A stretch of DNA of 64,000 bases from positions 12,856,567-12,920,566 of the forward strand of contig CM120644.1 of assembly GCA_051362555.1 (NCBI GenBank), in the 5' to 3' direction. The stretch comes from Lingula anatina (Eukaryota > Animalia > Brachiopoda). Shown piece after piece: positions 1 to 64,000 of this stretch (its first letter is position 1; each line of letters begins with the position of its first letter). Both the position numbers and the translations under genes were made by a program. The notes beneath the pieces are model-generated. The model was not told the DNA's origin and made no database searches. It saw only the letters and a list, made by a program, of their open reading frames with translations.

Positions 1-1085
1 GAACCATAAAACCGGCAATTTGAGTTTTCGGCATGGTCCATAATAGGGCTAATCTGCCCGTGTCACTAATAAAAACCCTGCGAAATATTTTCATGAGGCA
101 TGATATTGACAAGAACGGCTTCTGTTCTACATATTCTTTGGCATTATGGCGAGAAATCATTGATTTTCAAATAATAATAATAGTAATAAATAAAATAAAA
201 TAAATATAAAAATTACAAAAGATTAATAAATGGTGTATCACGGAAAATCAATCTATACTTTTAATTATTCATTCTATATAATCCGTTTATCACTAGAATT
301 CAAAACTGACTTATTGTGTCTTTAGAGCATGTTCATTTTTTTTTTGACAAAATGCTTATGATCAAAAACTGTTTGGTACAGTATATACATAATTATTTGA
401 ATATTTTAAGTATTAGCCCAACAGACGTGAAACATCAGCGATGAAATGTGCCCAGTAGCAAAGTGAAGCTCTTTGTCACTTGACAACCAGTATGAAAATG
501 GAGCTCGGTGTTTACATTGAAATATGCATGTACAACATATAACTAGGTGATGATAGGAGATTTATAAAACGTTGAATATAGGACACTAGTTGTCGAACAT
601 ATCACCAGGTGAAATAGCAATAGAATATGATTGTATTGAAGAGGGTTATACGCTTATGGAAATATTACTTAATACAATTTGTTAGAACACTGTTGGAGGA
701 CTAGGACTGTTTTCTGGTAAGTAACGTTCGCAATGAAACATATGGGTATACAGGTAGGCTGCAAAGAAAGTATCGGCAACTTCACCGATGTGCTTCAAAC
801 ATCACTTCCAATTTGATAAGCAATTGGTCAACAAAATTTTGATCTTCAGCTGTGATTTTTAGCTGCCGATATTTGGTAAACATTAGTATCAGGTTTCCCC
901 CAATATTTGGCTATTGTTTTAAATAATATGTCTAGGCACGAATGTTTAAAGGTCATCACTGTGAATCATGGGCATTCCCTTAAATGGATTATTGTGAACA
1001 TGTAGGCTCCTTCTATTTTATACTGGATGATCGAGTGTTGTGTAATTCTATTAATGCCCTTTTTAGAAAACTTGACCTTGTAAGG

Positions 1086-2816
1086 ATGTTCTCTACTAAG
1101 TCGATAACTTTGCTGCTGCTGGTGACTATTGAAATTATTGAGTCTTCAGATGGGGTGAAGGTAGGTCCAGAAACAAATGTGTCGTTTTTTGTTTTATTTT
1201 ATTTATTAAATTTATTTAATTTTTTTTTTATAAAACCAACAACAGAAGTAAGGAACTTGGGTGTTATTTTTAATAACAAATGTGAAATGACATCACACAT
1301 CAACAAAGTATGTAAAACAGCATATTTTAGTCTCCAACAAATATCCAAGATCTGTCACCTTATTAACACCAAGCAAACTGAATTACTCATCCATGCATTT
1401 GTAACTTCTAGACTGGATTATTGCAATAGCCTATTGTTTGGAATACCTAACTATCAAATGGAAAAGTTACAATCAATTCAGAACTCTGCTGCTCGTCTCC
1501 TCTGTAAAGCTCAGAAGTCCGAACACATCACACCAATTCTGCGAAACCTCCACTGGCTACCCGTGTCTCAACGAATAGTTTTTAAAATATTACTTTTGAC
1601 TTTCAAGATTTTTAATGACGACTGTCCATTTTACTTAAACTCTACCATAGAACTTTTAACTCCTATCAGATCACTTCGATCTAGTGGACAACTTCAACTT
1701 ACGCGAAAAGACACCAAAAAGACTCTTAAAACATATGGACACAGAAGTTTCGAGATTTGTGCACCGATTTTATGGTCTAATTTTATCACAAGATCTAATG
1801 TGTCTCTGGATGACTCATATTACTGTTTTAAGAAGAATTTAAAAACTTTTTTATTTAAAGAATACTTTAATTTATAGCATCTTCTTAGTTTTTAAATTTT
1901 TTAAGTTTTCTGTTTTAGTTTATACTGGCTTTAATTTATCTGTGGAGTTTTAATTTTTTATGTAAACAGCGCTGAGACGCATGTGTAGCGCGGTTTTAAA
2001 GAAGTGTTTTATTATTATTATTATTATTATTAATTTGTTAAAACATTTGCTTGACTAGGATAAGGCTGTGAGAAATGTATAGCACATAATACCAAATGAA
2101 CACTAATAAGTAAATGGGTAAACATATGAGTTAAGGACAGGGGTGAGCTTTTACTTTTGCAGTAGAATCAATGTACATGTAAAACCAGAATAAATGTTTC
2201 AAGCGTAATTTTCAATAAGTAGGAAAATGTGCTGGCAAAAGGCATGAAAAGTCTTTTATTCATTTTTTAGGACCTCAACGGAATCTTTAGTTCGTATTTT
2301 ATTTTAAAGTTAAAAAAATTTTCCGATATTATCGACGTTGATGAAGATGGTACGGTAACTAAAGAATAATTAATTGATCTAACAGTGAACAGAGCTCAAC
2401 AAATCCTGCCACCTTGGAGAGTAATGGCAGTGTGTGGCATCTTGTCCAGCGGCTATAAAATCTGGTGGTCAAACAACTATAGCACCTATAAAACATCTAT
2501 TACCTTTGAAGAAATACTTCGTGCTGTGAAGAAGGAAATTCCTACAACAAAAAAGGCAGAAGTCAAAATTGCTTGTGAGTGGTTTCACACAATCGATCTT
2601 GACTGTGATGGCAAATTAACATTAGAAGAGTGTTCCAACTTTCTTGCAATCTTCCGTAATACAGCTGAGGTTCAAGATATATTAGATGCCATAAACCGCA
2701 AAAAAGATGGCATCATTGATCGATTTGATTTCGTATATGGATACACGCATTTTTGGTATGACCAACAACCCAGTCCTGCCGCATACATGATTGACGAATT
2801 AGATAAAACAAAATGA
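1086..2816 (+). pseudogene. Secreted EF-hand (SCP/photoprotein-fold) gene copy 1, divergent paralogue; exons 1086-1160 and 2271-2816; in-frame TAA at 2367-2369
   Basis: Exon MFSTKSITLLLLVTIEIIESSDGVK ends AAG|GTAGGT; acceptor TTTTTTAG at 2270. The phase-0 join reads DLNGIFSSYFILKLKKFSDIIDVDEDGTVTKE*, then continues in frame with ORF 2385-2816 (DLDCDGKLTLEE; ...YTHFWYDQ). The TAA replaces the Glu at EF1 loop position 12. Confidence 0.85.
1231..2030 (+). mobile_element. 5'-truncated L2/CR1-clade LINE (RT C-terminal region, 3' UTR, (TTA)n tail) in the intron of copy 1
   Basis: VRNLGVIF...LIHAFVTSRLDYCNSLL...LQSIQNSAARLL...HITPILRNLHWLPV is the typical L2/CR1 post-RT region; stop at 1877; 3' tail ...AGCGCTGAGAC...AGCGC... 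followed by TTA repeats. Confidence 0.85.
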
Positions 2817-2952
2817 TGTGATTCCACCGTTTCTATTTGGAATGCAATTACTTATGACAAAAAGTTGGAAGAAATTATACGACTTACCAATTAACTTTTT
2901 AATTGATACAAATAATAATTAAGCAAAATATTTTCCTCCCGGTTTAAAAGTT

Positions 2953-3169
2953 ACACTGCATTCCCATAGATTTAATATCGATCTATCCCCGTGGGGAGTC
3001 TCACTAGATTACTATCAATTTAGCCAGCTTAAATGTCTGTCCCGCCTACTTAAAGCTGTAAAGGGGTAATCAACTTCCGTGCGCGCTCGGCTGACAGCGA
3101 TTTAGCGTGAACCCCCAGGGAGTTAGACCGATCCAGATGGATCGATCTAAATCTGTAGGAATGCAGTCT
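2953..3169. mobile_element. MITE (PIF/Harbinger-like), copy A
   Basis: Terminal inverted repeats ACTGCATTCC..AGATTTA / TAAATCT..GGAATGCAGT; a related copy lies at 32242-32456. Confidence 0.7.
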
Positions 3170-3629
3170 CAATTACATGTACTTTCCGTTAATTAAATAA
3201 TAATCCGTCTTGGCGGATGTCTGCGTTCTCTTACTACTTTGAAAATATTTAAAGGCAGTGTAATCATTTGGGGGGGGGGGGATAAATGACGTGCCATTTA
3301 ATTAAAAAACCTTTAAATACTTGATCTGCAAAATAGAAGATATGGTTCCAGATCAAGAGACGCTGGAAAGAAAACAGGTAACCACTCCATGAGCAAAGCA
3401 GCAAATGGATATATAAACCTCTGTATTGTAAGAAAAATAAAGACCTCTGAATGGATGCTTGAAATTTCAACCCACCATTCTAATGGTATACACACGATGT
3501 AACATAATAGCGAAAACATTTGCATGACAGCATAATGACCCTTTTTCTTGGAAGCCCGTATGAATATGTAGTATGTTGCTTACATTTAGTTAAACAAAGC
3601 TAGGCTTTGAAAGCATCTGGCGTAATGGG

Positions 3630-3790
3630 ATTGATAATATGAGGAATAGGGGGCATGAGTACGTGACAAAGCAACTTTATCTGGAATACAATTCAATATT
3701 ATTGCAAATAAAACACTACGCTTCCTTAAAACTCCACGTGTCAGTCAAGGTACAGACATCTCACAGAATTGTACGACAGAAAGCTGGTAA
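3630..3790 (+). promoter_or_regulatory. Conserved promoter block and probable non-coding first exon (~3743-3786) of copy 2
   Basis: TGATAA...TACGTGAC (3660)...TTTATCT...A/T-rich TATA-like box...TCAGTC (3741)...CTG|GTAAGG (3787). The block recurs before copies 3-9, and a conserved acceptor (TTTTAG, 4116) lies ~30 nt upstream of the ATG. Confidence 0.6.
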
Positions 3791-4144
3791 GGCACATACT
3801 GTTTAATAACATTTGGGGGTGATATTATGTCAGATTCAGGACTGAACAGTTCCATAATACCCAGGCATAAATTTTTAATACGAGCTACCAATTCTCAGAG
3901 TTTAATTGTACAACTAATGTGCTATGAGTTATAATAAGTGTATTCTTTTCCATAACAGTATTATTATTACCTTTAAACGTGTTTAATAGATGTGGTAGAT
4001 ACATCTAGGTGTAAATTGTAAAAAGGAACCAGATCATTTCTTTTAAAGGGGGACTTAAATAAATCATATTTCATACTGGTTGATATATTTTAGTTATGTT
4101 GATTCCCTTGTTTTAGAAATCCTGGTAGTTTAGACTTTGAAATA

Positions 4145-5301
4145 ATGTCATCCATTAAGCTGATAAGTCTGCTCCTACTGGTTGCTGTTCAAACTGTCGA
4201 TTCTTCAAGTTCTGTGAAGGTAGGTCCAGAAAATCGTTTGTTTTTATTGTTCTTTTATTGAAACAAGCTTAGACAGTTGATAGAAAGGCAACACGGTTCT
4301 TAAATTGCAGGTAGTTGTGTTGGGATTTTCTGCTAGTCTGAAATCTTTTAGTGTGTTTATTGGATAAGAGAAAATATTTTTCTTGGATGGTGACTTAACG
4401 TGTGTGTAAAAAAAACAACAACAAAAAACAAAACAAAACAATTTTGATATTTTCATAAAACCAATATTTTTTCGGCAAAATCAATGACTTTTTTTTAGAA
4501 AAATACACCTGATCCAAACAATTACAGCATCTCATATGTTCGTTAATTAAGCCGAAACCAAATCATTTCCCAAATATTTAAACAGGATATATGCAAGAAA
4601 ATGTCATATTTAAATATATGATAAATAAAATATATCCAGGACTCATTTGAAAACCAATTTTTATATGTCCTTTTAAAAGAGTCTTTCAACTTTCAAAGAG
4701 ATAAGTTCCTAATTGGAAAGATGGACAAGGATGGGTCATTAAAGATAATTTCTTCATATTTCAGAACACCAAAGGAAAATTTAGTTCCTACTATATCACC
4801 AAGTTAAAAGAATTCTTTAATATCTTCGACGTTGATGAAGATGGTGTTGTTACTGAAGAGGAATATGTTGGTTTAACAACGGAACGAGCTCAAAAAGTTC
4901 TGCCGTCTTGGAGAGCTATGGCGGTGAATGGTATATTTTCCAATGCCTTTCGGGTCTGGTGGTCAAACAAATACTCCAACTATGAAACAGTCTTCACTTT
5001 GCAAGATATGATTCGTGTTCACGAGATAGACATGCCTATTGAGACGAAGGAGGCCGCCGAAATCTCATCTGATTTGTTTGGCACATTTGACATTGACTGT
5101 GATGGCAAGTTGACAGTAGATGAGTATTCCAAATTCCTTTTTGTTTATCGCAACGCGGCTGAGATTCAACCAATTTTTGATGCAATTGATCAGAACGCAA
5201 ATGGCGTCCTTGATGCAGATGAATTTAAAAGTGCACACGATCTCTCTTGGTATCGACAGGAGTTTAGCACCACTGATATAGTTTTCGGTAAGCGGTACTG
5301 A
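4145..5301 (+). CDS. Secreted EF-hand Ca2+-binding protein (SCP/photoprotein-fold), copy 2, intact, 203 aa; join 4145-4219,4765-5301
   Basis: Signal exon MSSIKLISLLLLVAVQTVDSSSSVK|GTAGGT; acceptor TTTCAG at 4764; open frame with EF loops DVDEDGVVTEEE, DIDCDGKLTVDE, DQNANGVLDADE; ends FGKRY*; AATAAA at ~5589. Confidence 0.92.
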
Positions 5302-6335
5302 TGCAGTCGGCAATGGTCTACGAAAAGTCTACGATTTCCCTTTGGCTTTTAGATTCCAGCTGAAGTCTTTTAGAAATCTACTGTCCCTTTGAAATGTTTG
5401 AGATGCACATTGATTACAACGAGATTTAAATATGTTATACAGGGATGTTTGCTGACATAGAAAAATTGACATGTTCGCATAGAAATCACGTTGTATTGTT
5501 TCTTTAATTTTCAATATTACTCTGAACTGTTTCAGTGAAGTAAATAAAAAATAATATTGTCTTTTCTTTTTGCTGGGTATATATTTGGAATAAAACATCA
5601 AATCCTCCTCTTTGATTCTTATCTATTTCAACATGACTAACCAATTAAACGGATGTTTTTAGAATATATTTAACAATGCATGTATCTTATCTATAATAAC
5701 ATTGATACCAGTGGATTAAAGCTGCACGTGAGCTGTATGTGAAAAACAACAGTATGGCAGCTGATTTTATTTAAGATAACCGTTACTGACGAAGTTGGTG
5801 ATGACAAAGAAGTAATCTGTCCATTAAGTTTTAGCTTTCAGATAACATGTTACTGATTTCCGATGTTGATGTTTGCATCTTTTCGGTGCTTGTAGGCCGT
5901 AATCTAAAGCCTGAGAGATTCTTTTAACTCCCACAACAGGCGGCTAGAAGGTTTCTTCAGAACTAATATTATGGAGTATTTTGCCACCGGAATCCTTCCA
6001 CGAAAGCTGCACAAGAAAACAGTGTTCAATTTCAAACAACCGCGCTAAGTAATGCAAGGATACAGCGCGTAGGGTAAAACTTGGTGGTGCTCAGGACGCA
6101 TTGTCTAATCATAGGACGCAATTGGGCGTAAATCTGCATATGCATGAATCACACTGTGACCTAATTCAACCCAATGCACAATATTTAATTGCCTTAGTTG
6201 TACAATCAGAAAAAAAGTAATTGTGAAAAAATCAATTTTCAAGTTTAATAAAAAAAAAACCAAAAAAACATTGGTTCATGATATGATTTTCTATATCACT
6301 CTACGCATTACATTAAAGGTGCCACTTTGTTAGGT

Positions 6336-6371
<36 letters not shown>

Positions 6372-6709
6372 TCAGCTGTGTGATATATATATATATATAT
6401 ATTGGTCAATTTGCCTCGAAACAGTGCCACAATAAGGATACAAGAAGTCAAAATTGCATTTGATAGCATTGTTTCACACAGCTGATCTTAAATGGGATGG
6501 AAAATTAACATTGTTACTGGGTATTTGTTAGAAAAGTAGGTAAATCTATAGCTGCTTGAAATTCTATTACTCAAATGGTATAAGAATGATGTAACATACT
6601 TCATGTAGCAAGGAAATGTGCCTCTTTTTAGGTAGCCCGTATTAACGTGTAGTATGGCGCTTACAGTTGATTACACAATGTTAAGCTTTGAAATCCGCGG
6701 GCGAAATGG

Positions 6710-6872
6710 AATTGATAACATGAGAAATAGGGGGCACGAGTACGTGACAAAGCAAATTTATCTGGAATACATTTCAGTTTTATGGTACTTAAATATACTG
6801 CCCTCCTTCAAACACCACGCATCAGTCAAGGTGCAGATTTCTTAGGGAATTGTAGGACAGGGAACTGGTACG
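6710..6872 (+). promoter_or_regulatory. Promoter block / non-coding exon of copy 3, separated from its coding exons by a 17-kb insertion
   Basis: TGATAA, TACGTG at 6741, TCAGTC at 6822, CTG|GTACGG at 6868. The homologous flank breaks at 7050 and resumes at ~24156. Confidence 0.6.
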
Positions 6873-7059
6873 GTATGTATACTGTTCAATAACATTATCA
6901 GATACTACTATGAAAATGGTACCCCTTGTCTTTTCACTTAGCACTCAGCTCATAGAGGATGAAGCTGAAGTTAAGGGTTGTCATCATAGTAGTGCTGGTT
7001 GTTGTAAATGGTAAGTCCGAGCGCCGTATGTGCAGCATCTTAGTTTTTATGTACAGACA

Positions 7060-7375
7060 CAGCATATATGCAACCCTGTAAACACATTTTAAGGAAAACC
7101 GTTAGGCCTGTTGTCATGAAACTCACAGGAGTAATCAGCCTTACTAAAACGCAGGTCAAGTTCGGAAATCGGCATGATCAGGCCACTATTTTAGAAGTTA
7201 TGCTGTTTTTTCATTTTTCAGCATATATGCAACACTGTAAACACATTTTAAGGAAAACCGTTAGGCCTGTTGTCATGAAACTCACAGGAGTAATCAATCT
7301 TACTAAAACGCAGGTTGAGTTCGAAAATCAGCATAATCGGGGCATTATTTTAGAAGTTATGCTGTTTTTTCAAAT
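7060..7375 (+). repeat. ~159-bp tandem repeat (2 copies) inside the HINE-like element
   Basis: AGCATATATGCAAC.CTGTAAACACATTTTAAGGAAAACCGTTAGG... at 7061 and 7220; a diverged copy lies at ~22715. Confidence 0.9.
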
Positions 7376-8619
7376 TTCCTCAGATTCAACTCTTAGGCAT
7401 GTTAACAGTCTCATTATTGAATTAATAAGATACGTAAAAGTGTTTATTTGACATTTCCTGCATCTTTACAACATTGTTAGTTGATTATGTAAAAATGATG
7501 GTAAACTTGTTATTGTGTATTGTGTAATAAAGTGTCAAAAATGGAAATAAACTCATATCATTGCCTTTTGTCAAATTCAATCATTCAGTATGTTCAGAAT
7601 CTCAGAATTGAGGAAATTGGACATTTAACACTGTTTTTTTTGATAATTTTCCCATCTCATCAATTTTCTTAGTTGATCATATAAAATTGCAGTAAACTGT
7701 TTATTGTGTTTTATGTTAAAAAAAGTGTTAAAAATGGAAATAAATCCATGTCAGAACAGTGCTGTCTTGTTTACATTTTGGCATTTTCAAGGTGTGACTT
7801 TGAATTTCCATTGGCCTGAAGACCTTTGCTGGTCATGTTTTCTGAATGTCCATGTTACTAATATTTTATTATTAAAAATTGATGGTCATTATGCTGTTAA
7901 ACATTATGTAATGTTGCATCAAATTTTGAAGAAACCCCTATTTTGGGCACTGCTCCCATGATGACCATTTCAGAAAAACCATGTCACTTACTGTTCTCAA
8001 ACTTACAGGAAAGAAACATGGGACTAAAATACAGCTTCAGTAGGCAATGCAGTCTGTTTGGTAATTCTTTCTGCCAGTTAAACATTTTTATGTCTCCTCC
8101 ATCTCAGTGTACCACAAACTTTTATAGTCTCATTCATAGCAAGAAAGAAGGTAACAAGGAATATTGTTTGTTCGTGATTTGGCCAAACCAGGCCGCTTTT
8201 ATTATATAACCCCTCTATCCTAATCGTTTTAACAATAATAACAATGTAGCAAATTGTTGCCTGTATTAAATGTTATGGCCTTAGGGATAAAAATTATATA
8301 TCAAATATTCAATGAGACTCATCATCCTAAAAATTATGATGCGACGAGTCAGCAAAAGTTATTATTTACCAACAATTTTGCACAAATTTCATTTGTGGGG
8401 TTGCAAAGAGGCCATAACCTTGACTGGTGCCCAAATGCACTGGGCAAGGAAAACCCCACAAAGGAGAGAATGAAGTAGTCCAATGCAGTTTGGAGAACAA
8501 TGAATTTCCACAAAAATAATGGCTATTAGTAAAAAGAAAATGAGTAAGTAAATGAATTATGAAAGCATGCATGCACATACACACACTTTTGATAGTGGGG
8601 AAAAAGATAAATAACCCTG

Positions 8620-8729
8620 TTAAGAAGGCATGCCTATTGACCCGTCACAGTAGGGAAGAAAGTATAAGTAAATAAACAAATATGTCATAAAAGCATGCCA
8701 ATCAACCCGACGTAGTGGGGAGGATAATA

Positions 8730-8780
<51 letters not shown>

Positions 8781-9430
8781 ATATGTCATAAAAGCATGCC
8801 ACTCAACCCGACGTAGCGGGGAGGATAGTAAATAATTGTCATAAAAGCATGCCGCTCAACCCGACGTAGCGGGGAGGATAATATAAATAAATAAATATGT
8901 CATAAAAGCATGCCACACAACCCGACGTAGCAGGGAGTATAACATAATTAAATTAATAAAAAAAAGTAAATAAAAAAAATTATGTCATAAAAGCATGCCA
9001 CACAACCCGACGTAGCGGGGAGGATAGTAAATAAATGTCATAAAAGCATGCCACTCAACCCGACGTAGCGGGGAGGATATTATAAATAAATAAATATGTC
9101 ATAAAAGCATGCCACTCAACCCGACGTAGCGGGGAGGATAATATAAATAAATAAATAAACATGTCATAAAAGCATGCCACTCAACCCGATGTAGCGGGTG
9201 AGGAAAATATAAATAAATAAACAAGTATGTGCTAAAAGCATGCTGCTCTACCCAACATACTGATGAGGAACGCATAAATAAATAAATAAAGAACTATGTT
9301 GGAAAAGCATGCTGTTAGTCCCGATGCAGTGGGAAGTAAAATATAAATAAATAAACTGCCTGTGGCATAGAAAGATGCCAGAAAAAATAAGATGAAATGA
9401 CATTAATGCTGTATGAGAAAAATAAATAAA
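8620..9430 (+). repeat. Minisatellite: ~40-bp core TGTCATAAAAGCATGCCACTCAACCCGACGTAGCGGGGAGGA separated by variable (TAAA)n, ~12 units
   Basis: Direct reading; the cores decay at both ends of the array. Confidence 0.92.
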
Positions 9431-9489
9431 TAAATAAATAAATAAATGAAATGGAGAGGTCTGAAACTGTGCAGCATGCATGGTGTATA

Positions 9490-10880
9490 AGGGGCCTGAA
9501 GAGGCCTTAATCTTGGTAGGAAACAAATTGGCTCTAAAAGGGGAGAACTGGTAAAGGAAATGTAGCTTGACCTTGAGAAGGACATAATTTGGTAACGAAA
9601 CGAATGTATGTAAGGCTCTGTAAAGGCCGAAATCTACTAAAGAAGCTGGTTTAGAAACGAATGTGCAAGATGCCCTGAAAAATTTGTAAACTGGTAAAAA
9701 AAAGGTGAACATTGGCCCTGCAAAGGACAGAATCTGGTTAAGAAACGAATGTGCCCTGAAAAGGACAGAATCTGGTGAAGAAACGAATGTGCCCTGAAAA
9801 GGGCAGAATCTGGTTAAGAAGGAAGTGTACCATAGCCTTGAAAAGGTCAGAGAATGGTAAAGAACACAACATACATAGACCCTGAAAAGATCAGAAACAG
9901 GTAAAGAAAGGTGAACCTTGGTCCTGAAAAGGACAGAATCTGGTTAAAAAACGAATTTTCCCTGAAAAGGACAAGATCTGATTAAGAAGGAAGAGTACCA
10001 TAGCCTTGAAAAGGTGAGAAACTGGTAAAGAACACAACAATACATAGACCCTGAAAAGGTCAAAAACTAGTAACTAATGTGAACCTTGGTCCTGAAAAGG
10101 ACAGAATCTGGTTAATAACGAATGTGCCCTGAAAAGGACAGAATCTGGTTAAGAAGCGAATGTGCCCTGCAAAGGACAAGATCCGATTAAGAAGGAAGTG
10201 TACCGTAGGATTGAAAAGGTCAGAAACTGGTAAAGAACACAACATACATAGACCCTGAAAAGATCAGGAACTGGTAAAGAAAGGTGAACATTGGTCCTGA
10301 AAAGGACAGAATCTGGTTAAAAAAACAAATGTGCCCTGAAAAGGAGAGAATCTGATTAGGAAGGAAATGTACCATAACCTTGAAAAGGTCAGAAATTGGT
10401 TAAGGACACAACAAACATAGACCCTGAAAAGGTCAGAAACTGGTAGAGAACACAACGTACATAAACCCTAAAAAGGTCAGAAACTGGTAAAGAAAGGTGT
10501 ACCTTGGTCCTGAAAAGGACAGAATCTCGTTAAAAAACCAATGTGCACAAGGCTCTGAAAAGAAGTACGTGTACCTTGGCCTAGAAAAGGTCGGGATCCG
10601 GATAAGAGAGCAAATGTGTATGAGGCCCTGAAAAGGACAGAATTTGTTTAACAAACTAAAGTGCACAAGGCCCTGAAAAAGGCCGGATTCTGATTATGAA
10701 GGAAGTTTATCTTGATCCTGAAAAGGTCAGAAACTGGTTAAGAAAGCAACGTGGATGAGGCCCTAAAAAGGTCAGAAACTGACCTAGAAAGGAAGTGTAC
10801 CTTGGCCCTGAAAAGGTCGTGATCCAGTTAAGTGACCAATTTACATGAGGCCCTGAAAAGGTCAGAGTCTGATTAAGAAA
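9490..10880 (+). repeat. Minisatellite with core CCTGAAAAGG(A/T)CAGAA..TGGT(T/A)AAGAA, ~38-45-bp units with higher-order organisation
   Basis: About 30 recurrences of the core; variant unit blocks recur at ~9836, 10005, 10208 and 10378. Confidence 0.9.
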
Positions 10881-11027
10881 AGTGAAAGGGGGCGGGGTTT
10901 AGTTCAACTTACTGAGAGAAATTCTTTCTGATGGGTCCATGCTTATTAGGCTTAAGTTTGTATTGCCCCATGTCCGAAAGGTGTGCTCCAACCCGAGTGG
11001 CATTCAGCAAACAAAGTGAAAACTTAT

Positions 11028-11052
11028 ATTATTATTACTATTATTATTATTA

Positions 11053-11083
<31 letters not shown>
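11028..11083. repeat. (TTA)n microsatellite
   Basis: Direct reading. Confidence 0.95.
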
Positions 11084-14000
11084 AAGAACCAAACCCTCGA
11101 TGATTGAGGAAACTAGTGAATGGAATGTCCTCTTAAGATGCTTGCCTGGTTGCCAGGGTGTACATCTGGAATTATGTCAGACTCCTGTCTTTGTTCTTAA
11201 GACTGTATGTTATCATGGGGTACACTTTACATGAAGGTTTGAATCATGGTCTTATTTACTACCGAGGAGGCTAAATTTCCAAGATGAAGCCGTTTATTTT
11301 GTTTTTGGAAGATTTCTTTATTTACACTCAAATATATGGCTAGTTGTCATGTTAGCCTCTAAAATAACCGATGCCCAAGATAATTATTAAATTGACGTAT
11401 ATTATAAAATGCGTTCTTCTATTTCAACCACTGGTCCTAAAAACATTAGGATTTCAAAAGCATGTCTAAGCTAGTGTGCATTTTTGAAGCTCAGATATAT
11501 ATATATATTATATAAATTTTATGTTTTAGCTTGTTGTGAGTTCAGATGTATTACTTAATAGTCGCCACTGAATTTGAATGATTAAAGTAATTCAGTCTAT
11601 TTCGCCAGTAACTCGTAATTCCAGTGTATTTGTTCATCTTTATAGCTCGTATTTATCTTTAGAGAACTACTACTGGGCAGCTGTCAGCCTTTATCACTAT
11701 CATAACAGGTGGCCAGGATGTATTAGCTATGGTGAGGGCATAATTACCCGTCAGCAGTAGGGTCAGGGATTGTAAGCCTCTATCAACTGCTTAATTAAGG
11801 GACCAGCCTCAGTTAATAGGCCATAGAAGGGTCGTAAAGCTAGGTTGTAATTTTAATTTAAATCAGAGAACAGGAGACTTTTCATGGAGCCTTGTGACTT
11901 GAAAATGGGTCAGGAATACATGTTTTTACGATTAACTAGGGTGGGAAAGTTGTGCAATATCCCACTGAAAGCTGAAACAGAGAAGTCCTAAGAAAATGGA
12001 CAGAGGTTATTGAATATGATAAAAATGAAGGCACTGTGCTTCAATAAGTAGTTAAATCTTCCATATCTGGGGGACTTGTAATACCCATGCAAAATTATCC
12101 TGCTTACTGAAAAGTGAAAAGCTAATAACTACTTACTTTTCTGACTTAATTAAGATGCTCTATCAGTGGTAATGCCCTAAGTAAGTGAACCCAAGTAGTA
12201 GATATGTGTGAAGGGGAGGGGGGGGGGGTGATATAAGACCACAAATTTTCTTCAGAAGACTTAAAGAAAGAGCTATAAATGTGAAACTCAATGATAAGTA
12301 AACAGTAGGTGTAAATGGTAACTTCAGTGCTAACAAAAAAGAATAGTTGATGAGGAAAGGAGGGTTGATTTTTGGATTGAGCTGGATTATAATGATGTGC
12401 ACTTCAGTCTGAGCAAGATACCCTACCTTGCTAAGGTATCTACCCTGAACAGTGAAACGTCTGACGAGGAATATTATAGAAGTGGGAAACTAAAAGTAGG
12501 TAACTGAATCGGCATAACATGTGCCCATGCGATATCCATTAAATATCGGGACATTGCGTCCGCCTATGTCATCAGGTGCCTGGAGAATCTACACGCAAGG
12601 ACCCTTAATTTCTTTGTGCAGTCCCAGTGACCGCTATCGGAGCAAACAAGCGACTCCTGGATAAAGAACATATTGTCAACTGCAACTGCTAAATAGCTAG
12701 AGAAACTAAAACTTACCGCATTCATGTAACAGTCAGCAATTTGTACTGTTGATCCTTGCTTGAAGTTGTGCAGAATCTGTCACTGTACGCTTCAACAGAT
12801 CGAGTGAACTGCTGGAAAGTTCTCATAGAGGTAAAATGAAATTTTTTGAACTGAAGATTTCAGTTGCAGATTTGAGATAACTTGTAGCTTAATTGTATCA
12901 TGCTCGTGAACAGAATGAATCAAGCAAAATGAGGCCAGGCAGTGATGCCCCATGGTATAAGTAGCAACATGTGCCTCTAAGGAGATTACCCCTCTAGGGC
13001 ACAATGGGGGATACCAGCCCGCTTGGCACCAGGTGTCGCTAGTGTGAATTCAGTCCTTCCACAGTCGCCATTTTGGAAATAACATGTGTTGGACTGTGGC
13101 ACTGGCCTGAATAAACTTGCCTCAGTATTGTTGTGTACCTGAATGTTAAAGTCGGCAAGGTGGGCATAATTTTCCTGAGGATTCAGGGCTTCGTTTGAAG
13201 TGAAGGGTTGCCCATGTCAACACACCTTGCATGTTAAAGGGACAGTTACAACATGACCCAGGCACAGTAATTAGGCCCCTAAAGATAGACGAGTTGCCTC
13301 AAAAAGAATACACGGAAAAAGGTTAATTGATCTTGGCAAAACTTATAAAGTTTTGGAAAGAGAGCTCCATAGCAAGAAAGTACCCCTAGGAAGTATGATT
13401 TATCAAAGTGCGTTTTCTTATGTCCGCAACTTCAGAAGAGTTGTCAGTAAATATACATAAGTGCCGGTAGCCTACTACCCGTATATATAGCACGCAAGGA
13501 CTATATAGGTGTATTAAAAGTCAAAGAAAAGGCATGTGTTTTTCACTGGATCTTGGTTTATTCACATGGATTCACAAGACACGTAAAAACTAAAAAAGAA
13601 GAAAAGAAAAAGAAAATTACAACAATGTACTTACTAACGGTTATTTACGTGTTCAAATTTACTTACTCAAAAATTTATACATTTCAATAATCACCAATAA
13701 TAAATAACTAATCATCAATAATCAATAATAATCAATAAACAGTATTAAAACTCACCATTTCTGCCATTCCTTTAAACTATAAATTTCAAGTAGAAATAAC
13801 AGATTCAAAAGTAAGAGTACTATGTGTTCCTCCTACGGAGACACTGTGATGAATGAAATAAAGTGCAAAACTCATGGGGCACCACCCCGAATGAAAAGTT
13901 GTCATTTATGCAAATAAATGCATTAGATGAGCTGGACACCAGGCTCCTCAATCACAACAAAAGTAAACTAAACCTTACATACCGGCCACCGAAAGGCGAT

Positions 14001-14100
14001 TTAATCAAGATTCAAAATAGCCTTTCTAATCAAATATAAACACTATTTAACTAACTCAAATATGTCCTATAAAGTCACTGTCACTTAAATGCATTGCACA

Positions 14101-16476
14101 TTAAACAAAATTTCCTTCCAATAAACACAGTTTTCGCACATCACGGCGAAAGCGTCCCTTGGCCGTCTTAACAATCACCTGGCGCACATGTCCGTATTTA
14201 TCAGGAAAAGTTTCCTCTATCAGTCCTTTAGGCCACTGGCCGCGAAAGGCATTTTCATCAATAAGTAAAACAAAGTCACCTTTTTCAAAGTTCTTTGCTG
14301 GTCGGAGCCATTTCTGACGCTCCTGAAGTACAGGCAAGTATTCTTTAATCCATCGCTGCCAGAATTGGTCTGCAATTAACTGCGCGTGTTTCCACTGTTC
14401 ATTATATTGATCACGTTCTGTGAAATTGTCAGCGGGCAAACAGGGATTCGAACGCAGCAACAGTAGTTGATTTGGTGACAGGGTTTCTAGTTCGTAATAA
14501 TGGTCTGCTTTGCGGATCAACGGACGATCATTCATGATTTTCTCAACTTCAGCAAGTACAGTAAGTAATGTCTCGTCATCTACCAATCTATTTCCCAAAA
14601 TCGAACGCATGATTTTCCGCACTGATCTGATTAAACGCTCCCATACGCCACCTGCGTGGCTTGCATTTGGAGGATTGAAATACCACTGAATGTTGCGTCG
14701 TAACAGATAATCACTGATTTTTTCTTGATTCCACTGCTGTAAAATGCGTTTTAGATCTGTTTCAGCACCTCTGAAATTAGTCCCGTTGTCACTGAAAATT
14801 TCACACGGCGGTCCTCGCCGACTAATGAAACGCAAAACTGCTTGAATGAATGAGTCTGATGACAGATTATATGATATCTCCAAATGAACTGCTCTAGTCG
14901 CCATGCACGTAAAAATGCAACCATAACGCTTATTTGTTCGTCTTCCGCATTTCACTAACAGTGGTCCAAAGTAGTCGACACCTACTGAATGAAATGGTGG
15001 CTTCCCTGGTGTCACACGACTTCTTGGAAGTGGGGCCATAACTTGACTGCTGGGAACTGCATTCCATCTGCGGCACACCATGCACTTGCGAATGACTTTT
15101 TTCACTGTTGACAATCCACGCGTTATCCAAAATTCTTGACGTATCACAGATAACACGTGATATGCTCCCACATGTCCTTCCTTAATGTGATAGTGTCGCA
15201 CAATGATTTCAGTAACGTGATGATCATGTGGAAGAATTTTCGGGTGTTTCTGTGAGGTAGATATCGCTGCATTCTGGAGACGTCCTCCTACACACAGAAT
15301 CCCATCAATTTTGATCGGAGATAGCTTGCGCAATGGGCTCACGTATCCCTTGGAATCGGGTTTTTTGGTCATTGCAGATGATACAACGTTGTACTCTTTG
15401 TGAAATGATTTTGCTTGTACATACATCACAATGGCATCAGTAGCAAGCGCGATTTCCTGTACTGTTAATGGTCCATTGTTTCTATCTACTGTCAATTGTC
15501 TCACGCGGGACAGTAAGTAGCGTTTGAAACGCAAAATCCAGGCAACTGATTTCTGTAAAGTATACCACGATGAGAAATGATGCAACAATCGCTCTACACC
15601 GTCCAATACTTCCGACGACGTAGTGACATGTACATGAGCTGATTTACGTTTCACTTTTCTATCATTTTCTGGAATTTCATGTAGATGATCTGGTTGTTTC
15701 GGCCAGTGTATCTCGGGCTGGTACAAGAAAGCTGGGCCATGTAACCAACGCTGTATGTCATCACCGTTATCACTTCTGAGCTGTATTCCTCTGGAAGCGT
15801 AATCTGCCGGGTTCTGATCTGAATCAACATGATACCACTGCGACGGGGATGAAACATCATGTATCATTTGTAAACGATTGGCAACAAAAACTTGGAATCT
15901 GGTCGCGGAATTCCGAATGTACTGGAGCACAATCGTAGAATCTGTCCAGAAAACAACACGATGAATGGGCAGTTGTAGCTCCTCCATCATTTGTTTGTGA
16001 ACTTTCGCAGACAATGTAGCAGCTGTCAGCTCCATTCGTGGAACAGTCACTGATTTCAGAGGCGCTACACGTGATTTTCCCATGACAATGTTGCAAGATA
16101 CTTGCTGGTTAATATCAACAAATCGCAAGTAGGAAACAATGCCGTAGCCGGATAAAGAGGCATCTGAAAAATGGTGAAGTTCAATGGACTGAATATCTGC
16201 TAATTGAGGTGATTTGTAGCATCTTGGTACTTCAATTGTTTGTAAATTGTCCAATCCTTCTCTCCACTGTGTCCATGCATTAAGATGCTCTGCAGGTAAG
16301 TCACTGTCCCATGCAATGCCTTCCCGACACAATTCTTGGAGTATCTGTTTAGGTTTGAGAATAAGTGGCGCTGCAAAACCCAGTGGATCATATATCGATG
16401 CAATAAATGACAAAATACCTCTGCGAGTATTCTTTATATCTCTCTCACGGACGCAGTATCCTTTTCTATGTTCCAC
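14101..16476 (-). CDS. pol: BEL/Pao RNase H (Pao peptidase region) and integrase
   Basis: TRRGILSFIASIYDPLG; ELHHFSDASLSGYG; HIKEGH...CMVC zinc finger; VDYFGP, SDNGTNF, GGVWERLIRSV (DDE); C-terminal DUF5641-like region. Confidence 0.92.
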   Translation of the reverse strand: MEHRKGYCVRERDIKNTRRGILSFIASIYDPLGFAAPLILKPKQILQELCREGIAWDSDLPAEHLNAWTQWREGLDNLQTIEVPRCYKSPQLADIQSIELHHFSDASLSGYGIVSYLRFVDINQQVSCNIVMGKSRVAPLKSVTVPRMELTAATLSAKVHKQMMEELQLPIHRVVFWTDSTIVLQYIRNSATRFQVFVANRLQMIHDVSSPSQWYHVDSDQNPADYASRGIQLRSDNGDDIQRWLHGPAFLYQPEIHWPKQPDHLHEIPENDRKVKRKSAHVHVTTSSEVLDGVERLLHHFSSWYTLQKSVAWILRFKRYLLSRVRQLTVDRNNGPLTVQEIALATDAIVMYVQAKSFHKEYNVVSSAMTKKPDSKGYVSPLRKLSPIKIDGILCVGGRLQNAAISTSQKHPKILPHDHHVTEIIVRHYHIKEGHVGAYHVLSVIRQEFWITRGLSTVKKVIRKCMVCRRWNAVPSSQVMAPLPRSRVTPGKPPFHSVGVDYFGPLLVKCGRRTNKRYGCIFTCMATRAVHLEISYNLSSDSFIQAVLRFISRRGPPCEIFSDNGTNFRGAETDLKRILQQWNQEKISDYLLRRNIQWYFNPPNASHAGGVWERLIRSVRKIMRSILGNRLVDDETLLTVLAEVEKIMNDRPLIRKADHYYELETLSPNQLLLLRSNPCLPADNFTERDQYNEQWKHAQLIADQFWQRWIKEYLPVLQERQKWLRPAKNFEKGDFVLLIDENAFRGQWPKGLIEETFPDKYGHVRQVIVKTAKGRFRRDVRKLCLLEGNFV

Positions 16477-18206
16477 TGTACGCCTAACGCATGTTCTATC
16501 GGCTGTTTGTCAAAGTTTACATTTCTGACCGACGGTGCTTGCTCCGCTGTGGGCACACTGGATAGAACTTCCTCCTGGTTCGATATCCACTTGGTCAGAT
16601 GAAATCCACCTTTCTGCAGTAATGAGGTGAGTTGAGTGATCATCCTCTTAGCTTCATCGACAGTCTCTACAGAATTTAAGCAATCGTCAACATAGAAGTT
16701 TCTGTAGACAGTTTCAACGGTCTGGAAATCAAAGTCCTTTCCATGATCTTCTGCATTTTTGAGGAGAGCGTAGACTGTACAACTTGCAGAGGAAGTAGCA
16801 CCAAACACGTGGACTAACATTTGGTATTCTTCTGGTTGTTTGCTGAGATCTCCTGCCGGCCACCATAAGAATCGTAAGGCGTCACGATCATCAGGGTGCA
16901 CTCTCACTTGATGATACATTTGCTCAATATCAGCAACAATAGCTATCTTCTCCTGGCGGAATCTAAGGAGAACTCCAATGAGTGAATTGGTTAAATCCGG
17001 ACCCTGTAACAAGGAATCATTCAGCGAAACGCCTGCATATTTCGCTGCACAATCGAAGACAACTCTAATTTTGGACTTCTTTGAATTGATCACAGGGTGA
17101 TGAGGTAAGTACCAAACAGAATTGCTGTTATTATGCATATTTCTGTGGTCAATCTTCTGAGCGTGTCCTTTATCAATATACTCCTGAACAGCTTGAGTAT
17201 ACTTCTCTCGTAGTTTTTCGTCACGCTGTAAACGTCTTTTGAGCAGATTCAAGCGCTTTTCAGCTGCTGGCTTGTTATTGGGTAAGAGCTCGTCTGACTT
17301 CCAAGGAAGTGAAACTTGGTAATGTCCGTCAATAAATACTACGGACTCATCCATGATCCTCTTCGCTTTCTTATCTTCTAACGACATACATTGGCTGCTG
17401 CTAACTGAAGACTCACTGAATTCACTGTTGTAAATCTTGCTTAGCTGGGTAGAAATGGAATCGCAGCCTCTCAGAGAATTGTCACATCCGAGTACCTGGT
17501 CTGCATGAATGAAATTAACCGTGACGTCACCATCATTTGGTCTTTTCATGGGACCTAATATAGTCCATCCTAAAATCGTTCGGATCGCGTACGGTTGTTT
17601 CTTATCGCCTCGTCTCTCTTCTATGCGCCAATGAGCTTCAGGGTGATCATTACCGATGAGAATGGTAACTGTTTTGTCATCTAGCTCTGGCAGTTGGACA
17701 TCTTTCAAATGGCTCCACTCTGAAATGTCGGAGTTATTTGGAATGTTCTTTTCACAGATCGGTAGTCTGTCGGTCGTCCAAACTTGATCTAGAATCAATC
17801 CTTGTTGGCTATTGATAGCTTTCACTTCTAGCTGTACTTCTTGTCCTTGGTTTACGCAACTTTCATCGTTAACTGTACTGACACTGTACTGGATAGGTTT
17901 CCCACTGGCACCTAACTTTTCAGCTAAACTGTGTAAACATAAACTGTGATCAGATCCATTATCTAAAAATGCATAAGTTTCAATAATCGGTCCACCATTG
18001 CCGCCGCTCACGGTCACTGGGACAATCTGTAGACTGATTCTTCTTCCTGTCGCTACCGCAGCACTCTGGACTGCAACTACGGGGTCAGTAACAACAGACG
18101 TAGCGTTGGCACCAGGCTCACGTTGCAGTGCGGGGCTGTTGGCAGATACACAGGGTGGGTGTAGTAACGCGTGATGTCGCTTGCCACATCCAGGGACTTG
18201 ACACAA
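16434..18206 (-). CDS. pol: BEL/Pao aspartic protease and reverse transcriptase; frameshift near 16455
   Basis: AFLDNGSDHS (protease); YLPHHPV...KIRVVFDCAA...LNDSLLQGPDL...ADIEQMYHQV...NFYVDD (RT). Confidence 0.9.
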   Translation of the reverse strand: MCQVPGCGKRHHALLHPPCVSANSPALQREPGANATSVVTDPVVAVQSAAVATGRRISLQIVPVTVSGGNGGPIIETYAFLDNGSDHSLCLHSLAEKLGASGKPIQYSVSTVNDESCVNQGQEVQLEVKAINSQQGLILDQVWTTDRLPICEKNIPNNSDISEWSHLKDVQLPELDDKTVTILIGNDHPEAHWRIEERRGDKKQPYAIRTILGWTILGPMKRPNDGDVTVNFIHADQVLGCDNSLRGCDSISTQLSKIYNSEFSESSVSSSQCMSLEDKKAKRIMDESVVFIDGHYQVSLPWKSDELLPNNKPAAEKRLNLLKRRLQRDEKLREKYTQAVQEYIDKGHAQKIDHRNMHNNSNSVWYLPHHPVINSKKSKIRVVFDCAAKYAGVSLNDSLLQGPDLTNSLIGVLLRFRQEKIAIVADIEQMYHQVRVHPDDRDALRFLWWPAGDLSKQPEEYQMLVHVFGATSSASCTVYALLKNAEDHGKDFDFQTVETVYRNFYVDDCLNSVETVDEAKRMITQLTSLLQKGGFHLTKWISNQEEVLSSVPTAEQAPSVRNVNFDKQPIEHALGVQWNIEKDTASVREI

Positions 18207-19843
18207 TTGTTTCCATTGACACGTTCTCGCCGTGTGTGGAGGGTTGGACTAAGACAATTGAAACACAGTTTGTTTTCCGACACAAAATTTCTCCTATTGC
18301 TGTAATTCATTCTAGCAAATTTGAAACATTGCTTTATAGTATGATTTCCAGAACAAAACACACACGGGTCTCTCTGGACTGACGATGGCTGGTACTTGTT
18401 GGAGTTACTGTTGCTTTTCTCGGCAGGGTGAACGTTAGTGGCTAGGGTAGTGGTCTTATAGGACGGGTTGTGACAACTGACCTTTGACTTAGGTTTCACA
18501 TCCGGCTTGGATCCTACCAATTGTCCGAACCTTGTGTTGGCAATCTGTACCATTTCCTCCAGGTAATCTGCGAGATCCTTGAACTTGACCTCAATCCACT
18601 GATTCAACAATTTTCCGGAACGTTTGGCCCATCCAGCTTGGAGATATTGCGGTAATCGCCGGACCACTTTTTCCAGAGTATCCATAGAATTCAAATCTTC
18701 ATAGTATCCCATCTTGGATGCTGTCATTTGGCACGTGGTCATGTCTCTTGAAAGCTTGGAGAGTCGTGTAACGTCTGACGCTTTAATGGGAGGACCTGTT
18801 ACTATTTTCTCCAACATAGCTTTTATGATGATGTGTTTTTGTCCGAAATGGGTCTGTAATATGTTTCTAGCCTGGAAATAACCTTCCTCTGGTTCAAGTA
18901 TGACACAGCTTTTTATGGCTTCTTTGGCTTCACCTGTGCAGTACTGTATGAGATATGACAGTTTACTTCTAAAGTCTGGTACTCTTTGTTCTATATTAGT
19001 CTCAAAGTTTCTTATGAAAGTCGGGTATGATACGGGATCACCATTGAAATACAAGTACTCACGTTTGGGCATTTCTTGGTTCAGCGTGATTTCTTGTAAA
19101 GTTCGTTGTTGTTGTTGAAGTAAGTGTGCTACTTGGTCATTCATGGTAAGCTGACGTTGTTGCTCTATGGTAGACGTACCTATTGACTGCGCTGTCATTG
19201 GTGTATATTCTGTTGCATGGGGGTTAAATGTCATCGCTGGATCTGTATGGGATGGCACAATGTACGGTTGCTGTAGCTGTGACGGTTGTGACGACTGGGC
19301 TGCCGTAGGGAACTGCTGTGGTTGATTTGTCCTTGACATCGGTTTCGGTTGAGTGGGCTCCGTCTCATATGACACTCCTAATTGCTGAAGCTGTTGCGTG
19401 GAATGCGGGTGATGTGCATTCATGCGTGACCGCTGTTGCTCACTCTGCTGTTGCTGTTGTGCACTGACATGTTGATGAGAAACATGATCGGAATTTGTCA
19501 GATTATGTGCATCAATAGTATCAACGTTACCTTCTTCCATGGAATTAAAGTAGCGATCAATCGTGAAGTTGTGTTCCGATAAAGATGCGTCTTCCTGAAT
19601 TTCAGCCTCAATTTCCCGCCGTCTCACCTGGGCTCGTAGGGAAAGCATTCTCATTTCGTCTTTTAGCTCTTGCTCGCGATACCGACGCCTTAGTGCGGTT
19701 TCCGCTTCTTCGAATTCCAACTGAGCATTAGCCATAGCGAGTGCGGCTTTTGTCCTTTGGGATTCCGATGCCGAACGCAAACTGTTGGTTCTGAATCGTC
19801 TATGAGATAGTCCGAAATCTTGTAAGCTGCCGTGGTAGGCCAT
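18077..19843 (-). CDS. gag: BEL/Pao Gag (DUF1759-like region and Cys-His zinc knuckles); frameshift near 18235
   Basis: FNGDPVSYPTFIRNF...KLSYLIQYCTGEAKEAI; CVFCSGNHTIKQC; CFNCLSPTLH. An extra AC in a CACACAC run breaks the frame into CQVPGCGKRHHALLH. Confidence 0.85.
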   Translation of the reverse strand: MAYHGSLQDFGLSHRRFRTNSLRSASESQRTKAALAMANAQLEFEEAETALRRRYREQELKDEMRMLSLRAQVRRREIEAEIQEDASLSEHNFTIDRYFNSMEEGNVDTIDAHNLTNSDHVSHQHVSAQQQQQSEQQRSRMNAHHPHSTQQLQQLGVSYETEPTQPKPMSRTNQPQQFPTAAQSSQPSQLQQPYIVPSHTDPAMTFNPHATEYTPMTAQSIGTSTIEQQRQLTMNDQVAHLLQQQQRTLQEITLNQEMPKREYLYFNGDPVSYPTFIRNFETNIEQRVPDFRSKLSYLIQYCTGEAKEAIKSCVILEPEEGYFQARNILQTHFGQKHIIIKAMLEKIVTGPPIKASDVTRLSKLSRDMTTCQMTASKMGYYEDLNSMDTLEKVVRRLPQYLQAGWAKRSGKLLNQWIEVKFKDLADYLEEMVQIANTRFGQLVGSKPDVKPKSKVSCHNPSYKTTTLATNVHPAEKSNSNSNKYQPSSVQRDPCVFCSGNHTIKQCFKFARMNYSNRRNFVSENKLCFNCLSPTLHTRRERVNGNNCVKSLDVASDITRYYTHPVYLPTAPHCNVSLVPTLRLLLLTP

Positions 19844-20641
19844 GATGGAAATTTCCGTGGGATGATTGAGAAATGTTTTTACTTTATATAGCACGCAAGG
19901 ACTATATAGGTGTATTAAAAGTCAAAGAAAAGGCATGTGTTTTTCACTGGATCTTGGTTTATTCACATGGATTCACAAGACACGTAAAAACTAAAAAAGA
20001 AGAAAAGAAAAAGAAAATTACAACAATGTACTTACTAACGGTTATTTACGTGTTCAAATTTACTTACTCAAAAATTTATACATTTCAATAATCACCAATA
20101 ATAAATAACTAATCATCAATAATCAATAATAATCAATAAACAGTATTAAAACTCACCATTTCTGCCATTCCTTTAAACTATAAATTTCAAGTAGAAATAA
20201 CAGATTCAAAAGTAAGAGTACTATGTGTTCCTCCTACGGAGACACTGTGATGAATGAAATAAAGTGCAAAACTCATGGGGCACCACCCCGAATGAAAAGT
20301 TGTCATTTATGCAAATAAATGCATTAGATGAGCTGGACACCAGGCTCCTCAATCACAACAAAAGTAAACTAAACCTTACACCGTATAAGGCTGTGTTATT
20401 AAGTAATATCCTTTTTTATTGATGTATTGAGCATGACCGGTAATGTTAATTAAATAATTAGTTTTATTTAAAATAATAATTCAGTACATCGTAAGAATCA
20501 TAAAACTAGGTATAGTTAGATAATTTATTTGTACATGTATAGATGCAATTTCTCAGCCAATGGAATAATGCAGGTTTGGAAATCTTTTTGTAACAGTTCA
20601 AGAAATAAAATTTAAAGAAAGAAAACATTTTATAAATGAAC

Positions 20642-20676
<35 letters not shown>

Positions 20677-21313
20677 GTTTTACTTGTTTTACTTGAGTAG
20701 AAACACCATATTATTTCATCGCTCTGAAAATTCATTAAAAAGTAGCAAAACCAAATATTTTATTTAAACAAAATAATTATTCAGTCCATAGTAAAAACCA
20801 TGAAACCATGTAATACTTAGATAATTTATTTGTGCTATTACTTTCCTGAATGTATAGCTGCAATTTCTCAGCCAATGGATTACTGTAGGTACGGAATACT
20901 TTTTGTAACAGTTTAAGAAACAAAAATTAAATAAAGCAAACATTTTACAAACGAACACAGTTTTTTGTTCCTTTTTACAAAATAGTACTTATGAATTATT
21001 TTACTTGAATAGAACCACCACATTATGTCATCACTTTGAAAATTCTTTAAAAAGCAAAAAAAAAAAAAAAAACAAATTATTTGCTGTAAATACAACTATC
21101 ATATTATTTCATCCCACTAAAAATATTTTACAAAATAGCATAATAGGTTTTTTTCATTACAGTTAAATATTATTAAAAACAGCATCAACAGGCAAGTACT
21201 TTTTGTAAAGAATATAGCACCACCAAATTATTTCATTTTAGTTAAAACATTTTTTTAAAATTGCACTTCAAAATTGTGATTTCAGCTAAAACCATCTCAT
21301 ACAGGGGTACTTT

Positions 21314-22165
21314 CTATAAACTAGCTGACACATACTTCCTATAGTGTTTTTCATTAAAAAAAGTTATCCTGGGCAAAATACATGTAAAAAAATATCCAGT
21401 GTCAGAATGAATCAACCCCACAAACAGATCTTTGAATGTAAACACAACAAAATAGCAGAATGGGCGATTTGTAATGAACATCTGGCCTTCTAACTGAGTA
21501 TAGTATTTGCGGGTTTTCTTTAGGCCCAAATTCGTGCACGAGATACACATTCCAAAAGGGGAAATCAGGTCCGGGTCCGACTGTCATGTGTCTGGAATGG
21601 TTTTGGACACAACAATGATTCATACATTTTGTTTATATACTTCTTCTCTGTAGCTGCAATTATCTCTCCAAATCTGGAAGCAGTGATCCGCCATTGTCTC
21701 TCCTTGTGTCAGATTGCGCTCTTTCCTTGTTATAACTTGCTATGCTCAGTGTTCGCTGTTTGTTCCTCAACCTGAAATATTCATATCCCATTAAAGCATG
21801 GTAGATGGTTACAGCATTAAATAGTTTAGATACAATATTATAATTCTATGATGTCACACATCACCTAGTTTGATATTTGGGCCCGATTCTCAAAGACCTC
21901 TGTTTTCACTTACATCATTCCCTCTATCCATGCTTTATTCTTTCATGGCACTTGGAAATAGTTGTTGTCCATCACAGCCGCCTGTAAGTCAGCTTTAGGG
22001 TAGGCATAACTGGTGGCTACATCAATCTTTACCGCTGTTGTGAAGTGATAGGTAAGATTCCTGAAGTAATCATTTTATCCTGCTCTTGAAGTTGACTGTC
22101 CTGGAGTCCTGAAATCGACAGCTTCAGGCTTTGCCCCCAATATATGGGCCTTCTTTGGGTAACCT
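21314..22165 (-). pseudogene. Degenerate YqaJ/lambda-exonuclease-like gene of a Kolobok/ISL2EU-type DNA transposon
   Basis: Minus-strand VEEQT...KERQWRITASRFGEII (~21770-21655) and YYTQLEGQMFITNRPFCYFVVFT..DLFV (ORF 21314-21550) are YqaJ-domain motifs; stops and frameshifts are present. Confidence 0.65.
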
Positions 22166-24485
22166 TATAAAGAAAATAAATGAGTTCATTTATTAAGTAT
22201 AAAAAATCTTTGTCTTTCGTGCTACTTAAACAAAATATGAGCGTAAGCCTACTCGTACCTACAGTAGTCTACATGTACATAACATGTCAGATTTGACACA
22301 CACACCTCGACTAATTTTTCATTTCTTCAAGGAAAATAGTTAGCATTCGTGTTTTTCAAGCACTAAATGAAAAGAAAACACATACCTTTCAGTCAATTCA
22401 CATTTTCATCCAGATGTTATGGCACCACATTCAAGTAAATTGCGTTTGAGTTGGTTCACTGTCAGCGACGCGTGCACACGTTCCATGTTAAACTCTGGTG
22501 TAAAGCATTGAGCGAGATTGTGCGAGACTTTAGAAGGACTGCTTTCACCCCCACGCCATCTAGCGGCATACCCTTAAAGCGGGTATTCCCCATTGAGCAT
22601 GAGCAGAATGCACATGTGCTTAAATAAGCTCTCTGGAGATTGTTGTCGCCATAAAATGTCGTTTGACTACGCCAAACTTTCCTTTTTTTTGTGAAAATTT
22701 TTCACATATTTTTCAGCTTATATGCAACACTGATAACACAATATAAGAAAAATAGATAGGCCAATTGTCATTATACTCACAGGAGTGGTCAATCTTACTA
22801 AAACGCAGGTTGAGTTCGAAAATCAGCATAATCTAACCAGTGTACAAATAACAATAAAGAAACGTTAGTAATAATACAGTGTAGCTGCTAAAACTGCGGG
22901 TAAATATATCCGCAGCTACAAAGCTGAATGACTTCTCACTGAATGCAGCTCAATGGAATTAATCTCCAAAACATCTTTCATAGAATATACTTGTGAGTGC
23001 CTTGATACACAGCAGCTAAGACATTCCTTAACCCTGGACATCTGTTAACACCTTGTCTTGGTCAACTACTTAAGGTCAAAATGTGCAGACACAAGACCCA
23101 AACAAAACGTTGATGTATTACCAAAAAGTTAATAGCACCACTAAAACAAACCATTTGCTACATAAATACAATTAATTCTCTTAATTGTAGTTTTGTTTGA
23201 CATTTCCTGCATCTTTACAATATTGTAAGTTGATTATATAAAAATTATGGTAAACTTGTTATCGTGTTTTGTGTAATAAAGTGTCAAAAATGGAAATAAA
23301 CTCATATTATTGCAGTTTGTCAGATTCAATCATCCACTATGTTCAGAATCTCAGAATGGAGGAAATTGGACATTTAACACTGTTGTATTGATATTTTTCC
23401 CATCTCATCAATTTTCTTAGTTGATCATATAAAAATTGCAGTAAACTGTAAAAATAGAAGAAAACACAATTTTTGGTGCTGCTGCCATGATGACCATTAT
23501 GGGAAAACCATGTTACTTATGACTGTCAAACTTTCAAAAAAGAAACAGAGGACTAAAATGCAGCCTGAGCTGGAAAAGCAGTCTAATTGGCGTCTTTTTC
23601 TGGAAGTTATACATTTTAGTGAAATATTCATTATTATCGTTTTGGCATATTCATTGTGGGACTTAGAGCTCCCATGGACATGAAGCTGAATGGTAATCAA
23701 GTTTTCTACATTTCAATGCTATTTATAGTCAATTATCGAAAATTGGTGATAATTATTCTGTTATTTATTATGTAATGTTACATCAAAATTGACAAAAAAA
23801 TTTTTGCACTGCTACTAGAAACATTATGAAAGTTCAAATTGCAGTTCAAATTAGAAAGCCAGCTCAATTGGGTTATCATTTATTATTGAATTTATGCAGT
23901 TTTGTGTAAAATTTTCATTTTTCTCATTCTGGCATTTACAAAGTGTGAACTTTAACTCCCATCGGCCTTATGCTGAAGCCTTATGCTTGTTACACATTTT
24001 ACTTACATCAGTATTTCCTGCTGAGCATAATTAAAATTTGATGTTGAATTTGCAGTTAAGCATAATGTACTTTTGCATCAGAATTGACAGTAGCCTATTT
24101 TGTGCATTGTTATTTTCTGCTTTTTGTCTGTACATTTGACAGCTTTGCTGCCTTGTTATTTTCCCCACTGAGCTAAGAACAATTCAGGACTGAACAGAAT
24201 CATAAAGACCAGGCAAAGCGATTGTTAGCTTTTATTTGTACGACTCAAGTATTAAGAGTGACATACATTATAATACGTATATTCTTCTTCTATCACTATT
24301 ATAATTATTATTTATAAACGTGTTTAATAGATGTGGAAGATATATCTAGGTGTAAATTGTAAAAATGGAACCCTGATTATATATTTAAACAAGTGATTTA
24401 ATAAAATCATATTTCAGATCAGTTGTTTACTTTTTAGATCTGTTGACTCCCTTTTAGAAAACTTGGGAATTTAGAATTTAAGATA

Positions 24486-25635
24486 ATGTCATCCATTCAG
24501 CTGATAAGTCTGCTCCTACTGGTTGCTGTTCAAGCTGTCAATTCTTCAAGTATTGTGAAGGTAAGTCCTGAAAAGCGTTTGTTATTAGCGTCTGGCTATT
24601 GAAACAAGCTTATACACTGAAAGGCAACACAGTTCTTAAATTGCAGGGAGTTGTGTTGGGATTTTCTGCTAGTCTGCAAGCGTTAAGTGTGTTTTATTGA
24701 ATAACAGAAAGCATTTTTTCTTAAAGGTGACTTAACGTGTGTATTAACAAAATACAACATAAAAGAAGAAAACATTTTCATAAAACCAATACTTATTTGG
24801 CAAAATCAATGGCTTTTTAAGAAAAAATAATACACCTGATCAAAACAATTACAGCATCTCATGTCCGTTTTAAACCGAATCTAAATATTCCAAATGTGTA
24901 AACAGGATACTGCAAGAAAATATCATATCTAAAACAAATAATACACCCCAAATACATGCTATATAAATAATAGCCAGGGCCCATTTGGAAACCAATCTAC
25001 GTCCTGTTATAGGAACAATTCAGCGTTCAGAGAGATCGACTCCTAATGTGAAAGACGGATAATGCTGGGTAATAAAATATAATTCCTTCATATTTTAGAA
25101 TTACAAGGGAAAGTTTACTTCCTACCGGATAACCAAGTTCAAAGCATTCTTTGATATCATCGACGTCGATGAAGATGGCGTTGTAACTGAGAAGGAATTC
25201 GTTGATTTAACAACAAAACGAGCTCAAAACGTTCTGCCGTCCTGGAGAGCCATGGCTTGGAATGGTATGTTTTCCAACGCCTTTCGGGTCTGGTGGTCAA
25301 ACGAATACTCTAACAATAAAACAGCCTTCACTTTTGAAGATATGATTCGGGTTCACGAGATAGACATTCCTATTACAACGGAGGAGGTCTCCCAAATCTC
25401 ATGGAATATGTTTGGCACTTTTGATATTGACTGCGATGGCAAGTTAACGATAGATGAGTATTCCAAATTCCTGTTTGTTCACCGCAACACGGCTGAAATT
25501 CAACCAATTTTTGGTGCAATTGATCAGAACGCAAATGGCGTCCTTGATGCAGAAGAATTTGTAAGTGCATACGACCTCTATTGGTATCGACAAGAGTTCA
25601 GCACCACTGATGTAATTATAGGCAAGCGGTACTGA
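24486..25635 (+). CDS. Secreted EF-hand protein copy 3, intact, 203 aa; join 24486-24560,25099-25635
   Basis: MSSIQLISLLLLVAVQAVNSSSIVK|GTAAGT; acceptor TTTTAG at 25098; open frame with DVDEDGVVTEKE, DIDCDGKLTIDE, DQNANGVLDAEE; ends IGKRY*. Confidence 0.92.
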
Positions 25636-26185
25636 TGCAGTCGGCAATTGCCAAGATATAGGTCGACCGCTTGCTTTTGGCTTTTTGTACCTTTGAAATC
25701 TTTGAGATGTTTTCTTTGATAGACGAATTTACGTTTCCACATAAAAATCACTCTGTATTTTCTCTTCAATGTTCAATATTACTCTGAACTGTTTCCATGC
25801 AGTTATTATAACAGACATTACTGAAAATGATTATTGTCCTTTCTTTTCCTGGGTATATATTTGGAATAAAACATAAAAGCCTCTTTTTTATTTTTGTCTC
25901 TTTCAACATTATTTACAATTTAGATGGATGTTTTCAGGAAATATTTAACAATATTTTGATGCTATCTATCACAACGAATATAATTACACTGATACCAATG
26001 AATTTGCGTGCATGTGAGCTGTTTTGGTATGTACAACAGTTTGGCAACTGATTTTATTTAACATAAACGTTACTGATGAAGATGGAAATGACAAAAAGGT
26101 TATCTGTCCATTAAGTTTTAACTTTTAAATTACATGTTACTGATTGTTGATGTTGCTTTTTGGCAGCTTTTTTTTTCGGTGCCTA

Positions 26186-26491
26186 CCCGCAAGAAAACGC
26201 AGTAGATACTCCAGCGCATTAGACTACTGCAATCACACTGCAAACATGCTTCAAATCTGCTTCTATTTGGGAGCTAATTAGCATATTTGAAACATGCTTC
26301 TATCATGCTGCTAATCTACTGCATTAATGCTCCTCTCTGTACAAACCTATGTACTTTTTGGAGTAGAATTGCAGTAGGCTATGCTGCATTTCTATTGCAA
26401 ATATGCTCCACACCACTACTGCATTAATGCTTTTTTGCTACTTCGATACTACTGCATTTTCTTGCGGGATACTACTGCATTTTCGTGCGGG
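26186..26491. mobile_element. MITE with CCC...GGG termini and 2-bp TA TSD (EnSpm/CACTA-like)
   Basis: CCCGCAAGAAAACGCAGTAG ... CTACTGCATTTTCGTGCGGG, flanked by TA on both sides; internal CTACTGCA repeats. Confidence 0.75.
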
Positions 26492-27637
26492 TAAGCATAC
26501 CATTGGTTAGGATGACATTTTACTGTTGCATACTAAGATGATTCCTTGCAAAATTCCTTACAAAACTGTTGCTTTGTATTTGTAAGAAACAAAGTAAATG
26601 TATAGCCTTTTGAAAATTCGATTCATCAAACGGTATAAGAACAGTGTAATATCAAGTAAGAATGATTGGTGTGTGTGTGTGTGTGGGGGGGGGGGGTGCA
26701 TGTGTATCTCCTGAATAGAGGCTATTCACTTGGATAGCCTCATTCACTGATGAAGATGTCCTGCTAGACTGCTGACTGAAGAGAAAAATAACATCATTCT
26801 TATACCCTAACACAGCTAAAGAAACTCTCTCTGACATACTTAATGTAGCAAGGAAATATGCCTGACAGCATTATGACGCTCTTTTTTAGGTAGCCCGTAT
26901 TAACATGTAGTTTGGTACTTACATTTGATTACACAAAGTTAAACACGATAGCTGCTGGCAAAATAGAGGAATAGGGGGGACGCGTACGTGACAACGCAAC
27001 TCTATCTGGAATACATTTCATTGTAACTGTATTATAAATTAACCGCCCTCCTGCAAACACCAAACATCAATCAAGGTGCAGATCTCTTATGGAATTGTAG
27101 GACAGGAAACTGTTACGGTATGTACATGTATACTGTTCAATAACATTTGGGTTGATATCATATCAGGTACTATCATGAAAATGGCACCCTTTGCCTATTT
27201 ACTTAGTACTCAGTATATATATATATATATGATGAAACTGAACATAAGGATTGTCATGTAGTAGTGCTGGTAATTGTAAATGATACATGTAAGTCCGAGC
27301 GCCGCACGTGCAGTATTGTATTTTTTCCACTGAGATAAGAACGAAACAAACCCATAAAGACCAGGCATAAATGATAAATTAATGCAAACTAGAAAGTCTC
27401 CGGTTTTAATACAGCTAAAGTGATATGAATTATAATACGTATATTCTTTTTCTTTATTTATTTTTATTTTACATTTTTGGCCTTTAAGTGTGTTTCAAAG
27501 ATGTGGTAGAAATCGAGGTAGAAATTGTAAAAAGGAAACTCTGATTATTTCTTTAAAAAGGGAATTAATTAGTTGTTTACTTTTTAAATCTGTTGACTGT
27601 CTTGTTTTAGAAACCTTGACCATTTAGAGTTCAAAAA

Positions 27638-28766
27638 ATGTTGTCCACTGAGCTGATAAATCTCCTCTTACTGGTTGCTGTTCTAGCTGTCGATTCTTCA
27701 AGTATCGAGAAGGTGGGTCCAGAAAAGCTTTATTATCATGGTTCTTTTATTGAAACAATTTAAGACGGTATTGATAGAGAAGCATGATTTAAAGGTGCAG
27801 GTGGTGGGATTTTCTGCTAGTCTGTAACCTTTTAATGTATTTCACTTCACTAAATAAGAGAATGTTTTCTGTTTTTCTTGGATGGTGACTTAACGTGTGT
27901 ATAAACAAAACAAAACAAAACAAAAAATCATAAAACCAATATTTATTGGGAATAATCATTGTTATAACTCAGACAAATAATACACCTATTTAAACCAATT
28001 ACAATGTCTCATATGTCCGTGTTAAACCCAATCCAAAACATTTTAAACAGGATACATCCGAGAAAATGTCATATCTATAACAAATTATACACCTGCAAAA
28101 ATATGATATATAAAAAATAGTCAAGGCCCATTTGAAAACCAATTTCATCCTTTTAAAAGAGCGTTTCAGTGTTCAGAAAGATCAGATCTAATATGTAAGA
28201 CAGACAAGGATGGGACATAGAAAATACTTTATTCACATTTTAGCACGCCAATGGAAAGTTTAGTCCCTACTTCATTACCAAGTTTAAAGCATACTTTGAT
28301 ATCATCGACGTTGATGAAGATGGCGTTGTTAATGAAGAGGAATTCGTTGGTTTAACTACGGAACGGGCTCAAGAGGTTCTGCCATCTTGGAGAGCTATGG
28401 CGGTGAATGGTATATTTTCCAATGCTTTTCGGGTCTGGTGGTCAAACCAATACACCAACTATAGAACAGCATTTACTTTTAAAGGTATGATGCGGGATGA
28501 GGAGATGAACATGGCTCTTTCAACGAAGGGGGACCTCCAAATCTCATCGGATATGTTTGACACTTTTGATATTGACTGCAATGGCAAGTTGACGATAGAT
28601 GAGTATTCCAAATTCCTGTTTGTTCACCGCAACACGGCTGAGATTCAATCACTTTTTGAACGCAAATGGCGTCCTTGATGCAAATGAATTTGTAAGTGCA
28701 TACGACCTCTATTGGTATCGACAAGAGTTCAGCACCACTGATATAGTTTTTGGTAAGCGGTACTGA
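27638..28766 (+). pseudogene. Secreted EF-hand gene copy 4, frameshifted; exons 27638-27712 and 28244-28766
   Basis: Signal exon MLSTELINLLLLVAVLAVDSSSIEK|GTGGGT. A 14-nt deletion (TGCAATTGATCAGA, GA microhomology) at ~28659 removes the start of EF4 and gives a stop at 28678; the ancestral GKRY* ends at 28766. Confidence 0.88.
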
Positions 28767-29164
28767 TGCAGTCGGCAATGGTCAATAATGAAGTCTATGA
28801 TTTCTCTTTGGCTTTTAGATTCCAGCTGAAGTCTTTTACTGTCCCTTTGGAATGTTTGAGATGCACATTGATTACAACGACATTTAATTATGTTATATAG
28901 AGATGTTTGCTTACATAGACAAATTCACGTGTTCCCATAGAAATCACATTGTATTGTTTCTTTAATTTTCAATATTACTATAAAATTCATTAATTAAATC
29001 GAATATTGTCTTTTCTTATTGCTCAGTATAAAGTTGGAAAAAAACTTGAAGCCTCCTCTTTTTTTCTTGTCTCTTTCAACATGACTAACCAATTAAACGG
29101 ATGTTTTTAGGAAATACTTAACAATACATGTATCTTAATTATCTATAATAACATTAATGCCAGT

Positions 29165-31856
29165 TAGTCCGGTGGCTTAAGGAAAAAATCGTGACACGGC
29201 GGATAAAAGCACTAAATTTTGCATGTGGGTACCTTTTGACATACTTAATCAAATTAGAGCCGTAGCCCACGGTAAAAAATTACCGTTTGGCCAAAAAGTC
29301 CAAAATGGCCGCCAATTTATGGAATTCTATAGAAATGTGTACGTATCTATGTTGATTTTTATCAAATTAATTATTTACTCAGAGTTTTCCACACCCTTAT
29401 TACCCATTTTATTCATATATGTCAGATAGCAAACAAGTTCCCTTGGACTTTTTGAAAAAATCCAAGATGGCTGTCATATGCCATAGAAACAGCCATAGGA
29501 ATACTAGTGCACAACTAATACCAGCTAGACAGATACGTTGTCCGCTATCAAATTAAGTTTGTTTCTCAGATTTTTGTTACCCACATAATATGTTTGTGGT
29601 GAGTAACTACGAAGTGTTCTTGGGCATTTCGGAAAATCCAAGATGGCTGCCATGTGCCACAGGAATTCTAGTATACGGGGGATTCAACTAATGGCAACTG
29701 GAAAGATTAATTTTCCACTATCAAATTAAGTTTGTTTCTGGATGTTTTCCACATCCTTTCCACCCACACAATATGTATGTGGTGAGTAACTAACATGTAT
29801 TCCTGGGCATTTTGAGAAAATCCAAGATGGCCGCCATATGTCATAGGAATACTAGTACTTCTAGTGTTACAAAGGGTTGGAACTAATGCCAGCTAATTCA
29901 CTATCAAATTCAGTTTATTTATTTTTAGTGTTTTACAGATAATTATTACATTGTGATACATATCTAGCAGGTAATAAATGTGCATATTTGATCATTTTGA
30001 GAAAATCCAAGATGGACGTCATTGGCCATAGGAATACTACTGGAATTACAACTGCACATCCATGGCTTTTCATCTACTACCAGGGTGAAATTGTGTTTGC
30101 TTATCATGTTTTGCCCATCTTTATTAGTCCTATGATATATATCTGGTGGGTAAATAGTGTACATCCTTGGATATTCTGAGAAAATCCAAGATAGCTACAA
30201 TTTGACATAGGAATACAAATGGGCGGGTTTCAAATGGTGCTAGAGAGGCATATGGTTTATTATACAATTACATTACCATGGGTTTGTTTTAAAAATAATA
30301 TATGTTTTTCATTCCATTTATTATTACTCCTATGATGTATACCTGGTCTGTAGCATGTGTGTATCTTTGGGTATTCTGGAAAAAATTCAAGATGTCTGCC
30401 TTTTGTCATTAGAATATTCGAACACATAATCAAATAATGCCAGAGATACAATGAATACAATTTAAATGCAGTTAACTTTAGATCATTTTTAAATGTTTTT
30501 CATATCCTATTTATCCTTATGAAAGACTCCGTGTATGTAGAAAGTGTATGTATCCTTGAGTATTATTCGGAGAAAACCGAAGATAGCTGCCAGTTGTTAT
30601 AGGAATATATCATTCAAATGCAAATAGGTGTCAATTAATGGAACAGTTCAGGCATTGATTCCAACATGAAATAGTCGTTTGATGTTCAAACATGTTGACA
30701 TCCTTATTAACCTTACTCTATATAAATCTGGTGTGTAGCAAGTGTGCATCTTGCGCATTTGAGAAAATTCAAGATTGCTGCAATTCACAATAGGAATAGT
30801 ACATTCAACTACTGCCAGAGATATATTGGGTTCAATGTAAAATTAATTTTGTTTCTTGGTATTTCCCACATTCTTTTTGGACTTTGAGATATCTATCTGG
30901 TGGGTAACATGTGTATACCCTTAAGTATTTTGACAAAATATCATGATTACCCTCATTTGCCTTAGAAGTGCCTATAAAATCTAATGCACCACTTTTCCTA
31001 TGGGGAAAAGAAGGCCATCTTGGATTTCCCCAAAATGATAAAATATGGACATTAATTACCTAACAGATATGTATCATGGGATAATAATACTAAAAAAAAC
31101 AGAATAACAACTGAATTCAGCTTCATTTTATATGTAAGCCTATCTCCCACAGGTATTAACTGAACCCCACCTTCTATGGCTAATGGCAGCCATTTTGTTT
31201 TGTTTTCTTTTCAAAAAGGATACACATAACATTCTCATCATATATATATATATTACGTGAATTAAAAAGATGTGGAAAATACTCAGAAACAAACCTAATT
31301 TATCAATTAATATTATATCTCCATGGCAGAAGAAGCCCTATGTGTATACTAGTATTCCTTTGATATGGCGGCCATCTTGGATTTTCCTCGAAATGCCTAA
31401 GAATAAAGGTTAATTACTTACCACAAATATATTATTTGTGTAATAAGAAACAATTAGATAGTGGGCAATGCATCTTCCTAGTTGGCATTAGTTAGTTGAA
31501 AACCTGTGTACATGATCTAGTATTCATATGCCATATGGCGGCCATCTTGGATTTTTTGAAAAAGTCCAAGGACACTACTTTGTTACCTGACACATATGCA
31601 TAATATGGGTAATAAGGATGTGGAAAACATTGAGAAAATACTTAATTTGATAAAAATCAACATAGGTATGTATGTATTTCTACAGAATTTCACAAATTGG
31701 CGGCCATTTTGGTTTTTTGGCCAAACGGTAAATTTTTTCCGTGGGCTACGGCTCTAATTTGATTTAGTATGTCAAAAGGTACCCACATGCAAAATTTGGT
31801 GCTTTTATCCGCCGTGTCACGATTTGGCCATTTTTTTGCCCTAAGCAACCGGACTA
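29165..31856. mobile_element. Non-autonomous Academ-like DNA transposon; long TIRs; 3-bp TSD AGT
   Basis: Termini TAGTCCGG...CCGGACTA with >300 bp of inverted similarity; internal AAAATCCAAGATGGC repeats in both orientations; AGT at 29162-29164 and 31857-31859; the empty site is seen at ~5710. Confidence 0.8.
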
Positions 31857-32241
31857 AGTGGATAAAAGCTGCATGTGAGCTGTATGTGAAAAAACAACAG
31901 TTTGGCAGCTGATTTTAAGATAACCGTTAATGATAAAGTTGGTGATGACAAAGAAATAATCTGTCCATTAAGTTTTAGCTTTCAGATAACATGTTACTGA
32001 TTGCCGATGTTGATGTTTGCAACTTTTTCGGTGTTTGTAGGCCGTAATCTGAAGCTTGAGAGATGTTGTTTAACTCCCACATCACGCGGCTAGGTTTCTT
32101 AAGGATACAGCGCGTAGGGTAAAACATGGTGGTGCTTAGGACGCATTGTCTAATCTTAGGACGCAATTGGGCGTAAATCTGCATATGCATGAATCACACT
32201 GTGACCTAATTCAATCCAATGCATAATATGTAATTACCTTA

Positions 32242-32456
32242 GGCTGTATTCCCAGAGCTTTTAGATCGATCTATCCCCGCGGGGAGTGTCACTAGATTAC
32301 TGTCAGATAATCAGGCTTAAATGTCCGTCCCGCCTACTACAAGCTGTAAGGGGGTAATTAACTTTCGTGTCCGCCCGGCTGACAGCTATTTAACGTGAAC
32401 CCCCAGGGGGTTAGGTCGATCTAAAGTAGATCGATCTAATCTCTTAAAATGGGGTC
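32242..32456. mobile_element. MITE (PIF/Harbinger-like), copy B, TTA TSD
   Basis: Homologous to 2953-3169; the empty site CCTTAGTTGTAC is at ~6192. Confidence 0.75.
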
Positions 32457-34499
32457 TTAGTTGTACAATCAGAAAAAATAATTGATAAAAAAATCAATTT
32501 TCAAGTTTAATTAAAAAAAAAACATTGGTTCATGACATGATTTTCTCTATCACTCTACGCGTTACATTACACAGGGGTGCCACTTTGCTATATATATATA
32601 TATATATAGTCAATTTGCCTCGAAACAGTGCCACAATAAGGATACAAAGGTATTCACTACCTTAGAGAAAGCAGAAGTCAAAATTGCATTTGCTTGCATT
32701 GTTTCACACAGCTGATCTTATATGCAATGGGAAATTAACATTGTCACTCGGTATTTGTTAGAAAAATAGGCAAATCTTTAGCTGCTTGAAATTCTATTAC
32801 TCAATTGGTATAAGAATGATGTTACATACAGTAACATACTTCATGTAGCAAGGAAATGTGCCTCTTTTTAGGTAGCCCGTATTAACGTGGAGTATGGCGC
32901 TTACAGTTGATTACGCAATGTTAAGCTGGAATCCGCTGGCGAAATGGGATTGATAACATGAGGAAAAGGGGGCACGAGTACGTGACAAAGCAAATTTATC
33001 TGGAATACATTCCAGTATTATGGTATTTAGATATACCGCCCTCCTTCAAACACCACGCCTCATTCAAGGTGCAGATCACTTATGGGATTGGAGGACAGGA
33101 ACCGGTGCCGTGTGTATACTGTTCAATAACATTTTGGGGATGATATTATGTATATCAGGTACTACTATGAAAATGGAACCCTTTTCATTTTGCTTAGCAC
33201 TCAGCTCATAGAGGATGAAGTTAATGGCTGTCATCAAAGTAGTGCTGGTTATTGTAAATGATCAGCCCGAGCGCCGTATGTGCAGCATCTTAGTTTTTAT
33301 TTTCCCCATTGAGATAATAGTCAACTCGACACTTCCATAGGCCTAATAGTCGAACCCTGCAGTGTTCTTTCCTGTAAACTTTTATTGCTGAAATACATTT
33401 TTCAGGCGGAGAGAAGCAAAATTAGCTTGGTTGCTATTTCCGAGACATTGAACATTTTTCAATATGGCCGTCAATTTATGAGGAAATATAGAAAAGCAAC
33501 CAGAAGTCACCGCAGAAAGTGATAAAAGCTACAGAATCAGTTCGTTTTTTTGCATATTTAGTTTTATTAAAACCATTTCCGCTTTTTAATATTTATGTTA
33601 ATTATGATTTTTTGTTATTCATGACGGTACACTCTCGGAATAAGCTTATCTGACAGTTCAATAAGCCCCCAAGGGTCTGTTGTTACTTCTCTGGGTCCCA
33701 TAGTCGAATACTAAGAATGTCATTCCCTGTATTTCTTTTTTTAAGAATTGAATACTTTGGGGGTATAAAAGCCAATTAATTTGGCCTTTCTTGTAAGGTA
33801 CATTTATACTAAGACTCTATAAAAGGGGATCATTGATAGGACTGACCGTTACGTAAGTTCTCTTTTTAATAAAGGCTCAGTCTAATGACAATTTTCTCAG
33901 GGGTCATCAGGGGTTTCTGCAGGATTTTAGGCACAGGGATTCCAAACTGTTAATCTGCCATTTGGACCCTTATAGTTACGTAGAGTCCAACCAAGTTCGT
34001 TGGTGGGGGCTGGGAAGGGGTAATTTAATTAAACTATTGTCAAAATATTGACCTTATTATTTTTTTGTTTTAATATTGATCATACTTACCGTAATTTTTG
34101 TGATTTTATATCTTGATCATAACTTTATTCAGTATATTTATATAAAATTTAGGTTTAAAAATTCCCATTCTTTTTATAGAGATTGGCACGTTTCTGAAAA
34201 TTTCATCAGTATATAGCAGCACTTCTAAATTTTCTTATCACTGCACTTTTTTCACTTTACATTTTATAGAGTCAATAAACAAAACATCTTACAAATATTT
34301 TGGTTAAATACTGACAGCCATTAAAATCTTTGATGCCACATTTTAAAAAAATAATTGTCATTTTGTAGCTCTAAACTGGATTACTTTCATATGAATCATT
34401 TGTTAAGGACATTGGTAAACAGAAGCAAAAATCTTAAGCTTCATGAATAACTTCAAAACAAAAATGGCACCAGCCCAACACAAAGTCACAACAGTCAAT

Positions 34500-35200
34500 A
34501 GCCGATACAACCTCCGCTTGGTTCGATGCAGGCGGCGATCCCTTGGCGTATGCTCAGTCAATAAATGGGATGGTGTCGTGCGGAATCCTATTCCAGTCTT
34601 GTCGTAGTGCCTGGATCAGCTGCTGCCTTGGCCAAAGATACATGTAGTACCACAAGTGTTCAATCTGATTCATATCCGAGAAAAGACAGGCCAGAGAAGG
34701 ACATTCACCCTTGGGTCTCCAGATACGCTTGGATCATTTGTGCCGAATGTGAACGGGTCTTGTCCTGTTGGGAAACGGTGACAACAGTTTGCTGCTACAT
34801 GAACGAGGTCATGTGAGGTTGCAGAATCTGATCTATGTAGTGACGAGCAGTTACTGGTATGTTACCATCAACGACCACCATCGGTTGACCACCAGCAAGC
34901 GTCGACGCACAATGGGGCTGCTGCTCCGGTTGTTGTTCCTGTCGGGTGCTTCTTGTGCTGTACGACTGGCATGGCGAAATTGGTCCTGCAGGTGATGCAA
35001 CCTGATGTAGCTTTCCTGGTCTGGAGTTGACTCTCTCTCGCCCTGGCTGCGGTCTACCGATAACAGAGCCTGGCATGTTGTGGCATTCAACCAGGTTCCT
35101 GATTGTGGGGTGGGAGCAGCCCACACATTGTACCTCAAATCGGACTCCCCTCACACCCAGTGCCCAGAGATGTACGTTGTTCTCATGATAAACATGGCAT
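34500..35200 (-). pseudogene. Degenerate, internally deleted Tc1-family transposase
   Basis: MPCLS*EQRTSLG..., GCSHPTIRNL, TPDQESYIRLHHLQDQFRHAS...IVRRRL (HTH), and VTARHYIDQILQPH...QQDKTRSH (DDE region), with stops. Confidence 0.75.
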
Positions 35201-35281
35201 GATTCCGTTCACTGGACTAGCAACAATGGTGGCCTTTTTAGGCCTTAATAGGCCACCAAAACCAATCCTCAAAATATGCAG

Positions 35282-35442
35282 ATAATAATAATAATAATAC
35301 ACTTCTTTAAAACCGCGCTACACATGCGTCTCAGCGCTGTTTACATAAAAATAAAAACTCCACAGATAAATTTAAGCCAGTATAGACTAAAACAGAATAC
35401 TTAAAAATTTTAAAAACTAAAAAGATGCTATAAATTAAAGTA
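35282..35442 (-). mobile_element. 3' tail of the same L2-like LINE family as 1231-2030
   Basis: Near-exact reverse complement of ~1863-2030, including the (TTA)n tail. Confidence 0.85.
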
Positions 35443-36325
35443 AACATAAATATGCAATAATGAGCAATGGAGTGAAGCATTAAAATTTTTATTTGAATGT
35501 ATGGCTCTTGCTATTCATATAACAAATGTACGGCCATCTTGGATTTTGAAATTTTCAATATCTTGTACGTATCAACTGGCAAATAAAGTCAAGCTAAATA
35601 AGCTTTTCTAAGTTTTGTAGCCCAGATGAAATGCTTTCTTTAAAAAAAGCTTGCAACTTATTTTGCATCTTTTTTACTTTGTGCCATATGTTTTGACGGC
35701 CATTTTGATTTTTTTTTTTTTTTTTGCTAAATATTACGCACTTAAGTGTATTCACTGGTACTGCTGTGCTCTCCTGATAGGATAAACATTCAAAGAAGCT
35801 CTTTATAAAGTATACCCGGCGACTTCTGGTCGTATTTCTATATTTCCTTATAAATTGACGGCCCTATTAAAAAAATCATCAATGTCTCGGAAATAGCAAC
35901 CAAGCTAATTTTGCTTCTCTCGACCTGAAGAATGCATTTCAGCAAAAAAAGTATACAGGAAAAAACATTGCAGGGATAGCGTTCTGGCTACTTGACTATT
36001 AGAACAATTCAGGACTGAGCAGATCCAGATTTTTCCTAAAACCAATATTTATTCGGAATAATCATTGTCATTTCTAAGAAAAATAATACACCTGTTCAAA
36101 ACAATTACATCGTCTCATATGTATTTAACCCAACCGAAAATACTTTTCAAATATTTAAACAAACAAAATACATTTAAGAAAGTGTCATATAACAAATAAA
36201 ACATAAACGATATGTAGGATCCATTTGAAAACCAATTTTTATCCTTTCAGTGTTCAGAAAGATTAGTTCATAACTTGTAAGATAGACAAGGGTGGGTCAT
36301 AGAAAATCGTTTATTCATATTTCAG

Positions 36326-36862
36326 AATTCCAAAGGCAAGATAACTTCCTACCAGATAACCAAGTTCAAAGCAGCCTTTGATATCTTTGACGTTGATGAA
36401 GATGGCGTTGTTACTGAAGAGGAATTCGTTGGTTTGTCAACAGAACGAGCCCAAAAAGTTCTGCCCTCTTGGAGATCTTTGGCGGTGAATGGTATATTTT
36501 CCATTGGCTTTCGGGTCTGGTGGTCAAACAAGTACTCCAACTATAAAACATCCTTCACTTTTCAAGAAATGATTCGGGTTCACGAGATAGACATGCCTAC
36601 TTCAACGAAGGAAGGCATCGAAATCTCATCTGATTTGTTTGAGACTTTTGACATTGACTGCGATGGCAACTTGGCAGTAGATGAGTATTCCAAATTCCTT
36701 TCTGTTTATCGCAACACAGCTGAGATTCAACCAATTTTTGATGCAATTGATCAGAACGCAAATGGTTTTCTTGATAACGATGAATTTGTAAGTGCATACG
36801 ACCTCTATTGGTATCGCCAAGAGTTCAGCACCACTGATGTAATTATCGGCAAGCGGTACTGA
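36326..36862 (+). pseudogene. EF-hand gene copy 5: intact 178-codon main exon, signal-peptide exon deleted
   Basis: Acceptor TTTCAG at 36325; open frame NSKGKITSYQ...DVDEDGVVTEEE...IGKRY*. At ~36027 first-intron sequence joins directly to mid second-intron sequence. Promoter block at ~32950-33105. Confidence 0.82.
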
Positions 36863-37427
36863 TACAGTCGGCAACGGCAAAGAAAAGGGTCAACCATTTC
36901 CTTTTAGCTTTAAGCTTCTAGCTTTTGCCTTCAAGAAGTATACTGCCCCTTTGAAATGTTTAAGATGCACATTGATTACAACAAGATTAAGTTATATTAT
37001 ACAAGGATGTTTCCTTAAGAAGAAAAAATTACGTATTTCTTTTTGTCAATTTTCAATATATGTCTGAACAGTATCAGTGAGGTAATCGAAAGTGATTTTT
37101 CTTTGCTCATTGATGGGTATATGATATTTGGAATAATCCATGAGAGCCTCCTCTTTGATTCCTGTATTTTTCTACTTTTCTAACCATTTAGCATATTTTG
37201 AGTAAATATTTGAGGATATTTTTGATGCTTTCAATCAGAAGGAATATGACTACATTGATTCTAACGAATTTACATGTGCATGCGAGCTGTTTGGTTTATA
37301 CAGCAGTTTGTCATCTGGTATTATTTTAGACAACGGTTACTGATGAGATTGGTAATGACAAAAAAGTAATGTGTCCAGTAAGTTTTAGCTTTAAGATTGC
37401 ACGTTCTGATTGCTGCTTTGCTGTTGC

Positions 37428-37634
37428 TTTTGCGATGGCAAAATGACGATACTTGGGTATTCCAAATTTTTGTTTATTTATCGCAACACAGATGAGATTC
37501 AACCAATTTTTGATGCAATTCATCAGAACGCGAATGGTTTCCTTTATGCCGAAGAATTTATACGTGCATGCGACCTCTATTGTTATCAACATGAGTTTAG
37601 CAACACTAACGTAATAATCAGCAAACGTTACTAA
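37428..37634 (+). pseudogene. 3' fragment of an EF-hand gene (EF3 end to C-terminus)
   Basis: CDGKMTILGYSKFLFIYRNTDEIQPIFDAIHQNANGFLYAEEF...IISKRY*; paralogous to 58261-58616. Confidence 0.85.
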
Positions 37635-40178
37635 TGCAGAAGCCAACGACAAAGAGATAGTTGGACAATAGGGGAACCGGAGGAGACATGATTGTGCCAG
37701 TACTCAGTTGTAAATCGCTTCTAACAGTTAGATAAGATCCAACCTGGCCATTTTTTCAAAACTATTGATTGACGGACAGAGGGAATCTCCTTTGCTTGTG
37801 ATTTTAGCTCATGTAGGAGGATGTCAGAATGTCATCTTTGTTATGGCATTTGTTACTGATTAGTGCCTACCCCCTGTAGTACGTGTCTTGGTGTGACTAT
37901 ATATGTGTAGTGTACCCTCTAAAAACTCGTCACAATATTTTAAAAAAGATAAATCGATGCACAGCAATCGTGGTTCGATACGAATCCGTTGTTAGTTGCG
38001 AACTACTTCGTTTTCACAAGGTCCCCAAAGGACTCAAAAACATCGTTATAATTGCAGAACATTGTAAAAAAAAAACACACAAAATGAATTATACATGTAT
38101 ATGGGCATATCAGCTAACATACATGCAAACATTAATTAATTATCAATTTACGGTCGCGCGGGTGTGCGGAAGTGCGTCGCCCCCACCACAGGAGTAAAAG
38201 GCGTGGTCACGATGCACGCTCATGTCTCGACATATTAAGTTGCTTGTGCCTCGTGAACAACATTTAAAAAAGTTCGAAATTTGCTTAATTCAGTTTCTAA
38301 TATGCCTCCAAAAAGCAACGGACAGAAGCTAGGAGAACAGAAAAGAAGGAAGGAGGAAAAAGAAAAAAGGGGGAACAGGAGGCAAAAATGACGTACGCGG
38401 TCATTACGTCAAAACAGCGTGTGAGGCAAGTGTAAAGCAAAAGGAAATTCCTTTTGCCGTACGTAGCATTATCTTCATAAATAGTGAATGCGTGCCACGT
38501 ACACAGGTAGCGAGACAAACTCAAGACATAAGTACATCGCACCTTGCAATTAGCGTCCCTGCTTCTCACGTGAACCCTGCAACTCGCAAGGCAGACTTGC
38601 GCATTTCCATTGCAAACTTTACTCTACCTTTACGAACTCCACCGCCTCCTCTGCATGCAAGGGGCCGTGCGATCCTAAAATTCGTGCGTCCGGTTGTGAC
38701 AAAGGCTTTAATTACAGTGTACGAGAGCTTAACTAATTAAATCATGATATACAGGGATGTTTCCTTAGAAATGCGCATTTACGTTTTCACATAGATATCA
38801 CTGCATTTTTCTTCAATTTCCAATAAGACTCTGAACTGTGTTAGTTAAGTAAACATAAAAGTCTTTTTTTAAAGAAAATTGTCTTTTCAATTTGCTGGGT
38901 ATATAATATTTGACAAAAAAAAAAAAAAAAAAAAAAAATCAAAGCCTCTTTAATTCCTGTATCTTTCTACATTTTAACCAATTAGACGGATAATTTATGG
39001 ACATATCTAATAATATTTTCGATCTTATTGATCAGAACGAATATTATTACCATGATGCTAATGAATTTACACGTGCATGCGAGCAGTATTGGCATATACA
39101 ACAGTTCGGCAACTGATTTTATTTTAGATAACCTTAACTGATGAAGTTGGTAATAAAAAGGAGGTTATCCGTCCATTAAGTTTTAGCTTTAAAATTGCAA
39201 GTTACTAAGTGCCACTTTGCTGTTGTCTGTTTTTTTCAGCTTGGTGCACTTCCCCTAGTTACTCTGGATTACTAAGATGATTCATAGAAAGATAGATTTC
39301 ACATTATAATCACTCCGTGTTTTTTTCTATTTTTCAATTAACCTCGAAACAGTGCCTAAGTAAAGATATAGGGTTATTCACTACCACAAAGAAAGTAGAA
39401 GTCAAAATTGATTGCTTAGTTTCACAGTTTATCTTAAATGCGATGGAAAACTAACTCTGTATTGGTATGAAAAATAGATAAATGTATAGACTTCGGAAAT
39501 TCCATTTCTCAAGCAGTATAGGAACGGGGTAACATACTTCATGTAGCAAGGAAATATACCTGACAGCAGTATGACGATTTTTAGGTATCCCGTATGAACA
39601 TGTAGTTTGGCGCTTACATTTGATTACACAATGTTAAGCTTTGAAAGCTGCTGGCGAAATGGGATTGATAACATAAAGAATAGGGGACACGCGTACGTGA
39701 CAAAGCGACTTTATCTGGAATATATTTCAATTTAATTTTATTGAAATAAACCACCCTCCTTGAAACACCAGTCAATCCACAGACCTCCTATAGAAGTGTA
39801 GGCCAGAAAACTGGTAAGGCATATATTATTTGATAACATTTGGGGTCTGTTATTGTATCACATACTATTGTGAAAATGACAACTTTCTTCTCGCTTAGCA
39901 CTCAGCATGGAAATTGCAGCTAAATTTAAGGTTTGTCATGTAGTAGTGCTGGTTATTGTAAATAATAATTCCGTGCTCCGCATGTGCAGCATCTTAGTTT
40001 GCATTTTTTTCTACTGAGATAACAATGTTTCAGGAGCGAAACAGATCCATAAAGACCAGGTATAAATGTTTAATACAAGCTAGGCATTCTTGTCTTTTAT
40101 TTGTACTACTCAAGTATTATGAGTGACATATATTGATTCCCTTGTTTTAGAAATCTTGGCCATTTAAAGATTGAAATA

Positions 40179-41323
40179 ATGACATCCATTCAGCTGATAA
40201 GTCTGCTCCTACTGGTTGCTGTTCAAGCTGTCGATTCTTCAAGTATTGTGAAGGTAGGTCCAGAAAAGCGTTTATTATTGTTCGTTTATTAAAACAAGCG
40301 AGGACAGTATTAATAGAAACGCAGCGCGGTTCTTAAAGTGCAGGGAGTTGTTGTAGAATATTTTTGCTAATCTGTAACATTTTAGTGTGTCAGTTCACTG
40401 GAGAAGAGACCGTTTTTGGTTTTTCTTGGATGGTGACTTAACGTATACATATTTCAAACAAGAAACACATTTTTATAAAACCAATATTTACCGGCATAAT
40501 CACTTCTAATAAACATGGTATACCTGTTTAAAACAGCGTCAGCGTCTCATATGTTCATTTTAAACCCAATCCCAATTAAATCCAAATACAAAAATACACG
40601 CAAGAAATTGTCATATCTAAAACAAGTAATACCCCTGCAAAATATGATATTTAAATGATATATCGAAACCATTTGAAAATAAAATTTTCATTCTTTTAAA
40701 AGAGATTTTCGACGTTCAGAGCGATGGCTCTTAATGTGAAACACGACCAAGGCTGGGTCATAAAAAACAATTTCTTTATATTTTAGAATACCAACAGAAA
40801 GTTCAATTCCTACCAAATCAGCAAGTTCAAAGCATTCTTTGATATCTTCGACGTTGATGAAGATGGCGTTGTTACTGAAGAGGAATTCGTTGGTTTAACT
40901 ACAGGACGAGCTCAAAAAGTTCTGCCGTCTTGGAGAGCTTCGGCTGTGAATGGCATATATTCCGATGCCTTTCGGGTCTGGTGGTCAAACAAGTACTCCA
41001 ACTATAAAACAGCCTTCACTTTTAAAGATATGATTCGGTTTCACGAGATAGACATGCCTATTACAACGAAGGAGGTCGCCGAAGTCTCATCGGATTTGTT
41101 TGACACGTTTGACATTGACTGCAATGGCAAGTTGACAGTAGCTGAGTATTCCAAATTCCTTTATGTTTATCGCAACACAGCTGCAATTCAGCCAATTTTT
41201 GATGTTATTGATCAGAATGCAAATGGCGTCCTTGATGCAGATGAATTTGTAAGTGCACTCGACCTCTATTGGTATCGACAAGAGTTCAGCACCACTGATA
41301 TAATTTTTGGCAAGCGGTACTGA
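40179..41323 (+). CDS. Secreted EF-hand protein copy 6, intact, 203 aa; join 40179-40253,40787-41323
   Basis: MTSIQLISLLLLVAVQAVDSSSIVK|GTAGGT; acceptor TTTTAG at 40786; DVDEDGVVTEEE, DIDCNGKLTVAE, DQNANGVLDADE; ends FGKRY*. Promoter TACGTG at 39694. Confidence 0.92.
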
Positions 41324-41345
41324 TGCAGTTGGCAATGTGCAATAG

Positions 41346-41662
41346 CAGGCCTACCCAACTACCAGACTCGCCACCGAATGATCCTGAATTCACCGGTAGA
41401 TCAGACCACACTACCCGTTTTCAAAGTGTGTGTCAGATCGCATCACACAGTATCAGACGCGACACCGCTCTTGCCTAGTACGCGATGTGATAGTGACGAT
41501 TCTCAGCGGGGTTGAAAAGCATTGCATCACCACTCAAAATTTGTTCAGGGTATGATACTGTGTAATGCGATCTGACACACACCTTGAAAACGGGTAGTGT
41601 GGTCTAAACTACCGGTGAATTCAGGATCATTCGGTGCCGAGTCTGGTAGTTGGGTAGGCCTG
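41346..41662. mobile_element. MITE with ~110-bp TIRs (CAGGCCTACCCAACT...), 5-bp TSD AATAG (hAT5-like), in the 3' UTR of copy 6
   Basis: Near-perfect inverted arms; AATAG at 41341-41345 and 41663-41667. Confidence 0.85.
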
Positions 41663-42250
41663 AATAGATAGGTCGAACATTTCCCCTTGGCTTTTAGATT
41701 ATAGCAGACGTCTTTTAGAAATGTACTGTCCCTTTGAAAAGTTTGATTTGCACAATGCTTACAACAACATTTAATGATGTTATACAGGGTTGTTTGCTTA
41801 GAAAGACGAATTTACGTTTTCACATAGAAATCACGTTGTACTTTTTCGTCAGTTTTCAATATAACTCTAAGCCTCTTCTCCCACCGGGAAAATTATGTTG
41901 TTTAAACGTTGAAACAGCATTGAACCATAACAATGATAAGACGTTGGATAAACGTTGGATTTGAAAGTTGTATCAACGTCAGATAATAACATTGTATCAA
42001 CCTCAGTTATTAGACAACATTCTTGCATGAAAAGACATTAAAATGACCTGAAATGTTTTTATTTTTGGTACAAAACACAGGTACACAATTAAATACGTAC
42101 ACTGTAAAATATCGAAGTGCCTGCTTTGTCTGATTTTTCAACGCATTTAGCTCCTAAGCATGTTTTGCGCCTAAGCATGGTACAGCCTTATAGGCTGGAT
42201 GTGTTTAGCAGTAGGACATGTTTGATGGCTAAATATATGTAGGGTATATA

Positions 42251-45200
42251 TGTTACGAATAAGCAAACTTCTTTAGTCTTTTTCACATCTATTTCATTTG
42301 CTTGTCATTGAAATTGTCACGTAGAAACTGAAATGAACAAAATACATCAAATTAAGATATTATCCTTAAATTATGTTACAATTACAACTTATAAAGTTCT
42401 TATTAACTGTTTAAATTACTAAATGATTCATAAAGTCTTACCTCATTGCGGGAATTAGTGACTTTTAATGATCAGAACATAACTATGATAAGCGCGTGCT
42501 CTAGTCAAAAAAGTAAAACGCTATCTTCGCCGATGTTGTATAACAGCTAAGACGGGCCAAACCTTAACATGGCTCCCCTAAATTGTGAAAGCAATTTACA
42601 CAATATACACTGTTTACCTTATCATTACGTATAAAAAAAAAGATATTTGCTCGGAAATTATTAAGAATTACCGTAACTTAAATACCTTTAAGGAACATCA
42701 ATACTTACTGTTAATTACCGTAATTAAACATAAAATACCTTGCAATCCCATAAACACAAATAGCCCAACATGTAACTGTCTTTAGAAAACAAAAGTGTTC
42801 ATTAAATCTACACAAACTGTAACATAGAATCATAACAAACTGACATTGTCACAGTTAACAGTTATTTTGGCTCCTCGACGGGGTCTTCTCCGGTCAATAA
42901 AAGAATTAACTTGTGCACTGGTCTCTCATATGTAGAGTCCCTAACTTTCAACTTGACCTTACGCACATATCCATCTGCACTTTGAAAGCTTTCTGCTATG
43001 CGACCAAGTGGCCACTGATTTCTTGGTGCACTGTCATCTATCATGAGAACAATATCTCCAACTTGTACATCTCTATGTTGTCTGATCCACTTTTTTCTCT
43101 CTTGTAATGTAGGAAGAAATTCCTTTCTCCACCTGCTCCAAAATTCATTGGCTAGATATTGAACATGTCGCCATCTTCGATGAAGGTATGTGTCTTTCCT
43201 TATGAAATTCCCAGTGGGTGGCATCACGACCTTAGTTTTCAGGGTCAGGAGCTGATTTGGAGACAAAGGCATTGGAGAATCTGGTGACTGTGTATCAATG
43301 TTAGTCAAAGGTCTACTGTTAACTATGACTTCTGCCTCAGTTAACAATGTGGACAAGGAATCATCATCTAAACGGTCACTGTGAGCTGTGAGAAGTCCTG
43401 ATAAAGCATTTCTGGCTGATCTGATCATCCTTTCCCACACGCCTCCCATATGTGAAGCATGAGGAACATTCATTTCAAACTGAATCCAGTCATAGTGGTC
43501 TTTCAGAAGTTCTCTCCTGATCTTGTCCTGATCCATATCCATAAAGACAGTTTCTTGCTCTCCCTTAACTCCAATGAAATTGGTTCCACGGTCTGCTCCG
43601 AGTAGACGTACTGGTCCACGCCTGCATACAAAGCGTCTGTAGCAGTTAATAAAGGAATCTGTGCTGAGTGAATATGCAACTTCTATATGAATAGCACGTG
43701 ATGCTAAACATGTAAACATAGCACCATATCTCTTCATTTGCTTTCTTCCCTCCTTCACATAGATTGGTCCAAAGAAATCTACTGCACTGTAGGTGAATGG
43801 AGGTGCTGGTTCCAGTCTGTCAGCTGGAAGATCTGACATTTTCTGACTCTGTGAGTTTGCTCGTAGCTTACGACAGGTCGCACATTTCCATATATATGAT
43901 CCAATCTTGGCACGGCCAGAAATTATCCAATAGCCACTAGCTCGGACTTCATTAAGAGTAATGCCACTTCCTGAATGTCCGCATCGTGTATGATAGTGGT
44001 CAATTATGAGATTTGTAACGTGATGATGCTTAGGCAGAATTACTGGGTGTGTAAGCTCTCTGGGTAGATTTGCTCTCTTTATACGACCACCTACTCTGAG
44101 TAGTCCATCTTCACATAAAAAAGGGTCTAGGCGGTATAGTGAACTGGTTTTCTTGATTTGTTCGTTGCGATATCTTGCCTGTTTTCTCTCTGTGTTCACT
44201 GTTATCTTCTCTGTTAATTGCTTTCAGTATTGCAATTTCCTTCTCAAATGTAGCAATCTGTGTTGACTTGAGAATGATCTTTTCTGCCACTTGTATTTCT
44301 TGAACAGTCAACGGTTCATTGCGGGTCTCAACTGTGTTCTGCTGTGTAGATTTCCTGTTCCTAGCTTGTTTCAGCTTCTGTATGAATCGTAAACACCACG
44401 TAACAACTCATGTTGATCTGTTCCAGGAAGAAAACCTTTTCAATACATCCGACAAGTGATCGTGGTTGGTTTCTACTTTAGTAGCAAATACATTGACTTC
44501 AGATTTGCGTACTTCTGGGTCATCTGGTGCTAGTCTGAATTGGGTATTAGTGGTAGATAGTGGTTTATCAATGAGCAGGAAGTCTGGCCCATTCCACCAC
44601 TGTTCATTCTGTAGTAGCTCTGTCACACCTGTTCCCCTGGAGGCTATATCAGCTGGGTTGTCACTGGACTTAACATGCCTCCATTGTGATGGCTGACTGA
44701 CTTCTCCAATGTGTTGTATTCTATTAGCTACAAAGACATGAAATCTCTTAGCATCATTATTGACATCCCCTAGAACAACCTTGCTGTCAGTCCAATACAC
44801 ATGGGTGATGTCCTCATACACTAACTCCTTGGCAAGAAAGGTCTCCACCTTTATAGACATCACTGCTGCTGACAACTCTAGGCGTGGGACTGTCACTGAT
44901 TTAGAGGGAGCTACCTTGGACTTGCCCATAACTGGTGACTAAAAGTCATTCTTAAGAAAGTCAATGACGTTTGATGAATACTCATCTTGGTAGTCCTCTG
45001 CTAGTTTCCTCAGTCCATACAATGCGCATGCTGGTGAACTTATCGCTCCAAATATATGAGACGTCATTCTGTATGTGATGGGATTACTATTGATGTCACC
45101 GTCTTTCCACCATAGGAACTGTAAAAACTTTCTATCCTCTTCTTTCACTTTAAACCTGTGAAACATGTTCTCCATGTCACCCATGATTGCTACTGGCTGC

Positions 45201-47349
45201 TCTCTAAACCTCAATAAAACACCTATGAGCGAGTTATTCTGATCAGGTCCTTTCAACAGGCTGTCGTTTAGCGCAACATTTTCATGTTTTGCACTGGCAT
45301 CAAACACCACTCGTAATTTCTCACGTTTCTTGGGGTGATATACAGCATGATGTGGTAAGTACCAACCTCCACCTTCATGAGGTGTTTCTTCTGCATAGCA
45401 TTTATCTATGAGGTCCTGCATAAAACTGTTATAGTGCTCATAATACTTCGGGTTGTGGATTAGCCTTTTCCTTAGCTGCTCTAGTCTGATCTCAGCTGCT
45501 GGTTTGTTGTTTGGCAATGCTGGATGTCCATCTTTAAATGGTAGTGGCATCACGTAAAAAACCCTCGTTGAAATGTATGTCCTCCTCCATAATCTTCATG
45601 AACTTCTGGTCTTGAAGGCTTAACCTTTCATCTTTCTGTTGGTCGAAACCTTGGTCAAAGAGACTGCAAACCTCAGCGGGGCTGATCTCTGTCACTTGTG
45701 TTCTAAAGGCAAAGGCATGTGTTGCAAAGCTCTTGTTTTCATCTATGGGTCTTGATTTGTCCACTGGCCCTACTATACCCCAACCTAGGTTACATCTGTA
45801 TGCATATGGCTCCTCTCCTCTACCATGTACGTATTCCAGACCTCTAATGGCTTTCATACAGTTTACTCCCAACAGCAGTCCTACCTCTATGTCTGGGTGA
45901 TAAGGAGTAATCTTATCAGCAATTGAGTGCAAGTGTGGCCATTTCTTAGCAGTTTCTGGTCTGGGTATCTGTGATCGCTTAACTGGAATGGAGTCTCTGG
46001 AGTATGTATCTGGGAGCTCAATCAATGTCTCTTGGTTCAGACCTCTCACAGCATTTCACTTGCATTTCTGGGCATTGGTGAAGTTTATGTTGTTCCTTGC
46101 ATAATATACACTTGTGAACGTGTCTTTCGTTGCTGGATGCAGAGGTACTAGACAGTTCTGTTTGTGCTGGAACTCTTCTCCTTGGTGCTGGTATAGGTCT
46201 CTCTGGTGGTGGTGGAACCTTTCCAAAAATGGGGTCAGCCAATTTTCGTGCTTCTTTCTGCACAAAATCTACGAATAGCTGAAAGGTTATCTTCTGTCCC
46301 CTTTCCTTCCTTTCATACACTATGCTTCTCCATTTATCGTGCAATTTGAGCGACAGCTTGTCATAAGCCTCTTAAGGTCATCAGGATACTCGAGGACTGG
46401 GAAGGCATCTATTTCTTTTACTGCATACTCACATTCCCTTAAAAATATGCCGTATTTGTCTAGTGTGACATAATCATCATGCTTTATCACTGGCCACTGT
46501 AAGGCACGGTTAATATACGATGTCGCAATCTGTTCTTGGTCCCCATACCTTCTCTCAAATTCCTTCCATGCGGCCTTGAAACCAATGGATGCATCTAAGT
46601 GAGCGAATCCTAGCGTAATTTCATGAGGCTCACCTCTGGTGTATTGCAGTAGATGGTTCAGTTTTTCATCGTCAGAGTCGCATGTTTCTATGATTCTACT
46701 TTTGAACTGTCTCTTAAACAGCACATATTTGATCGGGTCACCTTCAAATACTTGAATCTGAATTCTTGGTTTACTGAGTTCCTTTGCTATCGTAGTTTTC
46801 TCACACAAAGTGAGTGGGGCACAAGATGTTAGTGCGTTTTTGGGCGTAGATGTCTTTTTTATATTTGACTTTGTGAAGTTAAAATGCTTTTCCAACTCAC
46901 ACATCGTTTGGTCTATATCCGACTCTACCCTTTTCAGTTCTGCTTGCAGAAGTATCATTTCTGCTCGTGTTGCCATCTTTTCTAAATACTGTGCTGATCG
47001 TCTTTCACCATATCGTCGCTGAGTTTTTACTGTTACGAATAAGCAAACTTCTTTAGTCTTTTTCACATCTATTTTATTTGCTTGTCATTGAAATTGTCAC
47101 GTAGAAACTGAAATGAACAAAATACATCAAATTAAGATAGTATCCTTAAATTATGTTACAATTACAACTTATAAAGTTCTTATTAACTGTTTAAATTGCT
47201 AAATGATTCATAAAGTCTTACCTCATTGCGGGAATTAGTGACTTTTAATAATCAGAACATAATTATGATAAGCGCGTGCTCTAGTCAAAAAAGTAAAACG
47301 CTATCTTCGCCGATGTTGCATAACAGCTAAGACGGGCCAAACCTTAACA
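42251..47349 (-). mobile_element. BEL/Pao LTR retrotransposon 2, internally deleted; LTRs 42251-42569 and 47031-47349 (319 bp); TSD ATATA
   Basis: TGT...ACA LTRs with about 6 differences; purine tract TAGGGGAGCCA before the 3' LTR; fragmented gag-pol. Confidence 0.95.
42862..46976 (-). pseudogene. Fragmented gag-pol of BEL element 2 (DUF1759 gag, partial PR/RT, partial RNase H, integrase)
   Basis: FEGDPIKYVLFKRQF; YLPHHAV...KLRVVFDASAK. RT ends at DFLKNDF* with YVDD missing and joins to MGKSKVAP. Integrase ORF 42862-44199 has VDFFGP, DRGTNF, GGVWERMIRS. Confidence 0.88.
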
Positions 47350-47397
47350 ATATATGTATGGCCTTTAAGTAAAGATTTCCAAGGTATAGATACAGCT

Positions 47398-47400
<3 letters not shown>

Positions 47401-47456
<56 letters not shown>
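47401..47456. repeat. (TA)n microsatellite
   Basis: Direct reading. Confidence 0.95.
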
Positions 47457-47458
<2 letters not shown>

Positions 47459-48362
47459 CAAAGTCACAGTCACCTCAACCTGTCTTTCTATAACAGGGTA
47501 CCGAGAACTGTCATCTTTGTTAACTTCACTCCATCACATTTACAGCGACTTATTCATCCTAGTTTTAGCTGACCTGGAATGTATTTCTGAATAACAAGTT
47601 AAGAGAATTCACTTGTTCACTAAAGATACAAAACAACTGTCACTTTTACTTTAAAACACCGTTTTTAATATTTTGATAAAGTTATTTACAGTATTGATAA
47701 ACAAAGTATCACGTTTTCAATAATTAATATTTTAAATTACAATCCATGTCTTGCATCACGACGACCAAACAACAACGTTGAGTCAATGACCAAAATACAA
47801 CGTTGAGTCAATGTCACATTATGACGTGTTTTGACGTGGCTGGATCAACGTTGATTTTACGTTGAATTTAGGTAGATCAACGGCTATTCAACGTCCCAAC
47901 CTGTTTTCAACGTAGGTCCAACGTCACTATGCCTGCTGGGCTGGTTCTTGTCGCTTTCAACATTACTAACCATTTAGTGGGATGTTTTGAGAAAATATTT
48001 AACAATATTTTGATGTTATCTATCACAACAAATATAATTAGCTTGATGCCAATGTATTTACACGTCCTTGTGTTGTTTTGGTATATATAAGTCTTCTAGA
48101 AGTATACTGTCCCTATGAAATATTTAAGATGTGCGTTGATTACAATAGGTTTTAGTTATATTATGTAAGGCTATTTCCTTAGGAAGACGAATTTAAGTTT
48201 TTACTTAGAACAACAATATGAAATTTGGAATAAAGCACAAAAGCCTACTTTTTGATTCTTTTATATTTCTATATTTCTGACCATATAGACGGATATTTTG
48301 ATTTCAATGATATCTTGATGCCATCGATCAGAAGGAATATGACTATCTTGATGCCAATTAAT

Positions 48363-50942
48363 AAGGTCACGCGCGTTATACGTCACAGGTCTTGCGTTAC
48401 TACCCACGTGCTACGATTTTTCCCTTGGGGGGCAGCAAGCGGACATTTTGTACAGGAGCAATGCAAAGATGGGTGAATACGATACATTGTTTTTAACCGA
48501 AGACGATGTTCCCGGGGCGAAACTGCCAACACCATAAGTAAAGGATCATGCCAACTTTGTTTTGGAACGATGTGGTTAGCCTGTCAGTGGCGAGTTGGGG
48601 AGAAAAGAGCAGCATTGATAGCAAGGTACTGTGTACACGTGAACCGGCAAAGTTAATGATAATTTCGTGTTGCAAAAGCATAATTAAATTTTTTAGTTAT
48701 TTTCCAAACGATACTATTTCAATAGCAGATACATAGATCTTACTAACGACAATGTAACATTTTGATGACATTGAAAATCAAAAGCTGATGTGCACGATAG
48801 TTTGAGGAGGACACGGCGACAGCAAGTTATGCATGAAATTTTGCTATATAACACCATATCATATGCTTGTGTCGTTGATAACTCTGTGGTATTATTGCTA
48901 TTATTGCTGCTCAAATTAATACCTGATATTATTTCTCAGGCTACCAAGTACATATCAACTCATTTTTGTGGCAGTTGACCATTACATCATGTGTGCAGGT
49001 TATTATTATTATCATTACTATTATTTGATCAAGCACACTTTGATAATGTGGCCATGTTTTAACAAGAGAGAGTCAAAATTCATGCTGAATTTTAAAAGAT
49101 TAAATCATCACTAGTATGTGCAATTAAAGCTATTTGATTATACATATTTGATTTTCAATTATATTGATTATGATATGCGGTTTCTGCCTTTTTTCTCTCG
49201 CCCTGAAATATAAATATATAACAAGTAAATTGATAGTGCTTTATTACATTTTTGCTTTATACTTTCAGATGCAAAAACTGCGTAGAGGTTGGTAAAGCTG
49301 TAGAGATTGATGTGAGCATAGATCAGGGGAAATAGTATTAGAGAAACTAGGAGGACAAGACATAGATAATGTACTAGTAGATCCATCATCACTGCAAGGG
49401 TAGCTTGTGTGATCCTGTCCCTGAAACTGTGCCACAAGTTTTCAACTGGTTGAGTCCTTACTAAGATAAGCCGCTGCAGTGTGAATTGCAATATGTACAT
49501 TCAGGTTATATGTGTCAGATTGATGACAAAAAAGACCTCAACAATATAATTAAAAGAAGTTATCCTTGCATCTATGCCTCATCAAAAGTACACAGTGACA
49601 GTGACTAGAACATTGTTTGCAAATAGTGAGGCAGTGAAGGCTGCAAGGTGCCATTGTTTTTCAGTATTAAGAATGACAGTATCTGTTTTTTATTACTTAT
49701 TCATTTTTTAACTCACTTTGTTCTTTAAAATGCCCATTCAGTTTAAGGTTGGTGGCAATATATGATAAATCTGTCATGCCTGTACACATGTATGTAGAAT
49801 TTCTCTTGCTCAAATTTCTACATTTATTGAGGGCATTATGAAGTTTCCTGACTGATTAATGAGGTTACTTGTAGAAATATCTTGCATACACACATTTTGT
49901 GAAAATTTTACTACTTTATACATATGATTATTTACATCTCATCATTTGTGTGTGAAAGGTAATTTGGTATTTGCATTTTAGAACTGTAGATCTGTGTACC
50001 ACCAGATTTATAATAGAGTAATATATGTTGATGTTTCTGAAAATAATATTCATGTTTGATAATTAATTGGTTTGAAAAAAAATAACTCAAATAAAATTAA
50101 TTCATTTTTTTATTTTACGTAATCTGTTTTTATTATTTCTTCTAAGCATTTAATCATAACAACTCCCATGATGTCAATATACTGTTATTGTGTAATAATA
50201 CTGAAAGGTTCCAAGTTTTTATGAACAGGTTGATGCTAACGTATTACAAATAGATATAAGCATCACAGCATATTTCCTTACTGATATATATCGGTATATA
50301 TATATATAGGTAAAGACGACAGCATTGATAACTGGGTTTACGGCGCTGTTAGTACAGCGTAGTTAGTGTCAGATTGTTATCTGATAAAGTTTGCTACTAG
50401 TAAATGGGAACAAAAGGTCTGGCACTGGACAATCAAGTTGATAAAATCATAAAAACGCCGGTAGAAAACAAAGCATCCCTGCCCAACGTTGATTTGTTCA
50501 GATTCTTGACTAAGGGGTGCGTTACAGGTGTCAAAGGCCAAGACTTAAACTTAGGGGTTTGGAATGTCACTGGACATTCCTCTCTATTTCTACCCAAATC
50601 TAATAAAGCCTCATTTGCTTAACTTTGGCCAAATTTCCAATATCTACAGGTTGTGTAGTTTAATGCTTCGGGATTCTCTGACAGCGGTTAATGTTGGGGA
50701 CAGCTGTGCGGCCCGTCAACGCACCTAGACCCACTTTTGCCAGTGCCACATTTTCCATTGCCGTAAATATCAAATTTGTGAATAGAATGAGGAATAATGA
50801 CAGTTATGAAAAATGTTCGGAAGTACTTGTCACCGTCATAGTAACCACATGGGCTGTGCTGCCCCCCTCCACAGGCGACACCTTGCGGAGCAAGCGTGCG
50901 TAATCCAGAGTGCTACTGAAAATAACCTTGTCGCTCGACCTT
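48363..50942 (+). mobile_element. Degenerate DNA transposon with short TIRs and AT TSD (ISL2EU-like)
   Basis: AT|AAGGTC...GACCTT|AT interrupts the conserved spacer GCCAAT.AATTTACA.GTGCATGC; internal LTEDDVPGAKL...LER.L.C remnant (SAP-like N-terminus) at ~48470-48625. Confidence 0.55.
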
Positions 50943-51435
50943 ATTTACATGTGCATGCAAGCTGTATTGATATCTACAGCAGTTCGGCTCCTGATTTTAT
51001 TTTAGTCAACGGCTACTGATGAAGTTGGTAATGACACATAGGTAATCTGTCCATTAAGTTTTAGCTTTAAAATTTTACGTTCTGATTGCTGCTTTGCTGG
51101 TTTCGTTTTGGCAGCTAGGTCCACTTTCCTCGTGCGGTGCTTGAGCATCACATTGGTAAGGACAACATTTTACTCTGGCATACTACGATAATTCCGTACG
51201 TAAACGGATTTCACTTTCAAACCACTCCGTGTTTGTTTTCTTTATTTTTCAATTTTACCCGAAATACTGACATCGTAAAGATACAGATGTATTCACTACT
51301 CACCGTAACGTCATAGAGACGGATTAACCCCGTGGTACCAACGATACGTGTTTGCTGGGAAGGCAACCATTTTACTCTGGCATACTAAGATGATTCCTTA
51401 CATAAACGGATTTCACATCAAACCACTCCGTGTTT

Positions 51436-51630
51436 TGTAGAACAGTTTCTATGTTATTGTAATAGAGCTATGTTATTGTAATAGAATTGTGAAGATTCTT
51501 TTGTCTATAGCTACTTATATTTGTCTGATCTTACCATCCCCGATGAAGTCTGACTGCAAGCAGATGAAATACTGGATGGTTAAATCAGACAAATATAAGT
51601 AGCTATATAGACAAAGTAATCTTCACAAAT
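51436..51630 (+). mobile_element. Penelope-like short insertion: ~54-bp inverted arms around a degenerate hammerhead-like core
   Basis: Arms 51486-51539 and 51574-51629; core CCGATGAAG-TCTG(8 nt)CAGA-TGAAA; flanking direct repeat CCACTCCGTGTTT at 51423 and 51631. Confidence 0.55.
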
Positions 51631-52155
51631 CCACTCCGTGTTTGTTTTCTTTATTTTTCAATTTTACCCGAAACACTGCCATTGCAAGATACAGACGTAC
51701 TCACTGCCACATGAAAGCAAAAGTTAAAATTGCTTGCGATTGATATTCAAAGTTGGTCTAAGATGGGATGAAATATTAACATTGTATCTTTGCATTTGTA
51801 AGAAAAACAGATAAATGTATAGCTGCTTGAAATTCTGTTACTCAAATGGTATAAGAACGGTGTAACATACTTCATGTAGCAAGGAAATATGCATAACAGC
51901 AGAATAACACTCTTTTTAGGTAGCCCGTATGAACACGTAGTTTGGTGCTTACATTTCATTACACAATGCTAAGCTTTGAAAGCTACTGGCGAAATGGAAT
52001 TGATAACATTAGGAATAGGGGGCACGCGTACGTGACAAAGCAAGATTATCTGGAATACATTCTGTTATAACTGTATCACGCATCAGTCAGGGCACAAACA
52101 TCTCACAGAACTGAAGGACAGAAAACTGGTAAGGCACATACTGTTCCATTACATG

Positions 52156-52355
52156 CAGGGTCGGATCCAGGATGCGAAGCCGACCCTCCCCCCCCCCCCC
52201 CCCAGCTTGGCGTGGATTGGAGGGCGAACAGTTCCATTTGTTACGGTTGAGAAGTATGAATCAGCTAGTCAAAATTCTGATTTCAAGAGTGGACAAGACA
52301 TTGAAAGGGGGGGGGGGGCAGGACCCCCCTGAGCCCCCCTTTTAATCCACCACTG
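52156..52355. mobile_element. hAT-like MITE (CAGGGTCGGATCCAGG...AATCCACCACTG) in the first intron of copy 7
   Basis: Imperfect TIRs with G/C runs; absent from the homologous position in other units; a related element lies at ~59180-59466. Confidence 0.65.
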
Positions 52356-52860
52356 AACATTTGGGGGTGATATCATATCCGATACTATCATGAAAATGAC
52401 ACCCTTTGTCTCCTATCTTAGCACTCAGCACATACAGGATGAAGCTGAAGTTAAGGTTTGTCATATTAGTGCATGTTATTGTAAATGATTTATACTCCGA
52501 GTTCCACATGTACAGTAGCTTAATTTTTATTTTCCCCAGTGAGATAAGAAGGATTCAGGACTGAAAAGATCCATAAAGACCAGACATTAATGTTAAATAC
52601 AAATTAGGACTTCTCTGGTTTTAATTATACAACTCCAGTAATATGAGTTTTAATACGTATATTCTTCTTCTCATCATTATTATTATTATCTATATGTTTA
52701 AAAATGTGGTAGAAATATCTAGGTGTAAATTGCATAAAGAAATCCTGAGTATTTATTTAAATTTAGGGAACGTAATCTGTTTATATTTTAGACTGGTTGT
52801 TTACTTTTCAACTCTGTTGATTCCCTCTTTTAGAAATCTTGCAATTTAGACTTTGAAATA

Positions 52861-54000
52861 ATGGCAACTATTTTGCTGATAAGTCTGCCCCTACTGGTTG
52901 CTGTTCAAGCTGTCGATTCTTCAAGTATTGTGAAGGTAGGTTCAGAAAATTGTTTGTTTTATCGTTCGTTTATTGAAACAAGTTAAGACAGTATTGATAG
53001 AGAAGCAGCATGGTTCTTAAAGTGTAGGGAGTTGTGGTGGGATTTTCTGCTTTTTTAAAATGTGCTTTACGTCTTGAATAAGAAAACTATTATTCTTGGA
53101 TGGTGACGTAATGTGTATTTAAACGAAACAAGAAAAATTTCTTAAACCAATGTTTATTCGGCAAAATGAATTACTTTTTCAGAAAAATAATACACCTGAT
53201 CCAAACAATTACAACATCTCACATGTTTATTTTTAACCGAATCCAAAGCATTTTTCAAATTTTTATTGATACATGTAAGGAAATGTCATATCTAAAACAA
53301 ATTATACACCTGCAAAGATATGATATATAAATAATAGCCAGAGGCCATTTGAAAACAAGTTTTTATCCTTTTAAAAGAGCGTTTTAACGTTCAGAGAGAT
53401 TACTTCCTAATGTGCAGGACGGAGAAGGCTGAGTCATTGAAAGATCGTTTCTTCATATTTTAGGACACCAAAGGAAAGTTTAATTCCTATCGTATCAACA
53501 AGTTATAAGATTTTTTTAATGTTTTCGACGTTGATGAAGATGGTGTTGTTACAGAACATGAATATGTGGGTTTAACAACAGAACGAGCGCAAAAAGTCCT
53601 GCTGTCTTGGAGAGCTATGGCGGTGAATGGTATATTTTCCAATGCCTTTCGGGTCTGGTGGTCAAACGAATACTCCAATTATAAAACAACCTTTACTTTT
53701 AAAGATATGATTCGGGTTCACGAGAAAGACATTCCTATTTTAACGGATGAAGCTGCCCAAATCTCGTGGGATTTGTTTGGCACGTTTGATATTGACTGCG
53801 ATGGCAAGTTGACGATAGATGAGTATTCCACATTCCTGTTTGTTCACCGCAACATTGCTGAGATTCAACCAATTTTTGATGCAATTGATCAGAACGCAAA
53901 TGGCGTACTTGGTGCAGAAGAATTTGTAAGTGCATACGACCTCCATTGGTATCGGCAAGAGTTCAGCACCACTGATGTTATTGTGGGCAAGCGGTACTGA
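52861..54000 (+). pseudogene. Secreted EF-hand gene copy 7 with premature stop; exons 52861-52935 and 53464-54000
   Basis: MATILLISLPLLVAVQAVDSSSIVK|GTAGGT; DTKGKFNSYRINKL* (AAA>TAA at 53506-53508); the remainder is open to VGKRY*. Confidence 0.87.
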
Positions 54001-55845
54001 TGCAGTTGGCAATGGCCAAGATATAGGTCTACCATTTCCTTTTAGATTCTAGCTTAAGTTTTCTAGACGTATACTGTCCCTTTGAAATGTTTAAGATGCG
54101 TATTGATTACAACAAGATTTACTTATGTTATACAAGAATGTTTCCTTAGATAGGCGAAATTGCCTGTTCACGTAGAAATCACGTTGTAGCTTGTCTATTT
54201 TCAATGTAAGTCTGAGCGTTGTGAATGAAGTAAATTCGAAAATGATTTTTCCATTCTCTTTGCTGGGCATATGGCATTTGGAATAAAACATCAAAGACTA
54301 CTCTTTGATTCTTGTATCTGTCTACATTTCAAACCATTTAGGTGGATATTTTGAGGAAATATTTAATAATAATTGTGATACTTTGAAAAGTCTCCTAGAG
54401 CATCCCAAAGACAGCGCACTCGCTTGCTTACGAAAGTCTCAAGAAAAAATGTGAGTACATTTTCCCGTTTTATCAGAGTGTCATCGTATATTAAATTAAA
54501 TATATTTCAAAAAACGTATGTTAAATGCTCATTGCTCGCTCACAAGAGCAATGGTTCCTATACTTAAGCCATGCGTCTCTGACATTTTTTTATTAATTTT
54601 AGCCTGGTAATAGCTGTAACTGTCATTTGTTTTGGGTAATAGGCCTGTCGCCATAAATTAATAATTTGATTTCCACTAAGTAAAAAAGAGTAAAGAAAAG
54701 TAAAAAAAAGAGTGCTGCTGCCATATTGACCATTTAAGGTAACCCATTGTACTGATGATTCTCAAACTCACTGAAAGATTCATAGGTCTGAAATATAGCC
54801 TGATTGGATTCAATTTCTGGCAGAAATACTGTTTTTGTGAAATGTTCATTTTTCACACGTTGGCATTTTCAGTGCGGGACTGTAGATGATTAAAATTTGG
54901 TGATGATTCTCAAGTTATGCACCACATGATATTGCATCAAGATTGACAAAGAACTATTTTGTACACTACCACCACGAATGCATGGAAAGGCAAACCTTTT
55001 TTTATTATTTTGTAATGTACCAGAATGATTATTAGAACTGACATTCATTTAGACAAATAAAACATTGAAAATGAATTGCTGTTTTTATCCTTTAAAAATT
55101 GCTTATTGTGTTAAAACAAGTTTTTACCATTATCTAAAGTAAGTTTGAAGATTAATGACCAAAAAGTCATTATTTTGACCCTCCGATCTCTGACAAAGAT
55201 AAAAATTGTTTGAGAAAGAAGCAATTAAAAAAACCTGTCTAGCTGCTTGAAATTCTATTACTCAGATGGTATAATGGTCATGTAGCAAGAATATATGCTT
55301 GACAGCAGTATGAAGCTCTTTTTAGGTAGCCCGTATTAACTTGTAGTTTGGCGCTAAAATTTGATTACACAATTTTAAGCTTTGAAATCCGCGGGCGAAA
55401 TGGGATTGATAACATGAGGAATAGGGGCACGAGTACGTGACAAAGCAACTTTATCTGGAATACATTTCAATATAATGGTATTTAAATAAACTGCCCTCCT
55501 TCAAACACCAACCATCAGTCAAGGTGCAGATCTCTTATGGAATTGTAGGACAGAAAACTAGTAAGATATGTATACAGTTCAATAATATTGTATATATAGA
55601 TTAGTCTTTTCGCTTAGCACTCACCACATAGAGGATGAAGCTGAAGTTAATTTGGTCATATGGCAGTGCTGGTTATTGTATATGATAAATCCAACCGCCG
55701 TATGTGCATCATCTTAGTTTTTATTTTCCCCACTGAGCTAAGAACAATTCAGAAATGAACTGATCCCTAAAGATCAGGCAAAGGAATTCTTAGCTTTTAT
55801 TTATACAACTCGAGTATTATGAGTGTCATGCATTATAATAAGCAT

Positions 55846-55856
55846 ATTATTATTCA

Positions 55857-55903
<47 letters not shown>
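55846..55903. repeat. (TTA)n microsatellite in the first intron of copy 8
   Basis: Direct reading. Confidence 0.9.
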
Positions 55904-55904
<1 letters not shown>

Positions 55905-56066
55905 TATAAACGTGTTTAATAGACGTGGTAGATATGTAAATTGTATAAACGGAACTCTGATTATTTGTTTAAATAAGTGACTTAATTAATTCGTATTTCA
56001 GACTAGTTGTTTACCTTTTAGTTCTGTTGATTCCCTTTTAGAAACCTTGAAAATTTAGACTTTGAA

Positions 56067-57276
56067 ATGATGTCATCCATTATGCTGATAAGTCTGCTCC
56101 TACTGGTTGCTATTCAAGCTGTCGATTCTTCAAGTATTGTGAAGGTAGGTCCGGAAAAGCATTTGTCATTATCGTTCGTTTATTGACACAAGCTGATATA
56201 CTGTTGATAGAAAGGCAACACGGTTCTTAAAATGCAGGGAGTTGTGTTGGATTTTCTGCTAGTCTGTAATCTTTTTGTGTTTTATTGAACATAAGGCATT
56301 TTCTTGGATGGTGAATTAGCGTGTGTATAAACAAAATAAAACATATTTAAAAAAAAAAATTCTCAAAACCAATATTTATATATACACAAAGCACACAATT
56401 TTCACAAAACCAATATTTATATACCAATATTTATTCGACATAATCAATGGCTTTTTAAGAAAAAATGATATACCTGATCAAAACAATTACAGCATCTCAT
56501 GTCTGTTTGAAACCGAATCTAAATATTTTCCAAATATTTAAACAGGATACATGCAAGAAAATGTCATATCTAAAACAAATAATACATCCCAAAGATATGA
56601 TATATAAATAATAGCTAGGGCCCATTTGGAAACCAATTTATTTCCTTTTAAAAGAACGTTTCAGCTTTCAGAGAGATCGACTTCTAATGTGAAAGACGCG
56701 TAATGCTGGGTAATAAAATATCTTTTCTTCATATTTTAGAATAACAAGGAAAAGTTTTCTTCCTACCGGATTACCAAGTTCAAAGCATTATTTGATATCA
56801 TCGACGTTGATGAAGATGGCGTTGTTACTGAAAAGGAATTCGTTGGTTTAACAACAAAACGAGCTCAAAAAGTTCTGCCGTCTTGGAGAGCCATGGCTTG
56901 GAATGGTATGTTTTCCAACGCCTTTCGGGTCTGGTGGTCAAACAAATACTCTAACAATAAAAAATCATTCACTTTTAAAGAAATGATTCGGGTTCACGAG
57001 ATAGACATTCCTATTACAACGGAGGAGGTCGCCAAAATCTCATGGGATATATTTGGCACGTTTGACATTGACTGCGATGGCAAGTTGACAGTAGATGAGT
57101 ATTCCAAATTCCTGTTTGTTCACCGCAACACAGCTGAAATTCAACCAATTTTTGATGCAATTGATCAGAACGCAAATGGCGTCCTTGATGCAGAAGAATT
57201 TGTAAGTGCATTCGACCTCTATTGGTATCGACAAGAGTTCAGCACCACTGATGTTATTATGGGCAAGCGGTACTGA
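56067..57276 (+). CDS. Secreted EF-hand protein copy 8, intact, 203-204 aa; join 56067(or 56070)-56144,56740-57276
   Basis: (M)MSSIMLISLLLLVAIQAVDSSSIVK|GTAGGT; acceptor TTTTAG at 56739; DVDEDGVVTEKE, DIDCDGKLTVDE, DQNANGVLDAEE; ends MGKRY*. Promoter TACGTG at 55434. Confidence 0.92.
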
Positions 57277-58260
57277 TGTTGTCGGCAATGGCCAAGAAAT
57301 AGGTCGAACATTACCTTTAATCTTTTAGAATCTAGCTGAAGACTTATAGAAATATACTGTCCCTTTGAAATGTTTAAGATGCGTATTGATTACAACATAA
57401 TTTACTTATGTTATATAAGGATGTTTCCTTAAGAAGAACAATTTACGTTTTCGCGTAGAAATTACGTATTTATTTTGTCAATTTTCAATATATGTCTGAA
57501 CGGTATCCGTGAAGTAATCAAAAATGATTTTTCTTTGCTCTTTGGTGGGTATATGATATTTGGAATAAACCATGAAAGCCTCCTCTTTGATTCTTGTATT
57601 TTTCTACGTTTCTAATCATTTAGACTGAAATTCTGAGGACATATTTGATATTATTTTTGATGCTATCGATCAGAACGAATATGACTATCTTGATTCTAAC
57701 GAATTTACATTTGCATGCGAGCTGAATTGGTATCTACAGCAGCTTGGCATCTGATTTACTTTAGACAACGGTTACTGATGAAGTTGGTAATGACAAAAAA
57801 GTAATCTGTCTATTAAGTTTTAGCTTTAAGATTGCACCTTCTGATTGCTGCTTTGCTGTTGCTTCTTCACAGCTATAGGGTGCACCTGCCTCGTTTGGTG
57901 CTTGAGCATCACACTTGTAAGGACAACATTTTACACTGGCATACTAAGATGATTCGTTAAAGATAAACGGATTTTACATTTAAACCACGTACAGTCCGTG
58001 TTTATTTTCTTTATTTTTCAATTTTACTCAAAACACTGTTAAAATATAGATGTACTCACTACCACTTAGAAAGCAGAAGTTTACATTGCTTGTGCTTGGT
58101 TTCACACAGTTGATTTTAAATAAGATGAAATTTAACATTGTCACTCTGTAATTGTAAGAAAAATAGATAAATGAATGGGTGCTTGAAATTCCATTACTCA
58201 AACGGTATATTCACAGTGTAACGTGCTTCATGTAGCAAAGAAAGGTACCTGACAGCAGTG

Positions 58261-58616
58261 GCCTTCGGGTCTGGTGGTCAAACGAATACCCTAACTTTAA
58301 AACAGTCTTTACTTTTAAAAATATGATTCGGGTTCACAAGATAGACATACCTATTTTAACTGAGGAGGGAGCTGAATTCTCATCGGATATGTTTGGCACG
58401 TTTGATATTGACTGCGATGGCAAATTGACGAAACATGAGTATTCCAAATTTCTGTTTGTTTATCGCAACACAGATGAGATTCAACCAAATTTTGATGCAA
58501 TTCATCACAACGTGAATGGTGTCCTTGATTCCGAAGAATTTATACGTGCATACGACCTCTGTTGGAATCGGCAAGAGTTCAGCAACACTAACGTAATAAT
58601 CGGCAAATGTTACTAA
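58261..58616 (+). pseudogene. 5'-deleted EF-hand gene fragment
   Basis: Upstream-flank sequence joins directly to ...RVWWSNEYPNFKT...DIDCDGKLTKHE...IGKCY*. Confidence 0.87.
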
Positions 58617-59617
58617 TGCAGAAACCAATAGCAAAAAGTTAGTAGGACAATAAGGGAAGCGGAGGAGACATGATTGTGTCAATACTCAGTTGTAAATTGC
58701 TTCTAACAGGTAGATCCAACCTGGCCAGTTTCTCAAGACTATTGGTTGACAGACAGAGGCAATTGATTTGCTTGTGAGTTTTAGCTCAGGTAGGTGGCTT
58801 CCAGAATGTCATCATTGTCATGGCATTTGTTACTGGTTAGTGCCTACCCCCTGTAATAGGTGTCTTGGTGTGATTATATATTAGCAGTGTACTCTAAAAA
58901 CTCGTCACAATATTAAAAAAAAAGATAAATCCTTGCACAGCGATCGTGGTTCGGGACGATTCCGTTGTTAGTTGCAAACTACTTCCTCGTTTTCAAAAGG
59001 TCCCTTAAAACATCGTTATAATTGCAGCACATTGTATAAAACACACAAATTGATTATACATGTATATGGGCATATCAGATAACATAAATGCAAACATTAC
59101 ATATTCGACGGTTTACGGTCTCGCGGGAATTCTTTTCCCTTGACGCCCATTGTCGCGCTGTCTGTCGATGCGGCATACACAAGGGGGGATCCAGGATTAT
59201 TTGAAGTGGAGGGATCCGAAACAACTGGCCTCGGATGCGACCATCGCCCCCTTGGTGTGGTTTTTGGGGCCTGCACATGGACTGCAAAAATTATTTAGTG
59301 TTTTGGAGAGCAAACGGTGCCCTTTGGTACTATTTAGAACTATGATTTAGCCATTCAAAATTCTAATCTCAGGAGGGGAATATTGGTGTGATATATTTTT
59401 CAGAAACCAAACGAAGGAGGGAGGGCATGACCCCCCTCCCGACTCCCCCTCCTAAATCCTCCAATGATATATTCCAAAACAGATTGACTGCAAATTAAGC
59501 ACGATTTTGCACCTTCAGTTTTCGTAACACATTTTCTTATTAAGTACTTATTATTTCTACAAGTATTCTCTGCCCAAAATGCATCAAACTGTTATCTTAA
59601 GCCACGGTCACAACCGG

Positions 59618-61867
59618 TGTGAACGGAATGGTAGTCCTAGTAACGCAAGTCCGACCGGACACTAAGTCCTGGGAACGTAAGTCCTGTGTCAGCGTTGCTA
59701 TGAATTGAGGTCCTAGGACATACGTTACTAGGATTTAACGTCCGTAGGACAACAGTTACCAAGGAATGCATGTCCCACCGCCAGGAATCTAAGTCCGGAT
59801 GGGACCTGTTATCCTAATTTGCACTAGGAATATATGTCCGCTCCCATTTTTCTCTCGCACTTAAAGTGATAGATAGATAGATAGATAACTAATATAATAT
59901 TACCATTAGTTTTAAAATATTTCACCTAAACAAATACAATGGAATAGAAAAGGTATATGAAGAATAACACTTGTTACATTTTAATATATTTATTTCAGTT
60001 CTTTTATTTATTCATCTGCAACATAAACTTTCAAATTTGCCCTGTTTACTGTTTGTTGCATTGGCCCAATAAGATCAATCCCAATCTACCAAAAATTAAT
60101 AAAAAGTATTTTATTTCTGACTTTACATTAAATTCGTAGATGTTTAACTACATAAATAACTGAAAAATAAATTTCCACAAGTCTTAATGTTTTCTGTTAA
60201 AACAATATGACGATAACAACGAAAGACGATTTTCAATATCTATTTTTCCAATTGAACACCACGATTAAGAGAAAAATTGTCTTGATAACCATCCTCCACG
60301 CCTCAGGCTTGTTCACGGGAAAAAGGTTAAGCGGTGGAGAGTCGTTGTTGCTCTTTTTGTTGACACGCTGACATTTGTCACATTTTAAAATGAATTTTCT
60401 GATGTCGTCTACCATGTTTGGTCAATAATATCTCTGTTCAACCTTGGCCAGTGTCTTATCTCGTCCTAGATGACCACCTTAAATTTAAAAACAAGGAAAT
60501 AAATACATCGCATTTTATAGACACTTCTCGTTTTTCAATGTCTGGAATTATGTCACACAATTTAATATAGCAACGTATACGAGGTATTGTGAATACGGAA
60601 TTATTTTAATACATACTTACCAAGCGGTGATGTATGCAGTGTATCCAATTTCTTTTCACTTCTCCCCTGTTCCTTACAACATTTCGCCATACTCCACCAA
60701 CATCATTATCATCATTATCATTCTGCCCTACACCTGCTACGCCCCTCACTTTCCTCTTGCTAACTCTGTAATAGAGCTTGCCATGTTCAATCTGAAATAA
60801 GCATTACAATATGCATATATGTGTACTCATGATGTTAAAGGAATTATTGACCTAAACTACTGTTATTTTGTTAGAGTTTAAAACTGAGAAAAGGAATCGT
60901 AAGCAGCTGTCCCCGGACCTAAAATCCTAAAAATGGACGTCCCCTGGACCTAAAATCCCAGATATGGTAGTCCCCCGGGCATAAATACCCATGAAATAGG
61001 AATTCCCCTGCAAGACATTTATTCAAGGTACATAGGTCCATGGACACACATCCCCGGAATTGTATATCTGCGTATAACGTAGTGTGACCTCTCTAATAAT
61101 ATTGCATATTTAACATCATGAAAATTGAAAGTTTACTTTATAATTGCTTGTTCTCCGAATAACTCTTTTCTGTGTTGGTGTTGTCTCGATAGGATACGTG
61201 CCCTCCTGAAGATATTGGAAAATAACTTCAACTTCGGGCCTGGTCCGGATGCTGCTTGTCCCTTCCATATCAAACGTCTAGTGAGGGTGTGGTATTCATA
61301 TATGAGCGGTATTTATAGTAGAACAAGGTAGCGTGTGACATCTGGTTATGTCTGTAACCAATCCAAAAATTTGCTACGTGGCATATATGACGACCAGGAT
61401 AAAACAAAAGAAAAAAATTCACACGAAAAAAAAAAAAAATATATATTTGTGTAAACGAAATTCGAACCACCATCCACTAACACAATTACTCTGTATAGCA
61501 TCCATTATACTGCACAGCCTTACCACTACACTGGGGAGACGAACTGGCAAACCGTCGATTTTACGGAGTACTTATATGTGCTCACTAAAGCATAATATTA
61601 CTGCCAATACTCATTATCCACTAGTTGCTATTTTAAATGGTCGGACATAGTTATAGGGCGGACCTCCATTCCGTTGACTAATGTAAACGTAATGCAGGTC
61701 CGCCAGGAATAGAAGTCCTACCCTTTATTATCTACCCTTTATTATATCAGGAATGCAGGTCCCATCAGGACTACTATTCCTCAGGACCATAGGTCCGTAG
61801 GACCACCGTTCCTAGGAAACGAGGTCCGTAGGACCTCGGTTCCGGGCGGACCTGCATTCCGTTTACA
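59618..61867 (-). mobile_element. Ginger (Ginger1-type) DNA transposon, internally deleted; TGT...ACA termini; CCGG TSD
   Basis: CCGG|TGTGAACGGAATG...CATTCCGTTTACA|CCGG; GGAC/GTCC subterminal repeats; spliced gypsy-like integrase H2C2 finger HTSPLG/GHLGRDKT...RYYWPNMVDDIRKFILKCDKCQR (exons ~60791-60621 and 60477-60290). Confidence 0.85.
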
Positions 61868-63456
61868 CCGGACGCACCCATTTTAGGATTGTTCGTCCCC
61901 TGCGAATTTTGCGTGCAAGGTCCAAATGAGATGTCCTTTCAAGCAGGAAATTGTACTCATTTCTCGAGTTTGTCTTGCTAACTGCACATGTCCAACATCC
62001 TCCGTATGTGCATACGGACTGTCTTCGAGCCCTCTGTCTCTGTCTGAGCCCATGTGCACGCCTCTTCTCACGTTCACCTCCAGGTAAAAGTGACTACTCA
62101 TCTTCACGTCTTAGACCGCTATGCACAATCCTGTCTCCGCCGGTTCCCTTTTTTACATTTTTACTTTTAGATTTAACTTTAAGTCGTCCGAAAGTGTACT
62201 GTTCTTTGTAATGTTGAAATCGCGCATTAATTACAGTGTACGAGAGCTTAACCAATTAAATCATGTTATACAGAGATGTTTCCTTAGGAATGCGCATTTA
62301 CGTTTTCACATAGAAATCACTGTATTTTTCTTCAATATCCAATAAGACTCTGAACTGTGTCAGATAAGTAAATATAGAAGTCTTTTTTTTTGCAGCTTGA
62401 TGCACTTCCCCTAGTTACTCTGGCATACTAAGATCATTCCTTACAAAGACATATTTCACATTAAAATCACCCTGTGCTTTTTTTCTATTTTTTAATTTGC
62501 CTCAAACAGATAGCCTTAGTAAAGATAAAGAGGCATTCACTACCACAAAGAAAGCAGAAGTCAAATTGCATGATTGATTGATTTCACAGTTTATCTTAAA
62601 TGCAGTGGAAAACTAACATTGAAACTCTGTATTTATATAAAAAAAGATAAATGTATAGACTCTTGAAATTCCATTACTCAAACAGTATAGGAACGATGTA
62701 TCATACTTCATGTAGCAAGGAAATATACCTGACAGCAGTATGAGGCGTTTTAGGTAGCCCGTATTAACATGTAGTTTGGTGCTTACATCTGATTACACAA
62801 GTTAAGCTTTGGAAGCTGCTGGCGAAATGGAATTCATAACATAAAGAGTAGGGGCGAGCGTACGTGACAAAGCAACTTTACCTGGAATACATTTCATATT
62901 AATTGTATATAAATAAATAACCCTCCTTCAAACACCACGCATCAGTCAAGGCACAAACATCTCACAGAATTGTAGGACAGAAAACTGGTAAGACATATAC
63001 TGTTCAATAACATTACTTTTCTCTTCGCTTAGCACTCAGCATATAGAGCATAAAGCTCTGTCATATTAGTAGTCCTTGTAAATGAGAAGTCCGAATGCCA
63101 CATGTGGAGCAGCTTGGTTTGTGTTTTCCCCACTCAGGTAAGAACGATTCAGGACTATACAGATCAAAAAAGACCAGGCATAAATGTTTAATACAAGTTA
63201 GGATTTCTCCGCTTTAAATTTTACTACTCAAGTGATATGAGTTAAAACAAATGTATACTTGTCCTTAACATTATTATCATCATTACTTAATAGATATGGT
63301 AGATATAATATGTATTTAGTTTTAAATTGTAAAAAAGGAAACTTGCTTATATCTTTAAAAAGGACTTAATCAGTATATAATTTAGATTGGCTGTTAACTT
63401 GTTAGTTCTGTTGATTTCCTTGTTTTAGAAATCTTGGGAATTTAGACTTTAAAATA

Positions 63457-63531
63457 ATGTCATCCATTAAGCTGATAAGCCTGCTCCTACTGGTTGCTGT
63501 ACATGGTGTCGATTCTGCAAATATTGTGAAG
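63457..63531 (+). CDS. Signal-peptide exon of EF-hand gene copy 9 (main exon beyond the window end)
   Basis: MSSIKLISLLLLVAVHGVDSANIVK|GTAGGT; upstream promoter block (TACGTG 62861, TCAGT 62942) and a homologous intron running to 64000. Confidence 0.88.
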
Positions 63532-64000
63532 GTAGGTCCAGAAAATTGTTTGTTTTTATCGTTCGTTTATTGGAACAAGCTAAGACAGTATTAATACATG
63601 AGCAGTCTGGTTCTTAAAGTGCAGGTAGTTGTGATGAAATTTTCTGCTGGTCTGTAACCTTTCAGTGTGTTTCACTTCATTGAATAAGAGAACGTTTTCT
63701 TTCTTGGATGATGTCTTTTATGTTAAAACGTGTTTACAAACAAAATAAGAAACCAATTTTTCATAAAACCAATATTATTCGACATAATCAACGTCATTTC
63801 TTAGAAAAAAATATGCCTGTCCTAAGCAATAGCCCATATGTCCGTTTTAAACCCAATTTAAAATATTTTTCAAATATTTAAACAAACATAATACATGCAA
63901 GACGATGTCATATCTAAAAAATACACCTGCAAAAAATATTATATATAAATGATATATAGGGCCCACTTGAAAAGCAATTTTCATCTTTTCAAAGAATGTT

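What the first reader, a model, noticed from the sequence alone, without database searches (positions are those of the whole stretch)
1086..64000. Expanded tandem family of SECRETED proteins with the SCP / coelenterazine-binding / aequorin fold
Seen: at least nine head-to-tail units. Each splices (phase 0) a 25-aa hydrophobic leader exon onto a 178-aa exon with EF1, EF3 and EF4 loops, a non-binding EF2 region, and a C-terminal ...WY-x9-G tail. The ORF track misses this architecture. Established: this 3-of-4 EF-hand layout with spacing of this kind characterises annelid/mollusc sarcoplasmic Ca2+-binding proteins, Renilla coelenterazine-binding protein and hydrozoan photoproteins, which are compact intracellular proteins, the latter two with an internal ligand cavity. 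Inference: a lineage-specific recruitment of this fold to the secretory pathway, then amplification. Candidate roles are a Ca2+-triggered small-molecule (luciferin/pigment) carrier in mucus, a biomineral or adhesive matrix component, or a venom/immune effector. Function and host taxon cannot be read from the sequence.
Basis: partly seen in the sequence, partly recalled or inferred. Interest (0 to 1): 0.85.

Follow-up and report, generated by a model that had tools for sequence, protein, structure and literature searches.

The report
Secreted calcium-binding protein family in Lingula
The brachiopod Lingula carries a tandem array of genes for calcium-binding proteins of a normally intracellular type that have gained a predicted secretion signal; they are likely exported carriers of an unknown small molecule, and are unlikely to be light-producing or shell-matrix proteins.

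Summary
The array is real. The window holds nine head-to-tail gene units: four intact, four broken, one cut by the window end. The host is Lingula. Two spliced products are identical to RefSeq Lingula anatina proteins, and at least 24 family models exist, all named Lingula. RNA reads from close family members show the leader exon spliced to the EF-hand exon and reveal an unreported upstream non-coding exon. A confident model (pLDDT 92) has the SCP/coelenterazine-binding fold, tied between Nereis SCP, JH diol kinase and Renilla CBP. The leader fits signal-peptide rules by hand; SignalP was not available. The photoprotein catalytic His/Tyr residues are absent. The family is missing from two published shell proteomes. 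A family-specific cysteine in EF3 is invariant. Best reading: an exported, calcium-stabilised carrier of a small hydrophobic ligand (about 40%); a cavity or ligand is not shown.

The parts
1086..1160 (+). U1 leader exon, coding part (divergent copy)
   Evidence: GT donor at 1161
2271..2816 (+). U1 EF-hand exon, broken (in-frame stop at 2367-2369; EF4 loop degenerate)
3741..3786 (+). U2 non-coding exon 1 (Inr-like start, GT donor at 3787); start approximate
   Evidence: by likeness to the U4 exon seen in RNA
4117..4219 (+). U2 exon 2: 28-nt UTR plus 25-codon leader (ATG 4145)
4765..5301 (+). U2 EF-hand exon, intact; spliced product identical to XP_013398989
6822..6872 (+). Probable U3 non-coding exon 1, separated from its leader by 17.6 kb of repeats and a retroelement
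   Evidence: assignment to U3 inferred from order
24458..24560 (+). U3 exon 2 (ATG 24486)
25099..25635 (+). U3 EF-hand exon, intact; spliced product identical to XP_013409148
27033..27117 (+). U4 core promoter and non-coding exon 1: TATA-like box 27033, RNA starts pile up at 27062/27065, donor at 27118
27611..27712 (+). U4 exon 2 (ATG 27638)
28244..28766 (+). U4 EF-hand exon, broken (14-nt deletion near 28659, frameshift before EF4)
33060..33109 (+). U5 non-coding exon 1 remnant; no leader exon follows in the window
36326..36862 (+). U5 EF-hand exon, open frame but leaderless here; a 167/178 identical copy with a leader exists in RefSeq XP_013386927
37431..37634 (+). 3' fragment of an EF-hand exon
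39772..39813 (+). U6 non-coding exon 1; start approximate
40151..40253 (+). U6 exon 2 (ATG 40179); both of its ends are used as splice sites in RNA reads of family members
40787..41323 (+). U6 EF-hand exon, intact
52083..52128 (+). U7 non-coding exon 1
52834..52935 (+). U7 exon 2 (ATG 52861)
   Evidence: 2 reads join 52935 to the EF exon
53464..54000 (+). U7 EF-hand exon, broken (stop at codon 15, 53506-53508)
55515..55560 (+). U8 non-coding exon 1
56042..56144 (+). U8 exon 2 (ATG 56070)
56740..57276 (+). U8 EF-hand exon, intact; the copy that was folded
58254..58616 (+). 3' two-thirds fragment of an EF-hand exon, no acceptor
62942..62987 (+). U9 non-coding exon 1
63429..63531 (+). U9 exon 2 (ATG 63457); leader identical to one in RefSeq XP_013386927; EF exon expected just past the window end

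Best explanation
These are three-exon genes of a Lingula family whose spliced products, a predicted signal peptide on an SCP-type EF-hand domain, are likely exported and likely work as calcium-stabilised carriers or scavengers of a small hydrophobic molecule. Shown: gene structure, splicing and transcription of family members, three canonical EF loops under purifying selection, rapid gain and loss of copies. Predicted: the compact eight-helix fold and cleavage of the leader near residue 20. Inferred: in the secretory pathway and outside the cell the three loops would stay loaded with Ca2+, so calcium would hold the fold shut rather than trigger it; the space between the two lobes, floored by invariant aromatic residues (W66, F105, Y121, F124, F154) and lined by positions that vary between copies (14, 17, 21, 34, 97, 100, 104, 158, 174), would take a ligand, and copies would differ in what they bind; the single invariant cysteine in the EF3 loop would link chains by a disulphide. 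I put about 0.85 on export and about 0.4 on this mechanism.
For: Splicing: 12 and 28 reads join the leader end to an EF-exon start in X7 and X8, and 10, 27 and 1 reads join exon 1 to the leader exon at GT..AG in X7, X8, X9. Leader: charged or polar start, 10-11 hydrophobic residues, a (-3,-1) site after residue 20 in 7 of 7 units tested, too short for a membrane anchor; C-terminus has no ER-retention motif (rules recalled). 14 of 24 RefSeq family models start with such a leader, 2 more hold one internally; 10 of the 11 full-length leaderless-type Lingula SCP-like models score below 2.0 against 2.7-4.1 for leaders. [quoted passage not shown] The fold has been recruited repeatedly to bind small molecules (PMC5754374, passage). 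EF loops pN/pS 0.26 against 0.45 overall. Positions equivalent to the obelin cavity are more variable than other hydrophobic positions (entropy 0.86 vs 0.45, p 0.026 in 8 close rows; 1.55 vs 0.96, p 0.012 in 22 rows). Cys in EF3 loop invariant in 22 of 22 rows. Transcript level is modest, about 14-46 reads per million for the family in 3 runs (rough sum of depth bins), not what a bulk Ca2+ buffer suggests.
Against: The model fits ligand-free SCP as well as CBP (tied Z), and the only full-length sequence match in the PDB is Nereis SCP. The pocket-variability signal is weak: I saw the pattern before testing it, shifted controls reach 0.70 (close rows) and 1.51 (all rows) against 0.86 and 1.55, and a codon test on six window exons is not significant (pN/pS 0.63-0.69, permutation p 0.09-0.17). 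Lingula's leaderless SCP-like group has also expanded (at least 10 models), so expansion alone does not imply ligand diversity. No read is shown to come from a window copy itself (in the rows shown over the EF exons the cleanest reads carry 3 or more further differences). Tissue is unknown.
Confidence: 0.4

Rival explanations
1. Exported Ca2+ shuttle or sequestering protein with no organic ligand, acting in mucus, coelomic fluid or the shell-forming space, where phosphate or carbonate strips the calcium; copy number serves dosage.
For: Three intact loops under the strongest constraint; acidic, pI 4.4-5.2 for the five open exons; best sequence and tied best structure match is an SCP. Precedents: pearl-oyster Pf-SCP proposed to carry Ca2+ for shell formation, though located inside mantle cells (PMC12542302, introduction); Ca2+-binding proteins make about 10% of snail lubricating mucus (PMC10475054, passage); two SCP-like proteins, one of 201 aa, are listed in the Sternaspis shield proteome (PMC13425148 supplement).
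Against: Absent from both Lingula shell proteomes. Three ions per 21 kDa is little against millimolar Ca2+ (own reasoning). Copies differ by up to 60% and keep a surface motif and a cysteine that Ca2+ binding does not need.
Confidence: 0.25
2. Exported protein that binds another macromolecule or a cell surface (immune recognition, adhesion, gamete or larval signalling), using the conserved surface motif between helices B and C.
For: Birth-and-death pattern: 4 of 8 complete units broken, pairwise dN/dS 0.27-0.71. Residues 41-68 (R41, A42, L46, W49, R50, A53, G56, W66, N68) are invariant in 22 of 22 rows, and the motif occurs in only 3 of 148 other library hits, 2 of them Lingula family models. 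Expression differs between runs: 3 of 7 laid runs cover EF exons.
Against: No partner, induction data or tissue known. No sign of positive selection.
Confidence: 0.2
3. The proteins enter the secretory pathway but stay inside, as lumenal Ca2+ stores or packaging aids of secretory granules.
For: Secretion was not shown; an unpaired cysteine can hold proteins in the ER (own knowledge); EF-hand proteins of the secretory lumen exist (CREC family, recalled).
Against: No KDEL/HDEL-type tail; fast turnover of copies is unlike housekeeping lumenal proteins; no coverage in 4 of 7 runs.
Confidence: 0.1
4. Photoprotein or luciferin-binding protein of an unnoticed light system.
For: Fold shared with CBP and photoproteins (Z 17.9 and 13.6-16.4); automatic RefSeq names aequorin-2-like, obelin-like, luciferin-binding protein-like; tandem expansion of CBP genes goes with luminescence in octocorals (PMC13401004, passages).
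Against: At positions mapped to obelin: Tyr138 is Phe in 22 of 22, Tyr190 is Tyr in 0 of 22, His175 is His in 1 of 22, His22 is His in 2 of 22. Photoproteins rank below SCP, JHDK and calexcitin. The main text of a 2024 inventory of luminous marine animals never names brachiopods (PMC11051050, passages; its supplements were not read).
Confidence: 0.04

Closest known systems
Sarcoplasmic calcium-binding proteins (Nereis SCP, PDB 2scp/1q80; Pinctada Pf-SCP, 9l5m; amphioxus SCP, 2sas)
   Same: Length, EF1/EF3/EF4 pattern with a dead EF2, compact fold (Z 18.1, TM 0.75 to 2scp); only full-length PDB sequence match, E 1e-10 with the profile.
   Different: 23-24% identity; leader exon; invariant EF3-loop cysteine; family-specific motif at 41-68. 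SCPs are cytosolic (Pf-SCP lies inside mantle cells).
Renilla coelenterazine-binding protein (2hps, 2hq8) and octocoral LBP expansions
   Same: Fold (Z 17.9, rmsd 2.8, 171 aligned); tandem expansion (PMC13401004).
   Different: 18% identity; predicted export; host not known to be luminous; ligand binding untested.
Ca2+-regulated photoproteins (obelin, aequorin, clytin, berovin)
   Same: Fold (Z 13.6-16.4); Trp179-equivalent kept in 14 of 22 rows.
   Different: Catalytic His and Tyr residues absent; predicted export.
[quoted passage not shown]
   Same: Fold (Z 14.8, rmsd 3.0, 174 aligned); precedent for a non-luminous animal using this fold to hold a small molecule (PMC5754374).
   Different: 16% identity; its top rank with the poor first model vanished with the good model.
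Insect JH diol kinase / calexcitin group (7pjd, 2ccm)
   Same: Fold (Z 18.1 and 16.8).
   Different: 15-17% identity; intracellular (recalled); no test of catalytic or nucleotide-binding residues was made.
Secreted molluscan EF-hand shell proteins (abalone Hdh-SMP5)
   Same: Signal peptide plus three predicted EF hands, acidic (PMC10741955, passages).
   Different: 134 aa against 203; not among any sequence hits here; the Lingula family is not in shell proteomes.
Leaderless Lingula SCP-like group (e.g. XP_013421195) and two further leader-bearing Lingula types (XP_013393886, XP_013393980)
   Same: Nearest single-domain relatives found, 21-29% identity.
   Different: The leaderless group is a separate clade (100/99) without the EF3 cysteine; whether it is the sister of the secreted clade is unresolved.

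Membership tests
SCP (sarcoplasmic calcium-binding proteins) | Four EF motifs with canonical loops at EF1, EF3, EF4 and a non-binding EF2 | tested here: met
   Pattern met in 22, 21, 21 of 22 rows; no canonical loop at EF2
SCP (sarcoplasmic calcium-binding proteins) | Compact eight-helix globule of about 175-190 aa with a C-terminal tail | tested here: met
   Model pLDDT 92 with eight helices; Z 18.1, rmsd 2.8, 167 aligned to 2scp
SCP (sarcoplasmic calcium-binding proteins) | Cytosolic protein without a signal peptide (recalled; Pf-SCP location) | tested here: not met
   Hydrophobic leader exon is spliced on in RNA and fits cleavage rules by hand; SignalP not run
SCP (sarcoplasmic calcium-binding proteins) | High-affinity Ca2+/Mg2+ buffering | not testable with these tools
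   Needs titration of recombinant protein
SCP (sarcoplasmic calcium-binding proteins) | Phylogenetic placement among named annelid/mollusc SCPs | tested here: inconclusive
   Tree of 42 rows held no characterised SCP; deep branches open, midpoint root
Ca2+-regulated photoproteins | His175-Trp179-Tyr190 triad and Tyr138, His22 in the cavity (residue list from PMC10095345) | tested here: not met
   Mapped by EF-loop offsets (EF4 loop position recalled; Tyr190 mapping loose): Tyr138 Phe in 22 of 22, Tyr190 Tyr in 0 of 22, His175 His in 1 of 22, His22 His in 2 of 22, Trp179 Trp in 14 of 22
Ca2+-regulated photoproteins | Light on Ca2+ addition after charging with coelenterazine | not testable with these tools
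   Bench assay
Renilla-type coelenterazine-binding proteins | Shared fold | tested here: met
   Z 17.9, rmsd 2.8, 171 aligned to 2hps
Renilla-type coelenterazine-binding proteins | Closed cavity holding coelenterazine, released to a luciferase by Ca2+ | not testable with these tools
   Model coordinates not available; no luciferase search possible without the genome
OABP2 (okadaic acid binding protein) | Nanomolar binding of okadaic acid inside the fold | not testable with these tools
   Only fold likeness, Z 14.8, below SCP, JHDK, CBP and calexcitin
Lingula shell matrix proteins | Peptides found in shell extracts | tested here: not met
   0 hits for 21 of 24 family accessions searched in the 2026 supplement, positive control 13 hits; none of the 54 listed proteins is a family accession known to me; the only Lingula PF13499 entries are CHP1 and dystonin. 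In the 2015 supplement 'EF-hand' occurs 5 times, all in the genome-wide domain table. Most 2026 identifications rest on one peptide, so depth is low
Secreted molluscan SMP5-type EF-hand proteins | About 134-aa precursor | tested here: not met
   203-aa precursor here against 134; no direct sequence comparison was made
CREC lumenal EF-hand proteins (features recalled) | Six or seven EF hands and an HDEL/HDEF-type tail | tested here: not met
   Four motifs; C-termini listed carry no such tail

The most novel reading that the evidence does not exclude
Lingulid brachiopods built their own family of extracellular small-molecule binding proteins, the functional counterpart of lipocalins or insect odorant-binding proteins, out of the aequorin/SCP fold: one leader exon moved a cytosolic calcium buffer into the secretory pathway, calcium became a structural clamp, an EF-loop cysteine links the chains, and two dozen copies with differently lined pockets now capture dietary algal metabolites, pheromones or pigments.
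Probability: 0.3. Interest if true: 0.72.

Novelty: new variant of a known kind. Interest (0 to 1): 0.47.

Why it matters
Characterised members of this fold (SCPs, calexcitin, photoproteins, CBP, OABP2) are known as intracellular proteins (recalled, and Pf-SCP). A family of two dozen copies with a signal-type leader shows the fold being moved outside the cell by one small exon, where the usual buffer or trigger role for calcium makes little sense. That makes the family a direct test of how often this fold turns from calcium buffer to ligand carrier, the step thought to lie behind photoproteins. If pockets differ between copies, they are also natural, secretable, stable scaffolds for ligand sensors. 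The limits: RefSeq already models the genes, leader gain and tandem expansion are common in invertebrate genomes, and no function is shown.

Tried and rejected
No whole genome is held for this window, so family size comes from RefSeq models, which may include alleles on separate scaffolds and fused or truncated predictions. First fold with 11 rows was poor (pLDDT 63) and ranked okadaic acid binding protein first (Z 11.3); with the 47-row model it fell to sixth, so a special link to that protein was dropped. Positive selection on pocket positions: not found. Joints that link exons of different copies (27117 to 40151; 40253 back to 28244) were read as transcripts of a related copy or allele, not as splicing between units, because one of them runs backwards; 82 further joints were not shown. 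The P3 libraries read both strands equally, so strand was not shown. ESM Atlas gave only generic EF-hand/SCP clusters (0.95 for the mature exon; 0.87 with the leader); small clusters are not searched there. The 1.84-billion-protein search lists only 150 of 3531 hits, mostly multi-EF repeats, so distant secreted SCP-type proteins in other animals are not excluded; other brachiopods and phoronids may simply be missing from the collection. In the tree P0185 was cut to 93 aa by my trimming, P0141 was grouped with Lingula without a source name, identical or fused models were left out, and P0078/P0113 are long branches. ES20, an earthworm secretion recalled as SCP-like, is called calcium-dependent in PMC3384659 (passages) but its family was not confirmed there. 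A SidC_N Pfam hit on the ORF at 984-1877 is below cut-off and was ignored. Literature searches found no description of the family; the library lacks most subscription papers (for example the Lingula immune-system paper of 2018 was seen only as a reference). Earlier scan notes held nothing relevant.


Full report
1. What is in the window. The window is AT-rich animal DNA (GC 0.30-0.45). Searches with the second unit found 8 leader exons, 8 full-length EF-hand exons and two 3' fragments, all on the + strand. They form nine units. U2, U3, U6 and U8 are intact and give 203-aa products. U1 and U7 have in-frame stops at codons 33 and 15 of the EF exon, U4 has a 14-nt deletion before EF4, U5 has an open EF exon but no leader exon in the window, and U9 is cut by the window end. 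Donors are GT and acceptors AG, in phase 0, with second introns of 528-595 nt (1110 in U1). The tail is WY-x11-G in 5 of 5 open exons. A conserved acceptor lies 19-28 nt before each ATG, and a conserved upstream block with a TATA-like box, an initiator-like site and a donor is present in 8 of 9 units. The genes therefore have three exons. Retroelements and other repeats separate the units.

2. Host and family. All 8 hits of a single-sequence search are Lingula anatina RefSeq models. Spliced U2 and U3 are identical to XP_013398989 and XP_013409148, and the U9 leader is found letter for letter in XP_013386927. With a profile, 19 of 22 hits are Lingula at E 6e-62 or better; the other 3 are unrelated-looking at E 9e-5 or worse. 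A search without word index over 1.84 billion representatives added two more Lingula members and, as next single-domain relatives, other Lingula SCP-like proteins, an Owenia protein and unnamed proteins. A third search found a further Lingula group of at least 10 leaderless SCP-like models. I count 24 RefSeq models in the family; 14 begin with a hydrophobic leader, 2 fused models hold one inside, 8 lack one. In a 42-row tree the window copies and the other models with the EF3 cysteine form one clade of 21 rows (98/97); the leaderless group is another (100/99); two more leader-bearing Lingula types join the first clade weakly (88/80, long branches). The leaderless family models nest inside the leader-bearing clade, so they are losses or incomplete models. 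The root is not known. The family is Lingula-only in what was searched; related phyla may be poorly covered.

3. Transcription and splicing. Nine RNA runs with the same species label were offered; seven were laid. X7, X8 and X9 (one study) cover the EF exons; X1, X3, X4 (93% likeness, U7-U9) and X2 (85%, U3-U6) do not. A rough sum gives 46, 45, 14 and 0 reads per million for X7, X8, X9, X2. Reads join the last base of a leader exon to the start of an EF exon (12 in X7, 28 in X8; 2 more) and exon 1 to the leader exon at GT..AG (10, 27, 1). Read starts pile up at 27062 and 27065, about 30 nt after the TATA-like box. The reads differ from every window copy and their exons fit different copies best, so they come from close paralogues or alleles. 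They show the architecture for the family, not the activity of a given window copy. Tissues are not known.

4. The leader. It has a short polar or basic start, 10-11 hydrophobic residues (best 8-residue hydropathy 2.7-3.7) and a small-residue pattern at -3/-1 after residue 20 in 7 of 7 units tested. The hydrophobic run is too short for a membrane anchor, and the C-terminus has no ER-retention motif (rules recalled). The leaderless Lingula SCP-like proteins score under 2.0 in 10 of 11 full-length models. SignalP could not be run; export is a prediction.

5. The domain. Pfam sees only EF hands. EF1, EF3 and EF4 fit the canonical pattern in 22, 21 and 21 of 22 rows; EF2 does not. The only full-length PDB sequence match is Nereis SCP. 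With 47 aligned rows AlphaFold2 gave pLDDT 92 and pTM 0.87. Structure matches: Nereis SCP Z 18.1 (rmsd 2.8, 167 aligned), JH diol kinase 18.1 (2.6, 169), Renilla CBP 17.9 (2.8, 171), calexcitin 16.8, Pinctada SCP 16.0, OABP2.1 14.8, photoproteins 13.6-16.4, calmodulins 13 or less. The first three are tied, so the fold is settled and says nothing on function. Family marks: a cysteine at position 4 of the EF3 loop and a motif over residues 41-68, both invariant in 22 of 22 rows; it is the only cysteine in the mature intact copies.

6. Selection. Pairwise dN/dS among seven EF exons is 0.27-0.71. By class, pN/pS is 0.26 for EF loops, 0.31 for residues 41-68, 0.45 overall and 0.63-0.69 for positions equivalent to the obelin cavity. 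Cavity positions were taken from PMC10095345 (passages) and mapped by EF-loop offsets. They split into invariant aromatics and positions that vary between copies. Amino-acid entropy there is higher than at other hydrophobic positions (p 0.026 and 0.012), but I saw the pattern before testing, shifted controls come close, and the codon-level permutation test is not significant (p 0.09-0.17). This is a hint only.

7. What it is not. The photoprotein catalytic residues are missing, and an inventory of luminous marine animals does not name brachiopods in its main text (PMC11051050, passages). The family is not among the shell proteins of the 2026 study (PMC13425148: passages, section 8, supplement part 1 and searches; 21 of 24 accessions searched, control found) or of the 2015 genome paper (PMC4595640: passages, supplement part 6 and searches), and it is not in that paper's list of the 20 most expanded families. 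Shell proteomes are shallow, so a soluble role near the shell is not excluded.

8. How it most likely works. Shown: structure, splicing, intact loops, turnover of copies. Predicted: fold, signal cleavage. Inferred: after export the loops would be filled with Ca2+ all the time, since sea water and body fluids hold millimolar Ca2+ (own knowledge), so neither a trigger nor a bulk buffer fits well. The fold has been used repeatedly to enclose a small molecule: coelenterazine in CBP and photoproteins, okadaic acid in a sponge protein (PMC5754374, passage). An exported, calcium-clamped carrier or scavenger whose copies differ in pocket lining is the reading I favour (0.4). Rivals: Ca2+ shuttle in mucus or the shell-forming space (0.25; Pf-SCP, PMC12542302 introduction and passages; snail mucus, PMC10475054 passages), binder of a protein or cell surface (0.2), lumenal resident (0.1), light system (0.04).

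9. Novelty. RefSeq holds the models, leader included, under automatic names. Ten searches found no paper on the family or on signal-peptide-bearing SCP-type proteins; secreted EF-hand proteins of other build are known in molluscs (PMC10741955, passages). Other papers seen as passages only: PMC3570280, PMC13190495, PMC8933548, PMC3384659, PMC13401004. It works like the SCP/CBP group, fails the cytosolic criterion of SCPs and the catalytic criterion of photoproteins, and is best filed as a new variant of a known kind. Interest 0.47: solid and undescribed, but without a shown function; 0.72 if the carrier reading holds.

Noticed in passing
window 4145-4219, 24486-24560, 40179-40253, 56070-56144: The leader exons of the four intact copies differ by 8 amino-acid-changing but 0 silent changes, where about 7 silent ones are expected from their EF exons (naive P 0.0007, picked after the fact), while flanking introns of the copies aligned are only 76-82% alike to U2. 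Possible RNA-level constraint or short gene conversion.
   Followed up: partly
window 13484-20380 (- strand): BEL/Pao-type LTR retroelement with 496-bp LTRs that are 100% identical, so a recent insertion; long ORFs with Pfam DUF1759, RVT_1, Peptidase_A17, integrase zinc finger, DUF5641. It lies between the probable exon 1 and the leader of U3.
   Followed up: partly
window 42251-47349 (- strand): Second Pao-type element, 319-bp LTRs 98% alike, frames broken.
   Followed up: partly
window 33355-35975: Element with 159-bp inverted ends (89% alike) where the U5 leader exon would be; no Pfam hit for its ORF.
   Followed up: partly
window 1264-1877: Open frame inside the U1 intron that looks like the 3' end of a LINE (recalled; no valid Pfam hit); its 3' flank recurs inverted at 35282-35442.
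   Followed up: no
window 25934-26090, 37212-37345, 39015-39154, 48284-48362, 57653-57792: Downstream of several units lies a decayed extra copy of the EF4 and tail region, so the duplicated unit itself carries an old internal duplication.
   Followed up: no
window 8600-10900: Two satellite-like arrays with nested periods (53-199 and 38-373 bases).
   Followed up: no
window 29160-31861 and 41346-41662: Large inverted-repeat elements (73% and 80% alike arms), covered by RNA reads on both strands; probably non-autonomous transposons.
   Followed up: no
P0015, P0017, P0019 (RefSeq Lingula models): A sub-clade of the family starts with only three residues before the EF exon: a return to the cytosol or truncated models.
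   Followed up: no
P0078, P0113, P0175 (RefSeq Lingula models): Two further, distant types of leader-bearing SCP-like proteins in Lingula without the EF3 cysteine; the leader may have been gained more than once.
   Followed up: partly
PMC13425148 supplement, Data S3: A 201-aa SCP-like protein (21% to amphioxus SCP) is listed in the shield proteome of the annelid Sternaspis chinensis; its length would fit a signal peptide; sequence not seen.
   Followed up: no
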